Source: a virus. Taken from it: a stretch of 64,000 nucleotides of DNA. How positions within the stretch are numbered: the first letter of the stretch is position 1; each line of letters opens with the position of its first letter. The stretch is taken from IMG/VR virus record IMGVR_UViG_3300036980_001087, positions 1 to 64,000 of that record; one strand, 5' to 3'. Shown piece by piece: positions 1-64,000 of this stretch. The translations under genes and the position numbers were made by a program. The notes beneath the pieces are model-generated. The model saw only the letters and a list, made by a program, of their open reading frames with translations, made no database searches and had not been told where the DNA came from.

Positions 1-2
1 AT

Positions 3-467
3 TTCTTTAAAACTTGGGCATCTTCTACTGGAAAATATCATCCTGCCTGTACTTGTGTAGATGGTGGACTTGTAAGGCATGTCCGTAGAGCAACATATAT
101 TGCCAATCGTTTATGTGAAGGTTGGGGTTTATTTGATTTAAGTAGAGATATAGTTTTGGCTGCTATTATTATCCACGATATAGCCAAAGTGCCTTCCGGA
201 GGTAATTACGCTGAATACGAAAATCATCCTATACATGCTCAAAAATATTTTGCAGTGATGGAAGTTAGTGATTCTTTTCCTGTGGAGAAGGCTTTTCCTG
301 TGCAAACTGGAATTACAAATGCTGTAATTCACCACATGGGGAGGTGGACTCCAAAGAGTGTAGCCAAGCCTATTGAATCCTATACATTAACAGAATTAGC
401 AGTTTATACTGCTGACTATATGGCAACCACTAAAGACCTCGTTACTCCGGAGGATGCACTTGAATAA
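3..467 (+). CDS. HD-domain phosphohydrolase (5' truncated by window edge)
   Basis: Frame is open from position 3: ASSTGKYHP...GGLVRH...IIHDIAK...IHHMG...ADY, the H...HD...D pattern of HD hydrolases. Confidence 0.8.
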   Translation, partial: FFKTWASSTGKYHPACTCVDGGLVRHVRRATYIANRLCEGWGLFDLSRDIVLAAIIIHDIAKVPSGGNYAEYENHPIHAQKYFAVMEVSDSFPVEKAFPVQTGITNAVIHHMGRWTPKSVAKPIESYTLTELAVYTADYMATTKDLVTPEDALE

Positions 468-1137
468 ACAGGAGTTAGAGAAAAGAATCCGAGCGTTAGA
501 TCCATGGTTTGAGTATATTCAATTTCCTTTTGGGTTGGAATCAAGGCCCTGTCAAGATATTAAGCATGAAGTTTATAATCATCCTTTATCTTTAGCTACT
601 AGAGTGGAAAAATTATTACCATCTAATAGTGTAAAAGATAAAATGATTTTAGATATGGGGTGTAATGGGGGTTACTTCACATATCTTTATGCAAAGAATG
701 GTGCAATCGTAGACGCAATGGATTTAAATCCTAGATATGTGGAGCAAACCAAATTAATAAGAGATGTATTTGGAGGAGAATTTACAAGACCGGTAACTGT
801 TTCACAAGCAAATATAGAGTCTTTAGAAATAGCCTCAGAAACTTATGATGTAAGTTTGGGCTTGGGGCTTTTATATCATGTGACTAATCCTGTTCTTGCA
901 CTATATAATTTTTATAAAGTAACTAAGACCGGAGGACTTTGTATTTTAGAGTCCAATTGCTCAACAAAAATACCAGAGGGCACAGTGGAGTTTATGGGTA
1001 ATATTAAACCTTATAGTGCTATTTGGCGCTTCTCTCCCCAATCATTAAGGGATATGCTGGAGCATGTTGGATTTACTATAGAAGAAAGCATCACTTTTGC
1101 AGATGATTCTCGTATACTACTAATGGCCATTAAATGA
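454..1137 (+). CDS. Class I SAM-dependent methyltransferase, CmoB/DUF1698-like
   Basis: ILDMGCNGGYF motif I, D at the end of beta2, GLLYH motif and GGLCILE, as in CmoB-like proteins. Confidence 0.75.
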   Translation: MHLNKQELEKRIRALDPWFEYIQFPFGLESRPCQDIKHEVYNHPLSLATRVEKLLPSNSVKDKMILDMGCNGGYFTYLYAKNGAIVDAMDLNPRYVEQTKLIRDVFGGEFTRPVTVSQANIESLEIASETYDVSLGLGLLYHVTNPVLALYNFYKVTKTGGLCILESNCSTKIPEGTVEFMGNIKPYSAIWRFSPQSLRDMLEHVGFTIEESITFADDSRILLMAIK

Positions 1138-1397
1138 AAAAAAGAATTAATAAGTTTAAATTAGGCCAAGTTTGGATACGGACCTTTGGGGATAAAGTGG
1201 TCTATAAAGTTATAAGTTGCCAGGCAGGAGAGGTAGCTTATGCTGAATTTAATCAGAAGAAGTGTAAAAATTGTACTATTCGTGGAATGTTATATGTTAA
1301 GGACGCAGCTACTAGAGGTTATTGCTGTAGATTAAATATCAATAATCCTGATATTAAAAAATTAACAAAATTAGAAGCGCTATTGGAGAACTTTTAA
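1134..1397 (+). CDS. Hypothetical Cys-rich protein
   Basis: Start and stop overlap the neighbouring genes; CxxC and CC. Confidence 0.55.
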   Translation: MKKRINKFKLGQVWIRTFGDKVVYKVISCQAGEVAYAEFNQKKCKNCTIRGMLYVKDAATRGYCCRLNINNPDIKKLTKLEALLENF

Positions 1398-1939
1398 TGT
1401 ATTATGGTTATATTTATAAAACAGTAAACAAAATTAATAATAAATTGTATATTGGAAAATTAAAAGGTTACTTTAATATAAGTTATAAAGGAAGCGGAAT
1501 AATTTTAAAACGAGCAATTAAAAAGTATGGGGCTATTAACTTTACTGTTAGGCCAATTGCCTATGCTAAAAATAAGCAGGAATTAAATAAATTAGAGTGT
1601 AAATATATCAAGGACTATAGGTTAAAATTTGGTTTACAGAAAATGTATAATATTGCGGATGGAGGACAGGGTGGGGCCTTATTTACTGGACACCACCACT
1701 CAAGGGATACCAAAAGCCGCCTTAGGTTTGCACGTCTAGGTAAAAAGCACACAAAAGAAACAATTATGAAACTTAGTAGGTCTCGTCCACATTCTAAATC
1801 TTGCTTATGTCCATTTTGTAAAAATAAATGTGGACTTGGGGTAGGAACATTCGGATTTAAAGGAAGAGTACACTCATTAAAGACTAAACGTGCTATGTCG
1901 AAAGCTAGAACTTTATATTACATAGAGAGGAATAGATAA
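1397..1939 (+). CDS. GIY-YIG homing endonuclease with NUMOD3 repeats
   Basis: GYIY...LYIG, YKGSG, conserved E and YN; GHHHSRDTK, GKKHTKETI and GRVHSLKTK NUMOD3-type motifs. Confidence 0.9.
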   Translation: MYYGYIYKTVNKINNKLYIGKLKGYFNISYKGSGIILKRAIKKYGAINFTVRPIAYAKNKQELNKLECKYIKDYRLKFGLQKMYNIADGGQGGALFTGHHHSRDTKSRLRFARLGKKHTKETIMKLSRSRPHSKSCLCPFCKNKCGLGVGTFGFKGRVHSLKTKRAMSKARTLYYIERNR

Positions 1940-4269
1940 TGCTATTACATTGTGAGGACTGCGCATTAAAGAAAATAGGTTGTGTTGGGGGAGAGGGGAA
2001 AGTACCCACAGAAATAATGGTGGTGTGTGATAAGCCGAGCCTTGAAGATATTAATAATGGTAGGGCCTTTAGTGGAAAACTTAATGAACAAATTGAGTCT
2101 TTCTTGACTTTAGCCAATATACCAACTAGTATAGTTTATAAAACTAATATTGTTAAGGGCTATGTTAAGCCTAAATTAAATGTAAGCATTGTTTCTATAC
2201 GTAAGTGTTTCCCTTATCTTGAGAAAGAAATAGCTACTGTGGCTCCAAAAGTTATAATGTTAATGGGAGCCACTGCATATAAAGGTTTTAAAGGTAGAGC
2301 AGATGTGGGCACCTGTTACTATGATGAGCAGTATAAGGCCTGGATCCTTTATAGTTTACATCCAATGAAGCCGCTATATTCAGGCCAAGAGTCTGATTAT
2401 ACTACACTAATGAATCATTTTAAAAAAGCAAAAGAATTAATTTCTACTGTTGCTTCTTCCGGATTAGCAAGACCCCCAGTAACCATTATTAAAACAACTG
2501 AAGAGCTCATAAATTTAATTCCTACTCTCTCACAATATGAAGAGTATGGGCTTGACTGCGAAACTATGGGCTTAAATATCCCAAAAGATAAAACACTTAC
2601 ACTTGGCTTAGCCAATGATAAAATTACAGTAGGCATTATTTTAAATAAGGATATGCTACCAATAATTAATGTCCTCTTCACCACTGCCTCTATTATTGGG
2701 CATAATCTTAAATTTGACCTTCAGGCCCTTAGAGGTTATGGGCTCATTGCAACCAAGATTTCTGGGGACACTATGTTGGAGCACTATGTTTTAGATCCTT
2801 TAGCTCCTAGCCATGAATTAGTTAGTTTATGTCTCAAAGAATTGCAGACCTCATTTGATAAAAATCTAGATTACGCCACCTTATTTAATAATGGAATAAC
2901 CCAAGAAATCCTAGAGACATTAGCTGAGCGTGGTGCATTAGATGCTTATTTATCCTATAAATTACATCAGAAATATATGCCCAGAATAAAGGCTGATCCC
3001 GCAGCTATTGACTTTTTTGAAAAAACAGTAATGCCTATTTGTTCATTGCTTGCTGAAATTGAATTTAATGGAGTGATGATTAATCAGGAGGAGCTATTTG
3101 CAACCGAGACTACGATTAATTATCAATTAAAGAGCAAAGAGGCGGAGCTTCTAACTGATCCTATTATTAAAGAGTTTGAGCATAAAGAGGGCATAGAGGC
3201 TATAAATTTTGGTTCACCTAAACAAATGAGCAATCTTATTTATAAATATCTTAAGTTTCCTGTGGATAAAGAAAAAGGAAAAACTACCAAGAAAGAGGTA
3301 ATTGAAAAATTAAATGAACAAGTTAAGCACCCCTTAATTACTAAGCTTTTAGAGTACAGAAATATGGCTAAACTAAGGGATACTTATATAGATGGAATTA
3401 AAGATGGGCTATCAAGATCAGATGATGGTAGATTGCATGTAGACTTTAGTCAGATTAATGTAATTACTGGAAGGCTTTCTTGTTCTAAGCCCAATCTGCA
3501 GACTATACCTAAGGCCGTAGAGAACGCCTCTATTATCCGTAAAATGTTTGGAGCAAGGCCAGGGTATTCTTTAGTTGAAATGGACTTTAAGCAACTTGAG
3601 GTACGTATATGGGCACACCTTTCTAAAGATGCCGCACTTCTTAATATGTTACAGGAAGATGGGGACATACATAGAAAGATTGCGTCTAAAGTAAAGGGCA
3701 TTCCGGAAGATCAAATTACAGATGAGCAACGTTATCAGGCCAAAGAAATTGTATTCGGGCTTATCTATGGCATGGGGGTTAAGGCGTTGGCAGAACGTAC
3801 AGGAATAACAATAGAAGAGGCCACGTTTATTAAGAATGAATTTTTTACCACTTTTCCTGAAGCTACCATTTGGATTAAACAAGTTCAGGATTTTGGACTT
3901 AAATATCAATATGTTTTAACCCCATTTAATAGACGTATTCCGATAATTTATAATCCTAATGACAAAGAGGCCATCTCTTCTGCACAAAGACATGCAGTAA
4001 ATTATCCAATCCAAAGTACTGGAGGAGAATTAACAAATGTTACTGGAGTATATTTATTAGACATAATTAATAAGGCTGGAATCGATGCTAAGATAATTCT
4101 TAATGTACATGACTCTTTAATCTGGGAAATTAAAGATGAGGAAATTTCAAAATTTAAACCTGTGGCACTTGAGGCCATTAAAAAGACCAGTGATAGAATA
4201 AACTTTAGGGCCTTTTTACGGGCTAGCTTTAAAGTGGGTAAGAATTTAGGGGAACAAAAAGATCTTTAA
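1939..4269 (+). CDS. polA: Family A DNA polymerase with N-terminal family-4 uracil-DNA-glycosylase-like domain and 3'-5' exonuclease
   Basis: Exo DCET, HNLKFD and LDA; motif A MDFKQLEVR; motif B RYQAKEIVFGLIYG; motif C VHDS; N-terminal CxxC...GRAFSG...TNIVK...LHP. Confidence 0.95.
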   Translation: MLLHCEDCALKKIGCVGGEGKVPTEIMVVCDKPSLEDINNGRAFSGKLNEQIESFLTLANIPTSIVYKTNIVKGYVKPKLNVSIVSIRKCFPYLEKEIATVAPKVIMLMGATAYKGFKGRADVGTCYYDEQYKAWILYSLHPMKPLYSGQESDYTTLMNHFKKAKELISTVASSGLARPPVTIIKTTEELINLIPTLSQYEEYGLDCETMGLNIPKDKTLTLGLANDKITVGIILNKDMLPIINVLFTTASIIGHNLKFDLQALRGYGLIATKISGDTMLEHYVLDPLAPSHELVSLCLKELQTSFDKNLDYATLFNNGITQEILETLAERGALDAYLSYKLHQKYMPRIKADPAAIDFFEKTVMPICSLLAEIEFNGVMINQEELFATETTINYQLKSKEAELLTDPIIKEFEHKEGIEAINFGSPKQMSNLIYKYLKFPVDKEKGKTTKKEVIEKLNEQVKHPLITKLLEYRNMAKLRDTYIDGIKDGLSRSDDGRLHVDFSQINVITGRLSCSKPNLQTIPKAVENASIIRKMFGARPGYSLVEMDFKQLEVRIWAHLSKDAALLNMLQEDGDIHRKIASKVKGIPEDQITDEQRYQAKEIVFGLIYGMGVKALAERTGITIEEATFIKNEFFTTFPEATIWIKQVQDFGLKYQYVLTPFNRRIPIIYNPNDKEAISSAQRHAVNYPIQSTGGELTNVTGVYLLDIINKAGIDAKIILNVHDSLIWEIKDEEISKFKPVALEAIKKTSDRINFRAFLRASFKVGKNLGEQKDL

Positions 4270-4279
4270 ATGGCTATTT

Positions 4280-4292
4280 GGTATATAATATA
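4280..4292 (+). promoter_or_regulatory. GGTATATAATATA motif, copy 1 (putative middle promoter)
   Basis: Exact intergenic 13-mer, also at 12682 and 13984, each just upstream of a Shine-Dalgarno (SD) sequence. Confidence 0.65.
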
Positions 4293-4309
4293 TAATAGAA
4301 GGAGCCACA

Positions 4310-4717
4310 ATGGGTAAAGAAGTTGGAACAAGAGAATATTTTGGGGCAGTTTTAAAGAAAGTCTCAGATCGAGAGGGAAAGAATGGGCCCTATTTAATGT
4401 GGGAATTTACTGATGATAATGGTGACAGGAGAGTGGGATTCACTGATAGTGAAATTATAGTAGGTAATAGGACCTGGACATGGCTTTATATGTTGGGTAT
4501 ATCTTTACATGTGGGAGATATTTTAGAGTTACAGGACCTTCAGGACTTAGAGTGCTTTATCTTTCTAGACGACAAAGGTACTGTAAGAATGGTAGCTGGA
4601 ACTCTTGAGCCAAAGCAGGTAGAAGACCAACCACAAACTACATCAATAGAAGCGCCTAAGCCAATTGAGCAACCGAAGAAGCCCGGCCAATCAGAGGCAG
4701 GAGAATTATTCAGTTAA
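4310..4717 (+). CDS. Hypothetical protein, possible OB-fold ssDNA-binding protein
   Basis: Beta-rich N-terminus (GPYLMWEF), low-complexity tail ending ELFS, located between polymerase and RecA. Confidence 0.4.
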   Translation: MGKEVGTREYFGAVLKKVSDREGKNGPYLMWEFTDDNGDRRVGFTDSEIIVGNRTWTWLYMLGISLHVGDILELQDLQDLECFIFLDDKGTVRMVAGTLEPKQVEDQPQTTSIEAPKPIEQPKKPGQSEAGELFS

Positions 4718-5049
4718 TGACTAGCCATGAGTTTGGCAAAAGATTACAGGACTATGTTGCTTCCTTGTTTAAGTCAATTTATCCTCAGGCCAGGTCAACA
4801 AAGGGCAGTGGTAATAGAGGGGAGCACGGGGATGTGCAACAGCCGTGGTTTATTATAGAATGTAAAGCTAAATCAACAGACAGCATAACAGTAAATAGAG
4901 ACGTATGGAAGAAACTAGACGCGGATATTCCAGTAGGAAGTAATAGACTTCCACTTTATATTATTGAGAATAAACATGGAGAAAGATTTGCAGTACTAAA
5001 GATAGAGGATTTTATGGCTATCTTTAAAAAGAGTATCAAGGAGGATTAA
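4717..5049 (+). CDS. PD-(D/E)XK nuclease, Hjc-type Holliday junction resolvase
   Basis: GKRLQ...GSG...GDV...IIECK. Confidence 0.75.
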   Translation: MTSHEFGKRLQDYVASLFKSIYPQARSTKGSGNRGEHGDVQQPWFIIECKAKSTDSITVNRDVWKKLDADIPVGSNRLPLYIIENKHGERFAVLKIEDFMAIFKKSIKED

Positions 5050-5216
5050 TGTATATTTTATTTTTTCAAGTAGAGAGTATGAAGGATACTCGGACTTATG
5101 TTGCTAGACTTTGTGAAACGATTGGAGAGGCCCTAGAGCAAAGGGAAGAAATTATTAATCATGGATGGCATGATGAAACAGTGATCCATACAGATATTAA
5201 AGAAGGTAATGTTTAA
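5049..5216 (+). CDS. Small hypothetical protein (55 aa, not in ORF track)
   Basis: ATG overlaps the upstream stop, GAGG SD, fills the gap. Confidence 0.5.
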   Translation: MYILFFQVESMKDTRTYVARLCETIGEALEQREEIINHGWHDETVIHTDIKEGNV

Positions 5217-5331
5217 TGAAAAAGAAGCAGAATATCCATATCTCACGAAATACTACTTGCATAGTTTGTAATAGAAGGTCTAAATTTATACTGTGTGCGC
5301 GTTGTGAAAAGAAATACTTAAGGAGGAAGCA

Positions 5332-6324
5332 ATGTCTGAAGATAAAAAAACAATGAATGAGGTTTTAAAAGAACTTAATAAGAAGTTTGGCCGAACAGCC
5401 GTTAACTATGCAGATAAACTTTCATCTAGAGAACGTATCCCCTTTAAGCAGAAGGCTTTAAATGATTTAACTGGAGGTGGAGTACCGAGGGGACAATTCA
5501 CAACTATATGGGGTGGTTCAAGTTGTGGAAAATCCTCTACTATTCTAGATCTTATTACTGAAGCCCAGAAAAGAGGGCTTGTTTGTGTTTATTGTGACCT
5601 GGAGCACTCCTATGATCCAATATGGGCTGCCAAACATGGTGTGGATACATCAAAATTGATCTACGGTGACTTCAGCAGTGCCGAAGAACCTATGGACGCC
5701 CTAATTACCTTCTGTAAAGCACAGGTGGCCGATTTGATCATTGTAGACTCAATTCAAGGCCTTTCTCCTAAGGGGGAGCAGGAAGAAAAGGGCGGTAAAG
5801 AAAAGTCAGTAGAACAAGATACAATGGCCTTATTGGCTAGAAAGCTTTCTCAGTTCTTTAGAATGGCTGCTGGGGTAGTTAGCCAGGCAAATACCGCGGT
5901 TGTATTAGTAGGTCAGACACGATTGGATCTGGGTGGATTTATTAAACTCGAAACTCTTTCTGGCGGACATGCTTTACTCCACTGGTCAAGTATCATTCTT
6001 CATTTACGTAGGGGACAGAAGGCCGATGCCCCAACGGCCGATAAAGAGGATCCCGAAACAGGTAAGAAAGAAAAAGTTATAGTTGGCTTTAACTGTGTGA
6101 TTAAACTAAACAAATGTAAAGTATCCGGGGCAGTAGAGGGAAACGAAATGAGCCTGCCCTTTTACTTTCAATATGGTTTAACTGATGGAGAAACCCCAGC
6201 AGAAGTAACTGTTGAAGAAAAGCCGGTTTCTGCAGAAGAAATAATGGCAGATGTCAATGCAACAGATCCGTGTCCTGAAGTTAAAGAGAAAAAGAAACGT
6301 GGTAGAAAAGCTAAGGGAGCATAA
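5332..6324 (+). CDS. recA: RecA/UvsX recombinase
   Basis: GGGVPRG, Walker A GGSSCGKS, Walker B IIVDS, SGGHAL. Confidence 0.95.
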   Translation: MSEDKKTMNEVLKELNKKFGRTAVNYADKLSSRERIPFKQKALNDLTGGGVPRGQFTTIWGGSSCGKSSTILDLITEAQKRGLVCVYCDLEHSYDPIWAAKHGVDTSKLIYGDFSSAEEPMDALITFCKAQVADLIIVDSIQGLSPKGEQEEKGGKEKSVEQDTMALLARKLSQFFRMAAGVVSQANTAVVLVGQTRLDLGGFIKLETLSGGHALLHWSSIILHLRRGQKADAPTADKEDPETGKKEKVIVGFNCVIKLNKCKVSGAVEGNEMSLPFYFQYGLTDGETPAEVTVEEKPVSAEEIMADVNATDPCPEVKEKKKRGRKAKGA

Positions 6325-6325
6325 G

Positions 6326-6760
6326 ATGGATAATAAAGATGTAATTAAAGCAATGTGTGATGCAAAATTAGAAAGCCTTAAGCCTTACTTTGTTGAATTA
6401 GATAAGATAGCAAAGCAATTTTATACTGATGCTGATATTCTCTCCTTCCCACAATATGGGCCTATTGAGAATAAGCTAGTGGGAATGTACACCTTCATTA
6501 ATTCAGTATATAAAGAGATGGACGCTATAACTGATACATATAGCGCGCAAAGATTTAATCAATTGAAAGTAAAAGCAGAGATTGATAGTGTTAAATTTGT
6601 TGCTGATGTAGCAAAGCATGATGCTGCAGAATATACCTCAGATTTAAGATTAACGACCGCAATCTTAGAGGGAAGGGTTAATGATATTGAGCAACTTTTA
6701 ACAACTTGTCGTCGACATCTCTATGTCGATCGTAAAGAGCACTCCTATGAAAAAAGATGA
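6326..6760 (+). CDS. Helical protein, possible UvsY-like recombination mediator
   Basis: Start reassigned to the ATG at 6326 after GGAG; size, helical character and position after RecA. Confidence 0.35.
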   Translation: MDNKDVIKAMCDAKLESLKPYFVELDKIAKQFYTDADILSFPQYGPIENKLVGMYTFINSVYKEMDAITDTYSAQRFNQLKVKAEIDSVKFVADVAKHDAAEYTSDLRLTTAILEGRVNDIEQLLTTCRRHLYVDRKEHSYEKR

Positions 6761-7208
6761 ACTTAGGGAATTTGAAAATATAATTATATTAATTGAGCAA
6801 TTGGATAGAACTATAACCGTCTATCAAATACAGAAAGGCCAAGCCCCTGTAGCTTATACTTATCTATATGAGCTTTGTATTTTAAGATTACTGGAATTGT
6901 TTAAAGCTAATCCGGAGTTTATTCAAGGAGTAGGAGAGGTTACAGAGAAGGCAGTAATAATGCTACTTAAGTTAATTAAAGAGCAGTCTCCTCAAGATAC
7001 TAAAATAATGAATGAGTTGCGGAAGATTAAAGAACTGGCTAATGGTACAGATATAAAAATTCCAGATACTGTAAATGAGTTTTTAAAGCAATTCCCAAAG
7101 AATAAATGTACAGTAAATCCTAAAACACAGGATCCTATGGATAAACTTATAGACGATTATTTAAAGAAAAAGAAACAAAAAAGGAAAAAGGATAATGGTA
7201 AAACTTAA
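6747..7208 (+). CDS. Hypothetical protein
   Basis: ORF overlapping its neighbours; likely start MKKDEL. Confidence 0.55.
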   Translation: MKKDELREFENIIILIEQLDRTITVYQIQKGQAPVAYTYLYELCILRLLELFKANPEFIQGVGEVTEKAVIMLLKLIKEQSPQDTKIMNELRKIKELANGTDIKIPDTVNEFLKQFPKNKCTVNPKTQDPMDKLIDDYLKKKKQKRKKDNGKT

Positions 7209-7848
7209 CTCCAATATAAATGGGGAAGCTCTACAACCACTATTTTCTTCCTATTTAGAAGAAAGCCTGAGGCACGATAAATGTTTACATTGTAAAAGGC
7301 CTATTCTTCCTGGAACTGAAGTTCCACGAGAACGTCTTTATCCTTATGAACTACATAGCGCCTGTATTAATTCCTTTTTACAATATTGGTCTGTTGAATT
7401 ATTAGGGGACTTTAAGCCAGTAGATGATAAATTTAATACAATGGGGTCTAGTTTAATATTAAGTATAGATGAGGGTTTAAATGAGGACATCCAGCATATT
7501 ATTCTTAAACGATTAGCACAAAGTATTATTGATGCGGTGCCTAGTGGGGCAGTAATTAGGGATTCTTATATATCCATAGAGCCACTTAATCAGTGCACCT
7601 TACAGAGAGTTATACGGGCATCTGTAAAAGTTTTTCCAATATGCATGTTTTGCCACGGGGATCGTAAATTAATTGGACCAGAAAAGTATAATTTTATGGA
7701 TGAAAATACTCAAATTTTTCCTGTAACAGACACAATAAAAATTGAAGAACTTGTAAGCACGGAAGATAAAGCCTATGTATTTCATAATTCATGTTTAAAT
7801 AATGCACTTAATAGATTTAAATGCTACCATGGAGGACGGTATGAATAA
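7195..7848 (+). CDS. Hypothetical protein with two CxxC...HxxC zinc-finger-like units
   Basis: CLHC...HSAC and CMFC...HNSC. Confidence 0.55.
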   Translation: MVKLNSNINGEALQPLFSSYLEESLRHDKCLHCKRPILPGTEVPRERLYPYELHSACINSFLQYWSVELLGDFKPVDDKFNTMGSSLILSIDEGLNEDIQHIILKRLAQSIIDAVPSGAVIRDSYISIEPLNQCTLQRVIRASVKVFPICMFCHGDRKLIGPEKYNFMDENTQIFPVTDTIKIEELVSTEDKAYVFHNSCLNNALNRFKCYHGGRYE

Positions 7849-8488
7849 GAAGGAGATAGAGTTTGAACAGGGCCCCGATTTAAGAGTAAGACTTAATCCT
7901 AAAGCCTTGTCTTGGGACTTATTTTTATTCGGAGAAGTTGAGCCTCGTAGAGTAGCAGAATTAATACAGCACATGTTAGTATTGGATGCTACTGATGAAA
8001 AGCGCCCTATAAATCTTCTTCTTTGTTCTCCCGGAGGGCATTGTTCTGCTGGGTATGCTTTAATTGATGTAATTACAAGCATGCGCCACGTGGTAAGAAC
8101 CATTGCCTTAGGAGAGGTTTGTTCCATGGGATCTCTTATCTTTATCTCAGGTACTCCTGGTCAGCGCTATATGGGAAGCAGAACTTTGTGTTTATTCCAC
8201 CCTATTAGTGACTCTGTAGCGGATTATGGTAGTTTTATTAAAGATAGAGTAAAAAGTTTAGAGCAGTCTGAGCGCTTTTCACAAGATCTTTTACAGTCAA
8301 GAACAGGACTTACTAATACAATGATTGATAAAGCAAACCATGGGGAACTATGGTTGGATGCTGGTGAATGTTTAAAGTATAAAGTAGCAGACACTATTAT
8401 TACTGATAATGAAGTCATTGCTCAGATGTATGGTGCAATGGTAAAAGAAAGAGCAAAAGTTGCTCCTAAGAAGAAGAAAGTAAAATGA
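7841..8488 (+). CDS. clpP: ClpP-family protease subunit
   Basis: SPGG, catalytic Ser in CSMG, His in LFHP; GGAGG SD before ATG 7841. Confidence 0.85.
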   Translation: MNKKEIEFEQGPDLRVRLNPKALSWDLFLFGEVEPRRVAELIQHMLVLDATDEKRPINLLLCSPGGHCSAGYALIDVITSMRHVVRTIALGEVCSMGSLIFISGTPGQRYMGSRTLCLFHPISDSVADYGSFIKDRVKSLEQSERFSQDLLQSRTGLTNTMIDKANHGELWLDAGECLKYKVADTIITDNEVIAQMYGAMVKERAKVAPKKKKVK

Positions 8489-8627
8489 GAATTAAATTAA
8501 TTGCACCTATAGGAAAATTTAAAGCTAGATTAAAGCGCGTCGACAAGTTTTTACTTGAGCTCCATTGCACTATGGAGGGCCACATATTTAATAAGAGGAA
8601 GTGCATAAGATGTGGAAAGAGGATTAA

Positions 8628-9545
8628 ATGATAAAGGTGCTTTGTACTGGAGATTTTCATATTAACGAAGCCTTTGATTTAGAGCAAATTAAGCGGCTTT
8701 TAGATGTGGTTATTGAAGAGGCCAATAAGCGAGATGAGCTTTGGATCTTAGGAGATATTTTTCATAAGAATCGTATTAGTCCCCTAGAGATAATGCTATT
8801 CATTACCTTTCTTAAACAAGTCAAGGTGCCTATTACTATTATAGCTGGCAACCATGATATGGCTGCTGAAAATTCTTTAATTGACTGGCTACCGCAAGTT
8901 CTTCCGATTACCGTATCTAAGGGCTCTTTACGGATTATTAGAGATGGAGTAGAGATACTATTGGGACATTATAACGTAGAGGAGTCTATTCTTGGAGCAT
9001 ATGATGTGCGCTTAAATACTGGAATATCTGCTAACCAACTAGATGTAGACTTAGCTTTATTGGGACATATACATAAAGCGCAGCATATTCAAGGGACTAA
9101 AACCCAGGTGGTACATCCAGGTTCATTATTTTATATTGATTTTAATGAGCGCAATGATACTAAAGCTTTAGTAGAGGTGGAGTTTGACCAAGGTAAATAT
9201 AAAATTGACCATATTGAACTTAACCCCGATCCGATAGTACAATTAGATATTACTCCAGACAGCGACTCTAATATTTTAAAAGACTATCCAACTAATTGTA
9301 GAGTAAAATTAATAGTACATTACTCAGATCCTAGTCTTAATAAGAAAGAAGTATATAAGCGCTTTGCTAAATTTTTCTTTAAAGATTTAAAAGTAGTATT
9401 TAATTATGAAAATCCTAATCTTTTGGGAGTAGATTTAAAGGAAGCACATAAAGAAGAGGCTGGATTGGCTAGATTAGATAAGTACCTTTCAGAACACACC
9501 ACTCCGGATATTAAGAGTTTAATTTTAACACTATTAAAGGAGTAA
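8628..9545 (+). CDS. sbcD: SbcD/Mre11-like metallophosphoesterase nuclease
   Basis: GDFH, GDIF, GNHD, GHIH and PGS motifs. Confidence 0.9.
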   Translation: MIKVLCTGDFHINEAFDLEQIKRLLDVVIEEANKRDELWILGDIFHKNRISPLEIMLFITFLKQVKVPITIIAGNHDMAAENSLIDWLPQVLPITVSKGSLRIIRDGVEILLGHYNVEESILGAYDVRLNTGISANQLDVDLALLGHIHKAQHIQGTKTQVVHPGSLFYIDFNERNDTKALVEVEFDQGKYKIDHIELNPDPIVQLDITPDSDSNILKDYPTNCRVKLIVHYSDPSLNKKEVYKRFAKFFFKDLKVVFNYENPNLLGVDLKEAHKEEAGLARLDKYLSEHTTPDIKSLILTLLKE

Positions 9546-9546
9546 T

Positions 9547-10110
9547 ATGTCAAGACTTTTAGCCCTAGATCAATCATCCAGCCACACCGGATACTGTTTA
9601 ATAGTAGATGGGAAGATAACAGAAGTGGGATGTATAAATGTTAGAGCCTCTTTGGATTTATTTGAGCGTACAGTGGAAATGAGTAAAGATATTAGAGAAC
9701 TTTTAAATAAGTTTAAGCCCGACTATCTATGTTTAGAAGAAATATACGGTCTTCCCGGTCGCTATACGGCCCTTAAAGCCCTTGCTATAGTGCGCGGTGC
9801 TCTTATTTTAGTGTGGTATGAATACAAACATGAAGCGCCTATTGTTATGAATTGTTCTTCGGCTAGATGTAAAATAGGCATAAAGGGCAATGCTAAGAAG
9901 CCTGAGGTTATGGCTGCCGTGAATGCTAAGTTTAATCTTAAGATTGAGAATGAGCATGAGGCCGATGCAGTGGTATTGGGGGTAGTAGGCAATGATATGC
10001 TCCCAGCTAAAGAGCCTGAAATAGAAGTAACTGCTACTACAGTTAAAGTTAGAAGTAAGGGGACTAAAGTGGGAAAACTTAGTAAAGGTGGAAAGAAGGG
10101 GAAGAAGTAA
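9547..10110 (+). CDS. ruvC: RuvC-like Holliday junction resolvase
   Basis: LALDQSSSHTG, LEE, GNAKKPEV, EHEADA. Confidence 0.88.
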   Translation: MSRLLALDQSSSHTGYCLIVDGKITEVGCINVRASLDLFERTVEMSKDIRELLNKFKPDYLCLEEIYGLPGRYTALKALAIVRGALILVWYEYKHEAPIVMNCSSARCKIGIKGNAKKPEVMAAVNAKFNLKIENEHEADAVVLGVVGNDMLPAKEPEIEVTATTVKVRSKGTKVGKLSKGGKKGKK

Positions 10111-11618
10111 TGAAATTTAAATCGTTACATCTTGAGGGGTTCCAGTCCTATGATAAGGCGGATATCCTTTTTACCGACTTCAAGATCACCTTTATTACCG
10201 GACTAAACCAAGATACTGGAAGTAGTAATGGTGCTGGAAAAAGTGGAATAAAAGAGGCCTTATTCTATTTATTATTTGGAAGATCTAAGGTTAAAGGTCC
10301 AGATTTGATTAGACGTGGACAAAAAGTACTTAAGGTCTCTGGACAAATTGAGCACAATTCCTATGTACTTGATATTACCAGAACACGAAAAGCCCAAACT
10401 GCTACTTTAGAACTAGTAATTAATGGAGTACCAAGTATAGGGACAGCCTCCGAGTTACAAACTAAAATTGAACAGTTACTTGGTATTGATATTGATTCCT
10501 TTACTACCTATTCCGTAATTGATAAGGTGAGGCAAACAGACTTAACTCAATTATCTTCTACGGATTTACGAATGGTACTCCAAGACTTATTAGGGTTAAA
10601 TAAGTTACAGGATGTTTTATCTTCCTTAAATGCACATAAAAATGATCTTGAGAAGTACCTCTTACGGGCACATACTAGATTCTACCCTTCAGAGAAAAGG
10701 CTCAATGCATTAAAAGATTACCAAACATTATTACAGGAAAAACGAGATGGGTTTGGTACAAAAGTACTTGATGCTTCTAGTCAAAAGAATGCATTACAGC
10801 ATGATATTGAAGCATTAGAATTAAAAAATAGAGAGTTGACATGTGATAAAAATAATTTATTAAAAGTTGCAGAATGCCCAACATGTGGTGCACCTATTTC
10901 CATAGATAAGCGTATGGCAAAATTAAATATTGTTGAGGCAGAGATTGCAGGTAATCAGGGCACTATAGAAAAATTGAAAGGGGACATTACTCCTCTTACA
11001 TCAAAAATTACAGAGTATTTAAATATAAATACTAATCTTGGAGTACGGATTACGAGGTGTATAACTAGAATTGCCCAACTAACAGAAAGCATGAAAGAGC
11101 AACAAGATATTAATGTAGTTAAAGTAGAGCAAGAAACTTATGTTACGGCCCTAATTGTGCTTCAAAATTATATTACGTCTGTATTAGCAGATGTGGCTTT
11201 GAAGATTGAGGACCAGATGAACCTAGAACTTTCTAGATTTAGTGATCTATTTTGTAAGATTAATCTTTCTAAGACCAAACTTGATGGGCAAATAATACCA
11301 AACTGCTCTATTACTTTATATCGGGATCAATATGAATATACTTTTGATATGCTTTCTTCGGGTGAGCAGGCCTTAGTTTCTCTGATATTTAAACTTGTGA
11401 TAAGTAACCTTCGTGGTAATGTATCTATGTTGTTTGTAGATGAGGGCCTAGACGCATTAGATGAGGTGAATAGGGAACGCATTTTATCCCTATTAGAGAT
11501 TAGCCCCTATACTCAGATATTTATCATTAGCCATAGAGAAGATTCAAATCATATTAAAGCAGGGCAGAAGATACTATTAAGAAAGACTGATGGAATTACA
11601 CAAGTAATAAGCATATAA
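10110..11618 (+). CDS. sbcC: SbcC/Rad50-like ATPase
   Basis: Walker A NGAGKS, coiled coil with CPTC zinc hook, LSSGE signature, FVDE, ISH. Confidence 0.92.
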   Translation: MKFKSLHLEGFQSYDKADILFTDFKITFITGLNQDTGSSNGAGKSGIKEALFYLLFGRSKVKGPDLIRRGQKVLKVSGQIEHNSYVLDITRTRKAQTATLELVINGVPSIGTASELQTKIEQLLGIDIDSFTTYSVIDKVRQTDLTQLSSTDLRMVLQDLLGLNKLQDVLSSLNAHKNDLEKYLLRAHTRFYPSEKRLNALKDYQTLLQEKRDGFGTKVLDASSQKNALQHDIEALELKNRELTCDKNNLLKVAECPTCGAPISIDKRMAKLNIVEAEIAGNQGTIEKLKGDITPLTSKITEYLNINTNLGVRITRCITRIAQLTESMKEQQDINVVKVEQETYVTALIVLQNYITSVLADVALKIEDQMNLELSRFSDLFCKINLSKTKLDGQIIPNCSITLYRDQYEYTFDMLSSGEQALVSLIFKLVISNLRGNVSMLFVDEGLDALDEVNRERILSLLEISPYTQIFIISHREDSNHIKAGQKILLRKTDGITQVISI

Positions 11619-12295
11619 TGAATAAAAATAAAGTAATCCCTAATTATCGGAAACTAGTCTATAAATTAAGATGGAGCCCGGAGCTTGAAGTTGAATTTCC
11701 AGCTAAAACGGATATTGATAAATTACATAGTCGGTATGATAAATTTTTAGGAGATTGGAAAGTTACAACTGATGGTAGCTTAGACAATGGGCTTGAATTT
11801 AAACCAAAAGACTCCCATAAACTTTATTTTAAAGACGAAACATTTGAGGAGATAAGGGAAATCTTACATTTAATTAAGGGGCATAAAGGTAAAGTCACTA
11901 AAACCTGTGGCCTACATATACATGTAGATATGTCCTCATTAAATGATGCCCAGGTGGCAATGATCGTGAGGGAGTTTATACATAAGCAAACATTTATAAT
12001 TAAAAAATTTAAAGTAAGAAAAGAACGACTTGAAGATATGTGTAAATTATTGCCACGTAATGGCTTATCTAAAATAACGCCTAAAACTATAAATTTAATT
12101 AGAACTACTGACTCTTGGTCATTGCCTTCCTATCCGTCCTTCCAGGATAAGCACCATGCTTTAAATATTCTAAATCTTCGGAATTATGGCACACTAGAAT
12201 TTAGATTATTTGAGCCCACTACGGATGTTAGAGAAATTAAAAAAATAATAAAATGGCTATTTGAGTTTCTAATAGACAGTTTGGAGCGGGAATAA
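11618..12295 (+). CDS. Putative amidoligase (COOH-NH2 ligase type 2)
   Basis: ELEVE, DGSL, LEF, CGLHIHV, TLEFRLF. Confidence 0.85.
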   Translation: MNKNKVIPNYRKLVYKLRWSPELEVEFPAKTDIDKLHSRYDKFLGDWKVTTDGSLDNGLEFKPKDSHKLYFKDETFEEIREILHLIKGHKGKVTKTCGLHIHVDMSSLNDAQVAMIVREFIHKQTFIIKKFKVRKERLEDMCKLLPRNGLSKITPKTINLIRTTDSWSLPSYPSFQDKHHALNILNLRNYGTLEFRLFEPTTDVREIKKIIKWLFEFLIDSLERE

Positions 12296-12672
12296 TGAAA
12301 AAGAGTAAATGTTTAAATCGTAATAAGCCTATTTATTTCTATAGTATACGATGTAGTTCTTGTGAAATGAAAAGAAGAATTACATTAGGGATTATTAATC
12401 AAAAAGGCGCAAATAATTCTATGTTTGGTAAACATTTTTCTAAAGAAACAAAACTTAAAATGTCTTTAAAAAAGAAGGGAATAAAAACTGGCAATAACAT
12501 GTGTAAGCATCATTTAGATTTGAATACAAAAAATAATAAAGAAGACAATATACTTATTTTAACTAATTCTAAACATCAATTATTTCATAGGTTGGCCTAC
12601 CATTATTTATTAAAAACCTTCGGAATTAAAGAAATACAAAAATACAAAAAGTGGTTTATTAAAAGAACTTGA
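12295..12672 (+). CDS. HNH homing endonuclease with NUMOD3
   Basis: MFGKHFSKETK; HHLD..TKNN...N...H...H. Confidence 0.8.
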   Translation: MKKSKCLNRNKPIYFYSIRCSSCEMKRRITLGIINQKGANNSMFGKHFSKETKLKMSLKKKGIKTGNNMCKHHLDLNTKNNKEDNILILTNSKHQLFHRLAYHYLLKTFGIKEIQKYKKWFIKRT

Positions 12673-12681
12673 ACGAGAATA

Positions 12682-12694
12682 GGTATATAATATA
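12682..12694 (+). promoter_or_regulatory. GGTATATAATATA motif, copy 2
   Basis: Exact intergenic repeat of the 4280 motif. Confidence 0.65.
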
Positions 12695-12703
12695 AGGTGG
12701 GGG

Positions 12704-12910
12704 ATGCTTTACGAGCCTCATAGTGAGTTTATTTATTGTGATAAATGTAAGAAGTGGTATAACATAAGGACTGGTACTTATTTACCAGAGGGCTCTGAGA
12801 ATGAGGGCCCCATCAATTGTTTAGCAGAAGATCACGTTGTAGGCTATACCTGGGAAATACCAGAAATATATCTTCCAGGATATAAGCCACAGAAACACCA
12901 AGCGGAGTAG
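12704..12910 (+). CDS. Hypothetical protein with CxxC
   Basis: SD GGTGGGG; follows the promoter-like motif. Confidence 0.55.
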   Translation: MLYEPHSEFIYCDKCKKWYNIRTGTYLPEGSENEGPINCLAEDHVVGYTWEIPEIYLPGYKPQKHQAE

Positions 12911-12919
12911 GAGGAAGGC

Positions 12920-13075
12920 ATGCTAGCTAAATTAATACTTCAATATGCGGCTACATTATGTTTTGTAGGGCTTACCATTGTGGGAATAGTGGAAAAGGAC
13001 TGGAATTATGGAGTTGGCGTAAATCTAGGCCTAGTATTGTTATACATATTCCTTTACTTTTCTCCAATAAAATGA
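12920..13075 (+). CDS. Small membrane protein (51 aa, not in ORF track)
   Basis: AGGAGG SD; MLAKLILQYAATLCFVGLTIVG...GVNLGLVLLYIFLYF, two hydrophobic segments. Confidence 0.6.
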   Translation: MLAKLILQYAATLCFVGLTIVGIVEKDWNYGVGVNLGLVLLYIFLYFSPIK

Positions 13076-13338
13076 TTTTTATACTAGAGCTGGGATTAGC
13101 GGTAGTGGGGATGTTTGGAATATTAGTAATGATGTTATTATTAAATATCTTTGGCTTTATTGGCTTTGTTATGCTAATAGATCCTAAAGATGATGGGGAT
13201 AAAACTTATAATATGCTAAACGCGGTCTCTAAACAAAAAACAACAATAATGATCTTGTTGTTTTTTCCTATTGGTTTTTTGCTACTAATACGTCAACGGA
13301 GAATAGAAGCATGGAACAATTATTTAAACACCTTATAA
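13072..13338 (+). CDS. Membrane protein
   Basis: Start reassigned to ATGA overlap at 13072; two hydrophobic segments. Confidence 0.55.
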   Translation: MIFILELGLAVVGMFGILVMMLLLNIFGFIGFVMLIDPKDDGDKTYNMLNAVSKQKTTIMILLFFPIGFLLLIRQRRIEAWNNYLNTL

Positions 13339-13754
13339 ATTTAGAGGCCCTTAGGGCTGTAGATGACGTGCGTTATGGCTGGATCCGTAAATATAGGCAC
13401 ATTAGGAATATGTTTATGGAAGTAAAATGGTTTATTCAAAGAGGAAAAAGAGGATACGCTGATTGTGATATTTGGGGATTTGACACTTATTTGGCTAGAG
13501 TTATTAGTGAAGGATGTAAGCAATTAAAGGATAGTGCACATAGTGCTCCTACTAGACTTAGTGGGCATTTGGCTGCCACCCAAAGTGATATTGCTATAAA
13601 GAGATGGAGTAGGATATTAGAGAAAATTAGTAGAGGCTTTATTCTATTGAATATGTGGGAAGATAATGGTAGAATGCCTACTGATGCAGAAAAAAGAGAA
13701 ATTGCAAAAGGCTGGTTTTTATTTAAGAAGTATTTTAGTGATCTATGGGATTAA
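13311..13754 (+). CDS. Conserved-looking hypothetical phage protein
   Basis: QRGKRGYADCDIW...LFKKYFSDLWD pattern that recurs in phage proteins. Confidence 0.6.
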   Translation: MEQLFKHLINLEALRAVDDVRYGWIRKYRHIRNMFMEVKWFIQRGKRGYADCDIWGFDTYLARVISEGCKQLKDSAHSAPTRLSGHLAATQSDIAIKRWSRILEKISRGFILLNMWEDNGRMPTDAEKREIAKGWFLFKKYFSDLWD

Positions 13755-13766
13755 CAACGAGGGCAT

Positions 13767-13979
13767 ATGACTACACGAGACAAAAGAATAGCAGAGAATA
13801 GAAAAACTTTAAAAGAGATAGGTAAAATTTGGGATAAGATTCCTGAACTTAGATTTGGACAATTACTTTATAATTGCATGCGGGAATCTGAGGTCTATTA
13901 TATCTCTAATGATAAGCTATTAAAGAGGTTACAAACAATATACACTTTACTGGCAAAGAAACCGCTTAAGAAGAAGTAA
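13767..13979 (+). CDS. Hypothetical phage protein
   Basis: W...PELRFGQL motif; SD GAGG. Confidence 0.6.
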   Translation: MTTRDKRIAENRKTLKEIGKIWDKIPELRFGQLLYNCMRESEVYYISNDKLLKRLQTIYTLLAKKPLKKK

Positions 13980-13983
13980 GTTT

Positions 13984-13996
13984 GGTATATAATATA
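13984..13996 (+). promoter_or_regulatory. GGTATATAATATA motif, copy 3
   Basis: Exact intergenic repeat, followed by GGAGG. Confidence 0.65.
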
Positions 13997-14010
13997 TAGT
14001 GGAGGATGAA

Positions 14011-14349
14011 ATGAAATGTGAATTAGTTAAAGCAAATACAGGATATAATGGCCTTTCAATCTCAGAAGAGGCCTGTAAATTAGCAGTTGAGAAGTTTACT
14101 GCCCCAGTTCCTATTTATTTTGCTGGAACTAAATTAGTGATGGGCCATATAACTTCAGTAGAATATAACGCTGAAACAAAATCTATTTTTGGAGAAGTTG
14201 ATTTAGAGGTAGTAGTAATGGCTGGTGTTGAAGGTACCCAGTCATTAGATTGCCCTGATGGTAAATTAATCGTAGCAGGAGAAATTAAACAAGGAGTCTT
14301 AGCACCTAAGTCTATAATGCCAGGAGGAAAAGATGGAATGGCCAAATAA
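14011..14349 (+). CDS. Hypothetical protein
   Basis: GGAGG SD before ATG 14011. Confidence 0.55.
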   Translation: MKCELVKANTGYNGLSISEEACKLAVEKFTAPVPIYFAGTKLVMGHITSVEYNAETKSIFGEVDLEVVVMAGVEGTQSLDCPDGKLIVAGEIKQGVLAPKSIMPGGKDGMAK

Positions 14350-15493
14350 AGAAACTGATATCCTTAAAAAATTACTTGAAGATGGAAAGACCTTAGCTGA
14401 ATGTGCCGAGATCATGGGACGTTCCTATAATAGTATTGAACACAAGGCGCGTGTATTGAAATTTACCCGGCCTAAGGAAGACACCAAGGAAACTAAGCCT
14501 TTGGACTTTTCTGATGGTAAGTTAAAACCAGCACAGAAGCAAGAGCTTTTAGAGACATTCTCTCCTGTAATTATAGATACCCTTAAAACAAATATCTTTA
14601 CTAAAAGGCCATATATTCAATTAAAACATGGCCTATATGAAGAAGAGGCAGTATTGGTTTTATCGGATATGCATACAGGAATGATTAATGAGATCTATGA
14701 TCCTAATAGTCAAAGTAAAGTTATAACCTATAATGAAGAAATTAGGCAGAAAGAATTAACGTATTTACGGGACTCTATGTTTGAAATCCAGACTATTCTC
14801 TCTAAATCCTATAATTTACGTAAGCTGCATATCCTAATATTAGGAGACATGATCACTAATGATCGTATATTTGATGGACAAAAATTTGAAATTGATCGTC
14901 CTTATGGCAAACAGGTGTGGGATACGGTAAGAGACCTTACCTATTTTGTAAATCAAATGACTACTCGCTTTCCTAAGGTGCATGTAATTGGCATTGTTGG
15001 AAACCACGGTAGATCAAATGAAAAGTATTCCGAAGAGCCGGTAGAGAATAACTTTGAGTGGACGCTATACAGGATAATGCAAGAGGCCCTAAAGAAGAAC
15101 CCTAATGTAGAAATGGAAGTACCAGATACTCGCTTCTATTCTACCCAGATATTTGGACATCGTTATTATATGCACCATGGAGATAATCTAAGGGGCTTTT
15201 CTAAAACGGCAGTTGAACGGGGAGCAAGAGATTTATTGACCACCTTAATCCCCGATCTTCCTAGTGGTTTTGATGTTTATTTAATGGGACATTTACATTC
15301 TGCGGAGAAGATGGACTTGAATGAGCGATCTACAATGATAGTTAATGGGAGCTTTATCCCTAGAGATCAATATGGGTATAAGATGTTTAGAAGGTACTCT
15401 AAGCCCCAGCAGTGGTTCTTTGGTGTTGGAAAAAGTCGGCCAATAACCTGGTCTTATGCTTTAGACCTTAAAGGAACCGAAAGGACAAAATAA
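14333..15493 (+). CDS. Calcineurin-like metallophosphoesterase with N-terminal HTH
   Basis: SDMH, GDMI, GNHG, HHGD, GHLH; N-terminal KTLAECAEIMGRSYNSI HTH. Confidence 0.85.
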   Translation: MEWPNKETDILKKLLEDGKTLAECAEIMGRSYNSIEHKARVLKFTRPKEDTKETKPLDFSDGKLKPAQKQELLETFSPVIIDTLKTNIFTKRPYIQLKHGLYEEEAVLVLSDMHTGMINEIYDPNSQSKVITYNEEIRQKELTYLRDSMFEIQTILSKSYNLRKLHILILGDMITNDRIFDGQKFEIDRPYGKQVWDTVRDLTYFVNQMTTRFPKVHVIGIVGNHGRSNEKYSEEPVENNFEWTLYRIMQEALKKNPNVEMEVPDTRFYSTQIFGHRYYMHHGDNLRGFSKTAVERGARDLLTTLIPDLPSGFDVYLMGHLHSAEKMDLNERSTMIVNGSFIPRDQYGYKMFRRYSKPQQWFFGVGKSRPITWSYALDLKGTERTK

Positions 15494-16188
15494 TGAATAA
15501 GCAAGAAATAGCACAGGTAATAGATCATACTAACCTTAAGCCTGATTTAAATCGTAAAGGAATTATAACTTTACTTGAAGAGGCTAAGAAGTATAATTTT
15601 AAAGCCGTTTGTGTTACACCTGCTTGGGTATATCTTGCTAAACAAAGACTTGCTGGGACAGGAATTGAAGTATCTACAGTTCCAAATTGGGCTTCCGGGG
15701 GTGGACTCGAGAGAATAAAAGGGGAATATGTTTTTGAAGAGGCGGATGCCATAGATTATATTTGGGATATTTATCAGTTTGGAGTGCTTAAAGCATATGA
15801 TAAAACAGCTAAAGAATTAGAGCAAATAAGACTAAAGACTCGTGGAGAATTAAAAATAATTATTGAGTCCACTGTTATACGTAGTATTGCCGAACATAAA
15901 AAAGAAAATTATGAGGATATAATGAAAGAAGCCTGTAACTTGGTGCAGAATTCGGGGGCCAATTGGATAAAAACAGATAGTGGCTTATTTCTTAGAGATC
16001 CTAAATTTAAGATCCAAAATTTATATGAGGATGTTAAGTTAATGAAGCAAAATTGTACTCTTCCAATTAAAGCTGCGGGAGGAATAGGCACAAAAGAAGA
16101 AGTAGTAACTTTAGTAGCATTAGGCGCATCACGTATTGGAACATCAAGAGGAGTGATGATAGTAGAAAGCATTAAGGAGACGGCATGA
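15493..16188 (+). CDS. deoC: Deoxyribose-phosphate aldolase
   Basis: IDHTNLKP, AVCV, IKTDSG (Schiff-base Lys), IKAAGGI, RIGTS. Confidence 0.9.
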   Translation: MNKQEIAQVIDHTNLKPDLNRKGIITLLEEAKKYNFKAVCVTPAWVYLAKQRLAGTGIEVSTVPNWASGGGLERIKGEYVFEEADAIDYIWDIYQFGVLKAYDKTAKELEQIRLKTRGELKIIIESTVIRSIAEHKKENYEDIMKEACNLVQNSGANWIKTDSGLFLRDPKFKIQNLYEDVKLMKQNCTLPIKAAGGIGTKEEVVTLVALGASRIGTSRGVMIVESIKETA

Positions 16189-16556
16189 TAAATCAAGTAT
16201 TAAGGGACATCTTTGGATTTGCATTAGTACTTACGGGCATACTTGATGCTTGGAAATATGCACTCCAGGCCTCAAAGATCCGTAAAGAGAAAACCGCGGG
16301 AGTATTATCTAGGCAGTTTATTAATTATGCTATCTTAAATGATATAGTTAAATTAGCATATGGCTTTATTATTTGGGATGCGTTTATTATTTCTACCTCA
16401 ATATTAGCACTTATTTGCATGTTATATTTATTTTGGACAGTTTATATTTATTATGATTATGAAACTTATCCTAGGAGATGCTATATTAAGCGGCCTAGAT
16501 TATTTACATATATAGTTAATTCAGTATTACCGAACGCTAAAAGGAAACATCTTTAA
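16185..16556 (+). CDS. PQ-loop/SemiSWEET-like 3-TM membrane protein
   Basis: LQ..KI...K.A..LS...LAYG pattern and three hydrophobic helices. Confidence 0.6.
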   Translation: MINQVLRDIFGFALVLTGILDAWKYALQASKIRKEKTAGVLSRQFINYAILNDIVKLAYGFIIWDAFIISTSILALICMLYLFWTVYIYYDYETYPRRCYIKRPRLFTYIVNSVLPNAKRKHL

Positions 16557-16566
16557 AGGAGCACCT

Positions 16567-17226
16567 ATGACTGATGATAAAGTACAGAAACAGGCCGTTG
16601 AAGAAGTACTTAAAGTGGTTGGAACACCCATTATTACTCCAGAAGCACTTCCTATTCAATTAAATAAGGAATTTAAATATGTTACTTATTTAATTGGAGC
16701 AATGCAGATAACTGCAGAGAAGGATGGGGGTGGAGAAAAGAGAGAAAATTTAGATAAAGAACTTCGTTTAAGAAATATATTTCCCATTAATCCAGTAAAA
16801 TTAGAGGCATCAAAGACGGGAATGTCTTCTGAGGAAATTACTTCAAAGATGAAGGGCTGGGTAGCCTCAGGTTGTTGGGATAAATTTGGGGAACAAGCAA
16901 TAAATATATGGAAGGGACGTGATTATGTTGAAACTACCGGAAACCTTAAACATATACCGGGGGACATTACTTATGTTACGATGTCTACCTGGATTACTTT
17001 TAGGCTTAATTCTGGTGATCAGCCTTGTGGTAGCTATATGGAATGCGGGGTTGCTATGGAACATAACATTCCAATCTATTTAATTACAGATATACCTAAA
17101 AAAGAATTAAAGCAGAGCCTCCTGCAGGCTATTTTGGTTACTCAGGGCGAAGTATTTAGAACTGAGAATGAATATCTAACGTTCATTGATAAAAAATATG
17201 ATTTAAAAAGGAAGAATGAGGCTTAA
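16567..17226 (+). CDS. Nucleoside 2-deoxyribosyltransferase / nucleotide N-glycosidase (NDT/Rcl fold)
   Basis: TYLIGAM, INP, D, GSYMECGVA...NIPIYL (catalytic Tyr and Glu positions). Confidence 0.7.
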   Translation: MTDDKVQKQAVEEVLKVVGTPIITPEALPIQLNKEFKYVTYLIGAMQITAEKDGGGEKRENLDKELRLRNIFPINPVKLEASKTGMSSEEITSKMKGWVASGCWDKFGEQAINIWKGRDYVETTGNLKHIPGDITYVTMSTWITFRLNSGDQPCGSYMECGVAMEHNIPIYLITDIPKKELKQSLLQAILVTQGEVFRTENEYLTFIDKKYDLKRKNEA

Positions 17227-17431
17227 TATCTTCTTTAAATGTAAGACCTGTACTGGAACTGGGTGGGCTGCACCAAGCATACCATGTCAAGTTTGTAAAG
17301 GTTCCGGTCAGGTACTCCATATGTTCCAAGATGTTATTAAAGTAGTAGAATTTCCAGATGGAAATGAATGTGAGGATGCTGTATTAGTTGTAAAAGAGGA
17401 GCCCCATGCACCCGACACTAATAGCAATTAG
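17216..17431 (+). CDS. DnaJ-type zinc-finger protein
   Basis: CKTCTGTG and CQVCKGSG. Confidence 0.7.
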   Translation: MRLNIFFKCKTCTGTGWAAPSIPCQVCKGSGQVLHMFQDVIKVVEFPDGNECEDAVLVVKEEPHAPDTNSN

Positions 17432-17732
17432 TTTATTTTTAGTAGGAATTCTTGAGAATTTTTTAATTTCGATTAATACTGATTTTCGTATTCAAAAAAG
17501 TAGGTGGGGGTGCTTTACTACTTCTTTTGTTATAGCTGTAACTTGGTGTTATATTGTTGGTACTGTTACTGAGAACCTCACAGTACTTTGGTTAATAGTA
17601 ATTTATTCAATAGGTTATGGAGTGGGTGACGTATTAGGTCTTCATTTTAATAAATATTTAGAGAATATAGTTAAGAAGTACAATCTAAAATTACGTAAAT
17701 TTCGTAGACATAAGTTAACAAGGAAGAAATAA
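17406..17732 (+). CDS. 3-TM membrane protein (DUF5698/UPF0316-like)
   Basis: Three hydrophobic helices; YSIGYGVGDVLG. Confidence 0.55.
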   Translation: MHPTLIAISLFLVGILENFLISINTDFRIQKSRWGCFTTSFVIAVTWCYIVGTVTENLTVLWLIVIYSIGYGVGDVLGLHFNKYLENIVKKYNLKLRKFRRHKLTRKK

Positions 17733-17884
17733 TGATAGACCATCCTTTAGTTGGTGGGGGAGATCCCGAATATTCTAAGAATTATGACCGTATATTTCGG
17801 AAGCCCCTAAAAGTTAAACTTATAGACAAATTAAATAGCTGGATTATTAAAATTTTCTTAAATGGTCGGAGGAAAGATGTATAG
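17732..17884 (+). CDS. Small hypothetical protein (50 aa, not in ORF track)
   Basis: TAATG coupling with the upstream gene; YSKNYDRIFRK. Confidence 0.5.
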   Translation: MIDHPLVGGGDPEYSKNYDRIFRKPLKVKLIDKLNSWIIKIFLNGRRKDV

Positions 17885-18209
17885 ATATAATACCTTACGA
17901 GTTGAAGCAGAGATTCCTCTTGAGCCTGGGTCTATTTTTATTCAGGCCGAAATAGTAATGGTAGACTCAAATAGGACTACTTTAAACTGTGAGACTATTA
18001 AATTAATGTTACTAAGGTACCCTAAATTAAAATCAAACACGCTTGAAAATTATGCTAGGCTATTAAGTTTGAAGGTAGCCCGCTATGCTTTTAAAGAGTA
18101 CCCCTATACGTTAACGGTAAAAGTCAAAGCCACTTATAGTGAAGATGGGACAAGTAGTGAAATGGAACTTAGCCAAGAAGATTTAGTAGTTGAACAACTA
18201 GAAAAATAG
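17877..18209 (+). CDS. Hypothetical protein, possible T-fold (QueF/FolB-like)
   Basis: GGAGG SD; beta-beta-alpha-alpha-beta-beta pattern with ETIKLMLLRY...TLENYARLL. Confidence 0.3.
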   Translation: MYRYNTLRVEAEIPLEPGSIFIQAEIVMVDSNRTTLNCETIKLMLLRYPKLKSNTLENYARLLSLKVARYAFKEYPYTLTVKVKATYSEDGTSSEMELSQEDLVVEQLEK

Positions 18210-18217
18210 GAGGATGT

Positions 18218-18439
18218 ATGGAATTAATGGGGATAGCCCGTAATTTAACTACAGCACGGCAATTGATATTTATTGGTTTTAATTTAGGTGTGGGCCTTAC
18301 AGTAGGTTATCTTGTAGTAGCATTTGTTGGCGGGCTTTTAACTTACTTTACTACTCCTAAGGTGAATGCCTCTGATGTGGATGCTTTATTTCAGGAAATG
18401 TTAAAAAAGAAAGAAGAAAAAGAAAATAAGGGAGAATAA
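18218..18439 (+). CDS. Single-pass membrane protein
   Basis: AGGAGG SD; one long hydrophobic helix and a charged tail. Confidence 0.6.
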   Translation: MELMGIARNLTTARQLIFIGFNLGVGLTVGYLVVAFVGGLLTYFTTPKVNASDVDALFQEMLKKKEEKENKGE

Positions 18440-18904
18440 ATGGAAAAAGATAATACCTTAAAAAATACTAATCCTAAAGATGCAATTGGTTGTAACAAAG
18501 TACCATTGCACCTATTTCCAGAAACAGCTACTATCCTTGGTTCTTTGGGCTTATTGGATGGTATGCTTAAGTATGGCCGAGCAAATTGGCGGAGAGCCGG
18601 AATTAGGGCATCAATATATTATGATGCTTGCCGTAGGCATATGAATGCTTGGTTTGAGGGGGAAGACACCGATCCAGACTCAGGCTTACCACATTTAGCT
18701 CACGCTATAGCATGTATAGCTATCATTATTGATGCTAAAGCTGCAGGTAAATTAAATGATGATAGACAAATACCAGGAGGATATCGTAAACTCCTAAATG
18801 AAATGACCAAAGAAGTAGCTAGACTTAAAGAGCTACATAAAGAAAAAGATCCCAAGCATTATACTATAGCAGACAAAGAAGGGGAAAATGACACGAAGAG
18901 TTAA
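18440..18904 (+). CDS. dATP/dGTP diphosphohydrolase-domain protein (DUF5664)
   Basis: NPKDAIG..K.PLHL.P, G.LKYG..NWR, RH...W.EGED.DPDSGL.HLAHA. Confidence 0.88.
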   Translation: MEKDNTLKNTNPKDAIGCNKVPLHLFPETATILGSLGLLDGMLKYGRANWRRAGIRASIYYDACRRHMNAWFEGEDTDPDSGLPHLAHAIACIAIIIDAKAAGKLNDDRQIPGGYRKLLNEMTKEVARLKELHKEKDPKHYTIADKEGENDTKS

Positions 18905-19304
18905 GTCCCATAAAGTATACTTAAATGTAAAAGAAGTCCCGGCTAAGATTAATGAGATCATAGGCTACCTCTCTATGGACTTTGGAAGAAATAAATTACT
19001 TGAGCGGGATGATATTGCTCAAGATTTATATGTAGTCTATTTTGATATGTTAAGAAAGCGACCAGAACTTATTAATGAGCGGCCCGGATATTTCTTTATT
19101 AAATTTAAGTGGTACCTTCTTACAAAGTGGAGAAAGCGAGTAAAGGATATTAATAAAGAGTGGCAATATAAATTACAGCGATTTCGTGATGAAGGTATTC
19201 CAGACGACTTCCAGGAACATGCACCTTACGATCCTAAATTAAAGGGGGATGCCCCTAAGAAGAAGAAACGATTAACTAAAAAAAGAAAAGTATATGGATT
19301 TTAA
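18888..19304 (+). CDS. Sigma70 region-2-like protein (putative half of a split sigma factor)
   Basis: ERDDIAQDLYV and GYFFIKFKWYLLTKWRKR align with the ECF sigma 2.2 and 2.4 consensus. Confidence 0.55.
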   Translation: MTRRVKSHKVYLNVKEVPAKINEIIGYLSMDFGRNKLLERDDIAQDLYVVYFDMLRKRPELINERPGYFFIKFKWYLLTKWRKRVKDINKEWQYKLQRFRDEGIPDDFQEHAPYDPKLKGDAPKKKKRLTKKRKVYGF

Positions 19305-19357
19305 CATTATGTGGGAGATGTATTTAGCTAATTTATCTGAACAATGGGAGTTTTCAT

Positions 19358-19633
19358 ATGCATAATGAGGAGATAGGAAATCGGGCAGCTTATACTTCTA
19401 TGTTAGAGCAGGTAAGGGATGAGTTAGGAGAGGGACTCTATGAAATTGCAGAAATGCTTAGCCATGGATTAACTAAACGTAAAGTAGCAAAGCTTTTAAA
19501 TGTCCCTTATCCTGAACTTAAGAAGAAAGTATTGCTCTTAAAGAAATTTATTGCACAGGAATATTATACTGGAGGAAAAGATGGTGGAAAAAAAGGCCGT
19601 AAGACCTTAAAAAAGAAAAATGTACGATTATAA
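19358..19633 (+). CDS. Sigma70 region-4-like HTH protein (putative second half)
   Basis: LYEIAEMLSHGLTKRKVAKLLNVP; own GGGAG SD. Confidence 0.55.
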   Translation: MHNEEIGNRAAYTSMLEQVRDELGEGLYEIAEMLSHGLTKRKVAKLLNVPYPELKKKVLLLKKFIAQEYYTGGKDGGKKGRKTLKKKNVRL

Positions 19634-20162
19634 AGGCTATAGAAAGAAGCATCAGTTAGCACGTAATGCCTATAGTAAAAACTATAGAGAGGAGCATTTG
19701 GCTTATTTTACTAATTATAGAAAGGCATATAAAATTAAATTAAATAAGTATTATAAAAAATATGCTAAATTACACAAAGAAGAAATCTGTAAAAGGAAGG
19801 TGCTCTATAGACAAAGAAATAAACTACAATTAGCAATTTATAAAAAACAATATATGTCTAAATTTGAACATAAACTCAAAAATAGAATTTATTCTACTAA
19901 TAGAAGAGCACAAATTAAAGGCCTAACCACGATACTTATTTCTCAAGTTTATGCAGCAAATAAAAAGAAGTTTGGAGTACTTACTTGTTACCTTTGTTTA
20001 AAGCCAATACCTAAAGAAAAAGACACCCTTGAACACAAAATTCCCCTTAGTAGGGGTGGCACTAATAACAAAAGAAATTTAGCAGTAGCTTGTAATACTT
20101 GTAATTGTAAAAAGGGAACTAAAACAAATATAGAATATTTAAAATTAAGGAGTTTAAAATGA
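19620..20162 (+). CDS. HNH endonuclease
   Basis: CYLC...EHKIPLSRGGTN...NL..ACNTCN..K; basic Tyr-rich N-terminal repeats. Confidence 0.9.
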   Translation: MYDYKGYRKKHQLARNAYSKNYREEHLAYFTNYRKAYKIKLNKYYKKYAKLHKEEICKRKVLYRQRNKLQLAIYKKQYMSKFEHKLKNRIYSTNRRAQIKGLTTILISQVYAANKKKFGVLTCYLCLKPIPKEKDTLEHKIPLSRGGTNNKRNLAVACNTCNCKKGTKTNIEYLKLRSLK

Positions 20163-20746
20163 CAAAAGCAGTTGGACGCCCCCGTAAAGCAGATCTAAGT
20201 AGGAGGCTCTCAGAAGCACAGGACTATCTTCTTAAGGGGTTTAAAGACCATGAGATAGTTGAGGCTATGGCTAAAGAGTTTCCTGGCTATACTAATAATA
20301 TGTTAGCGGCGGATAAAGAGGCAATTACAGCCAATTACATTAAGGCTGTAACTGAAAATAAGTATCTTCTGGCTAAACAAGCAGAGCATATTATGAAGCA
20401 TCTTGATCAGCTAGACATGATCAAAAAGAAACTCTGGGAGATTGAAGGTAAGGCCGGACAAGATACAAGAGGGCAACTTGAGGCATTAAAGACCCTGCTT
20501 ACTGAATTAGAGCATGAGTCAAAGATCTTAAAGTTAATAGATACTTCCCATAAGATCATTAAGAACTACATTCATATTGATAAGATCAACGTCCTTATGG
20601 AAAAGCTTACTGGAGTTATTAGGGAGTTTGTTCCAGAAGATAAACAGGCCTATGCTTTTCAAAGGATTAAAGAAATGGGCAATGTATTAGATACTGAATG
20701 TACAGAAGTAGTTGATGAAATTGAAAAACAAGAAAACCAAAACTAA
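20159..20746 (+). CDS. terS: Terminase small subunit (putative)
   Basis: GRP motif, HTH-like N-terminus, helical; directly upstream of TerL. Confidence 0.6.
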   Translation: MTKAVGRPRKADLSRRLSEAQDYLLKGFKDHEIVEAMAKEFPGYTNNMLAADKEAITANYIKAVTENKYLLAKQAEHIMKHLDQLDMIKKKLWEIEGKAGQDTRGQLEALKTLLTELEHESKILKLIDTSHKIIKNYIHIDKINVLMEKLTGVIREFVPEDKQAYAFQRIKEMGNVLDTECTEVVDEIEKQENQN

Positions 20747-20754
20747 GGATTATT

Positions 20755-22488
20755 ATGGGAATAGGTAGCACTTGGGAAAATTTCTTTGATAGGCAATCTA
20801 AAAATAATGTCTCTACGGCTAAATTTATATATAAGCCGGTAGCTCCAGAGATATTCTTTAGAGATTGGATGGGGCAACCATTATTCCCAGAGCAATTAAA
20901 TCCTATCAATGCAATGTTTACTCCAGATCTTGAGGACTTAAGCCCAGCAACCAATGAGCTTTTATTAATGTGGGGAGAAGGCTCTGGAAAAGACTTCCTG
21001 TGTGAACGTATTCTAATCTATGTTGCCTATTGGCTTTTATGTCTTAAGAGCCCCCAAAAATATTTAGGTAGAGCAGAAGGTACTCCAATCGACCTAGTTA
21101 ATACTTCTGTTAATGAAGAGCATGCGTCAAATGTATTTTTTGAGCAATTCTGCCAGGCTATTAAGCTGGTTATAAATCCAGATACTGGAAAGAACTGGTT
21201 TGAAGAACAGGGAATGGACATTAGAACTGGGCAGGATATCTTAACAACTAAAGTAAAATTTCCTAAGAACATCTCTGCCTATTCTTGTAACTCCGTTAAA
21301 TATACGGCAGAAGGAAAGAACGTTTTAATAGGAATCCTCGACGAAATAGCTGAATTTAAATATGATAAAGCTAAGTCTCTTTATACTAACTTAAAAGCTA
21401 CTGCGACCTCACGTTTTCCTGGTAAACACAAGATTATTCTTATCTCCTATTTAAGAGACGAGTTTGATTTTATGAATAGCCATTGGAATGAAGTCGAGGC
21501 CATGCCTACAAGTTTAAGAGATAAAGTCTATATGTCAAAGAAATGTACTTGGGAAGTTAATCAGACAGTCACTAAACTAGATTACGCAGATGCATATGAG
21601 AAGGATCCCGAAGATTCCGCAAGACGTTATGAGAACATTATGCCCAGTAAGAAGGGGGCTAAATTTATCAAAGACGGAATGCGCATTACAAATGCTGTGT
21701 ATGATTTCGAGGGCTCCCCTATCATCTCAGAAACACCTTATATTAGTACAAATTTAAAGGATGAGGTCTTTCAAGTATGGTTTAAACCTTATTGTATTAA
21801 AGAAATATATAGATTAGAGCAGGAGTTTGCCTTAACTCCAACAGCAGATTTACGATTAAAGATAGATGGCTTAAAAGAGATGCATAGTAATGGGGGGTAT
21901 TATATCCACATTGACTTGTCAAAGGGCGCCTATGACTATGCTGGGCTATGCTTGTTACATACTTATCAAAAAACTGAGTCCCAAATAGGGTATCATGTAG
22001 ATTTAATAGTCCAATTACAGCCTGATGGGAATGAAATCAATTTTGAACAGATTAGAGAGTTTATTTTTAAATTACAGGCCCAAGGTTTCCCGATTGCTAA
22101 GGTATCTTTAGACGGCTGGAACAGTGTTGATTTTATGCAACTTTTAGATAAACGCGGAATCACTGTAGAATTGGTTTCTGTTGATCGAACTATGCAACCC
22201 TACAACACACTTAAAGATGTCCTCTACCAAGAAGTGCTGGAATATTACTATAACCCTATACTACTTAGAGAGTTAAATGAATTACAATTAATCAATGGTA
22301 AGGTGGACCATCCTAAAGAAAGTCCTGAAAGATTGAAAGAAGAAGGTAAGCGGCTTGGATCTAAGGACCTCGCTGATGCTTTAGCTGGTGCTACTTTCTG
22401 TGCTGTTTCAGCAGGCGGCAGCGGTAATGGTTGTGTGGTAGAATTGGGCTCAAATGAGCCAGATGATTTATTAGACAAGTTCTTCTAA
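20755..22488 (+). CDS. terL: Terminase large subunit
   Basis: Walker A GEGSGKD, Walker B ILDE, IS coupling motif, nuclease HIDLS...LDGW...KDLADA. Confidence 0.9.
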   Translation: MGIGSTWENFFDRQSKNNVSTAKFIYKPVAPEIFFRDWMGQPLFPEQLNPINAMFTPDLEDLSPATNELLLMWGEGSGKDFLCERILIYVAYWLLCLKSPQKYLGRAEGTPIDLVNTSVNEEHASNVFFEQFCQAIKLVINPDTGKNWFEEQGMDIRTGQDILTTKVKFPKNISAYSCNSVKYTAEGKNVLIGILDEIAEFKYDKAKSLYTNLKATATSRFPGKHKIILISYLRDEFDFMNSHWNEVEAMPTSLRDKVYMSKKCTWEVNQTVTKLDYADAYEKDPEDSARRYENIMPSKKGAKFIKDGMRITNAVYDFEGSPIISETPYISTNLKDEVFQVWFKPYCIKEIYRLEQEFALTPTADLRLKIDGLKEMHSNGGYYIHIDLSKGAYDYAGLCLLHTYQKTESQIGYHVDLIVQLQPDGNEINFEQIREFIFKLQAQGFPIAKVSLDGWNSVDFMQLLDKRGITVELVSVDRTMQPYNTLKDVLYQEVLEYYYNPILLRELNELQLINGKVDHPKESPERLKEEGKRLGSKDLADALAGATFCAVSAGGSGNGCVVELGSNEPDDLLDKFF

Positions 22489-22506
22489 AATAAGCATTTA
22501 AGGTTA

Positions 22507-22515
22507 GTTTTCAAT
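22507..22515 (+). promoter_or_regulatory. GTTTTCAAT motif upstream of portal (putative late promoter)
   Basis: One of seven copies, all oriented toward and just upstream of virion-module genes. Confidence 0.7.
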
Positions 22516-22549
22516 TATAAGAATAAACTATCTATTTGGAGGTGTAATT

Positions 22550-23875
22550 ATGTGGTATAATGTATTTGGATTATTCCAAAAAAAGACAGAAGCTCCGCTT
22601 AATCCCGTTGAGGCCCCAGCTGTATCTTCCGGTGCTGAATTTGTAGATCCTGAAGAAAGAAATTTATCTGCTGATCAATTATCTTCCCTCTATATAAGCA
22701 ATTCTTGGGTAAGAAAATATGTAGATATTCTTGCTAATGGGTGTGCAAAATACAAATTGCAGGCAGTTCCTGCTCCTGGAGTTAATGCTGGTGCTGCAAA
22801 GGCCCATTGCCAAGAGGTTAATACCCTCTTAGCGTATGCTAATGATGTGGAGACCTTTAGTGATGTACGAGTTAAATACCTTAAAGACCTTTTGCTTTTT
22901 GGTAATGGTGCACTTGAAGTACAACCCAAAAATGGTACCTCTATTAAATTCCTCTATGCTGCTCCGGGGTATCTTTTAAGGGCTAAATTTGATCTTAATG
23001 GTAACTTAGCCAAATCAAATTGTTATGCTTTTGTTGATCCTCAAACTGGTGAAGAGGGCACGATTACCTATGGCAAGGAAGATATTGTTCATTTTAAATT
23101 AGACCAGTTAAGTGATCGTTTCTATGGCTCCTCCCCTATAGCCTCAGCATATAAAGAGTTTAATGCTGATTCTAAGGCTATTAAAGAAATGGAAAGAGGG
23201 GATTTTGGTATTAGCGCTCAGATTATAGCCTTTCCTAAACAAACTAAAAGTTTTATTTCTACCGTTATGTCTAGTATCCAAGCAGTTATTACTGGCAAGG
23301 GTGGAAATAAAGTAGTCAGCGTTAATACAGAAGACATTAAAAGGATTGCCTTATCGGATAAAACCTATAAAGATGAATTTGAATTCCAGAAATGGTTAGT
23401 CCAGAGACACAATGTCTTTGGTATTCCTCCCTTTAAACTTGGGTTTGTGGAGTCCACTGGATCTATGTCCGCTAGGGAACAGAGGGAGGAATTTCAGTCA
23501 TTGATTTCTACGTTAGTTACCTATGAATGTGAGAAGTTAACCCTAATCCTCTGCCGTACTCGCTTAAAATATGAAGATGTAATTATTACTGCTCCGGAAC
23601 TTGTTACCCGTCTTGATTATGAAAAGGCGCGTGTTCTTGATAGGCTGGTAATGTCTGGGATCATTACTCCCAATGAGGCTAGAGAGAAATACCTTGGTCT
23701 TGATAGGGCTAATGATAAATATGCGGATCAGTTATATGTTAAATCAATGATGGAAGCAAATGAAGTAGATCCTGAAACGGTGGATTTAAATAAAAAGAAA
23801 GCTCAACTTATAGAGAAATTTCTTGGTGATGCAAAAAAAGCGGAAACCGAAGAAGAACAATCCGAGGGGGCCTAA
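22550..23875 (+). CDS. Portal protein (HK97-like)
   Basis: LLFGNG, IVHFK...FYGSSP, FGIPP, GIITPNEAR..LGL. Confidence 0.92.
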   Translation: MWYNVFGLFQKKTEAPLNPVEAPAVSSGAEFVDPEERNLSADQLSSLYISNSWVRKYVDILANGCAKYKLQAVPAPGVNAGAAKAHCQEVNTLLAYANDVETFSDVRVKYLKDLLLFGNGALEVQPKNGTSIKFLYAAPGYLLRAKFDLNGNLAKSNCYAFVDPQTGEEGTITYGKEDIVHFKLDQLSDRFYGSSPIASAYKEFNADSKAIKEMERGDFGISAQIIAFPKQTKSFISTVMSSIQAVITGKGGNKVVSVNTEDIKRIALSDKTYKDEFEFQKWLVQRHNVFGIPPFKLGFVESTGSMSAREQREEFQSLISTLVTYECEKLTLILCRTRLKYEDVIITAPELVTRLDYEKARVLDRLVMSGIITPNEAREKYLGLDRANDKYADQLYVKSMMEANEVDPETVDLNKKKAQLIEKFLGDAKKAETEEEQSEGA

Positions 23876-24175
23876 ATGGAATTATATGCTAATACTGAAT
23901 TAACTGAGCAGATCACGGGCCTTGAAATTGAGCTTGGAATAGTGCCTGCAGGAGAATCAAAGACCTATATTTTTTACCTCTACAATGACCAAGACTGTGA
24001 ATTAACTAATATTCAGGTTAAGGTTAGGCATCCCGAAGTTACCATCATAAGAGCACCACAGACGCTCGAAGCTAAGGGCTCTGGAGCTATAGAGGTAAAG
24101 TGGGAAGCTTCAGTAACCGTCAAACAAGGACTTCATACCCCAATCGAAATATTTGCAGATGAACTCTGGAGATAA
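23876..24175 (+). CDS. Ig-like virion accessory protein
   Basis: LG.V..GESKT..F.L.N...L....V...P.TL beta-sandwich pattern. Confidence 0.55.
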   Translation: MELYANTELTEQITGLEIELGIVPAGESKTYIFYLYNDQDCELTNIQVKVRHPEVTIIRAPQTLEAKGSGAIEVKWEASVTVKQGLHTPIEIFADELWR

Positions 24176-24177
24176 AA

Positions 24178-24963
24178 ATGATCCTACGTCAAACAGAATA
24201 TAATAACTGGAGAGGGGCATGGGATTCTGAAAGAGCCTATATAGTTTATGATATCATTGAATATAATGGCTCTTCCTATGTTTGCATTAAACAACATACC
24301 AATCAAGCTCCTCCAAATTTTACTTATTGGGATTTATTAGCTGAAGGACAAATAGGTCCGCAAGGTCCTCAAGGGGATATTGGTACACAAGGAGATCAGG
24401 GTTTTCAGGGGCAAAAGGGTGACCAAGGTTTCCAGGGAGATGTTGGAAGTACTGGACCTCAAGGTCTTCAAGGTAATACGGGAGCGCAAGGCCCACAAGG
24501 TTTAACGGGCTCTACTGGACCACAAGGCAATCAAGGATTTCAAGGTAACCAAGGGCCGCAGGGAGATCAAGGCTTTCAGGGGATCCCTGGGCCAATGACA
24601 CAAGTAGGTTCCAATAGTAGTGATGGAGTAACAAATACTACTTCTGGAACTTATACCCAAAAATTAAGTTTATCCTTTACTCCTACAGTTACTGGAACTT
24701 ATCTCTTATCTTGGTCAGCAGAAGTAACAAATTCTACAAAAAATAATACTACATATGTACAAGTACAACAGAACGATACTACTACATTAGCAGGAGAAAT
24801 TGCTGGATATATTCTTACTGCGGAAGCCTATATTCCTTTCTCAGGTATTGCAATTTTATCATTAACCGCAAGTACGGTCTATAATTTTGATATGGATCTT
24901 CGGAGAGATGCAGCTACAGGTAGAATTCGTAATGCACGTTTATCTTTAGTGAGGTTGACATAA
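24178..24963 (+). CDS. Collagen-like fibre protein with N-terminal CBM5/12-like module
   Basis: WRGAW...Y...D...YNGSSYVC; long Gly-X-Y run; beta-rich C-terminal head. Confidence 0.8.
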   Translation: MILRQTEYNNWRGAWDSERAYIVYDIIEYNGSSYVCIKQHTNQAPPNFTYWDLLAEGQIGPQGPQGDIGTQGDQGFQGQKGDQGFQGDVGSTGPQGLQGNTGAQGPQGLTGSTGPQGNQGFQGNQGPQGDQGFQGIPGPMTQVGSNSSDGVTNTTSGTYTQKLSLSFTPTVTGTYLLSWSAEVTNSTKNNTTYVQVQQNDTTTLAGEIAGYILTAEAYIPFSGIAILSLTASTVYNFDMDLRRDAATGRIRNARLSLVRLT

Positions 24964-25169
24964 TGATATACCATTATAATATACAAAATCAAATAAGTCT
25001 TGATTATATTCACGAACAAGTTGCTTTATCCCTCATGGAAGATAAAAATATTGATTATTGTAGATGGGATGAAGATGAGGGGGATTTAGAAATATATTGG
25101 ACTACAGAACTTAGTGATGCAGATTATTCTATTCTAACCCAAATTGTTAATACGGCCCCTATTATATGA
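24963..25169 (+). CDS. Small acidic hypothetical protein
   Basis: Coupled to both neighbours. Confidence 0.55.
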   Translation: MIYHYNIQNQISLDYIHEQVALSLMEDKNIDYCRWDEDEGDLEIYWTTELSDADYSILTQIVNTAPII

Positions 25170-25753
25170 AAAATATAATTAAAGACACTAATACAATTTT
25201 TGATCTGGTTCTTCTCGGAACTGATGGTAAAAAAGTAGAAGGCCTGGATATTCTATATGAAATTAGAAGGGCCGATGATAATTCTTTAACTGATACCGGA
25301 ATAATGGGGGAAGAATCAGGCAGGTATTTTGTAATAATTAACCTATCCGTTAAGGCACAATATGTTATTTTTTATACCACTCCTGCCGGATATGAAGACG
25401 GCATGGAGGAGTTTATAGTAATTGATGAGCAGGCAAAAGAGGCCTCTGTGCAGTCTGTTTCTACTAAAATTGATTCCGTTGCGGGCACCCTTACTACAAT
25501 AATTAATTCCTTGACCACCCACAGAGGACTTACAGAAGATAAATTAGCCAGGATATTAGGCCTGGTGCAAGAGAACTATAGGATTATAGATCCGACCTAT
25601 GATTCAAACGGGGATCTAGTGAGTAGCATAATTAGGCTTTATAATTCTAAAGCTGACTGCAATAGCAATATAAATCCGTTTGCTACTTATTCAGTTGTAG
25701 CCACATATGATGTTGATCACCACCTCACAAGTTATAAAGTCACGAAAGAGTAA
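25166..25753 (+). CDS. Putative virion protein
   Basis: Beta domain, short coiled coil, beta domain; virion-module context. Confidence 0.5.
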   Translation: MKNIIKDTNTIFDLVLLGTDGKKVEGLDILYEIRRADDNSLTDTGIMGEESGRYFVIINLSVKAQYVIFYTTPAGYEDGMEEFIVIDEQAKEASVQSVSTKIDSVAGTLTTIINSLTTHRGLTEDKLARILGLVQENYRIIDPTYDSNGDLVSSIIRLYNSKADCNSNINPFATYSVVATYDVDHHLTSYKVTKE

Positions 25754-25756
25754 TAG

Positions 25757-26506
25757 ATGAATCTTAAAACACTAGCGTCTAAGGGGTTATTAAACCTCAA
25801 AGATTACGTTGGTCAAATTAGTAAGGGCCTTCTTGAAAAGGTAGGCCTTTATCGTAAACGTAAGACCATTAAAGCGGACGCTATAATTGTCAGTGGCTCG
25901 CAGTTACCTACCGGTGGTGGAAAGCGTAAGAAGTCTACCAAAACCCCATATTACCCTGGAAGGATAGTCCCAAAGGTTAAAAAGCTCAAACTCACCGGAA
26001 CTAAGAAATTCCCCTTCTATTTCAAGGCCTTTGTGCGTGGCAAATTGATGATCCAGGTCAAGGTGAGCACCAAGGTAAGGGCAAAGAAGCGCGTCCCTAC
26101 GGGCCTCCTAGCGCAAATAACGGGCATTAAACTGTTTAAGAAGATGGTTAAGGTGCTTTTACGTGGAATCTTATTGACAAAAGTAATGACATCTTTACGT
26201 ATTTTATATACTAAGTTGTTCTCTCTCAAACAGTTATGGTTTGTCAAGGGCACGAAATCATTCACCTACCAAGTACGCCAGGTACTTAGAGGTACCAAGT
26301 TATTTCCCCACTTTAACAAGTATATCATAGTAGGGGCTAGAACTATCAAAACTATTGCAAGGATCACCATAAAAGGTAGGGTAATTAAGGCTATTAAATT
26401 AGGATTGAATCTGAGGGGTAGGAAGGATTTTGCGAAATTTTTGTATGCTTTAGGCTTACTTGATGTAGATAAGAAACGCCAGCCCAAACGTCCAACCAAG
26501 AATTAA
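25757..26506 (+). CDS. Highly basic protein with 11 tandem 14-aa repeats
   Basis: K/R-rich, almost no acidic residues; Gly recurs every 14 residues. Confidence 0.65.
   Translation: MNLKTLASKGLLNLKDYVGQISKGLLEKVGLYRKRKTIKADAIIVSGSQLPTGGGKRKKSTKTPYYPGRIVPKVKKLKLTGTKKFPFYFKAFVRGKLMIQVKVSTKVRAKKRVPTGLLAQITGIKLFKKMVKVLLRGILLTKVMTSLRILYTKLFSLKQLWFVKGTKSFTYQVRQVLRGTKLFPHFNKYIIVGARTIKTIARITIKGRVIKAIKLGLNLRGRKDFAKFLYALGLLDVDKKRQPKRPTKN
25994..26455 (+). repeat. 11 x 14-aa protein-level repeat
   Basis: TGTKKFPFYFKAFV / RGKLMIQVKVSTKV / ... / RGRKDFAKFLYALG; Gly at position 2 in 9 of 11 units. Confidence 0.75.
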
Positions 26507-26935
26507 TTCTGTAGCAACATCCTGAATATTAAATTGTACTACAAACCAGTTGACCAAACCTAAAAGTAGTGTAAACATAACATAGGTATACCAGTCTCTA
26601 GTTTGAATAGCTATAGGCAGAAAAGCAATAAGCCCATACATTATTCCACATAATGCACGGGCCTGTATATCTGTTAGGCCTAAGGTTTTCATAAAGATCG
26701 AATTTGGCCCATAGCCTAATCTAATTATTAAAGCAAAAAGTAATGAGAGTAGTCCGATTAACAAATTTTTAGATAACCATCCAAACCATAATCCACATAA
26801 AATCGGTATTATTGTATCTCTCCAACCAGTCCAGGGCACCGGATTAGGAAAAGCCCCTTCAGTGCCCCAACCACCTAAACGCCATAAGGGCCCTGAAACT
26901 AACCATAAGAAGCTTCCAATTATATATTGTAACAT
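26456..26935 (-). CDS. Multi-pass membrane protein
   Basis: About five hydrophobic segments; last gene of the minus-strand operon. Confidence 0.65.
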   Translation of the reverse strand: MLQYIIGSFLWLVSGPLWRLGGWGTEGAFPNPVPWTGWRDTIIPILCGLWFGWLSKNLLIGLLSLLFALIIRLGYGPNSIFMKTLGLTDIQARALCGIMYGLIAFLPIAIQTRDWYTYVMFTLLLGLVNWFVVQFNIQDVATELILGWTFGLAFLIYIK

Positions 26936-27186
26936 TATTCTTTATTTACTTGTCCTTCTCGGTCTACCAAAATATCTAACTTACCTTCAATATTAGCTAG
27001 CCGTTCCCTTACTTCAATTTGATTTGCACTTTGCTCTTTAACTTCTTTAGCTAAGCGTCTAACTTCTTTATGCAGATGGCGGACGTCATTGAATTTAATT
27101 ATCACAAAAAAAGCAGCCTGAATTAAAAATAAAACTATCGTACTAACTGCGGGCCAAAGACGTAATCCTAGGTCTAAATCTATCAT
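26935..27186 (-). CDS. Holin-like protein (one TM plus coiled coil)
   Basis: N-terminal TM, then coiled coil ending RLANIEGKLD; terminal position in the late operon. Confidence 0.45.
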   Translation of the reverse strand: MIDLDLGLRLWPAVSTIVLFLIQAAFFVIIKFNDVRHLHKEVRRLAKEVKEQSANQIEVRERLANIEGKLDILVDREGQVNKE

Positions 27187-27197
27187 GGTTGCCTCCC

Positions 27198-27974
27198 TTA
27201 ATATGCGGAACGTAAAAATTCCAAAGTGAAGTTGGAATATTTTCCGCTTGATCCGCTAGAAGATCCCCTAACAAAACAAACATTTGTAAGCGTATAAGAG
27301 GTGCCACCATACGTTACTGTTAGTGTATCTGCCGTTGTTGATAAAGTAGTATATAGATTAACTAAATATTGCTCTATTTCAATTCTAGAGTCTTTTTTAA
27401 TATATCCATTTACTGTAATACTTAATTTACCACCACCAACATAACCAGTGGACATCATTTTAATTCCTAAAGCGGTTGGTAACATATACTCAATCACATT
27501 TCCATCATAAGCAACATTAACTGAAGCATGATCCCCAATATAAATACTACCAAATTTAACTGTTTCTACCTCAGCAGTAGATCCAGGAGCATCGTCTATT
27601 TTTCCAGACTTAGAAAATGTAAAGGTTGAAACAACAAATTCTCCCTGCGCAGACTTAATAGAATATGAGGTAACCCTACAATTAGCTAAAGTTACGGCTA
27701 TACCGGTTGTTCCATCTGGCCCACCCAAGGTAAGGATGATGTCAAAATAAGCACCGACATCAAGTCCGGTATCAAAAGTAGGCTCTAAAAACTCACAAGT
27801 TACGGTAAGATCCTCTGTCTCAGTGTCTTCTGAGATAACCTGCCCCTCAGGGCCATACTCCTTATGGGTATTAATTCTATAATCTAAAGCAATATTTCGG
27901 GCAAATTCTATCGTTTTAATAGTAGCCCCACCTTGCTTTAGAACTAAATTCCCTACAGAAAAGCTGTAAACCAT
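27198..27974 (-). CDS. Tail tube-like / distal tail protein (two domains)
   Basis: N-terminal half resembles 39734..40105 (FSVG...TL..C..T.Y.I.S.Q..F). Confidence 0.55.
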   Translation of the reverse strand: MVYSFSVGNLVLKQGGATIKTIEFARNIALDYRINTHKEYGPEGQVISEDTETEDLTVTCEFLEPTFDTGLDVGAYFDIILTLGGPDGTTGIAVTLANCRVTSYSIKSAQGEFVVSTFTFSKSGKIDDAPGSTAEVETVKFGSIYIGDHASVNVAYDGNVIEYMLPTALGIKMMSTGYVGGGKLSITVNGYIKKDSRIEIEQYLVNLYTTLSTTADTLTVTYGGTSYTLTNVCFVRGSSSGSSGKYSNFTLEFLRSAY

Positions 27975-27990
27975 TGGTATTCCTCCTACT

Positions 27991-27999
27991 ATTGAAAAC
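27991..27999 (-). promoter_or_regulatory. GTTTTCAAT motif
   Basis: ATTGAAAAC on +; intergenic, directly before AGGAGG SD. Confidence 0.7.
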
Positions 28000-28037
28000 T
28001 ACCTAATAAGTACAATATATTTTAATTTAAATTCTTC

Positions 28038-29738
28038 CTACTCTATAGGCTTAATAAAAGTATCATTAAAAGCTACATTAATTGAAGAATGACTACTCCA
28101 TGCCCAAGTAGGAAACGTGTAAGGATGGGCATAATCCATATTAGTCATGGTATGTGAAAAAATTACTCCTGTAATTATTGCATTAATGGCTGTTGGAAAT
28201 TGTACTTTATAATCTTCATATAAATTTCTTTTAAATTCTCCGCTATGCGTAGCTATTGGATTAATTATAAATGTATTATCTGGATAGGGTAATAGTGGAT
28301 AAGATCCGTTATAATAACGATACCCTGGAGTGCCCCAATAATAATTAAGGCTCTGAAATAAACTATTTCCACCAGGATAAATAACTGTTAGTCTAATAGA
28401 GATACAAAAACCAGGACTGGAAACAAATGGGCCCAGTCCTGAAACTCCTTCTATAATGGTTGTGGTAAAAGTGGAGCCTATATTTAATGTTGGCATTATT
28501 AAACTCATTGGATCAGTTATACGTATACTCATTGGCTTAAGTTTCTTTAAAATTTCTTCTATACTAACTGGCTCGGAATCCTCAATATAGGTGTATGCTA
28601 TGCGCATTATTACTACTCTACCTGGTGTTCCAGTAAGATCTGCCCTATTAAATTTTAATTTTCCTACCCCGGGATTAGTATTAAGGATATCAGTAGAAAA
28701 TCTATATTTATCCCAAGTTCCTTCCAGTTTTCCTTCACGATAAAATGTAACAACTACTTCTGCTAGATCAGGGAAGGTTGTTACTGTGCCTGAAGTATAA
28801 TTTCCGGTTAGATTGGCCCAACTACCACTAAAGCTTGAGGAAGTAATGTGATATTCCACATATTGACCAGGGGAGCCCTTTAGCGCAACTCTAAAATGTC
28901 CCTGTCCAAGTGGTAATGAAAAAGCATTAGTTGTAGTATCAAATGCACCATATTCATTAGGGGTTAGATTGGGTATTACTTCCTGTTCAGCAGTTAATGC
29001 TAATGTTCCGCCAATATTTATGGTTTGCTTTTGGGTAACTGTTGGAAATAAAAAATATGGCATTGCTATACTAAAAGCTGAAGTCCACTCCCAAGAATGA
29101 TCACCATCAACAAGTCCCCTTACATAAGCAATATTTGGAGTTATATCCCCCCAACCTGGAATAAAATTAATTCGTTCACGATTTAATGTAACTGCTGGTA
29201 TAGTAGGATCCCACGTTTCCTTCCAGAATCCAAGAGATATGCCTCGTCTTAGTTCTTCCACATGTATTGCCTTAATTGAGCAGCGCTCCGGAATATATGG
29301 AACTTTTTCTATCCTATCCACGTCTGTCCAATCTACTTGTGCTGTTGTATATTCTTCCTCTCCATATTTATCGCGCTTAAAGTAGTCAGCAATTGTAAGT
29401 CCGGACTCTTCTAAGCATTGCTCAACTACCAGGCGTAAAGAAACAATATCTGCTTTTGATATAGACTTTTGTTTAGTAGCTAAAAACATAGTAAGTTTAG
29501 GTGGAAATGCAATTGACAATGAAGTACAAATTCCACTCCAATAAACTATTAATTGATCAATATGTATTTTTTTAATATTTGTTTTTCCAAAATAACTATC
29601 TCCAGCCAAACCATGTTGTGTTAGAATTGGATCATTTAACCAAATGGGGTCTTCCTGCCAAGATTCTAAATCCTCTGGGTGGGTTCCCAATGGTTTTAAT
29701 TTACTTTTACAAATATTGCAAATAGGAGCTGTAGGCAT
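28038..29738 (-). CDS. Putative tail/baseplate protein
   Basis: Repeated IK..H...LR-type motif in the N-terminus; beta-rich C-terminus. Confidence 0.5.
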   Translation of the reverse strand: MPTAPICNICKSKLKPLGTHPEDLESWQEDPIWLNDPILTQHGLAGDSYFGKTNIKKIHIDQLIVYWSGICTSLSIAFPPKLTMFLATKQKSISKADIVSLRLVVEQCLEESGLTIADYFKRDKYGEEEYTTAQVDWTDVDRIEKVPYIPERCSIKAIHVEELRRGISLGFWKETWDPTIPAVTLNRERINFIPGWGDITPNIAYVRGLVDGDHSWEWTSAFSIAMPYFLFPTVTQKQTINIGGTLALTAEQEVIPNLTPNEYGAFDTTTNAFSLPLGQGHFRVALKGSPGQYVEYHITSSSFSGSWANLTGNYTSGTVTTFPDLAEVVVTFYREGKLEGTWDKYRFSTDILNTNPGVGKLKFNRADLTGTPGRVVIMRIAYTYIEDSEPVSIEEILKKLKPMSIRITDPMSLIMPTLNIGSTFTTTIIEGVSGLGPFVSSPGFCISIRLTVIYPGGNSLFQSLNYYWGTPGYRYYNGSYPLLPYPDNTFIINPIATHSGEFKRNLYEDYKVQFPTAINAIITGVIFSHTMTNMDYAHPYTFPTWAWSSHSSINVAFNDTFIKPIE

Positions 29739-29739
29739 A

Positions 29740-32700
29740 TTATGCGTAAGTACTTAAGCTTGAATCTGGTTTAACACTCGTCTCTGCCACTTGTACGGAC
29801 TTTCCAAATAAGCTTTTAATTTTATCTACATCATATGCTAAAGTACTAACTGTAGGCTTAAGTACTTCATTTTCCCTTTTACGTTCTTTATCTTTAATAA
29901 GTATGTGCAATGTGGAGGCATATTCAGATTGAGGAATTGATAATTCTAATGATGTTCTAAAGCCATCATTAAAAGAATGGCGTATTCTAACTACATCTAA
30001 GCCATTAACTGTTGTTCGTAAATCAAGAGTTTCGTCTCCTAAAATCTGTAAGGAGCCCTCTCTCAGTGGTAAATCAGATTTATGAAACTCTGTATTTGCT
30101 GCATCCTCTAAGGTTTCCATTACCTCATCTAAGTTATCTCCGGGCAATCCATATTCCTCATCTTCTTCATTAAAAATAGGGGTTATTCCCTGCACGATAT
30201 ATCGTTTTGGAGCGCCTGAACCAACTGTATAAGAATAACGTTTTCCCTTATATGTATATAATACTCGCATTGAAGCTATATATTGATCTGGGTCCTCTTC
30301 ATAGGCTACATCTAAATGTTCAGTTGTTAAATCTGCAGTAGTAGCATCAAATATTTCCCGTTCTAAAGTTCCACGTAATATCTGTGCTTCATACCTAACA
30401 GGTACAGAGTTAATTACAATATATGCAGTTTTTCCAGTTTCATCATGCGAATAGTCCACGGACGCACTGACATCTTGCCATTCTAGTGGATATGTTTCAT
30501 AAGAAACAATTGCTGGCTTTGAGGAGAAAGAGCCATCTCTCCAGGGATGAGCCACAGAGACCTCTTCTTCTGTAACTGGATCTATCCTGTTATATCTTTT
30601 TTCTAGAAGATCCATAGGAGTAAACTCCACATTTCCCGTAGTAATCCATTCTGTAAATCCATAATCTGTACCATACTCACTTAAAGCAGGCACCTCTTCC
30701 ATAATTTGTAATAGTTTGGTTATCTTTGGGGCACTATTAGTAAGGGCCTGCACCTTAACATTAGAAATTTCAGATTGAAATCCTCCCAAATTTAATGAAA
30801 AATAAAAGCCCTTTATATCGTCTTTAGTTTTAAATGGCGCTGGTATAGTACCAAAGGAAGTATTCTTAGGAGAAGGTACCTCTTCATGCAAAGGAAAAGA
30901 ATATAGGGCTCTATTTGGAGCAGTGGTTTTAAATAGATTTAAATCTCCTTTATTTGAATCTAAAATCCGCAATGAGTTTATTTCAGTATATTGAGAAAAA
31001 TCACTTACTGCAGTAACACTACGTATCTGATTGGTTTTATCATTAATTAAATTTTCCTCTAGAATATTTTGGCCAATCGTGTATGTTCGTCTACATATTG
31101 GATGCCCATATCGATATTCCCATAATCCTCCGGTAATAGGTGAGGAATATAGTACAGCCCCATGATAAGCAGCAATTGCAGCTCTTGCCTCTAATTCTGT
31201 ATTTCCAACTAAAGAGTCTTCATCAAACTTTGAAATATATTTTTTCTTTTCTGGGGGCCAGGGTTGTTCTCTACAAAAAGTAGAATAATAATAGGAAAAT
31301 CCAATAACTGTAAAATTTACTTGTAATGCTCCTCCACTCCACACGTCTTCACGTTTAAATAAATATCCACCAAATACATATCTTCCATTAATTTTAATAT
31401 AAACTGACTGTCCAGTAGCGAGCAAGGCCTCTTCTGTTGGCCGTATATTTTTATGAAAAGAGGCCGTACAAAAAGAAGGGCCATATACTATTTCAATCGA
31501 GTCCAATATATATCCTGTATAAACTATTCCACCTATTCTTATTTCATATGTAGGATTTGTTCTATATTGAATATCAAAAGTTGGTGTGCCTGATGCAGTG
31601 GCTCCCGCGCTCTCTAGGCCCTCACCATTAACTCCAACTACTTTAAAATTATAAGTAAGGCCAGTAACTAGTTCTCCAATTGTAGTTTGATAATCATATA
31701 TTAAGGTAGCGTTTTGTTTAATCCAGCTTCCTCCAACATCTTTATATACATTATATCCTACATTATCGGAACTTCCAGTCCAAGTTAAAAATATGGCATC
31801 CCCTAATTTTGGATCTGTGGCTATTAAAGCTGTGGGATTTACTGGAGTAGGATAAGCTGCTTGTAATTGCGCATTAAAAGTTTTACTACTCTCTACCCTA
31901 GCTTGAATTTGCCCATAGAAATATTTTACGGCTTTAATAGTGGCATCTGCAATACGTGTTTTTAGTATTCTATAGACTACTTTTGAATCTGATAAAATTT
32001 GATTATCCTCTATATGCTTAATACTAGAGTCTGCTAAAATTGTGCTTTGCTCCCTAGTAACTATCTTGGCATCTCCTATAATTTCCTGCTGAAGAGTTCC
32101 TTTTATATTAGCATTAGAATTAATAGTAGTAGTTTCTATTTGTTTAATTGTTGAATTAGAATTTATTATAGCCTGTTGTTTTTTACTAATTTTAGCATCA
32201 GATAAAATTGTTTGTTGGACAGTTCCTTTTATATTAGTATCTGAATTTATAGTAATTATTTTTATAGCCTTAACAACTGCATTAGAAAGTACAGTTTTTA
32301 GTTCTCTAGCTACAATTATTTTAGCATCTGCTTGTGTAGTGTGCTGGATGGTCCCTTTTATGTTTGAATTTGAATTTATAGTTGTTTGTGTAGTAACTGG
32401 TAAAGTTACCTCATCTAAATATAGTTGATTATCCACTAATTTTTGAAAAGTAAATTGTACTTTTCCAGAAGGTGGATTATTAATTACGGTAGGATATATC
32501 TCAGATGCCGAAGTACTATAAGGTTGTACTAGACTGCCCCATACTCCTCCCCGATATAATCTATATCTTAGATCATTAGGGTAATAAAATACTAAAATTA
32601 TATTAGTTCCAGAAGTAATGCCTAAAGTTACATGTAAATCTCCGCCATTGCCTGTGCCATCTAAATTTCCACTATCCCAAGATCCGGTATAATGATAGAC

Positions 32701-33414
32701 TTTTATTCCACCAGTGGTTCGTACTGCCCCCCAAATATCACTATCTCCAACTTTAAGAGTAGAAAAAAAGTCATTAGTGATTCCAGAAGCAGCTATATCA
32801 GTAGCAGAACTCCAACTGGAAGAATAAATTTTATACGTTAATTTTCCACCAGAAACATAAAGTGCCCAAATATCTGTACCTACTGGCATTAATGCTATAC
32901 CATAACAATTTGATGCAGTAGGATCATTTGCTGTCCAAGTTCCACTACCATCTTCATTTGGATTAGTTAATATTTTAAAATCATAATTTTGTTTAATATA
33001 ACCAACCCAAATATCCCCATTTGATCTTTGAGTTACTGCAACCTGATCAACAAGTTGACCAGTACCATATATATTTGAAGCTACTAAATAGGTTGTACCT
33101 TTTGTCCAACCACTACCATTCCAAGTAAATTTTACATAGTATACATTCCAATAAGAACTAAAAGAAGTAAATACTAAAAATATATTACCGTCCGCGTCCA
33201 TATGGCCCGCTGGATATCGTGCATTTGCTGCTGTAATGGCGGTCCAAGATCCAAAAGATGTTCCTCCATTTGAAGACACACTATAATATAAATAGGTGCC
33301 CGCATAGGGAGAAAATTGAATTAAATAATCCCCATATCTAAATACCTGCCTACTTTCTCCTGAAAGACCGGAGGCAAGAGCAGAAGTAATATAACCTATA
33401 GCATGTGCGGCCAT
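29740..33414 (-). CDS. Large tail protein: beta-propeller, 14-aa repeats, fibronectin type III and hub-like C-terminus
   Basis: BNR-like SSNGGTSFGSW; FN3 (LTW...GYNVY...L..G.TYNFKVVGVN..G.ES). Confidence 0.7.
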   Translation of the reverse strand: MAAHAIGYITSALASGLSGESRQVFRYGDYLIQFSPYAGTYLYYSVSSNGGTSFGSWTAITAANARYPAGHMDADGNIFLVFTSFSSYWNVYYVKFTWNGSGWTKGTTYLVASNIYGTGQLVDQVAVTQRSNGDIWVGYIKQNYDFKILTNPNEDGSGTWTANDPTASNCYGIALMPVGTDIWALYVSGGKLTYKIYSSSWSSATDIAASGITNDFFSTLKVGDSDIWGAVRTTGGIKVYHYTGSWDSGNLDGTGNGGDLHVTLGITSGTNIILVFYYPNDLRYRLYRGGVWGSLVQPYSTSASEIYPTVINNPPSGKVQFTFQKLVDNQLYLDEVTLPVTTQTTINSNSNIKGTIQHTTQADAKIIVARELKTVLSNAVVKAIKIITINSDTNIKGTVQQTILSDAKISKKQQAIINSNSTIKQIETTTINSNANIKGTLQQEIIGDAKIVTREQSTILADSSIKHIEDNQILSDSKVVYRILKTRIADATIKAVKYFYGQIQARVESSKTFNAQLQAAYPTPVNPTALIATDPKLGDAIFLTWTGSSDNVGYNVYKDVGGSWIKQNATLIYDYQTTIGELVTGLTYNFKVVGVNGEGLESAGATASGTPTFDIQYRTNPTYEIRIGGIVYTGYILDSIEIVYGPSFCTASFHKNIRPTEEALLATGQSVYIKINGRYVFGGYLFKREDVWSGGALQVNFTVIGFSYYYSTFCREQPWPPEKKKYISKFDEDSLVGNTELEARAAIAAYHGAVLYSSPITGGLWEYRYGHPICRRTYTIGQNILEENLINDKTNQIRSVTAVSDFSQYTEINSLRILDSNKGDLNLFKTTAPNRALYSFPLHEEVPSPKNTSFGTIPAPFKTKDDIKGFYFSLNLGGFQSEISNVKVQALTNSAPKITKLLQIMEEVPALSEYGTDYGFTEWITTGNVEFTPMDLLEKRYNRIDPVTEEEVSVAHPWRDGSFSSKPAIVSYETYPLEWQDVSASVDYSHDETGKTAYIVINSVPVRYEAQILRGTLEREIFDATTADLTTEHLDVAYEEDPDQYIASMRVLYTYKGKRYSYTVGSGAPKRYIVQGITPIFNEEDEEYGLPGDNLDEVMETLEDAANTEFHKSDLPLREGSLQILGDETLDLRTTVNGLDVVRIRHSFNDGFRTSLELSIPQSEYASTLHILIKDKERKRENEVLKPTVSTLAYDVDKIKSLFGKSVQVAETSVKPDSSLSTYA
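31930..32394 (-). repeat. 11 x 14-aa protein-level repeat
   Basis: TTQTTINSNSNIKG / TIQHTTQADAKIIV(A) / ... / RILKTRIADATIKA. Confidence 0.8.
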
Positions 33415-33839
33415 TAATTATCCCCTATAGTAATATTTCCATCTTGATCTACTTGAAGTAATACTTTATGATTAATACCAGATTTATCATTATACTGATA
33501 TCCGATAAAATATACGATGTTATGCCCAGATTCTAGTAACTCCTGGGTAAGCTTTACTGTATGCCTTCTAAAAAATACCAATCTAATATTACTTTTCTCT
33601 TCCTGTAATTCTTTGCCTACATCCTGCTGTTGTGTATTAATAAATAAAAGACCCCTGGTAAGATCAACTGTAATCTTCAGGGGTTTAATGCTGTGTACTA
33701 TATAAAAAGAAACTAGATTGCTAGAATTTTCAAGAACTTCCTTAAAAGGATGCTCTTTTCCATCTGCATCATATTGAGAAATCTCAGATCCATCTTTAAA
33801 TGTTGCTGTCCAATGAAACTTTAGTTCTAGGTTTAGCAT
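33414..33839 (-). CDS. Hypothetical virion-module protein
   Basis: GGAGG SD before ATG 33839. Confidence 0.6.
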   Translation of the reverse strand: MLNLELKFHWTATFKDGSEISQYDADGKEHPFKEVLENSSNLVSFYIVHSIKPLKITVDLTRGLLFINTQQQDVGKELQEEKSNIRLVFFRRHTVKLTQELLESGHNIVYFIGYQYNDKSGINHKVLLQVDQDGNITIGDN

Positions 33840-33894
33840 TGAATTACCTCCCCATTCATTAGCCATCATATTGGCTATTATTTACACCCTCTAC

Positions 33895-34374
33895 TTAAAC
33901 TTCGTCGTACTGGAACGTAAATTCCTTCTGGTTTACTGCTCCTGCCGGAGTGCTTACGGTAGTTTGTAGTTGTAAGCAAATATAACGAGAGTAACCTGCT
34001 GCCGTAATTGTAGTTGTTCCAGCTGCAGAAAGAATTGCTAATGCCGTACCTTCAGTAGTAGGAATAGTCGTAACTGCACGAGTTGAAGTAGTTTTAACTG
34101 GTTGAACATAAGATGTAACCTGATCCGCCTTAATGTCCTCTCCAGTAACATACGCACCAGCTGACTTCCAGAACTTCATATTAGAAATTTCAGTAAAAGT
34201 ACCACTAAACTTAGCCTTAATATCTTTCTCATAACTATTATTTCCAGCTACGATAGGATAAGATGCGGGCGTAAGATTAGCGGCATCAGTATCACCAAAA
34301 TTCATATTAGAAATTCCATCAGTTACTGTTTCCCCCGAGCCGTTAGCTTCACTCCATTGATAAGTGGCTGCCAT
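33895..34374 (-). CDS. Putative structural protein
   Basis: Ala/Thr/Gly-rich, beta-type; GGAGGTGA SD. Confidence 0.55.
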   Translation of the reverse strand: MAATYQWSEANGSGETVTDGISNMNFGDTDAANLTPASYPIVAGNNSYEKDIKAKFSGTFTEISNMKFWKSAGAYVTGEDIKADQVTSYVQPVKTTSTRAVTTIPTTEGTALAILSAAGTTTITAAGYSRYICLQLQTTVSTPAGAVNQKEFTFQYDEV

Positions 34375-34376
34375 GT

Positions 34377-34793
34377 TTATTCACCTCCTTCTATAAGTTT
34401 ATCTTGTTCATTATTTGTGCTTTGGTTTTTTTCTAGGTTTACATTTTCCGTACATTTTTTAACTCCTTTTCCTTCCTGATCTATATTTCGTCCACAAGAT
34501 GGGCACTTAATGTAGCCCATCCCTTCTTCCATATAATTGCTATATTTAAAATAGGCCAGGCAATGATCACACTGCACCATCTCTTCATCTTTTGGGGGAG
34601 GTATTCCCTTTATGAAATGAAGAAACTTATAATTAGCTCGAGTAATTTCAAAATCTTTCTTTTTATGTTCATCCCAAATACCATAACATTCACCTACAGC
34701 TGCTTTTGGATCCTTTCCCTCTTCATGTACTAATTGACGTACACATCTACTTATGAACGGATTCTTTTTTTCATTTGCTCTAGGTTTAGGCAT
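34377..34793 (-). CDS. Hypothetical protein with C-terminal zinc ribbon
   Basis: PKP...FISRC...A...CY.IW N-domain; CDHC...CPSC. Confidence 0.55.
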   Translation of the reverse strand: MPKPRANEKKNPFISRCVRQLVHEEGKDPKAAVGECYGIWDEHKKKDFEITRANYKFLHFIKGIPPPKDEEMVQCDHCLAYFKYSNYMEEGMGYIKCPSCGRNIDQEGKGVKKCTENVNLEKNQSTNNEQDKLIEGGE

Positions 34794-34794
34794 T

Positions 34795-35721
34795 TTAATA
34801 TTCGTATGTTAATTTTAATTTAATTTTTAAAGAAACTCCACCAACAGTATCCGCATCATCTGGAATAGTCGCTCTAAGTTGTAAATATTTAGCATTATTA
34901 TTCGGTATTGGATTAGAAAAAGATACTGGTTCCCCTCCACCAATAGGGGTATAGTCCACAATTGCCTCATCTTTTATAGTATACTCATATTCTACATAAG
35001 GTAAAGCGGACACCAATGCGGTTCCTAAACCAATTAAGCCCGTATCAGCATTATATGTTCCACCTGTAAAATAGTTTGTTCCAGTTTTACTGGGATTATC
35101 CCAAACTCCAGTAATACCAGTAATTCTGGGGCAATGAGCTACTGTAATTATTGTATTACTATTTTTAGTGGCCAGCTCTAAATCAATATGTTTGGTGGAA
35201 GAAATAATTCCACTAGATGCAATGCTGATCCATTGTTCAGCATAAATAGTTTTACCATATTCGTCTAAATCTGGATTTATTTCTACAGTTATAACATCTA
35301 AATTACTTGGAGCTTTTCCATGTACATTATCCCCAAAATCTATTTCTCCAGTAGTCATATTGCAAGTATAAACTTGTGCAGATTGTGCATAACTACTTAA
35401 AGAGCCTACTTGAGCCCATTTAGTGCCATTAACCAATATCTCTATGGTACTTAAGGGCATTAGACTAAGTTCATAATGTTGATTAACGGATCCATCACTA
35501 ATATATTCTATTGTAACTGACATAGTTACTAATTCAATAGATAAATTTCTAACATCGTCTGCTCCTAATATATTTCCCTTATCATTGTACAATAAAATAT
35601 CATATGGAAGATCAACTACATGTCCTCCATAACAAATTCCAAAATCAATTGGAGTGGTTATAGTCCCAACTTCAACTGTAGGAGCATCATCCTTAAACAT
35701 TTGTAAATTTGGAGTAGCCAT
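34795..35721 (-). CDS. Baseplate-related protein
   Basis: W..V.SL...VY...GEI.FGD...GK.P motif seen in baseplate wedge proteins. Confidence 0.55.
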   Translation of the reverse strand: MATPNLQMFKDDAPTVEVGTITTPIDFGICYGGHVVDLPYDILLYNDKGNILGADDVRNLSIELVTMSVTIEYISDGSVNQHYELSLMPLSTIEILVNGTKWAQVGSLSSYAQSAQVYTCNMTTGEIDFGDNVHGKAPSNLDVITVEINPDLDEYGKTIYAEQWISIASSGIISSTKHIDLELATKNSNTIITVAHCPRITGITGVWDNPSKTGTNYFTGGTYNADTGLIGLGTALVSALPYVEYEYTIKDEAIVDYTPIGGGEPVSFSNPIPNNNAKYLQLRATIPDDADTVGGVSLKIKLKLTYEY

Positions 35722-35730
35722 AATTTTATC

Positions 35731-38700
35731 CTATTGAGTTTTACCTGCCATTTTTAATCTAGCACGTTCTTCATTTAATGTATCAATCGATTCATATATC
35801 CTCATTCTTGCCTCTTGTAATCCATCTGCAGAAGTACTAAAGCCTGCCTCTAGATCATTTAATAGTGCATTCTGTGCAGCAATCATTCTATCCAATTGTA
35901 ATAAAGTAGGCGTACTTGAGATCAATTGTGCATTTCGTCCTAGAGCAGGGGCATATGCTGCCATTTCTGCTACTCCTGGATTTAAAGCTGGACCTTTTGG
36001 AGGATTTAATCCAACTAACCATTTGGAAGTTATATCCGTTTCTTTATTTCCTCCACCTCTTGCCATTAATTCACCTAGTTTTGTTGCCCATGGAATTATT
36101 GATAATAATCCTGCTCCTACGGCCTTTCCTAAAGCAAATCCTAATGTTGCCATTGAAGTTAACAGCTCTTTATTTGAAAATACGCTCTGTAATACTCCCA
36201 ATAATAAATTTCCAAATGCTGAAATTAATTGATCAAATGGCTTTGATTTAGCTATAGCAGTAAATACAGTTAAGAACGTAGAAGTTAATGCTTCTGCAAT
36301 AGGAACAAGTAATGGTAAAATTATCTCCGCTAATTTTGAAAAACCAGAAGCTAAATTATCACTAATTTTTGTTCCAAGATTGTGCTTTTCTTGCTGAGCC
36401 CCACCATTCAAAATTAAGTCCATATATTTTAAATAATCAGTCATTGCTGGACCAACATAAGTATCTACTACACTCTTTAAAAGTTGGCCTGCTTTGTACA
36501 ATCCTCCGAATAAGCCACCGGCGGTTTTCTTTCCACCTTCATCTAAATTTAAAAATGCTTTATATTCTACGGCTAAGCCCTTTAGTGTATCCCTAATTAT
36601 AGTAAAAAATGAAGTTTGTGCATCACCAGTAAGTAACATTCCCGCTATTCTAAATATAGCATCCCCAGCAGACATCGCTTGTTTATAAATGGTACCTAAA
36701 TCTTTTGCTTCCTCTTTAAAGACTGAATCTAACTCCTTAGATAGATCTAGAGGTTCCTGCAGGGCCTTAAACATTTCTCTTATGGACGCTACAGTTGCTC
36801 CACCAAGATACTGCCCTAATTGTCTAGCAAATGCTGGATTATCCTGTAACTGTGAGCCTATGGTTCGTATAAAGTCATTAGCCGATTTAGGGGAAACTCC
36901 CTCTGCCATTGCACTATTTAATGCGGCAGATAGTTCTTCCCCTGCTGTATCAGATATTTCTTGTAACTTCTTTAATCTCGCTTGTTTACTACCAAAAGAT
37001 CCGGTACCTGATCCTATTTTTTCTTGTAATTTAGATATTTTTTCTATTCTTTTAGATATAGAATCATAAGTAGTATTCCAAGCAGTGGCTGCTTTTCCTG
37101 CTCCTCCACCAAATAGATTCCCTGCTTGTCCCATAGAGGCCAATACTGCTAGCCCCTTTTCATCAGGATTCATTAATTTTTCAATTGCTTGTCCAAATTG
37201 TACTAATTGTCTTGGCTGCTTTAATCCAACTTGGGCTAATTTTCCTGCTGATTCTAACACCCCTTTAAATTTTTCTTCTGCTGTTCCTGCTCCAGAAGCA
37301 AATGCGGGCATTAACCATTCGGCAATCATTCTTAATTCTTGAGAAGTAGCATTGGTATTTAACATAACCTTGGTCATATGGTTAGCTAAATTTGCTGCAT
37401 TTTTATTGATATCTACTTTAAAAAACTGTGCTATCTCTAAGAAGGAATCATCTATTGAGGATACCTCTTCCCCAGTAATAATTGAATACTGTGTAATGGC
37501 TTTCATATAATCCGTTACTCCAGCAGTAGTACCGGCTATACGAATAAATCTTTGTTCTATTTTACCCATTACTTCCCACATTTCAGTGGACTGTCCTATA
37601 TTTTCAACCATCGGGAGAGTGGCATTCTTTCGTGCTGTGCCTGCCTCCATTCCTCTAGCTACAAGAGGATAAATATTTAAAGATAATGTCCTTAATGTAT
37701 CTTTTGCATTTTTTATTCCACCAGTAAGCCCCTTTATAAACATTCCAGCCATAGATGACGTAATTTTAAAAGCTACTCCTGCGGCTGCACCCAATGTACC
37801 AAGTACTAGTGCTCCACCTATCATGGCTAATGCTGCTACTGGATGGGCCATACCTAATTTTAAAGCAGAAGTAAGGGCACTTGTAAATAATTCTCCAGCT
37901 GCAGTTCCTGGAGATTTAAACCACATAACTGCATTAGAGAATACGTCCTTCATTGCTTTAACTGTGGCTTCGGCTTTATCTTTTGCTTTTTTACTTATTT
38001 CCTCTGGCTTTTCTTCTGGAGGAGTAGGCTCTTCTGGCTGTCCAGATGGAGTAATTGGAGGAGCAGGCGGAGGTGGAGGCGTAATGGCCCCTCCCCTAGC
38101 AACAAGATTAGCTGCAGCAAATTGATCAATTGGGGAGTGAGTAATTGATTGCATCTTTTGTATTAAAGACAACGCTCCAGCATTCGATCCCGTTGAGGAA
38201 GAAGTTGCAGCCTTTACGGTCTTTGTAATTCCCAAAGCTTCAGCTACAGCCAGGTCTGCCACAGCTTGACGCATTAAAATTAATGAATTTGTTACTGTAG
38301 GGGCTGCTGCTGCCGTTTTACCCGGAACTGGCTTTTCAAGCTCTTTAGTCATTCCTACTAAAGCATGTTCTGGCGCAGCTCTTTCTTTCATAAATCTTTG
38401 TAAATTAGCTATTTCATGGCTACGTTTAGAACGTAAACCAGAGGTCATTTGTGTATCTTTTGAAAGGGCAACTAAATAATCATTAGAGGCGGCTGCAAAT
38501 TTAGTTAAATCTGTTTCTGTAGAGGTTCCCTTCTTAACCTTATTAAATACAGAACGCATTGCCTTAACTGCAGATTGTTCTGCAGTAGAGGGCTTAGTAG
38601 CATTTCCTTCTAAGTCTAATTTAAGGGAAGAAAATATATGTCTTATTTCCCGCTCTAAAAGTTGCTGATTAGTCTTTAATTGATCATCACTCTTGGAGCC

Positions 38701-39021
38701 TTTTACTCCTTTGGGTCCTACTAAATCAGCAAATTTAGATTGAACTTTAGAGGGTTCAGGGAGGTTTGCCATTTTAGATGGATCAAATGCGTGCATGGAT
38801 CCAAAATTAGCAAGGCTTTGCGCCTGCCTGGCACTAACTGCCTCTGTCATAATCTTAGTTTTTAATTCTGTTTTTTCTAGGGTAGAGGCCTGTCGTCCTA
38901 AAAATGCTTCAAGCTCCTTCAATTGTGTCTTAAAGGAGCTCTTATCTACTTTACCGGCCTGTAATGTAACATTTACAGGCTGAATAATTTCAATTGGGTT
39001 TGATTTTATTTGATCTGCCAC
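35731..39021 (-). CDS. Tape measure protein
   Basis: 1096 aa, helical, Ala/Lys/Gly-rich, hydrophobic stretch; follows tube and chaperone genes. Confidence 0.8.
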   Translation of the reverse strand: MADQIKSNPIEIIQPVNVTLQAGKVDKSSFKTQLKELEAFLGRQASTLEKTELKTKIMTEAVSARQAQSLANFGSMHAFDPSKMANLPEPSKVQSKFADLVGPKGVKGSKSDDQLKTNQQLLEREIRHIFSSLKLDLEGNATKPSTAEQSAVKAMRSVFNKVKKGTSTETDLTKFAAASNDYLVALSKDTQMTSGLRSKRSHEIANLQRFMKERAAPEHALVGMTKELEKPVPGKTAAAAPTVTNSLILMRQAVADLAVAEALGITKTVKAATSSSTGSNAGALSLIQKMQSITHSPIDQFAAANLVARGGAITPPPPPAPPITPSGQPEEPTPPEEKPEEISKKAKDKAEATVKAMKDVFSNAVMWFKSPGTAAGELFTSALTSALKLGMAHPVAALAMIGGALVLGTLGAAAGVAFKITSSMAGMFIKGLTGGIKNAKDTLRTLSLNIYPLVARGMEAGTARKNATLPMVENIGQSTEMWEVMGKIEQRFIRIAGTTAGVTDYMKAITQYSIITGEEVSSIDDSFLEIAQFFKVDINKNAANLANHMTKVMLNTNATSQELRMIAEWLMPAFASGAGTAEEKFKGVLESAGKLAQVGLKQPRQLVQFGQAIEKLMNPDEKGLAVLASMGQAGNLFGGGAGKAATAWNTTYDSISKRIEKISKLQEKIGSGTGSFGSKQARLKKLQEISDTAGEELSAALNSAMAEGVSPKSANDFIRTIGSQLQDNPAFARQLGQYLGGATVASIREMFKALQEPLDLSKELDSVFKEEAKDLGTIYKQAMSAGDAIFRIAGMLLTGDAQTSFFTIIRDTLKGLAVEYKAFLNLDEGGKKTAGGLFGGLYKAGQLLKSVVDTYVGPAMTDYLKYMDLILNGGAQQEKHNLGTKISDNLASGFSKLAEIILPLLVPIAEALTSTFLTVFTAIAKSKPFDQLISAFGNLLLGVLQSVFSNKELLTSMATLGFALGKAVGAGLLSIIPWATKLGELMARGGGNKETDITSKWLVGLNPPKGPALNPGVAEMAAYAPALGRNAQLISSTPTLLQLDRMIAAQNALLNDLEAGFSTSADGLQEARMRIYESIDTLNEERARLKMAGKTQ

Positions 39022-39308
39022 TATAAATTAACCTTTTGTCCATTCTTAAGTTTATCAAGTTGTTCTTTAGTTGCTCCAAATTTCTTAGCCAACTTGACTA
39101 AATCTGTTACCGTGGTTTGTTTATTAGTGGGTGGGGGAAGTTCCTCTGCTTTAACTCCTTTTCTAATCATAATACAACGAATTAGGCCTGAGATTTCAGG
39201 CAGAGTTAAGTTCTGAATTGTTTCTATTGTCCAACCATATTCAGAAGCAAGTAAATCTATAACAGCAAAGGTATCTTCTAATTGTTTATAATCCACTAAT
39301 TTTTGCAT
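39021..39308 (-). CDS. Tail assembly chaperone, second ORF
   Basis: LASEYGWT...I..LT motif; directly before the tape measure. Confidence 0.65.
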   Translation of the reverse strand: MQKLVDYKQLEDTFAVIDLLASEYGWTIETIQNLTLPEISGLIRCIMIRKGVKAEELPPPTNKQTTVTDLVKLAKKFGATKEQLDKLKNGQKVNL

Positions 39309-39319
39309 AGCAGGACCTA

Positions 39320-39643
39320 TTATTTGCCCGCTATTAAATTACTAAACGGGTCGTAGAAAGCAATATCAGAAATCTTCTTTAAGACTTCCCCATTCATAAA
39401 CTCTTCCACGATCTCCCTGGTAATTTCCGGATTATTCTTGCTAACAATAAAAAAAGCCACATCTATTTGCATATTGATGTAGCTAGAGGCTAAATCTTCG
39501 GGCTTACCCTCTTTATACTGCCCAAGCATCTTTAAGTATTCGTTCTTCTCCTTAAAAGTAAAAGGACGAACCTTAATTTTAGTTCCGTTTAAAAGTTCGA
39601 TCTCCTGAAAACCAAATTCAGTTACCCTAGCTTTATCTTCCAT
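39320..39643 (-). CDS. Tail assembly chaperone
   Basis: IKVRPFT.KE pattern; position after the tube gene. Confidence 0.65.
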   Translation of the reverse strand: MEDKARVTEFGFQEIELLNGTKIKVRPFTFKEKNEYLKMLGQYKEGKPEDLASSYINMQIDVAFFIVSKNNPEITREIVEEFMNGEVLKKISDIAFYDPFSNLIAGK

Positions 39644-39733
39644 TTTATATACTCCTCTACATTGTTAACTTGTTAATTAAGTTCACAAGTTTTTCCCTGG
39701 TTTCCAATTTACGCCTCTACATGTGCGACTAAC

Positions 39734-40105
39734 TTAGGTCGCGTATGACTTACGTAATTCCAGTCTGTAAGTTATAAAGCCATCCTGAGTTGATGTGATC
39801 TCATAGTTGGTAGCTTTACAACGATTCAAAGTCAAGCCGGAAATACCACGGGCCACATCAAAATCAGAAGCCTGCAGCTCAATGTCAACATAGCCATTAG
39901 AAAGAATATCCTCGATATCCTCTACTGACCACTCAACATAATCCACGGAAATCGTGGTGGCTCTATTTCCTAACTCAACCTCTAACGGATCCGGAAACCC
40001 ACCAGCATACATGTCCACAGGGCCACCATCGAAACGTACAGAAATACCGGTACATTTTCCGATGACTTCGGAACCAATGCTGATCTTACCAACGCTAAAC
40101 TTCAT
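39734..40105 (-). CDS. Major tail tube protein (putative)
   Basis: Beta-rich, codon bias like the capsid gene, own promoter motif, synteny. Confidence 0.6.
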   Translation of the reverse strand: MKFSVGKISIGSEVIGKCTGISVRFDGGPVDMYAGGFPDPLEVELGNRATTISVDYVEWSVEDIEDILSNGYVDIELQASDFDVARGISGLTLNRCKATNYEITSTQDGFITYRLELRKSYAT

Positions 40106-40144
40106 AGTTTCCTCCTCTTATGCTATGATTGTATTCCCTCACAT

Positions 40145-40153
40145 ATTGAAAAC
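40145..40153 (-). promoter_or_regulatory. GTTTTCAAT motif
   Basis: Intergenic, upstream of the tail tube gene. Confidence 0.7.
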
Positions 40154-40212
40154 GCCTAGAAAGGACAAATCTAATGATTTTTATTGAATATAAGTATTTA
40201 CCCGAAAATGGG

Positions 40213-40632
40213 TTAAGTGGTCCGGCAGGCGTAAAACTCAAAGTCAATAAGGCCTACGTGGCATTGTGCAGAATCGTCAAAATCCATAGTAAAACTAGTT
40301 TTCCTAAGTCTATATACTACAGAGGTTAAGGTGTCATTTAGCTGGGATCCCTTTAAATCTAGTAAATTTATAATCCTTTTAGCTATATCTGTTGCTTTTT
40401 TTACCGGTGAGTCTATTCCAGCCTTCACATAAATCTCAATAGTTATAATGCCATTTTCATAGCCAGTTTCATCCGTTGCTCCCATAACTGTACCAACTGC
40501 AACAAGATACGATTCTACATCTCCACGAGTAAATCCTGCCTGAATAGGGGCACTATTAGCAGAAGAGGCGCCTAACAATGTGCGTAAAGTACTATCATTC
40601 TTTAACTCATCAATTATTGTCTCGGTTATCAT
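40213..40632 (-). CDS. Tail terminator/completion protein
   Basis: L..D..L..LLG N-terminus, size and synteny. Confidence 0.65.
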   Translation of the reverse strand: MITETIIDELKNDSTLRTLLGASSANSAPIQAGFTRGDVESYLVAVGTVMGATDETGYENGIITIEIYVKAGIDSPVKKATDIAKRIINLLDLKGSQLNDTLTSVVYRLRKTSFTMDFDDSAQCHVGLIDFEFYACRTT

Positions 40633-40644
40633 CTTTTCCTCTCC

Positions 40645-41307
40645 TTAGGCCCCAAATGAAAAATTAGGGGGATTTTCTCTTTTTTTTGTAGTCTGTACGT
40701 TTGTATCTCGGGCATCTCTATCTGTTAAATTAAGATTACCTAATCCTAACTCTATTATAGTAGGTAAGTTACGTAAAATATACTGTGCGCCAAATTTCAT
40801 ATAGTGCACTGGCTTTATTCCCTTAACCCTTACTACTCCTCCCTTACCCCCGCGCCCTGCAATAAACACTTCTTTAAGCGTCTTTGTGCTATATTTTCTT
40901 CTTCCTCTAGCATATTTAGGAGGAGACTGTAGCTTTCTATATCCTACAAAATGAATAGTTTTGCCTGCTTTAATTGTATGCTCTTTGGTTCCAGATTCAA
41001 TATAGGGAGCATAAGGCACAGTATTTGCGGCCGGATAACCGGCATACATTCTAATTATAATATTTTTTGGAGTACTATGTACATGCACTATCTTAATTGA
41101 ATTACGTAGCTTACCGCTCTTTTGTGGAACCTTTGGTTTAACTACGGTCTCTTGTACATTTAGTACAAATCTATCAACAATTTCTTCTATTCGTTTATCA
41201 ATTTTTCCAATTATATTAGACCCAACATATTTAGAAACTCTACCTGAAATATGTTTATCTAATTGTGAATAAATAGCGGACGAGTCGATCTTTATTCTTC
41301 CAGCCAT
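40645..41307 (-). CDS. HK97 gp10-like tail completion protein
   Basis: P..SG.LR.SI...YA.YIE.GT...KP..YM. Confidence 0.75.
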   Translation of the reverse strand: MAGRIKIDSSAIYSQLDKHISGRVSKYVGSNIIGKIDKRIEEIVDRFVLNVQETVVKPKVPQKSGKLRNSIKIVHVHSTPKNIIIRMYAGYPAANTVPYAPYIESGTKEHTIKAGKTIHFVGYRKLQSPPKYARGRRKYSTKTLKEVFIAGRGGKGGVVRVKGIKPVHYMKFGAQYILRNLPTIIELGLGNLNLTDRDARDTNVQTTKKRENPPNFSFGA

Positions 41308-41642
41308 TATTGCCTCACAATATAGAGCTTTATATGGTGGCCTTGCCCACCTTCATCTTCTACTCCAACTACTAAATAATAAATTGAGTCAATTAAAATT
41401 CTATCATTGGCCTGAACATCTACTGGATTTAAATAAAGTACATTTTCAACCCAATAAGAAATTCCACCAACTGAAATTTCATACTTCTCATCATTTGGCT
41501 GCATACATACTGGAACTGTTGCGATAGTTATAGAGTGCACAGTATCCTCTTTTTCACCAAATGTATTTGGAGTGGTTGATTGAGCTGGCCGTAAAATAAT
41601 TGCTGTTTTATTAAGTAAAGAATCAAATATTGAATCTGCCAT
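41307..41642 (-). CDS. Head closure / head-tail adaptor
   Basis: N.FGE, DRI...Y.V..V....HH pattern. Confidence 0.7.
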   Translation of the reverse strand: MADSIFDSLLNKTAIILRPAQSTTPNTFGEKEDTVHSITIATVPVCMQPNDEKYEISVGGISYWVENVLYLNPVDVQANDRILIDSIYYLVVGVEDEGGQGHHIKLYIVRQ

Positions 41643-41650
41643 ATTTACTC

Positions 41651-42241
41651 CTAAGAGGTTGATCCGGGCTCAAATGTTCCCTGCTTAATTAATACTACTA
41701 ATTGATCAATGGATTGGCTAAAAGACATTTCTCCGCCCGACGCTGAAGAGTCAACGTGGTATTTAACCATAAAATCCCCAATCTTTTTAGTATCAATCAC
41801 GCTGGTGTCTATTGTCCCCGGTTTAAATTTATTTAAAGTATCTATAGCTAGTAATGCTATAAAAAATTTTACTAAAGCTGGAAGAGTACTAGAGGTCCAA
41901 CCTATGGTGTAGGATACTTTTACTTCAGTATCTTCTGCAATAGGTGCAGTTAATACTATAAGCTTACGGTCGGCCAAAAATTTATATTCTCCAGTAACTA
42001 CTTCTGTATATTCTCCAGCGTCATAGCGCTGTTCTATTTTAGAAATTACAGCAAGTGGTTCATCTAATTCTAATAATTTAGCCTGGGACCACATGTAATA
42101 GGTCCTTATTTTATTCTCTAACTTTAGAAACCCTAAAAGCTCATGGGCTCTGGCCTCAGCTATTTCCATAATAGAGTTTGGAAATAATTCAGCATCCAGT
42201 CCAGTTAACTCCTCCATGTAAGATGCTTGCACTAATGACAT
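41651..42241 (-). CDS. Head-tail connector
   Basis: V.Y..GW...P..VK and KKIGD..V.Y; synteny. Confidence 0.7.
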   Translation of the reverse strand: MSLVQASYMEELTGLDAELFPNSIMEIAEARAHELLGFLKLENKIRTYYMWSQAKLLELDEPLAVISKIEQRYDAGEYTEVVTGEYKFLADRKLIVLTAPIAEDTEVKVSYTIGWTSSTLPALVKFFIALLAIDTLNKFKPGTIDTSVIDTKKIGDFMVKYHVDSSASGGEMSFSQSIDQLVVLIKQGTFEPGSTS

Positions 42242-42243
42242 AA

Positions 42244-42762
42244 TTACCTCCTAATTTTCTTTTTTTCAGTATTACTAAACAACCAGAAGTCCACAAATAA
42301 TGGCTTTAGGTTTTTAGTTGTAATTAAATGCCTAATAAAGGCGTTAAAATTTACATGGTTTGATTTAAGCAAGTCCTGCTTAGAAATTACAAAAATTCCA
42401 CAGTCCGCTATACGTTCATTATCAAAAATAAGATCCCCATTAGGCTCTACCCTCCAAGTTTTAGAGCCGCGTAACCTTTTAAGAAATACTGCATTTCCCG
42501 GTTGTTTACTTGCCAATGCCTCTATCTCCTTAATATTCCCAGGTAAAACTCTACATCCAAAAGACACTATAATCTGCTGTTCCTCAATGTGGTTACAGAT
42601 TTCCCTCAATTTATCCATGGTCTTCTCTATGGTGCAGACAGGATATTGAGATTCCATTCTAGTAAATACAAAATATTTTCTATCTAGTAATGATAGCAAT
42701 GCTTTACCAAGAAAATCTACTTCTTGGTCCTGAGTATTAACAAAAACTATGACTACGGACAT
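42244..42762 (-). CDS. Degenerate sugar-phosphate nucleotidyltransferase-like protein
   Basis: IIVSFG and ADCGIFVIS resemble the NTP_transferase motifs; the GxGTR loop is missing. Confidence 0.4.
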   Translation of the reverse strand: MSVVIVFVNTQDQEVDFLGKALLSLLDRKYFVFTRMESQYPVCTIEKTMDKLREICNHIEEQQIIVSFGCRVLPGNIKEIEALASKQPGNAVFLKRLRGSKTWRVEPNGDLIFDNERIADCGIFVISKQDLLKSNHVNFNAFIRHLITTKNLKPLFVDFWLFSNTEKKKIRR

Positions 42763-42774
42763 TTGGTCCTCCTA

Positions 42775-43293
42775 TTATTGAAAACTAACTTTGCTTCCCT
42801 TTCTTAAATTATCTCCGGCCCACAAAGGTTGTAAGTTTGTATAATGAAAACATTTACGTTGTTCTGCTGGTTTGCTCAAATCAAAAGAAGCACAGGGCCT
42901 TATATGGTCTACATGCCACTTCCCATAATTCCTCCAGGACATGCCTGGTTTAAATTTAGATATAAGATGTTGTTTAAGTTGCTCTATGGAACAACCTAAT
43001 AATTCTATAGTAGGGGCATCTTTTAAGGACATAGCTATATAGTTACTTACTCTTCTTCTTAAATTTTTAGTTAATTTAAAATTAATATCTGTTTTATACT
43101 TAATTCGTTGATATGCCACTGCCTTTGCATTTATTCTGTCTTTATTCTTTAAATACCACTTATGACTAAAATTTTTAAACTTGGGTAATAAGTTCTTTTT
43201 ATGTTTTATATACCAACTATGTTGTAATTTTTTAATTTTTAATCTATGTGTAGCTCTATAATTCCTAAGATATAAACTACGTGTTTTATCCAT
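42775..43293 (-). CDS. HNH/endonuclease VII-like homing endonuclease (copy A)
   Basis: LGCS...L...F..GMSW.NYG.WHVDHIRPC..FDL...CFHYTNLQPLWA..N..K. Confidence 0.85.
   Translation of the reverse strand: MDKTRSLYLRNYRATHRLKIKKLQHSWYIKHKKNLLPKFKNFSHKWYLKNKDRINAKAVAYQRIKYKTDINFKLTKNLRRRVSNYIAMSLKDAPTIELLGCSIEQLKQHLISKFKPGMSWRNYGKWHVDHIRPCASFDLSKPAEQRKCFHYTNLQPLWAGDNLRKGSKVSFQ
42777..42785 (-). promoter_or_regulatory. GTTTTCAAT motif overlapping the HNH stop codon
   Basis: Directly before the AGGAGG SD of the gene starting at 42762. Confidence 0.65.
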
Positions 43294-44731
43294 TTTTTTT
43301 ACGTTTTATTGAAAACGCCTTGATTTCCTTAATAAGTAGATCTGGTGTAAGTACTTTGGTACATGGAGGAGGGTTCCCTTTACGTACTATTGCAGCGCAT
43401 TCCTTCCATGCCGCTACATCTTTAACCATCTGTCTATCATAACAGGGCTTACATTTAAGTGGAGGATATAGGCTTCTAACTAAATTCTTGTGATGGGATA
43501 CTCTAATGTCCGGATTAATGGTCGTAAACATAACTACACATGGCTTTTTAAATGCTAAGCCAATCCAGTAAATTCCCGTGTCCATTGATGCTATTTCATC
43601 ACAGTTATAAACTACTGAGGCCCATTGCCTTATGTTTAATTTGCCCGTTAGGTTCTTAACATTTGGCCGCTCTAATAATTTTAATGGGGCCTGATCCATA
43701 ACTATAACGTTATACCTTCCTAATCTATTTAATTTATTTAATAATTCATCCCAGTATTCTCGTGGGTAGGACCGATTTTCACTCCCATTAGACATTAAAC
43801 CTAATGCTAAATTTATTTTACTTGGGTCAATATATTGCCTACCAAATTCTATTTCCTCTTCTGTTAATTGCATAACAGGAGTAAAATCTTCAATCTTTTT
43901 AACATCTACTCTAAGTAAATCACATATAGAGTCGATTCTACAATTTAAATTACGGGTAATTCTGTAATCTTCTAGATTAGTGGCTAAAGTAAAATACCAT
44001 AAGTAGTCTTTTATTTTTGGTAAGGCATTTAATTTTTCATGTTGCATTGAACATAATTCATGGGACGTTGAATATATTTTATTAATATAAGGATTATTTT
44101 TAAGTAGCTCTGCTCCTGCTTTTCTAACTATATAATCTATCTTCCACCCATTTTCAGCTAGATATTTTAATGGGATTGTAGTCATTAGAATGTCCCCTAA
44201 TCCGCGATCTGCGCAATAAGATACTGTATCAAATAATAAAGTTTTCTGTGCTACTTCTGTAGACTCAACATGTAAAATTGGCTGTAATTCAGATAATATA
44301 GCGTCTACATTGGCTAAGGAATCAAATACAGGATCCACCCTCTTACAATTAAAATCATTTAATTTAGTAAATTTATTTGTAATTTCTAAAGTACTTTTGC
44401 CCGAATTAAAAGCTAAACAAAATTTGTGATAGTCTAAAAAAGCTGTAGGATTAAACCAGGCCCACTCAGAAACAACATACACAATTGATGGGTGTATAAG
44501 TATATTGCTAGGAAGTTCATCACAGAAATAAACTACTCCGAAATTACGAGCTATAAGCTCTTGAATAAAAGATCTAGGAAACTTATCCCCTGCAATAATA
44601 GAACCAAAACCAAGAGCTAGTAAGGTTCCTTCTGGTTCAAATATAGTAGAAGAATTAGATGAGGCCAGTTGATTAGGTTGAATCTTGGAGGCGTAATGGA
44701 TGGTATACTTCTCTGATATTAGCTTTAGCAT
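43286..44731 (-). CDS. Glycosyltransferase family 9 (heptosyltransferase-like)
   Basis: RGLGD..M, NPY, NLTGK.....A, DTG...G.A..KP....F, C.PC. Confidence 0.88.
   Translation of the reverse strand: MLKLISEKYTIHYASKIQPNQLASSNSSTIFEPEGTLLALGFGSIIAGDKFPRSFIQELIARNFGVVYFCDELPSNILIHPSIVYVVSEWAWFNPTAFLDYHKFCLAFNSGKSTLEITNKFTKLNDFNCKRVDPVFDSLANVDAILSELQPILHVESTEVAQKTLLFDTVSYCADRGLGDILMTTIPLKYLAENGWKIDYIVRKAGAELLKNNPYINKIYSTSHELCSMQHEKLNALPKIKDYLWYFTLATNLEDYRITRNLNCRIDSICDLLRVDVKKIEDFTPVMQLTEEEIEFGRQYIDPSKINLALGLMSNGSENRSYPREYWDELLNKLNRLGRYNVIVMDQAPLKLLERPNVKNLTGKLNIRQWASVVYNCDEIASMDTGIYWIGLAFKKPCVVMFTTINPDIRVSHHKNLVRSLYPPLKCKPCYDRQMVKDVAAWKECAAIVRKGNPPPCTKVLTPDLLIKEIKAFSIKRKKNG
43308..43316 (-). promoter_or_regulatory. 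GTTTTCAAT motif within the GT9 3' end
   Basis: 14 nt upstream of the HNH start codon. Confidence 0.55.
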
Positions 44732-44739
44732 CTTTACCC

Positions 44740-45273
44740 TTATACTTTAAAAAATTTATTTTTCTTTAAATTATCTTTTGCCCATAAAGGTTGTAAATTA
44801 GTATAATGGAAACACTGTTTTTGTTTATCCGGCTTACTAAGATCAAAAGAAGCACAGGGCCTAATATGATCTATGTGCCACTTACCATAATTGCTCCAGG
44901 ACATACCAGGTTTGAATTGTTTCTCTAAATGCTGTTTAAGTTGTGAAATAGTACATCCTATTAAATTTAAAGTTACTGTAGTTTTAACGTTTCTTTTTAG
45001 TGCCCACCATATTCTACTTGATAAATAATGACGTAATTTAAAATTTAAATCTCGTTCCCTTCTTAATTTACGTTTTAGATTTATTTCTTTTTTATGTATT
45101 TTATAATAAAATTTATCGGTTTTCTTGATTTGTTCCTGGTGGGTATTACGATATAACTTGTGGTGGGATTTAATTTTCTCTTTGTTTACCTGATAATATA
45201 CGGCATGCTCGAGTTTATGTTTTTGTTTATGTAATGTATTATATTGTTTATTATAGCTTGTTCTATTAAACAT
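44740..45273 (-). CDS. HNH/endonuclease VII-like homing endonuclease (copy B)
   Basis: Near-identical C-terminal domain to 42775..43293. Confidence 0.85.
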   Translation of the reverse strand: MFNRTSYNKQYNTLHKQKHKLEHAVYYQVNKEKIKSHHKLYRNTHQEQIKKTDKFYYKIHKKEINLKRKLRRERDLNFKLRHYLSSRIWWALKRNVKTTVTLNLIGCTISQLKQHLEKQFKPGMSWSNYGKWHIDHIRPCASFDLSKPDKQKQCFHYTNLQPLWAKDNLKKNKFFKV

Positions 45274-45288
45274 CCCAACCTCTACATT

Positions 45289-45330
45289 AAAATTAGGGCC
45301 GGAAAGACTTGTTAGCCCAACCGGCCCTAA
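45289..45330 (-). terminator. Stem-loop after the major capsid gene (probable intrinsic terminator/attenuator)
   Basis: TTAGGGCCGG...CCGGCCCTAA 10-bp stem followed by TTTT on the minus strand. Confidence 0.7.
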
Positions 45331-45375
45331 GTTACTTTCTTCTAATTCTCACACATTTTACAGGGTAACTAAAGT

Positions 45376-46341
45376 TTAGCTACCAGATTTTTTGATCAGC
45401 GTGAGGCCAACGGCCTTATCGCTAGCGTTCTGAAGTGACCATACGAAGTCAATAACTTCAGCCATGATCAACAGGGTGGAGAACTGCTCTTCGATCAATT
45501 TCCGACGGAAGATTATGCTCCCTCTCTGTCCCAGCATAGCACCATCAACGCGAGCCAAGATGGCAACTTCGCCAGAGTTCTTAGCTTCAAGAACGGAAGA
45601 TTCCACAATCTTTACACCATGAATCAGGGGTAAAGAACCGCTGCGAGTAACACCTTTTTCAGCCACATTGTACGTTCCAACCTGGGCGATCTTGTCAGAT
45701 CTGCGCAGTTTGTTAGCAAATGTGTTTGATGCAAAAAGAACCAACATGCCTCTATCCTGTCCGTAAACGCCCTGGCCCTTGATGGCGTCAGAGATTTTGT
45801 CTACGAGATCATCAGAATCGCCGTAAGTTACGGGAGTCTGGGCACATTTTCCGGAATCGTTGGCGATGGTGTAGATGCCATCAAACATATCAACGTAGGA
45901 TCCGGTTCCAGCTTCAACACCGATCATCATGGCTCTCTCTTCGGCTCTTGCGAGGGTCAGAGTAAGGGATCTGCGAATGTAATTCGCGAGATCAACACCA
46001 GCGGTATCGAGGTCAGAGTCTAACAACTTGGTGAACGCGACTAACAACTGAGGTTCAAGAACGACTGATTTGGTCGCAAAACCAGTTTCACTGTTTCCGG
46101 TACGAATATCAACGCCGTAGGCAACTTTATACGCATTCACATCATCACCAAACAGAATGCGAGGAACGCTCAATGAGCGACCAGCAACATTCAGGGTCTG
46201 GCAATAAGAACGCATAATATTAGCCTCTACCAACTCTTCGATGATCTTGCTGGATACTTCCTTAGGCAGAAAATCATTAGCCGCAGAAACATTATCCGGA
46301 ATAGCACCGAGGTCTGCACCTTTTAAAATATTGAATTCCAT
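45376..46341 (-). CDS. Major capsid protein (HK97 fold)
   Basis: FLP.EVS..II, L..YI...L....A.AEE....G, I.G..I; follows the protease; strong codon bias. Confidence 0.88.
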   Translation of the reverse strand: MEFNILKGADLGAIPDNVSAANDFLPKEVSSKIIEELVEANIMRSYCQTLNVAGRSLSVPRILFGDDVNAYKVAYGVDIRTGNSETGFATKSVVLEPQLLVAFTKLLDSDLDTAGVDLANYIRRSLTLTLARAEERAMMIGVEAGTGSYVDMFDGIYTIANDSGKCAQTPVTYGDSDDLVDKISDAIKGQGVYGQDRGMLVLFASNTFANKLRRSDKIAQVGTYNVAEKGVTRSGSLPLIHGVKIVESSVLEAKNSGEVAILARVDGAMLGQRGSIIFRRKLIEEQFSTLLIMAEVIDFVWSLQNASDKAVGLTLIKKSGS

Positions 46342-46366
46342 TTGTATCCTCCTGTTTTTGGTTTTA

Positions 46367-47698
46367 TTATTTTCCCTGCAAAACTTTCAAAAAGCCCTGC
46401 TCGGGTGTTACTACTTCTTTAACTTCTTTCACCGGCACCACAGCATCTTTATTGACTAAGGGGGTGCTTTTCGAGGGATCAACAACTACCTCTTTTACCT
46501 TAGCCTGCAAGGCGCCTAGATCCTTCGTTATCTGATTCAGTTGTTCCGTGATAGGAGCTTGATTCGCCTTTTCGATCTTCAAACCGTCTACTTCGGCAGT
46601 GAGGGATTTAATCATAGCCTCTTTCTCTTCCAACTGTTTCTGATAATCGGCTCTAATAGCCTTTAATTCTTCTTCTGTATAAGTTCTAACTGCTACTACC
46701 TGTTCAGTTTCGGTAACTTTCAGCGCGTCATTTATTAAGGTTTCTTTGGTAGATTCTACCTTAGATTCCTGGGTAATGACAGCTTTGCCTTCTGTGACTT
46801 CCCTTGTGGTAACTATTTCAGCAGTCTCTTTGACTGTTTCAACTACCACATTGGCAGGCGCTGGATCAGCAGGAGCTTCCTGCTTCACGACAGGTTCAAC
46901 CGCAGGGTCAATTTTTACTTCCTCGGCCTTGACTTCTTCAGATTTAACTTCTTCAACTACTGGGGCAGTAACTATTTCTTCCACCTTTACTTCTTCTACT
47001 GCAGTCTTTTCCACAACTACCTCCTCTGCTATAAGTTCTTTAGTTTCAGTAACTTCTACATCTTTTTTAGTAGTCACTGGTTTGGGTAATTTATCATCCT
47101 TTACTTCATCTGGAATTGCGCCTAAATTCTCAATCTGCTTTTCTTTAAATGTATCCTCTTGTCCAACAACATCTTGCAATGCTTTAGTTAAAGACTTATG
47201 TGCAAACTCAGCCCTACAATTGGCAGGCAATCCTACCACAGACACTTCAAAAAGTTCCATCGAAGAGATCACATTTACGGGAGTTGCGGGCTTGGTCTTT
47301 AAATAGGGGAACCGGTGAATCGCCTCTGTAGGAGAAACCCTTTCCCCAGCGGTAAGCCTGCCCCCAATAGAGAACTTGCTAATTATTCCTTCTTCAATCT
47401 TTTTACGTAACTCCTCTTCCCACTGAGAGATATAGATTTTAACCCATAGTCCCTGATTATCTACTTTAGCATCATCTAAGCGGCCGATTGCGCGGTTATA
47501 ATCATGATTAAAGAAGACAGTATTTCCAAATTCTAATAGGCCAATAGCTGCCTCTTTGAGGGCATCAAGGACTATAATATCACCCTGGCGATCTAAGTCT
47601 TTAGTCGCCGCATATCCCTCGATGTAAAACCCCTTGCCTTCATGGCCGGATTTTACGATATCTAAACTAAAATAAAAATCGTTTTTTAAAAGTGTCAT
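46367..47698 (-). CDS. HK97-type prohead protease fused to an acidic scaffold domain
   Basis: IEGYA, DRQGD, FNH...IG, FSIGG, L.EVSVV..PAN; E/V/K-rich C-terminus with coiled coil; start set at ATG 47698. Confidence 0.9.
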   Translation of the reverse strand: MTLLKNDFYFSLDIVKSGHEGKGFYIEGYAATKDLDRQGDIIVLDALKEAAIGLLEFGNTVFFNHDYNRAIGRLDDAKVDNQGLWVKIYISQWEEELRKKIEEGIISKFSIGGRLTAGERVSPTEAIHRFPYLKTKPATPVNVISSMELFEVSVVGLPANCRAEFAHKSLTKALQDVVGQEDTFKEKQIENLGAIPDEVKDDKLPKPVTTKKDVEVTETKELIAEEVVVEKTAVEEVKVEEIVTAPVVEEVKSEEVKAEEVKIDPAVEPVVKQEAPADPAPANVVVETVKETAEIVTTREVTEGKAVITQESKVESTKETLINDALKVTETEQVVAVRTYTEEELKAIRADYQKQLEEKEAMIKSLTAEVDGLKIEKANQAPITEQLNQITKDLGALQAKVKEVVVDPSKSTPLVNKDAVVPVKEVKEVVTPEQGFLKVLQGK

Positions 47699-47718
47699 AG
47701 TTTGTTCCCTCTCTACTA

Positions 47719-47727
47719 ATTGAAAAC
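47719..47727 (-). promoter_or_regulatory. GTTTTCAAT motif
   Basis: Upstream of the protease-capsid operon. Confidence 0.7.
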
Positions 47728-47767
47728 ACCTCAAATCATGAAAGTTACAACTTTTTATTCTAATTCT

Positions 47768-48001
47768 TTAGTTTAATGCACTTCTAGCAGCCTGTCTTGC
47801 GGTGATTTCAGTCAGCTCATCAGAAGAAAATAAAGTCTGTTCTGGGTTATCAGTAACCCACTGCTGAAGTAATTTTTCAAGTAATTTTAATAATTTATAA
47901 TCTGTAGCTCCTAATAGTTGATAATTTGAATCACATACATGTTCCGGATCATCACTATTAAATGTTTTACCACATTTAGTACATATGCCTTTATCTGCCA
48001 T
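47768..48001 (-). CDS. Small protein with zinc knuckle
   Basis: CTKC...H.C; GGAGTGA SD. Confidence 0.55.
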   Translation of the reverse strand: MADKGICTKCGKTFNSDDPEHVCDSNYQLLGATDYKLLKLLEKLLQQWVTDNPEQTLFSSDELTEITARQAARSALN

Positions 48002-48010
48002 GATCACTCC

Positions 48011-50425
48011 TTATAGTTTCTTTTTCAATATCCATAACTCAACGTGAGTACCCGCTCCAAAGCCACCAGTTACTGAGGATCTTATGGGAATGATAGTTAT
48101 ATTGTCACTAGCATTATTCCAACTATGCCCACATAAACTAACTCCGGTAACTGTAGTGGTACCTATTCCAGCACAGCTTTCAACTAATGCTACCCTAATA
48201 TTCCCACTTTTTACATACATTAAACATTTAGAATACCCAAGTTGTCCAGAATTTGTAAAAGCAGAGTCCCCTAAATATATTTTGTCTTCTATTGTAGAGC
48301 GATTAGCGGATGCTGTTGTATTAATTCCATATAGTGATTGCCTTCCATAATTGGCTCCTATATCAGTATTAAAAATAAAATAATCTTGCATAGAGGCTTG
48401 TGCAGATACAGTCCTTACAATTAATTCATAAAGCGTATCTATATTTCCATTAAGATCGGTTAACACTATCTGTGTTCTTGCTCCCCCATAATCAGAAAAT
48501 ATTGGAGGGGTAAAATTTGAGGTCCATTTAGCTAGGCCCTTGGATATTCGATATTCATTAATATATCCCGTAATACCAGTTCCATTAGAGGCCACATATA
48601 GCGCCGCACCAATGTCTCCAAAAGTATTTGAACTTATTACCGTAGTAACAGTAACGTCCGTTAATTCGATCCCATTTAAATATGCTTTTAATGAAGTGCC
48701 ATTCCTAACTATTGCTATATGGTGCCAAGTATTAGTCGTTATTCCCGTATTATTCCAAGTATAGTCAGCCCTGGCAGTACTTGAATCTACCGCATAAAAT
48801 CTTAATTCCCCATTTAAATTAAACCAACTACAAATACGATTATTAGAATCGGCGTATTGATAATAAAAATATGAACCGTTCTGCAGGGAAGTAAACCTAA
48901 TCCAAGTATCTATGGTAAAATCCCCGCTTCCAAAATTCCAATCTGCAGAATCTGAAAGAGAAAGATATTGTCCACTCCCAGAAAAAGATATGGCACTTCC
49001 ACACTCAGGAAATTTATATTGTGTAGTAGATAATGTAGTTCCTGAATTTGTAATTGTCTTTCCAGTAGCATCTGCAATAGCATCCCCATGTATCATTAAC
49101 TTAGTGTATGCATCAAGTGTTGGAATGTCTATTTCTTTTGTTAATTGCATAATTCCTGCATTAATATTAGTTTTAATATTTAATTTTCCAGTCTTTACTC
49201 CTACAGTAGCAGCTTCTCCGGAGAGAGTACGTTTAAAAAGTAGTAAATGAGTACCTACTCCAATTGCTCCTGGTTGACTAGTAGCTAAAACTAAAGAGGT
49301 AATATTATCTACTACGTTATTCCAACTACGACCAATAAGAACCACTCCAGTTACTGTAGTAGTAGATATATCATATGCAAATTTTTCAATTGATGTTCTA
49401 ACTAGTCCAGATTTTGCTTGTAATATAATATCTGACATACTTATTCTATTTAATGCTGCTGCTCCACCACCTAAATAAAATTCAGCCGCAGTAGACCTTA
49501 CTGCTGCTGCAGCCGTGCTTATTCCAGATATATTTTGTCCCCCATAATTAGCAGCGGTAGAGTCGTTATTTGGGCGTAAATAACAACCACATGCTCCATC
49601 ATATTTATTAACTAATCTACTTACTAATCTATACTCTTCGTCCACATCTCCGTTAAGTCCAGAGAATGTATAGGAATTTGTTATATAGGCCTCAGTAGGC
49701 GGAGTAAAGTTTGAGGTCCACCTTGCTATTCCTTTACTTACTCTAAATTCATCAATCCAACCATTAAAATAAGACTCCCAATAACCAAAACGTCCAATTT
49801 GAAATAATTGAGCAAAGTTATCTAATGTACAACTATATGAACCTGCGTCTAAAGTTAATGCTTTACTAACCCCGTCTATAAACATATACCATGTATTTCC
49901 ACTTCTTACTAAAGCAATATGATACCAAGTATTAACTACAGGAGTAAATGAACAATGGCATGTAATCCTAAAGGTTCCAAGATTATTAGCCATAAATATT
50001 AATGTATGTGAGGAATTATCATATCTTAGTCCATTGTAATAATTAGTACCAAAATCCGCCTGGGACCAAATAGTTTCGATTCCTGCCAAAGATGCAAACC
50101 TAATCCAACAATCTGTTGTAAAACTACCAGAACCGAAATCCCATGAAGCACTATCAGGTAAAGTTACGTAGTCCGAATCCCCATCTAATAATAATGATGC
50201 ACTTCCAAATTTCTTTTGGGCAGTATCTAATTGAGCAGTACCATTAAAAGTAAATGCTCCGGCTATATGGTCTGTATAAGCAGTAGCACCATCTGCTCCA
50301 TCAAAGTGGGAGCATGTTTTATCATAGGAATCCACTGCATATTCAACTAATTTTTCTTCTACTAGTTGCCACCCATCAAAGTGTAAATTTCCTAAAGAGG
50401 ATTGGTTTAATTTTCCAATATCCAT
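48011..50425 (-). CDS. Adhesin/fibre protein with two LamG (ConA-like) domains
   Basis: Two DFGSG.FT...WIR...W.HIA.VR.G...G.I.E.R.SKG.A.WTSNFTPP units. Confidence 0.85.
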   Translation of the reverse strand: MDIGKLNQSSLGNLHFDGWQLVEEKLVEYAVDSYDKTCSHFDGADGATAYTDHIAGAFTFNGTAQLDTAQKKFGSASLLLDGDSDYVTLPDSASWDFGSGSFTTDCWIRFASLAGIETIWSQADFGTNYYNGLRYDNSSHTLIFMANNLGTFRITCHCSFTPVVNTWYHIALVRSGNTWYMFIDGVSKALTLDAGSYSCTLDNFAQLFQIGRFGYWESYFNGWIDEFRVSKGIARWTSNFTPPTEAYITNSYTFSGLNGDVDEEYRLVSRLVNKYDGACGCYLRPNNDSTAANYGGQNISGISTAAAAVRSTAAEFYLGGGAAALNRISMSDIILQAKSGLVRTSIEKFAYDISTTTVTGVVLIGRSWNNVVDNITSLVLATSQPGAIGVGTHLLLFKRTLSGEAATVGVKTGKLNIKTNINAGIMQLTKEIDIPTLDAYTKLMIHGDAIADATGKTITNSGTTLSTTQYKFPECGSAISFSGSGQYLSLSDSADWNFGSGDFTIDTWIRFTSLQNGSYFYYQYADSNNRICSWFNLNGELRFYAVDSSTARADYTWNNTGITTNTWHHIAIVRNGTSLKAYLNGIELTDVTVTTVISSNTFGDIGAALYVASNGTGITGYINEYRISKGLAKWTSNFTPPIFSDYGGARTQIVLTDLNGNIDTLYELIVRTVSAQASMQDYFIFNTDIGANYGRQSLYGINTTASANRSTIEDKIYLGDSAFTNSGQLGYSKCLMYVKSGNIRVALVESCAGIGTTTVTGVSLCGHSWNNASDNITIIPIRSSVTGGFGAGTHVELWILKKKL

Positions 50426-52050
50426 TATGTTATCCTCCGGTATAAATCTATCTGTGAACCAATTCCAATACCATTTGTTTGATCAGCTAAAATTACTAAA
50501 GAAGTAATATTATCGGCAGTATTATTCCAAGCTTGCCCCTCTATTTTAAGCACAGAAACAGTAGTTCCGGATGTTCTATATTGCGCCTTTTGTATAACTG
50601 TACGAATATATCCAGCTTTAGCATATAAATTTAATTCTGAAAAAGATATATCCCCTAATGCTGCAGCTGCCGTTATAACAATACAATTATTTCCAGTTGT
50701 AGATCTACCTGCTCCAATAGTAGTATTGGCCCCATATAAAATCTGTTGCCCATATGTATCTGTAGAAATATTATTTATTAATAATTTATAATTTGGGCCT
50801 CCATTATATCCATTAACTATTTTAACTCTAAGCATATATTCAACATCAGTGTCCCCGTTTAAACAATAATTAAAAATATTCTCTGAAGTGGTTTGCGGAA
50901 TAGTTGTACCTTCAATGCAGATTGCTCCGTCAATATAACCAGAAGTATCACCACTTATTACGCCAAGAAAACAATACACTTGTGTAGCAGAACTGTCAAC
51001 CGTGCGTGTAACTGTAATCCATTCCCAGGTGGACCCACCTGTATGCCAAGTGGATTCCGAAGTACCTACTCCATCTTCAATATATAATCTTACTCTCGTT
51101 GCTACTGTTGCATAAACCCAAGCGCCGAAAGTCACTGTTCTGCCCCTCCAATAGCTTATTCCCTTCTCCGCGTGAAATATATTATTTAGTTGTACGTTTG
51201 TTCCTGATCTTGTAAGTTTAGCAGAATAAGTGCCTATATTAACTATGGTGCTTTCTTTTGCAATAATTGCACCAGCACCAGAAGTCGTCCAACCATCGGG
51301 GTCCGAAGAAGCGCCAGCTGACCAAGTCTCAAAATCAGAATTAGCTAAAAGATTACCATTAAGTCCTGAAATTATGATTGATGTGGCTGGAAGTGGAGTT
51401 ATTGCAAACTGAACATTTTGAATAAAGCCATATATGGGATAAGTTCCTGCTTGATGACAATGATTAATTCCATAAAAATATCTATATTTTGTGGTGCTTA
51501 ATCCAGATAAAGTTAATGTTGTTGCTACTTTATTTGTACGTTCTACATTAGTATAAAAATTACATATAGCCGTGTCTGCACCGGCTGCACGTATTACTCT
51601 TGCATAATAAGTTGTATCTGCAGAAAAAGCATAAGCCGTAGCATCATAGGTAGCAAAATTTCCTCTTAATGCAACTGCTCTAATTCCTCCAGCTTCTTTA
51701 TTAAGTCCAAATTGAATAGCTACTGAACTACCAGATACATCATCTATAATATTGCTAAAGGCAATTCCAGAAAATCCTGCAGTAGAACAAGCAGTATCTA
51801 TGCGCATTTCAAAATCTACATATATTCTATCAAAATAATCCGTGCCAAAATCTTTATATACGTAATCGTCTACGTTAGAAACATATCCAGACAAAGTAAT
51901 TTTATTAGTCTCTACTGTTAATTTATTTTGAGTATTGACTACAGTATATTCAGAAAAATTTTCTATTGGATTTAAGGTAAAGGGAATTGAATAGATTTTC
52001 TGCCAGACATTATTTAAAGAGCCTAAAGCTCTAAGGTTTCCTATTTTCAT
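50425..52050 (-). CDS. Adhesin/fibre protein with a CBM4/9-like domain
   Basis: NLLANSDFE.W...PDGW...TFGAWV...W....VT; shares a scaffold domain with 48011..50425. Confidence 0.7.
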   Translation of the reverse strand: MKIGNLRALGSLNNVWQKIYSIPFTLNPIENFSEYTVVNTQNKLTVETNKITLSGYVSNVDDYVYKDFGTDYFDRIYVDFEMRIDTACSTAGFSGIAFSNIIDDVSGSSVAIQFGLNKEAGGIRAVALRGNFATYDATAYAFSADTTYYARVIRAAGADTAICNFYTNVERTNKVATTLTLSGLSTTKYRYFYGINHCHQAGTYPIYGFIQNVQFAITPLPATSIIISGLNGNLLANSDFETWSAGASSDPDGWTTSGAGAIIAKESTIVNIGTYSAKLTRSGTNVQLNNIFHAEKGISYWRGRTVTFGAWVYATVATRVRLYIEDGVGTSESTWHTGGSTWEWITVTRTVDSSATQVYCFLGVISGDTSGYIDGAICIEGTTIPQTTSENIFNYCLNGDTDVEYMLRVKIVNGYNGGPNYKLLINNISTDTYGQQILYGANTTIGAGRSTTGNNCIVITAAAALGDISFSELNLYAKAGYIRTVIQKAQYRTSGTTVSVLKIEGQAWNNTADNITSLVILADQTNGIGIGSQIDLYRRIT

Positions 52051-52053
52051 AGT

Positions 52054-52512
52054 TTACACCTGATAAATATAGCCCCAGGTTCCAGTTAAAGTACCATAAG
52101 AGGTAAGGTCTATTTCCACTGAATTAGTTGCTCCAGTTACTTCATCCGGAATGATCTGCTTATTATCATTATTAAAAATTGCAATAATAATGCAATATGG
52201 AGCGGAAAGACCTTTACTGTGGGTAATAGTAAGTTTACCTGCACTTAAAGATGCATTGGTGAAGGTTCCTCTAGTGGCTGCTGCTCCTACCTGCTCTTCA
52301 GTTCCGGAACTATCTAATTTATAAAGTTTACTATCAGATTTAAAATAAAGTTTATTAGTTCCCGAAGATGGATTGGCTGGTGTTGAAATTTGGGTGCAGA
52401 TCATTGCACCTAATACATTAATAGTTTTAAAGAATGCAGAAAGCCAGTTCTTTGCACTGGTTCCTATATTTCCTTCACCATCTGCGCGAGGTACAATATT
52501 TCTAGTGGCCAT
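52054..52512 (-). CDS. Short fibre protein
   Basis: IVP...G..NIG...K.W, P..G..KLY.K, ITH..G motifs typical of fibre proteins. Confidence 0.6.
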   Translation of the reverse strand: MATRNIVPRADGEGNIGTSAKNWLSAFFKTINVLGAMICTQISTPANPSSGTNKLYFKSDSKLYKLDSSGTEEQVGAAATRGTFTNASLSAGKLTITHSKGLSAPYCIIIAIFNNDNKQIIPDEVTGATNSVEIDLTSYGTLTGTWGYIYQV

Positions 52513-52549
52513 CTTTACGCTCCTTGAATTGCATGCATAACAGAGCTAG

Positions 52550-53101
52550 TTATGCTTTTGGTTGAATATCATCATTACCATCTAACTCATATACATCATC
52601 TATAATTCCATCAGTCTGTGGCTCAATATCCCCATTTATATCAATCTCAAACAATCCAGACTGCCCTAAATCTGTCCAGGTCTCACTATCCCCACCATTA
52701 CTAATTTTCCATTTTAATTCATTTGCATCATACTTAATTGTTGGACAATAAGTCTGATTAGTTCTAGCTATAAAAGACTTATCATTTAATAAACTATCCC
52801 CTAAATAAAAATTATTATCCGATGATTTTGAAATCTCGGTCCATACAGCGCCAGTATAAATGTAAAGTTTATCTGTGTCCTCAACCCAACAAATTAGTCC
52901 CTCTACTCTGGCCTTATATTCCCAGGTACTGTCGGTATATGTTGCTATATCTAATTTATGAGACTCCCAAACTCCAGTAGCATTACTAGGAATTAGGTAC
53001 CTGTCTCCCTTATTAGGGCTAGTAGGTACGTCAGTAGACGCACTTTTAACAGGCTGTTGCCAGGAGAACTGTTCTAGAGTTGGGACTTTATATCCTGCCA
53101 T
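52550..53101 (-). CDS. DUF2793-domain fibre protein
   Basis: P.SP..GDRY.I...ATG.W......IA...W......EG...WV. Confidence 0.75.
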   Translation of the reverse strand: MAGYKVPTLEQFSWQQPVKSASTDVPTSPNKGDRYLIPSNATGVWESHKLDIATYTDSTWEYKARVEGLICWVEDTDKLYIYTGAVWTEISKSSDNNFYLGDSLLNDKSFIARTNQTYCPTIKYDANELKWKISNGGDSETWTDLGQSGLFEIDINGDIEPQTDGIIDDVYELDGNDDIQPKA

Positions 53102-53125
53102 TTTATTCTATTCAATTAGTCAAAG

Positions 53126-54853
53126 TTATTTCCATGCCTCAGGAATAGAAGCAGCATTACTAAATCTTGCCGCAACTTGCCATCCAGAGAAGCAGTCCGT
53201 TTTTATAGGAGTTGCTGTTCCAAAATCATAATTCCATAGATCTGGGGCTTCTCCTTGTATTCCGGTCCAATCAGCATTATCATGGAAACAATTTGTAAAA
53301 ATAACTTCTTGGTTTAAAAATCTTGTATCCTCATCTCCCTCATCACAAAAAATACGAGCATTAACTTGTAATTTCTTACCATATGAAAGGGCCTGTTCAA
53401 AATTAGTAGCAAGCGTATTATATTTAAATAATCCCTCAGGTAGTGTAGCTAAATCATAACATTGTATAAACGCATATCCAAAACTTAAAGCTTTAGTATT
53501 ATATCTAAATAAATCAGTAGGCAGAGAGGTAATCCCTGAATTACCAAAAGCACTATCAAAATACTCTACTTCTGTATTATATTTAAAAATATCCGCAGGA
53601 ATAGTGGTTAAGTCTGGACAAACACAGAATACTCCCCAAAAATCATTTACAATAATATTATATTTAAATAAATTAGCAGGAATAGAGGTTATTTTAGTAC
53701 AACTAAAAGAACCACCAAAAGTAGTAACTTTTGTATTGTATTTAAAAATATTCTCGTTTATTGATACTATCCCTGTATTATAAAATACATTACTTAAATC
53801 CCACACTTCTGTATTATACTTAAACAATTCCTCAGGAATTGATGTTATATTTTCACAATTAAAAAATAAACCAGCAAAATCTTCTGCTAAAACTAACGTA
53901 TCCAATAGGTGTTCTGGTATTTCTGTTAATCCAGTACAATCAGAAAATGCATTATAAAATATTCTTGCATTTATATTATACTTAAATATATTTACTGGAA
54001 TTGAAGTTAAAGATGTGCATTCAGAAAATATAGTATTAAAATCTTCAGCTAATGTATTATATTTAAAAAGGTCTTCAGGTATTGATGTTAATCCAGTACA
54101 TCCACTAAATACTCCAACAAAATTTATTGCATCTATATTATACTTAAAAAGATCCTCAGGTATTGATTTTAATCTACTACATCTACTAAATGTTTCTGTA
54201 AAATCAGCTCCCGTATAATATTTAAAAAGTCGCTTAGGTATATACTCTAAAGATTTACAATTATAAAACATTTTAGTATAATTTGTTAAAGCAGAAAGAT
54301 TGGCCATAGTGCTATCTAAAGTAATAAGATTAGTACAATCTCCAAAATTCAATTTAGTTAAGCCTACAGTACCTACCACATCCCCAACTCTTGTAATCAT
54401 CTTTTTAGAAAGATCATGTCCTACATAAACGAAATAGGTTTCCCAGTTAGCTCCTGTAGTGGGTTCATTTTCAGGTCTATGTTCCTCTTCCAAAATACAT
54501 TCGTAAATATCTCCGTTGTCCAGAGTTATCCTATCTCCAACTAAATAATTTGAACTAAACCCAACTGGAGAATCCCAATGTATTAAATCTGGAGCTTGGT
54601 TGAAGTCTAATATTGTACATTGCCCAATAATAACTATAATTTTAGGTGTTGCATTTAAATAAGTATGGCTTATATCTTCATCATCATAAGAAGTAATTGT
54701 TGCTATGGCTGATCCGTCCCCCCAATTTACAGTAAAATCATAAGTACCATCTTCATGTAATGGGAGAGTAAATTTATAATCATCTACTGGAGTAATATAT
54801 AATTTTATTCTATTTGTACTTGGGTCTATTTTAGTTGGTAATGGACTAGACAT
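53126..54853 (-). CDS. BspA/DUF285-type leucine-rich-repeat surface protein with PKD-like N-terminus
   Basis: VNWGDG; about twelve ~25-aa LTSIPEDLFKYN...F...F..C repeats. Confidence 0.85.
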   Translation of the reverse strand: MSSPLPTKIDPSTNRIKLYITPVDDYKFTLPLHEDGTYDFTVNWGDGSAIATITSYDDEDISHTYLNATPKIIVIIGQCTILDFNQAPDLIHWDSPVGFSSNYLVGDRITLDNGDIYECILEEEHRPENEPTTGANWETYFVYVGHDLSKKMITRVGDVVGTVGLTKLNFGDCTNLITLDSTMANLSALTNYTKMFYNCKSLEYIPKRLFKYYTGADFTETFSRCSRLKSIPEDLFKYNIDAINFVGVFSGCTGLTSIPEDLFKYNTLAEDFNTIFSECTSLTSIPVNIFKYNINARIFYNAFSDCTGLTEIPEHLLDTLVLAEDFAGLFFNCENITSIPEELFKYNTEVWDLSNVFYNTGIVSINENIFKYNTKVTTFGGSFSCTKITSIPANLFKYNIIVNDFWGVFCVCPDLTTIPADIFKYNTEVEYFDSAFGNSGITSLPTDLFRYNTKALSFGYAFIQCYDLATLPEGLFKYNTLATNFEQALSYGKKLQVNARIFCDEGDEDTRFLNQEVIFTNCFHDNADWTGIQGEAPDLWNYDFGTATPIKTDCFSGWQVAARFSNAASIPEAWK

Positions 54854-54871
54854 ACTACTCCTTATTTAATA

Positions 54872-54900
54872 GGGAGGATCCCAAAAAATGGGATCCTCCC
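54872..54900 (-). terminator. Perfect 12-bp hairpin between fibre genes
   Basis: GGGAGGATCCCA / TGGGATCCTCCC; weak U-tract, so it may be a stabiliser or leaky terminator. Confidence 0.55.
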
Positions 54901-54916
54901 CGATTATTTCTTTAAA

Positions 54917-56683
54917 TTATCCGTCTATAAGCAAGCACTTATAATCGGCATCATACACTGCACCGGGACCGGTCTCACCTTGAAAACCCTGGTTACCCTG
55001 GTCGCCCTGGTCTCCCTTTACTCCTTGGAAGCCTTGAGTTCCCTGGTCTCCTTGGTCACCTTGTGCTCCAGTGTCGCCCTGAGGCCCTTGAGCTCCAGTT
55101 GCACCTTGTGCGCCTTGATCTCCCTGAGGACCAACATCTCCAACGTCTCCTGTTCTTGCAAAAGTAATTAAAATATCAGCAAGATTTGAAAAGGCAGTTA
55201 AAGATCCAGAAACATATGCACATGCAACAGTATCATACCCAGACTTATCAGTAATTCCTCCAATAGTAAAGAGTGCAAACTGAGAAGCATCAGTTTTAAG
55301 GGAGATCTTAAAATGTCCCTTAATTGTGCTGGTGGATCCTGCTATTGTGTGCAAGAATGTTTCTATATTGGTGCTATTATCATCAACATCATCAATATGC
55401 ATTGACGTTGCCAATGATAAGTCATCATTATCAAACTTTAATTTTCCGGCTCCAGGATCAGTGTCATCATTATCCGTACTAAAGGTATAATCAAAAGTTT
55501 CTCCTCCAAAAGATCCTTGAGCGCCTTGCGCACCTTGATCTCCTTGGTCACCTTTGGCTCCCTGAAATCCTTGGGTGCCCTGATTTCCTTGAAAACCTTG
55601 GTTTCCCTGATCCCCTTGGTCACCTTGATCACCTTTGGCTCCTTCATCCCCTTGGTCGCCTTGAGGCCCTTGGGCTCCTGTTTCTCCCTGGTCGCCTTGA
55701 TTACCTTGATTTCCCTTTTCCACAAATAGTTCCCAAAATAAGGGATCAACTGTAGGTTCCTCGTCAGTTGTGGCTTGAATACAAACGTATCCACTGCCAT
55801 TATATTCAACACAATCATTAATACTATATACTCCCGAAACCCATGTGCCTTTCCATACAAATCCTTCAGCATCTGCTCCTGTGGCGCCTGTTACTCCTTG
55901 AAATCCTTGAGGACCCTGAGCTCCGGTTTCACCTTGGTCTCCCTGGAAACCTTGGTCACCCTGTGCACCCGCGTCACCTTGAAAGCCTTGATTGCCCTGG
56001 TCACCCTGGTAACCCATTTCACCCTGGGGCCCATCATTTCCTTGAAATCCCTGATCTCCAGTTTCACCATCAGCTCCCTTAACAGCCATTACTTCCCAAT
56101 AAGCTGTATCAACCGTGGGTTCTTCATCTGTAGTAGCTTGAATACAAATAAAACTACTACTAAAATACTCTACAACATCATTAACAGCGTAAACTCCTGC
56201 AACCCAAGGACCTTTCCAGGTAAATCCAAGTCCCTGATATCCCTGGTCTCCTTGGAAGCCTTTAGCTCCCTGGACTCCCTGATTACCTTGATCTCCTTGG
56301 GGTCCTTGATCTCCTTGAAAACCTTGATCCCCCTGGTCCCCTTGAGTTCCTTGAGGTCCATCTTCACCTTGAGGGCCTTGGTCACCTTGTGGCCCTACTA
56401 CGTCTCTAGCTTCCCAAACACCCCCTATAACATACAAAAATTCTTGAGTTGCCATATTCCATACTTGCCATCCATCTTCTGGAATATCATAGGTCCATGT
56501 TACAGGGCCAACTCCTGTACAAGTTGCAATCCAATTATCCTTATCTGCCCATATTCCCGTCGCTCCAACACCAATTATATGACGATCTCCCTTATCGGGG
56601 GTGGAGTCAGGAGTTACAAGTACATCAAGGACTGGAGGTTGCCATGAAAATGTCTCTAAAACTGGTATTCTATACTGTGCCAT
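54917..56683 (-). CDS. Collagen-like fibre protein: DUF2793 N-terminus, four Gly-X-Y blocks, two CBM-like modules
   Basis: GDQGFQ-type repeats; duplicated WKG.WV.GVY..ND.VEY...CIQATTDEEPTVD module. Confidence 0.88.
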   Translation of the reverse strand: MAQYRIPVLETFSWQPPVLDVLVTPDSTPDKGDRHIIGVGATGIWADKDNWIATCTGVGPVTWTYDIPEDGWQVWNMATQEFLYVIGGVWEARDVVGPQGDQGPQGEDGPQGTQGDQGDQGFQGDQGPQGDQGNQGVQGAKGFQGDQGYQGLGFTWKGPWVAGVYAVNDVVEYFSSSFICIQATTDEEPTVDTAYWEVMAVKGADGETGDQGFQGNDGPQGEMGYQGDQGNQGFQGDAGAQGDQGFQGDQGETGAQGPQGFQGVTGATGADAEGFVWKGTWVSGVYSINDCVEYNGSGYVCIQATTDEEPTVDPLFWELFVEKGNQGNQGDQGETGAQGPQGDQGDEGAKGDQGDQGDQGNQGFQGNQGTQGFQGAKGDQGDQGAQGAQGSFGGETFDYTFSTDNDDTDPGAGKLKFDNDDLSLATSMHIDDVDDNSTNIETFLHTIAGSTSTIKGHFKISLKTDASQFALFTIGGITDKSGYDTVACAYVSGSLTAFSNLADILITFARTGDVGDVGPQGDQGAQGATGAQGPQGDTGAQGDQGDQGTQGFQGVKGDQGDQGNQGFQGETGPGAVYDADYKCLLIDG

Positions 56684-56752
56684 TTTGTTTCTCCTTTATT
56701 ATATTACTTCTAAAACAAAGCTCAGAACCCTCTGAGTAATCTACACATATAC

Positions 56753-56998
56753 TTATGGTTCAGTTACAACATATGCTTTAAACGGGGCTACATACTCCAT
56801 AACCCTCGGAATTGCTAGTGGATCAGCATGCACATGGCTATTTGGATCTACTGGGCCCGCTGCTCCTTGCGGACCTTGTGGTCCAGTTGCCCCAGATGTA
56901 GTTATTCCTACCCTAATAATTTCAACCTCATTCATTGTAATATGAATAGGTTGGGCTTCTGTTATTGTTACAAATATTTGATCAGTACTATCTGGCAT
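56753..56998 (-). CDS. Small protein with a short collagen segment
   Basis: GATGPQGPQGAAGP. Confidence 0.6.
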   Translation of the reverse strand: MPDSTDQIFVTITEAQPIHITMNEVEIIRVGITTSGATGPQGPQGAAGPVDPNSHVHADPLAIPRVMEYVAPFKAYVVTEP

Positions 56999-57002
56999 AT
57001 AA

Positions 57003-57353
57003 TTAAGAAGTACGTTTTGTAGCGTCTGCGTTAAAAGTAATTACTCCTGCAACTATGGTCTCTACTACTGTCCCATGTTTAATCTGGATATCATAATAAT
57101 AATCACCCAGTAAATTAGTATCTGCTGGAAGTAAATTTATGGTTGTCTTTCCATGGGTAGGATCTGTGTGCACAGTAATGGTTTTTACTATTTGAGCATG
57201 TGTATCGTCGGCAGCCTCTAAGTTATCTGTAACTGTGAAGAATACAGTCCATCCAGTTATATCTTTAGCCACTCCAGAGCCATCTGTAAACTCTAATAAA
57301 TAAGACTTACTATCTCCCCTGGTAATTTCTAAATTTTCACTTTGAACAGACAT
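57003..57353 (-). CDS. BppU-N-like Ig-fold virion protein
   Basis: I.RGD...DITG.T..F...G...I.L...DT....YYYDIQ. Confidence 0.75.
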   Translation of the reverse strand: MSVQSENLEITRGDSKSYLLEFTDGSGVAKDITGWTVFFTVTDNLEAADDTHAQIVKTITVHTDPTHGKTTINLLPADTNLLGDYYYDIQIKHGTVVETIVAGVITFNADATKRTS

Positions 57354-57379
57354 AACTCCACCTCTATGTTTAAAATTTT

Positions 57380-57485
57380 AGCTCGCTACCTATCTTACTT
57401 ATTTCAGCCCTAACTAGGGTCAATGAAAAGGATCAAGTCCCGTTGCAGAAGGCCCTGTCATGAACAGGATTTTCGGCAGCAAGCT
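57380..57485 (-). ncRNA. Candidate structured leader RNA
   Basis: 11-bp closing stem with two G-U pairs that form only on the minus strand, plus two internal hairpins. Confidence 0.45.
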
Positions 57486-57514
57486 GAATCTAATAATTCT
57501 CTTTTTCCTCTATA

Positions 57515-57523
57515 ATTGAAAAC
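57515..57523 (-). promoter_or_regulatory. GTTTTCAAT motif at the head of the minus-strand virion operon
   Basis: TAGTTTTCAATTATA, identical over 15 nt to the portal copy. Confidence 0.7.
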
Positions 57524-58066
57524 TACTCTATATATAATAATTGGGTAATAAAACCTCTTTATTTTAAAGGGGTTGCGCCTAACTTTATTATCTGTAAAAA
57601 CAGGCCCCCTCCGGGGTCCCCTCATTAAGCAATCTTAAGCCCCCTTTCTACAACCGGGTTGCTTAATTTGCTTATTAGGGACTCTTTATTCAAGGCATAT
57701 ACCCCCTTTCAAGCTTAGATACTATAACCACCTATATTAATTGCGCTCAAATACTATTCATGTCTAACATTTAAGCACAAACTAATTCTACAAATAGATA
57801 AAATTATCTATATACAGAATCCTACTTACGGGAGGGTACCCTTAAATAAGTCCCTAAGGGATCCTAAAATAGGCCCAGTTAAGGCTAGGGAGCTTATTGC
57901 AGCCCCTAATTAGAGATACTAGTGCCAGGGTAAGGTTTGAAAATTCATTAGTAGGTAAGTTCAAGATGGATGATACTATGTAAATTTAAAATATAATTCC
58001 ATTTGTAAAGATACTAACCTATTGATATATAACAACTTACAACAACAAAATATTTTACTTATTTAT

Positions 58067-58094
58067 TTGACAAAACAATTTTTTGTGCTATACT
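58067..58094 (+). promoter_or_regulatory. Strong sigma70-type early promoter
   Basis: TTGACA-N16-TATACT with TG extension and AT-rich upstream sequence. Confidence 0.75.
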
Positions 58095-58192
58095 TTCTAT
58101 GTTGCCAAAACAACAAAAAAACAAAAAAACAGGCAACCAGCAAGGCTATATTATAACCCAACCCAAAGCAACAAAACAGAAAGGATATTACT

Positions 58193-58486
58193 ATGAAAAC
58201 GCTCATAGAGCAAAAATACAAGTATATATACCAAGACGATAGAGCAACCCGCAGGACACACCAGTTTGAATACTGGGAAGCCGTAGAAGAAGAGAAAATT
58301 GAGATAGAAAACTTCGTGAAGAAGTTAGATAACAATATAGAAGACAAGTGGTTACAAGACTACCTCAAGAATTACTACCAAGTGCCAGCACTTGACGGAC
58401 AGACTAATGTAGACTATATGATAGCGAGATGTGAGAGATTATACACTTGGGAAGAGATGGAACACTCTTGGAAGAGCAAGAAGTAA
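58193..58486 (+). CDS. Early hypothetical protein
   Basis: AAGGA SD; first ORF after the promoter. Confidence 0.65.
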   Translation: MKTLIEQKYKYIYQDDRATRRTHQFEYWEAVEEEKIEIENFVKKLDNNIEDKWLQDYLKNYYQVPALDGQTNVDYMIARCERLYTWEEMEHSWKSKK

Positions 58487-58512
58487 AGCAACCAATGAGG
58501 AGGGCAGTAGTT

Positions 58513-58713
58513 ATGAAGAAAGAGAAAGACAGACCAGCAAGCAAGTTTGAAGAAGAATACGCAAAGTTTACAGGATGTAAGAGGGAAGAACCAAGACAGC
58601 ACAAGCAGTACATACATCTAAGGTATACACTCGGATGGATCACCATAAGTATATACAGATTAGGGCAGAGGTTTAGCGTAAGACTTGAGATAGCAAGAGG
58701 ATGGAATAACTAA
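58513..58713 (+). CDS. Early hypothetical protein
   Basis: GGAGG SD; start reassigned. Confidence 0.55.
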   Translation: MKKEKDRPASKFEEEYAKFTGCKREEPRQHKQYIHLRYTLGWITISIYRLGQRFSVRLEIARGWNN

Positions 58714-58803
58714 GGAGGACAAGATGAATAAGACAATGGTATGGAGATGGAAGTTAGCGACTATCGAAGCGGGAGTGGACCATCTAATAGACTGGAGGAC
58801 AGA

Positions 58804-59016
58804 ATGATTACCAAGATCATCGAGCCGAGAATGTTTGTAAGTAGCACTGGGGTAAAGAGTTTCGATATTGTCCAGCTTACCAAGTATGGCACACGCACAA
58901 TATCCAGAGCAACACTTGCTTCAGGCTTAGACTTCAACCAGGCAGTAACCTATGCGGAAGGCATAGCCAAGGAAGTAAGCACATACCAAGCGATGAAAGG
59001 AGACCACAATGTATAA
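58804..59016 (+). CDS. Early hypothetical protein
   Basis: GGAGG SD before ATG 58804. Confidence 0.55.
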   Translation: MITKIIEPRMFVSSTGVKSFDIVQLTKYGTRTISRATLASGLDFNQAVTYAEGIAKEVSTYQAMKGDHNV

Positions 59017-59335
59017 GTTAAGCGCAATGGGTAGACTCAATTCACATTCACGCAAGGTCCAGATCTGTTCACCTAAGATGATGGCCCTTAAGTATAAGAT
59101 GACCAAGAGTGCCTGTGAAGTTCCACCTAAGTTCGACACCGACTGGATGCTCGAGTCTCTTAGGAGATTAAAGAAGAATGGTAACATACCGGAGCAATGG
59201 ATGGACCAGAATAGAAAGACACCGGCTGAAGTGCAGAGATCAGCGAGAGTGCTACACTTTCACGGATCATATGCTGGAGATGGTAACAAGATCAAGGGCT
59301 GGGACAAGCTGAATGGAATGGTAGTTCCAACATAG
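59009..59335 (+). CDS. Early hypothetical protein
   Basis: AGGAG SD. Confidence 0.6.
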   Translation: MYKLSAMGRLNSHSRKVQICSPKMMALKYKMTKSACEVPPKFDTDWMLESLRRLKKNGNIPEQWMDQNRKTPAEVQRSARVLHFHGSYAGDGNKIKGWDKLNGMVVPT

Positions 59336-59344
59336 GAGGAGAAG

Positions 59345-59413
59345 ATGTTAGAGCTTATAGGGTTAATTATACTATTACCCTTGGCAATATGGATTGCCAA
59401 TACACTACCATAA
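59345..59413 (+). CDS. 22-aa hydrophobic peptide
   Basis: AGGAGG SD; MLELIGLIILLPLAIWIANTLP. Confidence 0.55.
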   Translation: MLELIGLIILLPLAIWIANTLP

Positions 59414-59423
59414 GGAGGAGCCT

Positions 59424-59510
59424 ATGCATTGGTCCACAGGAGTAGTAATAGTATTTGTAACCTTGAAGGTATTGCTGATACTAGGGTTAGTAGCGGCACT
59501 ATTCTTCTAA
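59424..59510 (+). CDS. 28-aa hydrophobic peptide
   Basis: AGGAGG SD; MHWSTGVVIVFVTLKVLLILGLVAALFF. Confidence 0.55.
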   Translation: MHWSTGVVIVFVTLKVLLILGLVAALFF

Positions 59511-59525
59511 TAAAAGGAGCCGGAG

Positions 59526-59702
59526 ATGGCACAGGTAAAAGTGCTGGTCAATGATGGTGCGAGTAAAAGGAAAGAAGTAGAAGCAGAGCTGCTACAAACT
59601 AGAGCCACTACACTCTTGGTAAGATTGCCTGACGGAAAGGTAATCACCAGAAAAAAGAAAAGAGATCTGCCTAACTCGGAGGTGTCTAATGGCAAAGCGT
59701 AA
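59526..59702 (+). CDS. Small hypothetical protein (58 aa, not in ORF track)
   Basis: AAGGAG SD; MAQVKVLVNDG...LLVRLPDGKVITRK. Confidence 0.55.
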   Translation: MAQVKVLVNDGASKRKEVEAELLQTRATTLLVRLPDGKVITRKKKRDLPNSEVSNGKA

Positions 59703-59907
59703 TAGAAACCACGACATCGTTGAAGAGCTTTACTTCTCACACGATAATCCGGATGCATATCGTGAGAAGATAGATCCTGAAGTAAGCTTACTCAATACCA
59801 TCATCAATGATGGAGAAGAAAGCGCAAGGGAAGTATTTGGGGACGACAAGGTAGATCGTGCCCTGGTAAGAAACCATCTTGCTCGGAGTTACAATCCGAA
59901 CATATAG
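59689..59907 (+). CDS. Hypothetical protein
   Basis: GGAGG SD. Confidence 0.6.
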   Translation: MAKRNRNHDIVEELYFSHDNPDAYREKIDPEVSLLNTIINDGEESAREVFGDDKVDRALVRNHLARSYNPNI

Positions 59908-59918
59908 AGGAGGCTAAG

Positions 59919-60101
59919 ATGGAAAAGAAAATTGAGATGATAAAAGCAAGGTTGAGATTAGCAGAGGATCACCTCTTTAACTACACTTCTCATATGTCAG
60001 AGTGTGATAGAACAGAACACCACATCTTTGAGGAGGCAATTGTAGGATTAAGAAAAGAGATAGCGGTCCTTAAATGGACGCTTAAGGTCCTGGGGGGCTA
60101 A
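59919..60101 (+). CDS. Hypothetical helical-hairpin protein
   Basis: GGAGG SD. Confidence 0.55.
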   Translation: MEKKIEMIKARLRLAEDHLFNYTSHMSECDRTEHHIFEEAIVGLRKEIAVLKWTLKVLGG

Positions 60102-60650
60102 ATGACTTGGAAAGAGTTTTATAAGTCTAGAGTAACAAGTGTAGAATATGAAAATTACTTTATAGATAAATATTCTATATTCTTGGATACTCTAGACTGC
60201 CAAGTAGGAAAGTCTTTTCTGGAAGTGGGATGTGGCACAGGGCTAGTTACTAAGCTAATCTATCATCCAAAAAGAACATTCACTCTTATGGATAATGATA
60301 GAGCAATGTTAGGACTAGCAAAGAATAGGTTACAGCCATTGCCCATATCTTATATCTGTAAAGATATTAGAGCTCCATTACATCAGCATTATGATGTAAT
60401 ATATTCTCACGGAGTGCTAGAACATTTATCTTTAACAGAATGTAAGAGGATCATACGCAATCAACTATCAGTAAGTAATACGCTAGTGCATTATGTTCCT
60501 ACTGATGGCTATAACGAGCCTAGCTTTGGAGATGAAAATTTATTAGCCAAAGAGGTATGGGATGGTGCACTATACCCAACAAAGAGTATAGCCTTTAATG
60601 GGTTTAAAGACTTGCTCTTAATCTGGGAGAAAGGAAAAGATGGGACTTAA
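60102..60650 (+). CDS. Class I SAM-dependent methyltransferase
   Basis: LEVGCGTG, MD, DI, YDVIYSHGVLEH. Confidence 0.85.
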   Translation: MTWKEFYKSRVTSVEYENYFIDKYSIFLDTLDCQVGKSFLEVGCGTGLVTKLIYHPKRTFTLMDNDRAMLGLAKNRLQPLPISYICKDIRAPLHQHYDVIYSHGVLEHLSLTECKRIIRNQLSVSNTLVHYVPTDGYNEPSFGDENLLAKEVWDGALYPTKSIAFNGFKDLLLIWEKGKDGT

Positions 60651-60870
60651 AGAGAATCAAGAGAAGCAAAAGACCAGGCACGATGTGATCTTGATATTTG
60701 GGAACAATACGGTCAATAGAGAGGGTGAAGTCTATGTGCCTGTAATTGGAGACGAAGTACAAACTCCTCTCTGTAGAGGTAAGATTATATGGAGAGAGAA
60801 AACTCCATCTGGCTGGAGAGTAGGAGTGAAATTGCCTGATAGTTTCGTTCCATCAGGAACGTTAGACTAG
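60640..60870 (+). CDS. Hypothetical protein
   Basis: AAGGA SD. Confidence 0.55.
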   Translation: MGLKENQEKQKTRHDVILIFGNNTVNREGEVYVPVIGDEVQTPLCRGKIIWREKTPSGWRVGVKLPDSFVPSGTLD

Positions 60871-60878
60871 GAGGGAAT

Positions 60879-61091
60879 ATGAGTTATGATGAAGATCGCT
60901 ATAGTGAACTTCCTCCTGAAGGTAAGGAGTTAGTGGATGCTCTTGTTGCGGATAGTCTTAAGCGCCTTATGAAACAAGCTGGTATAGAGGGCACAGAGGA
61001 CGTATTCCGGAGAGTATATAAAGAACAACCTATCATTCTAAATCGCTTTCAGGAGATTTATGATAGGCTAATAGGGAGGATAAAGAAATGA
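60879..61091 (+). CDS. Hypothetical protein
   Basis: GGAGG SD. Confidence 0.6.
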   Translation: MSYDEDRYSELPPEGKELVDALVADSLKRLMKQAGIEGTEDVFRRVYKEQPIILNRFQEIYDRLIGRIKK

Positions 61092-61309
61092 TCTTTACAG
61101 GAGTAAGATATATTCTATTTAACGGAGATCACAAGAATATAGTTTCAGATTCTAAATCTGATTCTATGGAACGCAATACACTCTCTGGAATAGAAAAAGT
61201 TAGAAGGTTACATATTGCTGATGATCTTTTTTATACCAAAGGTAGGATAAAAGAGGTAATCATCAAAACAACTGATGGTAAAAAATTTATAATTCCATCA
61301 GGAATATAG
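61088..61309 (+). CDS. Hypothetical protein
   Basis: GGAGG SD, ATGA overlap. Confidence 0.55.
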   Translation: MIFTGVRYILFNGDHKNIVSDSKSDSMERNTLSGIEKVRRLHIADDLFYTKGRIKEVIIKTTDGKKFIIPSGI

Positions 61310-61439
61310 GAGGAAAAATGAGACACTTCATCAACTTCTTGAACTTCGTGTATCGTCACACAATCAGAAGTAGGGATTATAGAAGCATAGCAAGAGTAAT
61401 AGGTTTAGGTATAGAGATCTATTACTAGAAAGGAAAGAA

Positions 61440-61697
61440 ATGGACCTAGAAATTAAATGTTCAGCCTATAAGTGCCATTGCACTATGGGAGTGCACGATG
61501 AGACCTATTGTGCAGATTGCTACAACGAACAAGGAAATCAGCTAGAGGAGTTTAAGAAAGACAACGAGACTAAAGAGGCTGATATAGATTCACTAAAATA
61601 TACAATAGAGGCTTTAGAATTAAAGATCAGCGATCTAAAGGAAGTAATAAAGAACTGCACAACTTGCTCAGCTATTCTAGTAGCTAAAAACCTATAG
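61440..61697 (+). CDS. Zinc-finger plus coiled-coil protein
   Basis: C....C...C..C, then heptad repeats. Confidence 0.6.
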   Translation: MDLEIKCSAYKCHCTMGVHDETYCADCYNEQGNQLEEFKKDNETKEADIDSLKYTIEALELKISDLKEVIKNCTTCSAILVAKNL

Positions 61698-61708
61698 AGA
61701 GGAGAAAA

Positions 61709-61939
61709 ATGCTAATCTATGTTAAATCCCCATATAAACAACATACCTTAATACTGGGGAAAATCCAGGAAATAACATATACCTTTGGTAAAGCTTATCC
61801 TTGGCGGATCAAAGTAGTTTGTCAAGAGAATAGTGGACTAGAAATTAATGTGGGGAGTATAATTACCTGCGTATCATTACGTGCCTTAAGCTTTATTAGA
61901 CTAAGAAAGGAGAAAACGTGGAACGTAAGGAGTTTATAA
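61709..61939 (+). CDS. Hypothetical protein
   Basis: AGGAG SD. Confidence 0.5.
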   Translation: MLIYVKSPYKQHTLILGKIQEITYTFGKAYPWRIKVVCQENSGLEINVGSIITCVSLRALSFIRLRKEKTWNVRSL

Positions 61940-62280
61940 TTGAATTGCTAGCGCTACAAATGGAGGATGAGAAAATCGTTCTAGTAACAAAAGCGGGTTA
62001 TCCTGAATCAACTGAGGAAGAAATCAAGAATCAACTGGCAGTAGCTAAGTCAGAAATTAGAAAGGAGGAAAAAGACCAACCAGATAAGATCATTGATCCT
62101 ATTGAAAAATCTGATGTTCCTACTATACACCATATTTTGATCGGAGGGTTGAGAGAAAACAAAACCAACTCACAGCTCTTGGATGATCTGAAGAAACATC
62201 ATTCAACCGTAGACGAAAAGAAATTGAAACAACGAGTCTACGAATATCGCTATCACTATAATCACGGTAAGATCAAATAA
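61918..62280 (+). CDS. Hypothetical protein
   Basis: AAGGAG SD, GTG start. Confidence 0.55.
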   Translation: MERKEFIIELLALQMEDEKIVLVTKAGYPESTEEEIKNQLAVAKSEIRKEEKDQPDKIIDPIEKSDVPTIHHILIGGLRENKTNSQLLDDLKKHHSTVDEKKLKQRVYEYRYHYNHGKIK

Positions 62281-62303
62281 TCCACCATAACATAGGAGGA
62301 CCT

Positions 62304-62624
62304 ATGATCCAACTCGACTGGAAAGTCTTTGCCTGGTTTGTCTTGGCATTGGCTATCCTAAAGGGTATCATTACGGGCTTAACCAATCTGTATACCTACA
62401 TTTACAAGGGAGGATATACGCTTGGTAGAAAGCAAATGGAAAGTGAAGATACAACCCAGTTACTCAAAGCAATTCAGGATGTTAAAACCGAGATGCCGGA
62501 GTCTGAACTTGCTTTAGTATTACTCTGGAGTAAACTGGTAGGAGCAGAAACAAAGAGCACTAAAGAAAAAGAAAAGGAACCAATTGGATTTGGACCAGCA
62601 AAAAAGGAGGAAAAGAATGCGTAG
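62304..62624 (+). CDS. Membrane-anchored hypothetical protein
   Basis: N-terminal TM; C-terminal PIGF motif. Confidence 0.6.
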   Translation: MIQLDWKVFAWFVLALAILKGIITGLTNLYTYIYKGGYTLGRKQMESEDTTQLLKAIQDVKTEMPESELALVLLWSKLVGAETKSTKEKEKEPIGFGPAKKEEKNA

Positions 62625-63690
62625 TATTTCACACGATGAATTAAAGAGCGCGTTAAAGAAGTCTTACTTCAGTAGAGTAACAGCCTTTATATGGGGAGCT
62701 ACTGGAATAGGAAAGTCAGAAACCGTAAGACAGGCTTGCCGGGAATTAGCTAAGGACCTCAAGCTTCAATATGCTGAGGGCGGAGAGCCGGAAGAGGGAA
62801 AGTTCACCGTAATAGACCAGAGGTTATCCCAGATGGACCCGTCAGATCTTAGAGGTCTGCCATATGTAACTAAAGATGGTAAGACTGGATGGGCGTATCC
62901 AAGCTGGTTACCTACTAAGGGCAAGGGAATATTACTTCTAGATGAAGTCAATCTTGCGCCTCCTCTGGTTCAGTCTTCAGCATATCAGCTCGTATTAGAT
63001 GGAAAGCTTGGAGATTATACTCTACCAGAAGGATGGGGAATAATCGCAGCCGGTAATAGGGCTGAGGATAAAGCCTATACCTTCGAGCTTGCCGGTCCAT
63101 TATGTAATAGGTTCGTGCATATGGAACTGGCTTGTCCACCTATAGCGGACTGGACCACCTGGGCAATTGAGAACCAGGTAGATTCAAGAATAATCACCTT
63201 CTTGAATTATAAACCTCAGCATCTGTTCAAGTTCGATAGCAAATTGAAAGAGAAAGCATTTCCTACGCCTAGATCGTGGGCGAGATATTGCTCTCCTCTA
63301 ATCAAGGATGTTGTCGACAATACAGAGCTCTTAATCCTGATGGGATCAGCCATAGGAGAGGGCGTTGCTACGGAATGCGTAGCCTATCTGAAACTTACCA
63401 AGCAGATTGATCTTAAGGATATCTTAGAGCATCCTGAGAAAGCTGCCGATATCAAGGGGATTGATGTAAGATATTCCCTGGTAAGTGCCTTATCAGAACT
63501 CGTCAAGAAGGACACCAAGACCACGCTACCAAAAGTATGTAAGGTTGCGGAGCACTTCGAGGCTGAGTTTGCTATCTTACTTCTGAGATTCATCAAGGTC
63601 AATGTTCCGAAATTACTTGAGTTCATTCAGAAGGATAAGAGCGTTGCGGATGTCTACAAGAAATATATGAAGTATGTAATGGTTGAATAA
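62617..63690 (+). CDS. MoxR-like AAA+ ATPase
   Basis: Walker A GATGIGKS, DLRGLP, Walker B LLLDE, AAGN, NRF, PTPRSW. Confidence 0.9.
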   Translation: MRSISHDELKSALKKSYFSRVTAFIWGATGIGKSETVRQACRELAKDLKLQYAEGGEPEEGKFTVIDQRLSQMDPSDLRGLPYVTKDGKTGWAYPSWLPTKGKGILLLDEVNLAPPLVQSSAYQLVLDGKLGDYTLPEGWGIIAAGNRAEDKAYTFELAGPLCNRFVHMELACPPIADWTTWAIENQVDSRIITFLNYKPQHLFKFDSKLKEKAFPTPRSWARYCSPLIKDVVDNTELLILMGSAIGEGVATECVAYLKLTKQIDLKDILEHPEKAADIKGIDVRYSLVSALSELVKKDTKTTLPKVCKVAEHFEAEFAILLLRFIKVNVPKLLEFIQKDKSVADVYKKYMKYVMVE

Positions 63691-63704
63691 CCTAAGGAGG
63701 TATA

Positions 63705-64000
63705 ATGAACCAAGAAGCTAAGGATAAGATAATCAAAGCGAGGGTTGCGCTTCAGAAGACACATCCTTTCTTCTCTTATCTTGCTCTTCATCTTCAGCCT
63801 ACCGAGGTAGAAGCCAAAGTGGTTCCTACCTTGGGGGTTGACAATCAAGGGAATCTTTATTATAATCCCGAGTTTGTCAATAAGATGACACAGGATGAAG
63901 TTAAGGGAGTGGTATGTCACGAGGTTATGCATATAGCCCTTGAGCATCTTAAAGGCTTAAAGGGCAAGGACGCTAAAGTTAGCAATGTTGCTCAGGATAT
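63705..64000 (+). CDS. DUF2201-type metallopeptidase (3' truncated)
   Basis: AGGAGG SD; PFF...L...LYYNPEF...GVVCHEVMH (HExxH). Confidence 0.85.
   Translation, partial: MNQEAKDKIIKARVALQKTHPFFSYLALHLQPTEVEAKVVPTLGVDNQGNLYYNPEFVNKMTQDEVKGVVCHEVMHIALEHLKGLKGKDAKVSNVAQD

Follow-up and report, generated by a model that had tools for sequence, protein, structure and literature searches.

A phage gene trio predicted to destroy deoxynucleotides: a DUF5664 protein, an NDT-fold enzyme and DeoC

In an uncultured 96-kb phage, a run of genes on the + strand (13999-18904 of the window, by which we mean the whole 64,000-nucleotide stretch analyzed) encodes a DUF5664 protein, an NDT-fold enzyme and the aldolase DeoC, and it is likely that the three enzymes constitute a phage-encoded route that destroys deoxynucleotides. 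In this chain, which an earlier note on the same DNA had proposed, the DUF5664 protein would strip pyrophosphate from a dNTP to give the dNMP, the NDT-fold protein would cut the glycosidic bond of this 2'-deoxynucleoside 5'-monophosphate to release the free base and deoxyribose-5-phosphate (dR5P), and DeoC would split dR5P into glyceraldehyde-3-phosphate (G3P) and acetaldehyde. The last step would make the nucleotide loss irreversible and would also clear dR5P, which is toxic on accumulation. The chain is supported by comparative genomics and by the published activities of the counterparts (PMC12884076), from which we infer the substrates of the first two steps in this phage and the coupling of the three steps in vivo. 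The features of the region are:

13984..13996, + strand: promoter-like 13-mer GGTATATAATATA ahead of the gene run
13999..14349, + strand: 116-aa protein, a conserved module neighbor lacking a family match
14333..15493, + strand: 386-aa metallophosphoesterase with N-terminal HTH (phrog_284 "exonuclease," 3.6e-46)
15493..16188, + strand: deoxyribose-phosphate aldolase, DeoC/DERA, class I aldolase (solved DERAs, TIGR00126)
16185..16556, + strand: 123-aa protein with three TM segments, PQ-loop/SemiSWEET-like by protein atlas similarity
16567..17226, + strand: 219-aa NDT-fold enzyme, predicted 2'-deoxynucleotide N-glycosidase yielding dR5P (AF2 model, structure alignment)
17216..17431, + strand: 71-aa CxxCxGxG zinc-finger protein (DnaJ_CXXCXGXG 2.7e-5, under cut-off)
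17406..17732, + strand: 108-aa membrane protein with DUF5698 (PF18955 8.4e-8, over cut-off)
18440..18904, + strand: 154-aa stand-alone DUF5664 protein, predicted dNTP pyrophosphohydrolase (dNTP to dNMP + PPi; PF18909)

The genes that the earlier note had placed in a tightly packed run at 14333-18904 all lie where it had put them, on the + strand, and the junctions across 13999-18904 are mostly overlaps or gaps of ≤10 nt. Its promoter-like motif at 13984 likewise stood up to scrutiny: the 13-mer, inside which a consensus scan detected a TATAAT hexamer, is found without mismatch at three intergenic sites of the window (4280, 12682 and 13984), compared with ~0.5 expected, and none of 100 shuffles reached three. 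Among the flanking genes, the metallophosphoesterase, with a weak Pfam Metallophos match (6.4e-4) and an HTH repeat match at residues 11-36, is possibly a nuclease or phosphodiesterase; it lies directly 5' of DeoC in 10/10 examined loci of this lineage and is also found in relatives without DeoC. For the 123-aa protein, previously called a PQ-loop transporter, the identity is a lead only; Pfam, PHROG and NCBIfam searches gave no match. The lead comes from the protein atlas, where viral PQ-loop/MtN3 clusters (PF04193/PF03083) score 0.89 with 201 of 256 features in common, alongside three hydrophobic segments and an "LQ..K..K....G.LS" stretch in the sequence; homologs occur near the module in L010, L017, L043, L054 and L038. 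Both proteins are syntenic with the module, and we regard them as candidate neighbors rather than assigned pathway members. The 116-aa protein had no match in the same three family searches and found viral hypothetical proteins only in the atlas; its homologs lie ahead of the phosphoesterase in L010, the closest relative, which also keeps the zinc-finger protein, and directly 3' of the NDT-like gene in L017/L045. The DUF5698 gene accompanies the PQ-loop-like gene in L017/L045 and L054. The same phage also encodes a SLOG-family (YAcAr) protein and an HD phosphohydrolase.

Judged by its sequence, the 15493-16188 product is a genuine DeoC, which matches solved DERAs over its full length (1.4e-23) and passes the NCBIfam TIGR00126 deoC equivalog cut-off (122.6 versus 117.3 bits). 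The catalytic motifs are intact, as had been claimed: D88, K121, K160, K193, G197, G216 and S218 do not vary among the phage and cellular members, with K160, the Schiff-base lysine, lying within IKTDSG. The protein belongs to a phage-restricted clade (43-97% identity to the query, with cellular DERAs at ≤38%) that has insertions and its own motifs, VPNW..GGG and KTDSGLF.R. The view that phages rarely carry DeoC is right for cultured phages, among which 16 of 50,697 records have a match, none of them above 41% identity and none annotated, but not for uncultured viral contigs, which contain at least 69 loci. A megaphage DeoC is found amid glycosyl- and methyltransferases, without an NDT-like neighbor.

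The 18440-18904 product was assigned to DUF5664 through matches to PF18909 at 2.2e-24 (85.7 bits versus a cut-off of 27), phrog_2252 at 2.3e-64 and phrog_801 "dATP/dGTP pyrophosphohydrolase" at 1e-22. Thirty-four residues, many of them charged, are invariant, and the conserved core is 42% identical (E 1e-11) to the assayed stand-alone DUF5664 protein of Arthrobacter phage Wayne, which hydrolyzes dATP, dUTP and dGTP to dNMPs (PMC12884076). Among cultured phages, PF18909 is present in 403 of 50,697 records.

The 219-aa protein itself had no match in a Pfam search, and 17 of 37 homologs gave sub-threshold PF05014 matches. Its AF2 model (pLDDT 84.7), compared by Foldseek and VIA-align, matches NDTs, DNPH1, MilB/BcmB and YtoQ over residues 35-213 with Z 11-15, which bears out the NDT fold claimed earlier, and it has a Tyr/Asp/Glu catalytic triad. 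The invariant residues E159 and D133 correspond in the alignment to the Glu98 nucleophile and to Asp72 of Lactobacillus leichmannii NDT; Y41, judging from the alignment ranges, occupies the site of Tyr7, Tyr13 and Tyr24. In the predicted cleavage, the deoxyribosyl group would probably be bound covalently to Glu159 as an intermediate while Asp133 acts as the acid, and Tyr41 would probably hold the Glu and exclude ribo-substrates. In MilB, the F17Y mutation shifts the preference from CMP to dCMP (PMC4081090, PMC10603095), and the conserved Tyr41 accordingly indicates 2'-deoxy substrates for the NDT-like protein. DNPH1 has a Tyr at this 2'-deoxy-selecting position as well, and DNPH1/Rcl and MilB/BcmB share the fold (Z 11.6-12.7) and, in equivalent motifs, the Glu nucleophile and Asp acid; dR5P, the product of DNPH1, is here predicted from the DeoC linkage.

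Pro153 stands in place of Asp92, which binds the 5'-OH in nucleoside NDTs, and also, at Glu-6, in place of the phosphate-coordinating Ser of DNPH1 (S98) and MilB (S97), so that we infer the 5'-phosphate pocket rather than see it. Unlike DNPH1 and MilB, the family also carries additional conserved Arg/Lys residues (R59 and R69 invariant, K83 nearly so) that could serve as phosphate binders, and a Gly at Glu-4 matches Gly99, which contacts the phosphate in the DmtZ model (PMC12884076); in DNPH1, Ser128' of the neighboring subunit contributes to phosphate binding. Significant sequence similarity was not found to DmtZ (hhalign probability 1.7%), the solved NDTs or DNPH1. In the closest relative an intein, carried by six clusters, sits between P153 and C154 of the NDT homolog, and the DeoC of L043 is also interrupted by an intein; such insertions exactly in the catalytic motifs fit conserved, functionally important enzymes.

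The NDT-fold protein could instead be mainly a dR5P (or deoxyribose) transferase, like DmtZ for the Z base, that moves the sugar-phosphate of a canonical dNMP delivered by DUF5664 onto an unusual free base and so makes a non-canonical dNMP for phage DNA, with DeoC only clearing dR5P lost to hydrolysis, a reading that we consider unlikely. Nucleoside transferases match its structure best (Z 13.6-14.9, a small difference from DNPH1 at 12.7), the triad is common to transferases and hydrolases, and DmtZ, a partner of DUF5664 or DutZ, carries out both reactions with this fold (PMC12884076). However, no unusual-base gene (PurZ, TGT/DpdA, ThyA-like) and no dUTPase was found in searches of this phage, nor did Pfam scans of ~70 of its proteins give other base-replacement candidates, and PurZ is absent from all 26 other DeoC-NDT records searched. 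Catabolism is also a better fit for a conserved operon in which an aldolase breaks down the very group to be transferred. The class I/II nucleoside 2'-deoxyribosyltransferases (PF05014; L. leichmannii NTD, 1F8X) resemble the protein in structure (Z 12-15) and in the aligned catalytic Glu and Asp; in contrast to them, it lacks the 5'-OH-binding D92 and stays under the Pfam threshold, and its gene neighborhood, which includes DeoC and a dNTP pyrophosphatase, points to nucleotide rather than nucleoside substrates.

Co-occurrence in relatives, on which the earlier note had staked its proposal, was found for both gene pairs. PF18909 matches are present in 29 of 36 related NDT-bearing IMG/VR records (9/9 among complete ones), all on the same strand and 0-2 kb downstream of the NDT-like gene; a local HMM placed DUF5664 0-1.2 kb downstream in 22 of 35 loci, and in L145 the pair is intact though it lies ~12 kb from DeoC. 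At least 24 of the 69 viral DeoC loci have, immediately 3' of DeoC and in the same orientation, an ORF of this NDT-like family (A1-only HMM, E 1e-5 to 1e-12, with two loci of the query lineage scoring far better). These ORFs retain the motifs YL.G.M, DGG.GWR and CG[ST]Y.E and come from diverse, often very different phages (contigs of 25-175 kb). PF18909 is present in 17 of 26 DeoC-NDT records (6/7 of the complete ones), compared with the 403 of 50,697 cultured phage records given above, with DUF5664 tens of kilobases from the pair in other lineages, and the trio thus recurs without PurZ.

These data also bear on the possibility, in our view rather improbable, that the genes are neighbors by inherited synteny and have separate roles: DUF5664 as a house-cleaning (dUTPase-like) pyrophosphatase, the NDT-fold protein in nucleoside salvage and DeoC as an auxiliary metabolic gene for host deoxyribose catabolism. 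The query lineage has a conserved backbone (SbcD-SbcC-phosphoesterase-DeoC-NDT-...-DUF5664-terS-TerL), so adjacency is partly inherited, not independently selected, and since phage genes are always tightly packed, coupling alone means little. Among 17 TerL-selected relatives the three genes are not always together and correlate only loosely in presence and absence (the complete genome G058 has DeoC and DUF5664 but no detectable NDT-like gene), hundreds of phages have DUF5664 without this NDT family, and the dUTP activity of the Wayne protein would suit a genome without dUTPase. Yet the NDT-DUF5664 pair remains adjacent through rearrangements, DeoC-NDT pairs turn up again in highly dissimilar phages whose DeoC is only 22-32% identical to the query, most of these genomes carry DUF5664, and the NDT-like family lacks the nucleoside-binding Asp.

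We judge it quite unlikely that the NDT-fold protein acts on a defense-made nucleotide (dITP/dIMP, ddhNTP-type chain terminators, deoxynucleotide signals), a ribonucleotide or an NAD/ADP-ribose derivative, the module then serving counter-defense or detoxification. The NDT/SLOG/TIR-like Rossmannoid folds do include enzymes for CMP, hmCMP and cytokinin nucleotides, the phosphate pocket is noncanonical, and the phage encodes the SLOG-family and HD proteins mentioned above; a tie of the module to defense chemistry is speculative. Tyr41 argues against it, as does the fixed DeoC partnership, which requires a dR5P product and suggests bulk flux over removal of a trace signal, and no defense-related gene context was seen.

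The proposed destruction route has its closest published counterpart in the DUF5664-1/DutZ and DmtZ nucleotide-pool system of PurZ0 Z-genome actinophages (Arthrobacter phage Wayne, Gordonia phage Ghobes), in which the NDT-like DmtZ hydrolyzes dAMP to adenine and dR5P via a Tyr/Asn/Glu triad (Poubanne et al., NAR 2026; PMC12884076). Both pair a stand-alone DUF5664 dNTP pyrophosphohydrolase with an NDT-fold enzyme (activities that are predicted here), share a Tyr/(Asp|Asn)/Glu triad and keep the two genes close, within ~1 kb in Wayne (gp51, gp53). The present module differs in that PurZ/PurZ0 is absent, here and in the 26 other DeoC-NDT records, in an NDT-like protein of a different sequence family with a ~55-residue helical insertion and Pro at Glu-6, not fused to Dut, and in the attached DeoC, which is not described for Z-phages. 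Together with the published DUF5664/DmtZ activities, this suggests a PurZ-independent variant of that system with a different NDT family and DeoC added. The final reaction, to G3P and acetaldehyde, is that of the bacterial deo pathway (DeoA/DeoD phosphorylases, DeoB mutase, DeoC aldolase), but the phage route would bypass nucleotidase, phosphorylase and mutase by cutting dNMP directly to dR5P, and its DeoC comes from a separate phage clade.

The steady pairing with DeoC favors bulk flux over trace clean-up, and this flux could amount to purging one dNTP species or to burning dNMPs freed from host DNA. That many unrelated phages share the trio suggests a widespread, so far undescribed way to edit or burn the DNA precursors of the cell.

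The gene run that the earlier note had read as a pathway for destroying deoxynucleotides sits within a long plus-strand block of replication and accessory genes, at the end of which lie an HNH gene, a small-terminase-like gene, TerL and the portal gene. All the genes that the note had named are present in the window:

14333-15493, plus strand, metallophosphoesterase (386 aa)
15493-16188, plus strand, DeoC (231 aa)
16185-16556, plus strand, PQ-loop-like protein (123 aa)
16567-17226, plus strand, NDT-like protein (219 aa)
18440-18904, plus strand, DUF5664 protein (154 aa)

The promoter-like 13-mer at 13984 occurs exactly three times in the window, compared with about 0.5 copies expected, and every copy is intergenic. 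The source record measures 96,942 bp, has a G+C content of about 36% and is rated complete by CheckV; IMG/VR describes it as linear and without end repeats. Its ends (window 1-823 and record 96120-96942) are 92.5% identical over 823 bp, an imperfect overlap as expected of an assembly closing on itself across a mixed population, from a circularly permuted or terminally redundant genome. Neither blastn of the region nor tblastn with the NDT-like protein returned a match among 50,697 cultured phage records, and no annotated relative was usable because the TerL identity to any cultured phage does not exceed 29%.

Judged by its sequence, the 231-aa protein is a DERA. It scores 122.6 bits with the TIGR00126 deoC equivalog model (NCBIfam; cut-off 117.3) and 29.6 bits with Pfam DeoC (PF01791; cut-off 23.8), and solved DERAs match it over its full length (residues 1-227) at 1e-23. 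For E. coli DERA, we take the catalytic set to be the Schiff-base K167 together with K201 and D102 as the Lys/Asp proton relay. In the window protein, D88 (AIDYI), K160 (IKTDSG) and K193 (IKAAGG) align with the corresponding residues of the solved DERAs and are invariant across 27 phage and cellular DeoC sequences; K121 and the phosphate-binding Gly/Ser motifs are likewise invariant in the alignment with cellular DERAs. The clade to which it belongs comprises about two dozen metagenomic proteins of 43-97% identity, with cellular DERAs at 38% or less, and clade-specific loop changes may leave some room for altered specificity. One relative encodes its DeoC as a 568-aa ORF (L043:9132-10838, on a stretch fetched from a viral record, as are all L-numbered loci) in which an Intein_splicing domain is inserted near the Schiff-base Lys motif, and DeoC is an unusual intein host. 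The DeoC-family gene of the 735-kb megaphage LR756501 (L147; LR756501.1:332733-343392), considered as an independent case, was uninformative on the module: it lies in glycosyltransferase and methyltransferase surroundings, and an NDT-like neighbor is absent.

The two further genes of the run are harder to place in a pathway. The metallophosphoesterase is matched by phrog_284 ("exonuclease") at 3.6e-46 and only weakly by Pfam; it carries an HTH at its N-terminus. Its gene directly precedes DeoC in all 10 loci examined of this phage lineage (window 14333-15493, L010, L043, L045, L054, L062 and L143-L146), an order that is kept even where the NDT-like gene is absent or elsewhere. It is a backbone gene that also occurs in relatives without DeoC, and the adjacency may mean that the two genes are functionally linked or that the site is a hot spot of insertion. 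The PQ-loop-like protein has three hydrophobic segments, as read from its sequence, with "LQ" where "PQ" is expected; it has no Pfam match (PF04193, PF03083) and no family assignment. In the protein atlas it scores 0.89 to viral PQ-loop/MtN3 clusters, and we treat a PQ-loop/SemiSWEET-like identity as a lead only.

The 154-aa protein scores 85.7 bits with PF18909 (DUF5664/dGTP_diPhyd_N; cut-off 27) and contains the conserved core KYG..NWR...RH...GE..D.DSG..H, over which it is 42% identical (E 1e-11) to the assayed protein of Arthrobacter phage Wayne. By analogy with the Wayne DUF5664 and a DUF5664-DUF550 fusion, for both of which the activity has been shown (PMC12884076), it is predicted to be a dNTP pyrophosphohydrolase. 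Tblastn with it found matches in 403 of the 50,697 cultured phage records, and a Foldseek search with a poor AF2 model (pLDDT 63.4, 11 sequences) gave no match at E ≤0.001. A relative without a PF18909 match encodes, two genes downstream of its NDT-like gene, at the expected DUF5664 site, a 123-aa protein (L045:11569-11940). This protein matches DUF1599 ("nucleotide modification associated domain 1") weakly, and BLAST shows no resemblance between it and DUF5664.

The 219-aa NDT-like protein has no match in Pfam, PHROG or NCBIfam, and sequence and profile searches of its family against PDB sequences found no NDT. The family has 53 metagenomic homologues; PF05014 matches 17 of the 37 aligned homologues, always below threshold (best E 1.4e-6), and the window protein does not reach its gathering score. 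With an AF2 model built on the homologue alignment (pLDDT 84.7), Foldseek retrieved YtoQ, BcmB/MilB, DNPH1 and nucleoside deoxyribosyltransferases at a probability of 1.00, and VIA-align superposed residues 35-213 on NDTs, DNPH1, MilB, BcmB and YtoQ with Z scores of 11-15 and an rmsd of 2.5-3.3 Å over 120-142 residues. The modeled structure thus has a Rossmann-like NDT fold. To map residues, we used a weak phmmer alignment between P0048, the sole family member that aligned, and Lactobacillus leichmannii NDT (LlNDT; 1F8X), in which the invariant E159 falls on the nucleophile Glu98, the invariant D133 falls on Asp72, and Asp92, which binds the nucleoside 5'-OH, aligns with the nearly invariant Pro153. 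Lack of this Asp is a trait expected of DNPH1/Rcl-type dNMP N-hydrolases. Y41, conserved in at least 90% of the family, falls by alignment ranges only on Tyr7 of LlNDT, Tyr13 of rat Rcl and Tyr24 of human DNPH1. Since the F17Y exchange in MilB, at the position matching Y41, shifts the preference from CMP to dCMP (PMC4081090, PMC10603095), the conserved tyrosine argues for 2'-deoxy substrates. The phosphate-pocket serine found six residues ahead of the catalytic Glu (S98 in DNPH1, S97 in MilB; PMC10603095) is absent from the family, which has Pro153 there. Any phosphate pocket would be of another kind than that of DNPH1 and MilB; candidate residues are R59 and R69, invariant in the family, and K83, which is nearly so. 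Because of its fold and its triad of nucleophilic Glu, Asp as general acid and N-terminal Tyr, we file the protein in the NDT superfamily and not in PF05014, DNPH1 or DmtZ.

A "longer" search, aimed at fusions of the NDT-like protein, yielded intein-bearing versions only; none was fused to DUF5664, DeoC or Dut. In the closest relative (IMGVR_UViG_3300036985_004568, L002:5944-7533), the gene encodes 529 aa and carries a LAGLIDADG intein (Cys1 ... His-Asn, Cys+1) that splits Pro153/Cys154, five residues ahead of the catalytic Glu. The family includes six intein-bearing clusters at 50-87% identity (the observation also concerns P0175-P0179). Inteins favor conserved active-site motifs, and their position in or near the catalytic motifs of the NDT-like protein and DeoC fits real, selected enzymes.

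We then asked how often these genes travel together. When IMG/VR was scanned with a profile of the NDT-like family, 36 loci with identities of 34-87% were retrieved. PF18909 matched in 29 of these 36 records and in all nine complete ones; when the coordinates were combined, every match, sub-threshold ones included, followed the NDT-like gene on its own strand at a distance of no more than about 2 kb. A local HMM detected DUF5664 in 22 of 35 loci, 0-1.2 kb downstream. A DeoC-like gene is also present in 10 of the 36 records, and of 21 further records reached from the phage DeoC clade, the NDT-like gene is present in 11 and DUF5664 in eight. Among 17 relatives chosen by TerL only, the NDT-like gene was found in 7, DUF5664 in 11 and DeoC in 9, with all three genes in five and none in four. 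One complete genome has DeoC and DUF5664 with no detectable NDT-like gene, and in one genome the NDT-DUF5664 pair has been relocated as a unit. Distant members (TerL 44-46% identical) keep the backbone order SbcD-SbcC-phosphoesterase-DeoC-NDT-...-DUF5664-g138-terS-TerL, so part of the adjacency within the lineage is inherited. This bears on the possibility that the genes act independently and are neighbors by inherited synteny, which we regard as unlikely in view of the loci beyond the lineage. Widening the DeoC search brought up 69 viral loci, on contigs 5.7 to 476 kb long, whose DeoC is mostly 22-32% identical to that of the window. With the original family profile alone, 24 of them have a co-oriented NDT-like ORF whose start coincides with the end of DeoC or lies just past it (E 1e-5 to 1e-12; two loci of this lineage score far better), and thus the pair forms a conserved operon across unrelated phages. 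These ORFs retain the motifs YL.G.M, DGG.GWR and CG[ST]Y.E. An iterated profile raised the number of DeoC-NDT loci to at least 28; as a control, it found only the expected gene in the phage's own genome and matched Wayne DmtZ weakly. PF18909 occurs above cut-off elsewhere in the genome in 17 of 26 DeoC-NDT records (6 of 7 complete ones), and PurZ in none of the 26; the 403 of 50,697 cultured phage records matched by tblastn with the DUF5664 protein serve as the comparison. Taken together, the pairing of NDT with DUF5664 is conserved in this lineage, and all three genes recur together inside and outside it, so that the co-occurrence in relatives on which the earlier note had made its pathway depend is borne out.

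The earlier note had also proposed to search the genome for replacement-base genes. PurZ (PF00709), dUTPase (PF00692), TGT/DpdA (PF01702) and ThyA (PF00303) are all absent from the whole 96.9-kb record. Pfam scans of about 70 genome proteins, a scope that excludes small ORFs and unknown families, identified replication, recombination, protease, methyltransferase, glycosyltransferase and transporter genes and no known base-replacement enzyme. The same genome, which lacks a dUTPase, encodes a DNA polymerase I (window 1939-4269) with an N-terminal uracil-DNA-glycosylase-family domain (PF03167, 8.4e-14) followed by 3'-5' exonuclease and polymerase domains. Directly after the primase-helicase gene lies a 190-aa HD-domain phosphohydrolase (window 3-467; full copy at record 96014-96586), which may be a further nucleotide-pool enzyme; in L045, a homologue with 47% identity follows the NDT-like gene at a distance of about 1 kb. 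Directly upstream of the primase-helicase gene is a 123-aa SLOG-family protein (YAcAr, PF10686, 3.6e-12; record 93504-93875, L004:15504-15875), predicted to be another Rossmannoid domain binding or processing nucleotides. An Amidoligase_2 (PF12224) protein is encoded at window 11618-12295, with homologues about 3-8 kb from the NDT-like gene in L008, L009 and L035. Record 77654-90173 (L003/L004) holds an accessory set unusual for a phage: a RuvB-like ATPase, an ATP-dependent DNA ligase, an RNA ligase, an M17 leucyl aminopeptidase, a trypsin-like protease, a peptide deformylase, a BT1/MFS-family transporter, a polysaccharide pyruvyl transferase and several methyltransferases.

The closest published parallel comes from phages with 2-aminoadenine (Z) genomes. 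The stand-alone DUF5664 of Wayne converts dATP, dUTP and dGTP to monophosphates, and the NDT-like DmtZ of Wayne and Gordonia phage Ghobes cleaves dAMP to adenine and deoxyribose-5-phosphate (dR5P), which can be transferred to 2-aminoadenine; the two enzymes work for Z genomes of the PurZ0 type (Poubanne et al., NAR 2026, PMC12884076). The logic of a dNTP pyrophosphatase followed by an NDT-fold dNMP glycosidase, predicted for the window, is common to both systems. The Wayne locus has the order PurZ0, DUF5664, small gene, DmtZ-DutZ, whereas the window genome has neither PF00709 nor a dUTPase, and the window NDT-like family aligns with DmtZ around the Glu motif only, without significance (hhalign probability 1.7%, E 0.029). 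That the window protein is a transferase of the DmtZ kind, sharing its fold and DUF5664 partner and producing an unusual nucleotide, we consider distinctly unlikely. The recurrence of the trio in several lineages without PurZ could also mean that these phages purge one canonical deoxynucleotide because their DNA contains a replacement base that arises by an unknown route, a reading that we hold to be rather unlikely. If it were true, finding the trio in a genome would point to undiscovered DNA chemistry.

The three-step chain proposed in the earlier note is the simplest account of all these observations and, in our view, a probable one. DUF5664 would yield dNMP; the NDT-fold enzyme would cleave it, via a deoxyribosyl-5-phosphate intermediate linked to Glu159, to base and dR5P; and DeoC would split dR5P into glyceraldehyde-3-phosphate (G3P) and acetaldehyde. 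That the NDT-like protein hydrolyses dNMP is suggested indirectly, by its conserved place in an operon with DeoC. This linkage is also the strongest argument at hand that the substrate is 5'-phosphorylated, since a nucleoside would give deoxyribose, which DeoC could not use without a kinase. Build-up of dR5P is toxic in deoC mutants, which would account for the pairing of a high-flux dNMP glycosidase with the aldolase and argues for bulk flux. With the atypical pocket on one side and the conserved Tyr41 and the DeoC linkage on the other, a non-standard substrate of the NDT-fold protein, such as a defense-made nucleotide, appears very unlikely.

Our literature searches found no paper joining phage DeoC with an NDT-like enzyme. 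The combination of a dNTP pyrophosphatase with an NDT-fold dNMP glycosidase in phage is already known (2026, Z genomes); what is new is the different NDT family with its atypical pocket, the independence from PurZ, the operonic coupling to a phage-specific DERA clade and the wide spread over uncultured phages. The NDT-like family is predicted to be a new branch of the NDT superfamily with a non-canonical substrate pocket, and DERA, a workhorse of biocatalysis, has a divergent phage clade. The three enzymes of the module are small and soluble and lend themselves to a simple coupled assay. Pool destruction by DUF5664/Dut and an NDT-fold glycosidase had previously been known only in the service of Z genomes; that the principle recurs without PurZ, with a different NDT family and a hard-wired aldolase, suggests a general strategy. 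Its purpose could be to purge one dNTP and so exclude a base, to rebalance pools, to burn host-DNA-derived dNMPs for carbon and energy, or to counter nucleotide-based immunity. If the chain works, many uncultured phages, with genomes of roughly 90 kb up to 175 kb, would turn deoxynucleotides into free base, G3P and acetaldehyde.

Follow-up and report, generated by a model that had tools for sequence, protein, structure and literature searches.

Adjoining genes for a sigma domain-2-like and a sigma region-4-like protein in a sediment phage: a probable two-subunit sigma factor

Two small adjoining genes of an uncultured sediment phage, ORF1 and ORF2, encode sigma-like proteins and probably add a new family to the two-subunit sigma factors described before. 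It is likely that each product is one subunit of a minimal group-4-like phage sigma factor (sigma2 plus sigma4). The sigma-like folds of both proteins, together with a two-gene state that sequence comparison indicates is genuine and old, make a two-subunit late sigma factor on the host RNA polymerase the best reading of the pair, at moderate strength.

Few two-subunit sigma factors are known from nature (T4 gp55/gp33, SPO1 gp33/gp34, SigO-RsoA and, from a 2026 preprint, Tn916 Sig7-8). The ORF1-ORF2 family would add to them a family without database annotation, present on approximately 30 uncultured phage contigs, several of them from sediment metagenomes, and paired with a candidate promoter that is conserved in a relative. 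The cut lies between the two domains required by a minimal sigma, and the pair is a natural case in which to ask whether a covalent linker is dispensable for the assembly of sigma2 and sigma4 on polymerase. For annotation, two recurrent "hypothetical" genes beside terS would receive names, and the proteins are possible parts for split-sigma logic gates. The family overturns no concept.

The gene pair and its neighbourhood

The genes were analysed in a window of 64,000 nt, which is the whole stretch of phage DNA under study. They are located at the end of a replication/nucleotide-metabolism module, and the packaging genes follow directly. The features of the locus are as follows.

18888..19304, plus strand: ORF1, 138 aa, predicted stand-alone sigma domain-2-like protein
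19294..19365, plus strand: 23-codon ORF in the third frame, without a counterpart in L001 or other relatives
19305..19357, plus strand: spacer between ORF1 and ORF2, 53 nt, with GGGAG at 19346-19350 and TAG at 19325-19327
19358..19633, plus strand: ORF2, 91 aa, predicted stand-alone sigma region-4 (4.1 + 4.2) helix-turn-helix (HTH) protein
19620..20162, plus strand: HNH endonuclease (PF14279, E 1e-11; PF01844, E 4.5e-9)
20159..20746, plus strand: terS-like gene, assigned from position and synteny with relatives
20755..22488, plus strand: terminase large subunit, terL (phrog_9, E 7e-7)

ORF1 carries ERDDIAQDLYV... and GYFFIKFKWYLLTKWRKR, and its stop codon is at 19302-19304. The TAG in the spacer closes the ORF2 frame upstream, and the SD-like GGGAG is located 7 nt 5' of the ORF2 ATG. 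Basic tails are found at the C-terminal ends of both proteins. All of these features, including the 23-codon ORF, had been described in the original prediction and were present. The 23-codon ORF is probably not a gene.

The first 14 nt of the HNH gene overlap the 3' end of ORF2, and therefore ORF2 and the HNH gene are in the same operon. The predicted position of the pair just before HNH, terS and terL was confirmed, although the terS-like gene, which had no significant family match, was named from its place in the locus. The portal gene downstream of terL matched phrog_12 (E 1e-23). In most related loci, a terS-like homologue was found 3' of the ORF2 counterpart. The HNH gene is missing in the relative L001, and the terL orthologues of L001 and L002 contain large intein-like insertions.

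The beta-subunit family PF00562 was not detectable in the complete 96.9-kb genome. A search with PF00940 (T7-like polymerase) gave no match, and its control was uninformative. Sigma-70 promoters and terminators, scanned over 13.5-23 kb, did not rise above the shuffled background.

Folds and sequence relatives of ORF1 and ORF2

The AF2 model of ORF1 (pLDDT 78.5) has an ordered helical core of residues ~14-101 (H19-33, H40-57, H59-63, H66-101), followed by a disordered basic C-terminal tail ending in KKRKVYGF. When the model was compared with 48,161 PDB representatives using VIA-align, sigma domain 2 accounted for approximately 14 of the top 50 matches (Z 6.5-5.4), which included RpoE, SigH, SigB, pro-sigmaK, sigma70, T4 gp55, and AR9. 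A repeat of this comparison again gave sigma domain-2 matches. The two top PDB matches were non-sigma helical bundles, and the best structural Z of ORF1 (6.5) is in the range reached by unrelated helical bundles. In the ESM Atlas, ORF1 aligned over 94 residues (TM 0.76) with a cluster that is 88% PF04542. The top feature match (0.97) was a cluster that is 53% PF04542, and the structure search also yielded phage proteins of 210-226 aa with Sigma70_r4. Foldseek searches against PDB and BFVD gave E > 0.07 throughout, with ECF sigmas among the matches.

A word-indexed search yielded 18 homologues of ORF1, and an exhaustive search yielded 35 cluster representatives. D42, Q45, L47, Y51, F70, F73, and K74 are invariant or near-invariant in the family. 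ORF1 itself had no match above threshold in Pfam, NCBIfam, or PHROG, and PF25684 (D29 gp53) did not match the window protein. Among 36 ORF1 relatives, weak matches were found to the N-terminal part of phrog_354 "sigma-K factor" (8 relatives) and to PF25684 (7 relatives; best E 0.0018), and one relative matched PF04542 (Sigma-70 region 2; E 0.022); the PF25684 matches were all under the Pfam threshold of 27 bits. The ORF1 family could not be aligned by hhalign with RpoE, 79 RpoE orthologues, or the phage's own mini-sigma, and an hmmsearch of PDB sequences with two ORF1 profiles (A1, A3) gave nothing meaningful. No ORF1 relative was found among 185,579 species genomes, which leaves the family with no known prophage copy or host clue. 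The phage GenBank collection gave no match at the DNA level or by tblastn. The original prediction had assigned ORF1 to sigma region 2. This assignment gained moderate support at the level of the fold, which is probably that of sigma domain 2, and found no counterpart in a Pfam match or in profile similarity to RpoE.

The AF2 model of ORF2 consists of four helices and a basic, Gly/Lys-rich tail. Nearly all of its top 20 PDB matches in VIA-align were sigma region 4 (Z 9.6-7.5), aligned over 56-70 residues and all four helices; LuxR-type domains ranked below them. The top Foldseek matches were sigmaE (prob 0.99), AlgU, and SigL region 4. The nearest ESM Atlas clusters are sigma4-only proteins with PF04545 in 99%, and PF04545 or PF08281 occurs in 77-100% of the members of these nearest clusters. 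These three structural comparisons agree with the region-4-like character first proposed for ORF2, which we regard, on the basis of the model, as a stand-alone sigma region-4 domain.

ORF2 itself had no match above threshold in Pfam, NCBIfam, or PHROG. By hhalign, it aligned in register with region 4 of the 79 RpoE orthologues (E 0.0035, probability 9%), and 3-4 of 17 ORF2 relatives showed sub-threshold matches to PF04545/PF08281 (best E 0.003). By sequence, the family was closest to "antitermination protein Q-like" families, in their HTH half, and not to sigma models, and an hmmsearch of PDB sequences with ORF2 profiles returned generic HTH proteins only. Close homologues of ORF2 were found. 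With homologues for each ORF and syntenic counterparts of both in 28 loci, both are real, conserved genes.

The presumed recognition helix of ORF2 had been said to lack the Arg residues that read the −35 element. Taken literally, the statement holds for this clade, but the aligned positions are occupied by Lys, and distant relatives have Arg in this helix (e.g., SRFKVRRRL). Thus, the missing Arg is no proof of lost DNA reading.

The two-gene state across relatives and alternative readings

We counted the related loci with downstream DNA, comprising 16 closer and 12 distant loci. An ORF2-type HTH gene was located directly 3' of the ORF1-type gene in 16/16 and 12/12 of them. The split expected from the original prediction is therefore kept in the related phage contigs: in each of the 28 loci, ORF1 comes first and ORF2 second as distinct genes, with the putative regions 2 and 4 on separate, co-inherited polypeptides. 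An exhaustive profile search returned proteins of 71-186 aa only, and a separate search for longer, fused homologues found none. One protein, P0025 (186 aa), joins both parts, sigma2 then sigma4, and its C-terminal part aligned with the ORF2 family at 91.6% probability (hhalign). It is a singleton encoded on a 977-bp contig, without relatives in IMG/VR, and could be an assembly error. On the question of whether homologues are single fused ORFs, the genes were thus separate throughout the 28 loci, with P0025 as the fused exception.

That the pair yields one sigma protein by programmed frameshifting, or that an error in sequencing or assembly produced the split, is extremely improbable. The 23-codon ORF spans the two frames and a fused 186-aa protein exists in databases, but the bridging ORF is not conserved and ORF2 has its own SD and ATG. 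The junction in relatives ranges from an 8-nt gap (L001) to a 101-nt overlap, the spacer is not conserved, and the frame relation is 0, +1, or +2; in L004 the genes share one frame, yet two stop codons intervene. The varying frames and junctions rule out both an assembly error and the double frameshift. The suggestion that two successive +1 shifts through the 23-codon ORF could give one protein was accordingly rejected, as this ORF is absent in relatives and all three frame relations occur. A check of the junction for indels, also raised in the original prediction, revealed none: 18800-19700 was reproduced exactly in an independent Logan assembly, made from the run that is the probable source, and contigs (not raw reads) of approximately 90% identity from three other sediment metagenomes span the junction without gaps and differ by substitutions only.

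Two other readings accept two genes. It is unlikely, but conceivable, that the proteins act independently, ORF2 as a sigma4/LuxR/Q-like late activator or antiterminator and ORF1 as a polymerase-binding host shut-off protein without promoter specificity that only displaces or blocks the host sigma. RinA, ArpU, and Q are likewise located just upstream of terS. The profile phrog_79 "antitermination protein Q(-like)" matched 6/17 ORF2 members (best E 3.8e-6) and PF06530 matched 5/17 (best E 1.5e-4), and the ORF2 family gave single matches to phrog_532 "late transcriptional activator" and, weakly, to RinA. For D29 gp53, which is weakly related to ORF1, only the displacement of SigA has so far been shown (10.64898/2026.10.05.756390). 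However, ORF2 proteins cover only positions 68-139 of the 156 of the Q-like profile, i.e., the C-terminal HTH half; a full-length match to PF06530/phrog_79 was not found, and the window protein did not match. Sigma region 4 outranks LuxR-type domains in the structure matches of ORF2, and strict adjacency over approximately 30 loci, together with the fused P0025, favours one functional unit. The seven dispersed promoter-like sites on both strands, listed below, suit a sigma factor over a single-site antiterminator. A role as a DNA-packaging accessory, such as pac/cos-site recognition with the terS-like protein and no part in transcription, is very unlikely. It would agree with the order ORF1, ORF2, terS-like gene kept in most loci, with weak matches of the ORF2 family to the small-terminase HTH families phrog_141, phrog_7067, and PF06056, and with a structural match of ORF2 to the G20C small terminase (Z 6.0). 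Against it, the sigma region-4 matches of ORF2 are far above the terminase matches, the sigma2-like fold of ORF1 has no known packaging role, L017 has a RecA-like gene instead of terS after ORF2, and late activators typically adjoin terS too.

Proposed action, candidate promoter, and known systems

In the two-subunit sigma factor that we propose, the helical core of ORF1 would occupy the sigma domain-2 site of the host RNA polymerase, on the beta-prime clamp helices, and would read or melt a −10-like element. Its disordered basic tail of approximately 37 residues may replace the sigma2-sigma4 linker. ORF2 would occupy the beta flap, the region-4 site, with its HTH and basic tail contacting upstream DNA. 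Cooperating in this manner, the two proteins would redirect the host polymerase to the phage virion and packaging genes. A prediction of the ORF1-ORF2 complex scored 0.00, which gives no verdict either way on binding. Their most plausible target is the GTTTTCAAT element before the virion/packaging operons, whose copies are as follows.

22507..22515, plus strand: first copy of GTTTTCAAT, candidate late promoter core, upstream of portal
27991, 40145, 42777, 43308, 47719, and 57515, minus strand: other copies, exact matches

Each of the seven exact copies is co-oriented with its downstream gene. The copies precede virion operons here and in the relative G001, and five of them have an orthologous copy in G001 with diverged flanks. 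The excess of exact copies is modest (7 versus an average of 1.8 for composition-matched 9-mers), and 32 of 1512 composition-matched arrangements reach at least 7 copies. With one mismatch allowed, the element was not enriched (28 sites versus 32.7 expected), and no copy directly precedes terS or terL. The case for GTTTTCAAT therefore depends on where the copies lie, how they are oriented, and their conservation in G001. We infer that the ORF1-ORF2 pair may recognize this element and may be active in late transcription.

A second sigma2-only protein is encoded in the genome (L022 1429..1800), and therefore the ORF1-ORF2 pairing is not the sole possibility. A broader reading, which we consider decidedly doubtful, is that of a widespread, unannotated phage sigma lineage split cleanly at the sigma2-sigma4 linker across all of its known diversity, in which sigma2 alone would read the 9-bp GTTTTCAAT and sigma4 would be shared. 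The free sigma4 could then serve both ORF1 and the 123-aa mini-sigma (genome 93.1 kb, 93085..93456). If true, the sharing of sigma4 would make the sigma system combinatorial, and it would time both middle and late transcription.

The preferred reading, a two-subunit late sigma factor, has counterparts among known systems. SigO-RsoA of Bacillus subtilis (MacLellan et al. 2008, as cited in 10.64898/2026.10.01.756105) and Sig7-Sig8 of Tn916 are described as two-subunit "split" sigma factors, and Sig7-8 as driving the main promoter of its mobile element, according to 10.64898/2026.10.01.756105. They resemble ORF1-ORF2, as proposed here, in having adjacent small genes, regions 2 and 4 provided jointly, and the host RNA polymerase as partner. 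They differ in that no sequence similarity was detected, with nothing for ORF1 in NCBIfam and Pfam, and in that the order here is sigma2 then sigma4 and the carrier is a lytic-type sediment phage. SigO retains part of region 2, whereas the cut between ORF1 and ORF2 appears clean, after the whole domain 2 and a linker-like tail.

The arrangement proposed here is also similar to that of the T4 late sigma gp55 and its co-activator gp33, in which a sigma2-like protein reads one −10-type element and another small protein is at the beta flap. T4 gp55 (7d7d_F) was among the structural matches of ORF1 (Z 5.5, 89 residues aligned), and the candidate promoter here is also one short element. T4 gp33 lacks an HTH and is not known to bind DNA, unlike ORF2 with its predicted full region-4 HTH. 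The ORF1 and ORF2 genes also differ in being adjacent, and no sliding-clamp dependence is evident. For SPO1, both gp33 and gp34 are needed to bring the host polymerase to late promoters, as stated in 10.64898/2026.10.01.756105. The likeness here is two phage polypeptides with a late sigma role, predicted in our case; searches of the phage collection revealed no similarity, and the systems are likened by function, not by domain split.

Part of D29 gp53 is sigma domain-2-like; the protein binds to core polymerase at 1:1 and, when purified, displaces SigA from RNA polymerase, and the genes of its module with gp52 may be fused, overlapping, or separated (10.64898/2026.10.05.756390). It is linked to the ORF1 family by the weak PF25684 matches noted above, which involve the N-terminal half of that profile (gp53-gp52, PF25684/PF17468), and by a TM of 0.63 with ORF1 in the Atlas structure search. 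The second subunit differs, as gp52 is neither an HTH protein nor a sigma4, and there is no relationship between the hosts or between the phage lineages. ECF (group 4) sigma factors such as E. coli RpoE consist of sigma2 plus sigma4 and nothing more, on one polypeptide there and on two here. No anti-sigma gene is evident in the phage, and domain 2 of RpoE has no profile similarity to ORF1, whereas ORF2 is in register with RpoE residues ~137-183.

Gene neighbourhood of the pair

The IMG/VR record of this phage is 96,942 bp long, complete by CheckV, and the window is its first 64 kb. Its G+C content is approximately 35%, and the metagenome of origin is probably sediment. Positions 1 to 26.5 kb form a plus-strand block of replication and nucleotide metabolism genes (DNA polymerase, a UvsX/RecA-like protein, SbcCD and an exonuclease). 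The genes surrounding ORF1 (sigma domain-2-like) and ORF2 (sigma region-4 helix-turn-helix, HTH) are summarized below. The coordinates, motifs and stop codons originally described around the two ORFs were all correct on re-check.

Genes around ORF1 and ORF2 in the window.
18440..18904, + strand, dATP/dGTP diphosphohydrolase-like gene (PF18909, E 2e-24; phrog_2252, E 2e-64)
18888..19304, + strand, ORF1
19358..19633, + strand, ORF2 (53-nt spacer after ORF1; GGGAG 7 nt before the ATG)
19620..20162, + strand, HNH endonuclease (overlaps ORF2 by 14 nt)
20159..20746, + strand, terS-like gene
20755..22488, + strand, terL
22550..23875, + strand, portal

The start of ORF1 overlaps the 3' end of the diphosphohydrolase-like gene by 17 nt. 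The product of this gene is a DUF5664-type dATP/dGTP diphosphohydrolase N-terminal domain, and the gene is translationally coupled to ORF1. Its presence may point to a manipulated dNTP pool or to modified DNA.

Conservation of the two-gene arrangement

A word-indexed search identified 18 homologues of ORF1 of 115-153 aa. When 1.84 billion representatives were searched exhaustively by profile, just 35 proteins came back, all of 71-186 aa, and the profile search limited to longer proteins detected no longer homologue. Close homologues of ORF2 were 84-92 aa.

We compared related DNA in three sets: the IMG/VR contig L001, 16 closer loci, and 12 distant IMG/VR loci. In L001, ORF1 is 65% identical, the gap between the two genes is 8 nt, and terS directly follows the pair, then a terL bearing an insert; the HNH gene is absent. 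A small HTH gene came next in 16 of 16 metagenome or IMG/VR loci with DNA beyond the ORF1 homologue, in frame 0, +1 or +2 relative to ORF1. The junctions were gaps of 8-13 nt, overlaps of 8 or 11 nt or, taking the first ATG as the start, overlaps of 62-101 nt. In one of these loci (L004), the counterparts share a frame with two stop codons between them. The 12 distant-branch loci, with ORF1 identity of about 25-30%, retained the same order of an ORF1-like gene, an HTH gene of 115-130 aa and a terS-like gene.

The probable source run, when assembled independently, gave an exact match over 18800-19700. Contigs of approximately 90% identity from three other sediment studies spanned the ORF1-ORF2 junction with substitutions only and zero gaps. 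Thus, the locus comparison, the independent assembly and the gapless contigs exclude an assembly artefact as the cause of the split, which is genuine and kept in all 16 closer and 12 distant loci. The original prediction had also raised a double +1 frameshift through a 23-codon ORF. This is excluded by the varied frames and junctions of the relatives, in which the bridging ORF has no counterpart.

That approximately 30 diverged loci strictly keep the two genes adjacent is the main reason to expect ORF1 and ORF2 to act as one unit. On polymerase, the two sigma domains could sit apart, with no direct contact needed. A database protein, P0025 (186 aa), joins an ORF1-type N-terminus, with the KKYK..F tail motif kept, to an ORF2-type C-terminus. 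The junction reads KKYKMSNF, the C-terminal part matched the ORF2 family (hhalign 91.6%, E 8e-7), and the order of the parts is that of single-chain ECF sigmas. P0025 is a singleton encoded on a 977-bp contig, with no relatives found in IMG/VR, and the fusion is no more than suggestive.

Several side observations were made in the relatives. In one sub-branch (L002, L008, L010, L011 and L017-L019), a putative ORF2 start would give a +1-frame overlap of up to 62-101 nt with the end of ORF1, and both frames look conserved there (QSxxGYL in ORF1, LDIxLxLxSL in ORF2). In L017 (3466-4500), a RecA-like ATPase gene instead of terS follows the pair; therefore, the pair is not strictly tied to packaging genes. 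The terL orthologues of L001 (5250-7466, 738 aa) and L002 (5316-8177, 953 aa) carry large internal insertions resembling inteins or homing-endonuclease inserts. The window terL (577 aa) has no insertion; there, an HNH gene stands on its own, upstream of terS.

Predicted folds of ORF1 and ORF2

Direct family searches of ORF2 in Pfam, NCBIfam and PHROGs gave no match. Its AlphaFold model (pLDDT 70.9) has four helices. The top Foldseek match was E. coli sigmaE region 4 on -35 DNA, followed by region 4 of AlgU, SigL and SigC, with probabilities up to 0.99 and weak E-values. With VIA-align against 48,161 PDB representatives, sigma region 4 made up nearly all of the top 20 (Z 9.6-7.5), 56-70 residues were aligned, including region 4.1 besides the HTH, and LuxR-type domains ranked lower. 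The nearest ESM Atlas clusters were stand-alone proteins of 68-89 aa, with Sigma70_r4 or r4_2 in 77-100% of members. Combined in a profile, 17 syntenic ORF2 proteins aligned in register with residues ~137-183 of RpoE (hhalign E 0.0035). The predicted structure of ORF2 is thus clearly a sigma region-4 fold.

The rival that ORF2 is an antitermination protein Q-like regulator was kept. By sequence, distant ORF2 relatives matched Q-like families best, in the C-terminal half of those families, which holds the HTH (phrog_79, positions 68-139 of the 156-position profile, best E 3.8e-6; also PF06530). The next-best matches were sigma-factor and late-activator families. We read the Q-like matches as membership in a sigma4-like HTH superfamily used by phage late regulators. 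The original remark that the recognition helix lacks the Arg residues reading the -35 element is a weak point: Lys replaces Arg at several positions (in the hhalign register, ELKKKVLLLKK lies opposite TVRSRIFRARE of RpoE), and distant relatives carry Arg.

The ORF1 model (overall pLDDT 78.5) is confident at residues 14-101, with helices at 19-33, 40-57, 59-63 and 66-101, followed by a disordered basic tail. Foldseek gave weak matches, among them M. tuberculosis SigH and a Bartonella ECF sigma. In a wide VIA-align search, two helical domains with no relation to sigma ranked first (Z 7.9, then 7.1), and sigma domain 2 accounted for about 14 of the top 50, reproduced in a repeat search. The best of these were Bartonella RpoE and the M. 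tuberculosis sigma chain 9m98_F (both Z 6.5), and others were SigB, pro-sigmaK, sigma70, SigA, ShbA, CnrH, BldN, SigE and the AR9 non-virion polymerase entry. T4 gp55 aligned over 89 residues. For a helical bundle, Z values of this size are not decisive on their own.

In an Atlas structure search, 94 residues aligned at TM 0.76 with a cluster having 88% Sigma70_r2, and the top feature match (score 0.97) was a viral cluster with 53% Sigma70_r2. Residues ~10-97 also aligned to several viral clusters of 210-226 aa carrying Sigma70_r4. Weak matches were found to the N-terminal part of phrog_354 'sigma-K factor' (positions 5-58 of 220; 8 of 36 ORF1 relatives) and, sub-threshold, to PF25684 of mycobacteriophage gp53 (7 of 36). 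Profile-profile comparison of the ORF1 family with RpoE and 79 RpoE orthologues gave nothing; because of this, we consider it likely, and not settled, that ORF1 is homologous or analogous to sigma domain 2.

The most conserved ORF1 positions (D42, Q45, L47 and Y51, then F70, F73, K74 and W75/L77) sit on the second helix and the long last helix, which would be regions 2.2 and 2.3-2.4 if the fold assignment is right. Many homologues end in a conserved basic run and K(K/R)YGF-COOH; candidate roles for this ending are linker mimicry, DNA contact and docking as a peptide.

Polymerase partner, candidate promoter and known systems

A profile search with a valid control found no beta-subunit family PF00562 in the complete genome, and a search for a T7-type polymerase, whose control was uninformative, gave no match. 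These searches point to the host RNA polymerase as the most probable partner.

Across the 96.9-kb genome there are seven copies of the 9-mer GTTTTCAAT, each co-oriented with a virion or packaging gene.

Copies of GTTTTCAAT (window positions).
22507, 27991, 40145, 42777, 43308, 47719, 57515

They are located before the portal, at the head of the minus-strand operon, and ahead of the protease/capsid genes and further genes of the virion region. Six end 14-37 nt ahead of a start codon, and the 57515 copy is ~160 nt upstream of its gene. The count of seven is on its own only modestly unusual. Conservation is the stronger point: a relative (G001, 95 kb) has the exact 9-mer at five orthologous sites with diverged flanks. 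GG(T/C) and at most one further base precede four of the seven window copies, and no second conserved element was visible ~17 bp upstream. Shine-Dalgarno sequences start 3-6 nt past the motif at several sites, which would put the start site no more than a few bases from the 3' end of the motif. This placement fits a single -10-type element, by analogy with T4 late promoters, and ORF1/ORF2 may recognise it. No copy of GTTTTCAAT precedes ORF1, ORF2, HNH, terS or terL, all apparently part of the preceding operon.

Established two-polypeptide sigmas are T4 gp55/gp33, SPO1 gp33/gp34 and B. subtilis SigO-RsoA. Tn916 Sig7-Sig8 was added in a 2026 preprint (10.64898/2026.10.01.756105). A report of October 2026 describes D29 gp53 as a 1:1 partner of core polymerase whose sigma domain-2-like part displaces SigA, and the gp53-gp52 two-protein module as occurring in fused, overlapping or separated forms (10.64898/2026.10.05.756390), a further parallel to our pair. 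ORF1/ORF2 has the principle in common with all these systems, with no detectable sequence relationship beyond the sub-threshold PF25684 matches. The pair, which is without annotation in Pfam, NCBIfam and PHROGs, would be an addition to an already known class, with joint polymerase binding and promoter specificity predicted. Its division, judged from predicted domains, is unusually simple: one protein has all of domain 2 plus a tail resembling a linker, the other all of region 4.

Outside the window, at 93085..93456 (L022:1429-1800), the same genome encodes another sigma region-2-like protein that stands alone (123 aa). It matched PF04542 (E 0.0016, 15 bits) and, at E 0.001, phrog_351 'RNA polymerase sigma factor', both weakly. 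No region-4 gene adjoins it, the next gene product being 123 aa. This mini-sigma might serve the middle genes, or be another partner of ORF2.

Follow-up and report, generated by a model that had tools for sequence, protein, structure and literature searches.

Phage-specific late promoters that lack a −35 element and are read by reduced sigma factors have been known since T4 and SPO1. In T4, the late promoter box is TATAAATA, which is read by gp55 together with gp33 and the gp45 clamp. SPO1 employs a sigma cascade in which gp28 serves the middle promoters and gp33 and gp34 form a two-protein late sigma; its middle and late promoters combine a −35 with a −10 box. In the SigO-RsoA (B. subtilis) and Sig7-Sig8 (Tn916) systems, adjacent small genes, one region-2-like and one region-4-like, act with core polymerase. 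Gram-positive phages of the RinA/ArpU/LtrC type place one late promoter before terS, which drives the whole late operon, and the late activators of Gram-positive phages are usually encoded just upstream of the terminase genes. phi29 p4, Mu C and the RinA/ArpU-type late regulators provide the model for activator-assisted use of a weak −10. At the level of the message, Firmicutes have Shine-Dalgarno (SD)-like 5′ mRNA stabilizers, as in STAB-SD of cryIIIA and the phage SP82 leader. The T4 late reader has been described as a reduced, phage-encoded sigma factor that is split over two proteins (bioRxiv 10.64898/2026.10.01.756105).

The DNA analyzed here (the window) comprises the first 64 kb of the 96,942-bp (~97-kb) virus record of an uncultured sediment phage. 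A sequence-only reading of the window had proposed that seven copies of a 9-mer, distributed over both strands, mark the virion transcription units. An exact-match count of GTTTTCAAT returned exactly seven copies, at the positions claimed.

22507..22515, plus strand: box before the portal gene (22550-23875), 34 nt gap, at the end of the plus arm
27991..27999, minus strand: box before a 258-aa gene (27198-27974), 16 nt gap, AGGAGG at +4
40145..40153, minus strand: box before a tube-like 123-aa gene (39734-40105), 39 nt gap
42777..42785, minus strand: box before a 172-aa gene (42244-42762), 14 nt gap, AGGAGG from +4
43308..43316, minus strand: box before an HNH/endonuclease VII-like gene, 14 nt before the start
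47719..47727, minus strand: box before the prohead protease gene, 20 nt before the ATG at 47698
57515..57523, minus strand: box heading the virion (minus) arm, 161 nt upstream of its first gene (57003-57353)

Dinucleotide-preserving shuffles gave a mean of 1.17 copies and never reached seven (0/100), and the other 33 kb of the genome holds no additional copy. All seven boxes are co-oriented with the downstream gene, six of them 14-39 nt before the start codon and the head copy at 161 nt, just as had been described; at least six of seven random strand-positions would land in the 40 nt before a co-oriented start with a probability of 1.3e-8. By comparison, the one-mismatch variants in the whole genome (n = 34) are all intragenic and mostly antisense, and none precedes a start. 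The box at 43308..43316 is itself placed within the 3′ end of a GT9 glycosyltransferase-like gene, and the major capsid gene (45376-46341) comes after that of the prohead protease. Profile matches bear out the earlier labels of portal (PF04860, E 5e-20), protease (Peptidase_S78) and capsid, while the label of tail tube for the 123-aa protein rests on a weak match (Phage_tube_2, E 0.088). A preceding AGG(T/C), also pointed out at the outset, is a trend of the window genome that relatives do not keep. The near match GTTTTCATA at 19350, before the start of a sigma4-like gene, is probably due to chance because it runs into the ATG and the closest relative does not keep it.

Conservation in relatives had been set beforehand as a check. 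The window genome (G000) was compared with related uncultured phage genomes or contigs (G001-G006, L029 and L030), whose orthologous proteins are 33-95% identical. The clade is composed of uncultured sediment and freshwater phages of roughly 65-97 kb and has no relative among 50,697 GenBank phage records; two of its large contigs, G003 and G004, were retrieved by a motif-based scan of 2.9 million viral contigs. With 0-1 mismatch, the box precedes the portal gene in 8/8 genomes or contigs, the 123-aa gene in 7/7 genomes (with a long leader in every one), and the 172-aa and protease genes in 6/6 genomes each. The 258-aa gene has it in three of four, being kept in G001 and G006, with two mismatches in the best match of G002. 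The box is thus present in 30/31 cases for the five target genes, compared to 1/41 for nine control genes (capsid, GT9, large terminase, neighbors of both sigma-like genes, and others), where the best match in the remaining 40 has 2-4 mismatches (Fisher P = 6e-18). The terminase genes are without a box. Four genomes (G000, G001, G003 and G004) have a virion-arm head copy in the region where the coding strand switches, that of G001 being orthologous to 57515..57523. The 9-mer persists while the flanking sequence diverges between relatives. These data demonstrate that the element is real, under selection, specific to late genes and independent of its flanks, and because it precedes the same few orthologous virion genes across seven genomes or contigs, distant relatives included, the phage almost certainly uses it as a late-gene signal of its own.

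The locus upstream of the 172-aa gene provides a natural experiment. Here a gene has been inserted such that a box copy stands on either side of it:

42775..43293, minus strand: HNH/endonuclease VII-like gene (HNH-B; phrog_1035, E 3.9e-11)

The HNH-B stop codon shares the final T of the downstream copy. In G001 the HNH gene is absent at this locus and there is a single box, and a paralogous HNH gene in the window (44740-45273) sits, without a box, at a junction that has none. The insertion indicates that the box is needed directly before its target gene.

The general form of the box is (G/T)TTTTCAAT. A logo of 23 sites contains information only in the 9-mer and in a downstream purine tract, with no conserved −35-like element or other conserved position upstream, in agreement with the first description of the motif. 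A purine run of at least 5 nt starts +1 to +6 after the box in 30/37 sites (81%) versus 16% of random positions, typically 3-5 nt past it. This includes the long-leader sites, in which the run is not the SD of the gene: the head box at 57515..57523 is followed by a 15-nt purine run from +4, and the box of the 123-aa gene by GAGGGAA at +5, with the real SD about 30 nt further. The portal boxes of G000 and L030 have no SD-like tract nearby. The distance from box to ATG spans 4 to 161 nt, and the purine run alone keeps a constant spacing. A box of G002 comes just 4 nt ahead of an ATG, as would suit a leaderless start.

Several known types of signal do not match the data. A host sigma-70/sigma-A promoter is a poor fit, as the hexamer TTCAAT has no A at position 2 and there is neither a −35 nor a TG extension at fixed spacing; by a consensus scan, the virion arm is not enriched in sigma-70-type sites. 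A T7-like single-subunit RNA polymerase promoter is not supported, as PHROGs and/or Pfam scans found no RNA polymerase among ORFs of at least 500 aa. A translational operator of the T4 RegA type is not supported because the position relative to SD and start is not fixed, and a structured cis-regulatory RNA because the folds predicted at 36 sites are heterogeneous and the window has no Rfam match. A second class of box, T(T/A)GGTATATAATATA, resembles an extended −10, has equally short leaders and marks the replication arm; because of it, the genome appears, from its sequence, to use distinct promoter classes.

Because no RNA polymerase domain was found in any large ORF, transcription of the late genes by the host polymerase is implied. 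A six-frame search with PF00940 also gave no match, but its controls gave none either. Three phage proteins are candidates for redirecting that polymerase:

18888..19304, plus strand: 138-aa helical sigma2-like protein, sigma region-2-like by fold only
19358..19633, plus strand: 91-aa helix-turn-helix sigma4-like protein, sigma region-4-like
93085-93456 of the genome: second sigma-like gene, region-2-only, with sub-threshold matches to Sigma70_r2, TIGR02937 and phrog_351

The sigma2-like protein has no match in Pfam, PHROG, NCBIfam or PDB profiles. Its AF2 model (pLDDT 78.5) aligns with many sigma domain-2 chains at VIA-align Z 5.4-6.5, which is below the decisive level and within the range of unrelated helical bundles. 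The top Foldseek matches of the 91-aa protein are to ECF sigma region 4 (AlgU, and SigmaE region 4 on −35 DNA), with probabilities of 0.9-0.98 and E 0.2-1, and its PDB-profile matches are to GerE/LuxR/resolvase HTHs. The pair adjoins the terminase genes. All relatives keep the synteny of the sigma2-like gene with the terminase and portal genes; the gene is present in both motif-retrieved contigs and is followed by an ORF of the sigma4-like kind in 12 further loci (13 with the window). These models lend weak support to membership of the pair in the sigma-70 family, and the region-2-only protein is an equally plausible reader.

The box is probably the core of a −35-less, phage-specific late promoter, as in T4. 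We infer that it acts at the DNA level and, likewise, where transcription starts and which factor reads the box. According to this model, (G/T)TTTTCAAT would be a single box of the −10-region type, with no −35 partner and followed after 2-4 nt by a purine-rich stretch. Transcription would start in that stretch, probably at an A or G some 4-5 nt beyond the box. A phage sigma-like factor, either the sigma2/sigma4-like pair (18888-19633) or the region-2-only protein, would redirect host RNA polymerase to these sites. The boxes would then drive or boost the portal, protease-capsid, 172-aa, 123-aa (tube-like) and 258-aa gene blocks, and the head box the whole virion arm. As starts would lie just before the AGGAGG-like tract, late mRNAs would begin with an SD-like sequence that may serve translation at short-leader genes and perhaps act as a 5′ stabilizer at long-leader sites. 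Against a promoter is the failure of the box to obey the sigma-70 −10 rule of an A at hexamer position 2, and with a sigma4-like subunit one would normally expect a −35 box, which is not seen. Reading by the sigma2-like protein is further weakened by its lack of a sigma signal at the sequence level and its fold Z of at most 6.5. Of the original proposal of a one-element late promoter read by a phage split sigma, the comparative evidence strongly supports the single-box, −35-less late signal that marks virion units; the split sigma is not established, given the lack of sequence-level signal, the middling fold matches and the second sigma-like gene. A bolder version, which we regard as doubtful, is that an ~18-nt element couples promoter choice, mRNA stability and translation: the sigma-like pair, having diverged from the sigma-70 family past recognition by sequence, would read the 9-mer, transcription would start 3-5 nt on at the AGGAGG-like tract, and every late mRNA would open with a ribosome-binding sequence that is a true SD on short leaders or a ribosome-bound 5′ stabilizer on long ones.

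The strongest competing explanation, although unlikely, is that the element acts on RNA, with a nuclease or an RNA-binding protein recognizing GUUUUCAAU in long late transcripts. It would then be either a processing site, creating a new 5′ end that starts with the SD-like purine tract, or a translational operator or enhancer of selected virion genes. Such a role would suit the strict strand specificity of the element and its constant proximity to the ribosome-binding region. Intrinsic terminators are not enriched and none lies just upstream of the boxes; thus, the proposed units lack sharp boundaries, and each internal copy, situated within a string of co-oriented genes and transcribed through, could also act on read-through RNA. 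The box before the 172-aa gene was kept after the HNH insertion even though read-through from the upstream copy could supply transcription, and at many sites a weak UUUUC/GGAGG duplex could form with the SD that follows. However, the portal copies of G000 and L030 have no nearby tract with which to pair. A DNA-level promoter fits the data better than an RNA operator because the ATG spacing of 4-161 nt leaves a fixed distance only to the purine run, because there is no shared RNA structure (unpaired probability of 0.44 in the motif versus 0.43 in the flanks), and because the head copies have no co-oriented gene upstream. Transcripts must therefore start in the strand-switch region, and on the RNA reading the head copies of four genomes would each need a separate, unseen promoter.

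Rather improbable is that the box binds not a sigma but a late activator or antiterminator, such as the 91-aa HTH protein, which would aid host sigma-A polymerase at a weak, overlapping −10-like sequence. The 91-aa protein is an HTH of the GerE/LuxR/sigma-4 type whose gene lies just upstream of the terminase genes, and TTCAAT matches TATAAT at 4/6 positions. The box, however, itself fills the −10 place, and with the purine start region only 3-5 nt away a separate −10 could not fit downstream. There is also no conserved element at −35 or upstream, where activators usually bind, and the 9-mer is asymmetric with no dyad or repeat, unlike most sites of HTH dimers. That the copies have no regulatory role, as chance occurrences, mobile-element remnants or targets of an HNH homing endonuclease, is extremely improbable: two copies do flank an HNH gene and relatives carry about one stray intragenic copy per genome, as chance predicts, but the enrichment, orientation and placement statistics speak against chance, orthologous sites keep the box in genomes without the HNH gene, and the unconserved flanks indicate that it is not a repeat element.

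The late-promoter interpretation places this clade closest to systems that differ from it in instructive ways. Like T4, it has a single short AT-rich box in the −10 region (the position of which relative to the start we infer), has no −35, and restricts the box to late/virion genes, with many putative internal promoters scattered among the morphogenesis genes. It differs in the box, (G/T)TTTTCAAT/GTTTTCAAT rather than TATAAATA, and in the fixed purine/SD-like tract 3-5 nt after it, which is not a feature of T4. No gp55 or gp33 homolog is detectable by sequence in this phage, and the sigma2-like model reaches only Z 5.5 against the gp55 chain 7d7d_F. The resemblance to SPO1 is that of a large lytic phage, with ribosome-binding sites that point to a host with a strong AGGAGG SD and separate promoter classes for replication and late genes; by analogy, two sigma-like systems and two box classes would fit an SPO1-like cascade. 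Here, however, there is no −35, and nothing in PHROGs or Pfam links the phage proteins to the SPO1 factors by sequence. The genes at 18888-19633 are arranged like SigO-RsoA and Sig7-Sig8, a layout that all relatives keep, but those systems read a −35 and a −10 and only one box is conserved here. As in RinA/ArpU/LtrC-type phages, the candidate regulator genes are immediately upstream of the terminase genes; by contrast, the latter have no box, 6-7 boxes are spread across the virion genes, and no member of these families was matched in NCBIfam or Pfam. The SD-like tract near the presumed 5′ end and far from the start codon, at the 123-aa gene and the head copies, recalls STAB-SD. If the sigma2/sigma4-like pair does read the box, the two-subunit sigma factors would gain a family unrecognizable by sequence. 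Through the box, the late-gene program of an uncultured clade becomes readable, with predictions of which genes switch on late and from where. Beside the T4 and SPO1 precedents, the finding is not surprising, but it is solid.

The IMG/VR virus record is 96,942 bp long and is rated complete, with the window as its first 64 kb, and the runs in which the phage is seen are DNA metagenomes of sediment and freshwater. The genome is organized in two arms, one on each strand:

About 58,000 through the record end to 26,506, plus strand: plus arm, early, replication, then terminase/portal/collagen-like fibre genes
57,353 down to 26,456, minus strand: minus arm, virion genes

The plus arm opens with small early genes, continues with a replication set (DNA polymerase, a UvsX-like recombinase, SbcCD, ligase and a primase-helicase) and ends with terminase, portal and a collagen-like fibre gene. 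Three further genes stand out:

15493-16188, plus strand: DeoC-like aldolase, late part of the plus arm
18440-18904, plus strand: dATP/dGTP diphosphohydrolase N-domain protein (PF18909, E 2e-24), likewise late in the plus arm
43286-44731, minus strand: 481-aa protein with a GT9 heptosyltransferase-type domain (PF01075, E 3.8e-10), between capsid and neck/tail genes

The first two are hints of dNTP-pool manipulation or DNA base modification. The GT9-type gene is kept in all relatives, and its product may glycosylate the virion.

The 64-kb window contains exactly seven copies of the 9-mer GTTTTCAAT, hereafter the box, and the remaining 33 kb of the genome add none:

22507, plus strand: box, 34 nt before the portal start codon
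27991, minus strand: box, 16 nt before a start codon
40145, minus strand: box, 39 nt before a start codon
42777, minus strand: box, 14 nt before a start codon
43308, minus strand: box, 14 nt before a start codon
47719, minus strand: box, 20 nt before the prohead protease start codon
57515, minus strand: box, 161 nt before the start codon of the first minus-arm gene

Dinucleotide-preserving shuffles of the window gave a mean expectation of 1.17 copies, and seven or more were reached in 0 of 100. All seven copies are oriented with the following gene; were seven strand-positions drawn at random, six or more would lie no further than 40 nt upstream of a co-oriented start with a probability of about 1e-8. 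The seven oriented copies described by the sequence-only reading were thus borne out in number, position and orientation, and the observation now stands on considerably firmer ground. Two details of that reading were discarded: the AGG(T/C) preceding the box is not kept in relatives and was rejected as part of the element, and the near match GTTTTCATA at 19350 shows no conservation and was rejected as a weak site. The genome contains 34 one-mismatch variants of the box, all intragenic and mostly antisense, indicating that the exact 9-mer is sharply specific here. A k-mer survey that covered every upstream region singled out just three word classes, namely Shine-Dalgarno (SD) words, the box and a second box. 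Intragenic one-mismatch look-alikes are produced by collagen-type GGTTTTCAAGG codon repeats; three collagen-repeat (G-X-Y) fibre-like proteins are encoded:

24178-24963 (window), plus strand: collagen-repeat fibre-like protein
54917-56683 (window), minus strand: collagen-repeat fibre-like protein
74251-75144 (genome), plus strand: collagen-repeat fibre-like protein

GenBank phages showed no similarity by megablast of 20 kb or by tblastn of the capsid and sigma2-like proteins. A portal-protein search found G001, a syntenic 95-kb genome with 68-90% nucleotide identity, and this was the only near relative matched in the portal-protein and capsid-alignment searches of viral contigs. Nineteen homologues of the 138-aa sigma2-like protein (18888-19304) were aligned, and the alignment retrieved G002 (67 kb) and 19 metagenome contigs. 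Scanning 2.9 million viral contigs for the box together with AGGAGG yielded 17 loci, five of them from the clade: L052 in G001 and the others in G003 (63 kb), G004 (67 kb, with terminal repeats), G005 and G006. All relatives share the gene order sigma2-like, small HTH, 195-aa, large terminase and portal, followed by a converging virion arm. The sigma2-like profile matched no relative in 185,579 prokaryote genomes and hence gave no host clue. The large terminase is 738 aa in G001 (51297-53513; L020:11297-13513) compared to 577 aa in the genome under study, and may hold an insertion in G001, for example an intein or extra domain.

Conservation in relatives, a check named by the sequence-only reading, was examined by locating orthologues with tblastn and seeking the best 9-mer match in the 130 nt upstream of each.

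Orthologues with a box at 0-1 mismatch
Portal: 8/8
123-aa tube-like gene: 7/7
172-aa gene: 6/6
Prohead protease: 6/6
258-aa gene: 3/4
Nine control genes (capsid, GT9 glycosyltransferase, large terminase, sigma2-like, 195-aa, 566-aa and three others): 1/41

The box therefore precedes the target genes in 30 of 31 cases versus 1 of 41 for the controls (Fisher's exact P 6e-18), where the best match in the other 40 had 2-4 mismatches, which is background. Variants at target genes are TTTTTCAAT, GTTTTCAAA and GTCTTCAAT; the first base of the box can be G or T, as in G004. In the distant genomes the orthologous proteins are 33-65% identical and the DNA flanking the box is unalignable; moreover, the box sits within the 3' ends of non-homologous upstream genes in different frames (43308 in the genome under study and 16677 in G002). 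Stray copies number about one per genome, the chance expectation. Taken together, the contrast between targets and controls, the unalignable flanks, the differing frames and the chance-level strays show that selection acts on the box as a signal in the nucleotide sequence, one that belongs to particular late genes.

When 23 sites were combined in a logo, the information was confined to the 9-mer, with weak upstream preferences for A 19 nt and T 16 nt before the box (each 17/23) and no -35-like element, in agreement with the absence of a shared -35 element in the sequence-only reading. Not noted in that reading is a run of at least five purines, which begins 1-6 nt (mostly 3-5 nt) past the box at 30 of 37 sites versus 16% at random positions and usually holds GGAGG or a near variant. 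For genes with short leaders the run is the gene's own SD sequence, and it is present even though the real SD lies 30-40 nt further downstream in the 123-aa gene (6/7 genomes) and also at the long-leader head-of-arm copies in G000 (the genome under study), G001 and G004. Because the run also occurs at long-leader sites, the box-to-run distance is fixed, while the box-to-ATG distance ranges from 4 to 161 nt. The shortest such distance, 4 nt at one G002 box, would fit a leaderless start.

The best-supported reading is that the box is a -35-less late promoter, and we regard this part of the sequence-only proposal, a one-element late promoter, as probably correct. A pyrimidine-purine step leading into purines 3-5 nt past a -10-type box has the look of a transcription start region, and judging from the sequence, transcription would start at the boxes. 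The main rival, a signal acting at the RNA level, appears rather unlikely. In G000, G001, G003 and G004 the strand-switch region that heads the virion arm contains a box copy, and no co-oriented gene is found upstream of it; hence, transcription must begin there, which speaks against an RNA signal. The variable spacing between box and start codon is also unlike that of a translational operator, and the predicted folds at 36 sites are heterogeneous, with the motif paired to the same degree as its flanks (unpaired probability 0.44 vs 0.43). Rfam and tRNA scans of the window gave no match. The leader following the head copy was folded over 158 nt and its folding energy is unexceptional (z -0.87; opposite strand, z -1.32):

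57354-57514, minus strand: 160-nt leader after the head box, with blocks conserved with G001

Intrinsic terminators showed no excess over shuffles and none lies directly upstream of a box, and cleanly terminated transcription units were therefore rejected. This leaves room for an RNA-level role at the internal copies, for instance as processing sites that set a 5' end at the purine tract. Under the promoter reading, since no terminators precede the boxes, internal copies would serve as boosting promoters within read-through transcripts. Two hairpins were observed in the virion arm:

54872-54900 (window): GC-rich palindrome of 12 bp, perfectly matched around a 5-nt loop, in the spacer that separates the collagen-like fibre gene (54917-56683) from its neighbour
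45290-45340 (window), minus strand: hairpin (GGGCCGG...CCGGCCC) then AATTTTAAT, just past the capsid gene

The palindrome is the strongest hairpin of the virion arm and has no late box downstream. The second hairpin is kept in G001 and is likely a partial terminator after the protease-capsid unit.

The box was also considered in relation to four HNH/endonuclease VII-like genes:

42775-43293 (window), minus strand: HNH/endonuclease VII-like gene
44740-45273 (window), minus strand: HNH/endonuclease VII-like gene
19620-20162 (window), plus strand: HNH/endonuclease VII-like gene
63705-64901 (genome), plus strand: HNH/endonuclease VII-like gene

The three in the window are insertions absent from G001. 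The gene at 42775-43293 sits between the box and the 172-aa gene, with one box copy on each side, the downstream copy overlapping its stop codon. Its paralogue at 44740-45273 (83 identical residues, about 47% identity in a global alignment of 177 and 172 aa, with near-identical C-terminal halves) is inserted between the capsid and GT9 genes without a box, which shows that the box is more than a component of an HNH cassette; the capsid/GT9 junction has no box in any genome compared. Two flanking copies are found only where the HNH gene inserted between a late box and the target gene, which suggests that the box must remain directly before its target gene. A homing-endonuclease target or repeat element was rejected given the footprint at orthologous genes and the information confined to the 9-mer, and a -35 element was ruled out by the ATG only 4-20 nt downstream at many sites.

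The second box, T(T/A)GGTATATAATATA, resembles an extended -10 (TGnTATA...) and directly precedes the SD or ATG of replication-arm genes. It occurs seven times in the genome under study, six times in G001 and once each in G003 and G004:

4278-4293, 12680-12695 and 13982-13997 (window), plus strand: second box
81585, 88864 and 91919 (genome), plus strand: second box
69493 (genome), minus strand: second box

It probably represents a middle or replication promoter class. With this class alongside GTTTTCAAT and two candidate factor sets, an SPO1-like cascade is plausible.

No RNA polymerase domain was found in any ORF of at least 500 aa, implying use of the host polymerase; a six-frame search with PF00940 (T7-like RNA polymerase) gave no match, as did its own controls. 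The candidate readers are:

18888-19304, plus strand: 138-aa sigma2-like protein
19358-19633, plus strand: 91-aa small HTH protein
93085-93456 (genome; L009:13085-13456), outside the window: region-2-only sigma-like 123-aa protein

The 138-aa protein had no match in Pfam, PHROG, NCBIfam or a PDB profile search with its alignment, and NCBIfam gave no ArpU, RinA or sigma match for the first two proteins. The AlphaFold model of the 138-aa protein (pLDDT 78.5) had no significant Foldseek match; VIA-align listed many sigma domain-2 chains (RpoE, an M. tuberculosis sigma, SigB, pro-SigK, sigma-70 and T4 gp55) at Z 5.4-6.5, a range that unrelated helical proteins also reach. The 91-aa protein is an HTH whose best Foldseek matches are ECF sigma region 4 (probability 0.9-0.98, E 0.2-1) and whose profile matches GerE/LuxR/resolvase HTHs. 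The pair is kept as two genes adjoining the terminase genes in all relatives. The region-2-only protein is conserved in G001, G002 and G004 and has sub-threshold but consistent matches (Pfam Sigma70_r2, E 0.013; TIGR02937, E 5e-4; phrog_351, E 1e-3); hhalign detected no similarity between it and the sigma2-like alignment. That the pair reads the box is possible, if somewhat short of an even chance, and that the region-2-only protein does so is somewhat less likely. The split-sigma reader of the sequence-only proposal is thus a sensible conjecture.

Among known systems, T4 late transcription is the nearest working parallel: it uses a single -10-region box, lacks a -35 and relies on a reduced sigma divided between two proteins, a role for which the split sigma-like pair is here a candidate only. 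The T4 late box has its own sequence, from which the box described here differs, and the factors share no detectable homology. The two-subunit sigmas SigO-RsoA, Tn916 Sig7-Sig8 and SPO1 gp33/34 use -35 and -10 boxes, whereas no -35 is present here. RinA/ArpU-type regulators occupy the same position upstream of the terminase genes as the candidate pair; however, they drive a single promoter before terS, while the terminase genes here lack a box. The box is well defined and testable without culturing the phage, and although the kind of system, a -35-less phage late promoter, is already known, GTTTTCAAT would be a new example of it.
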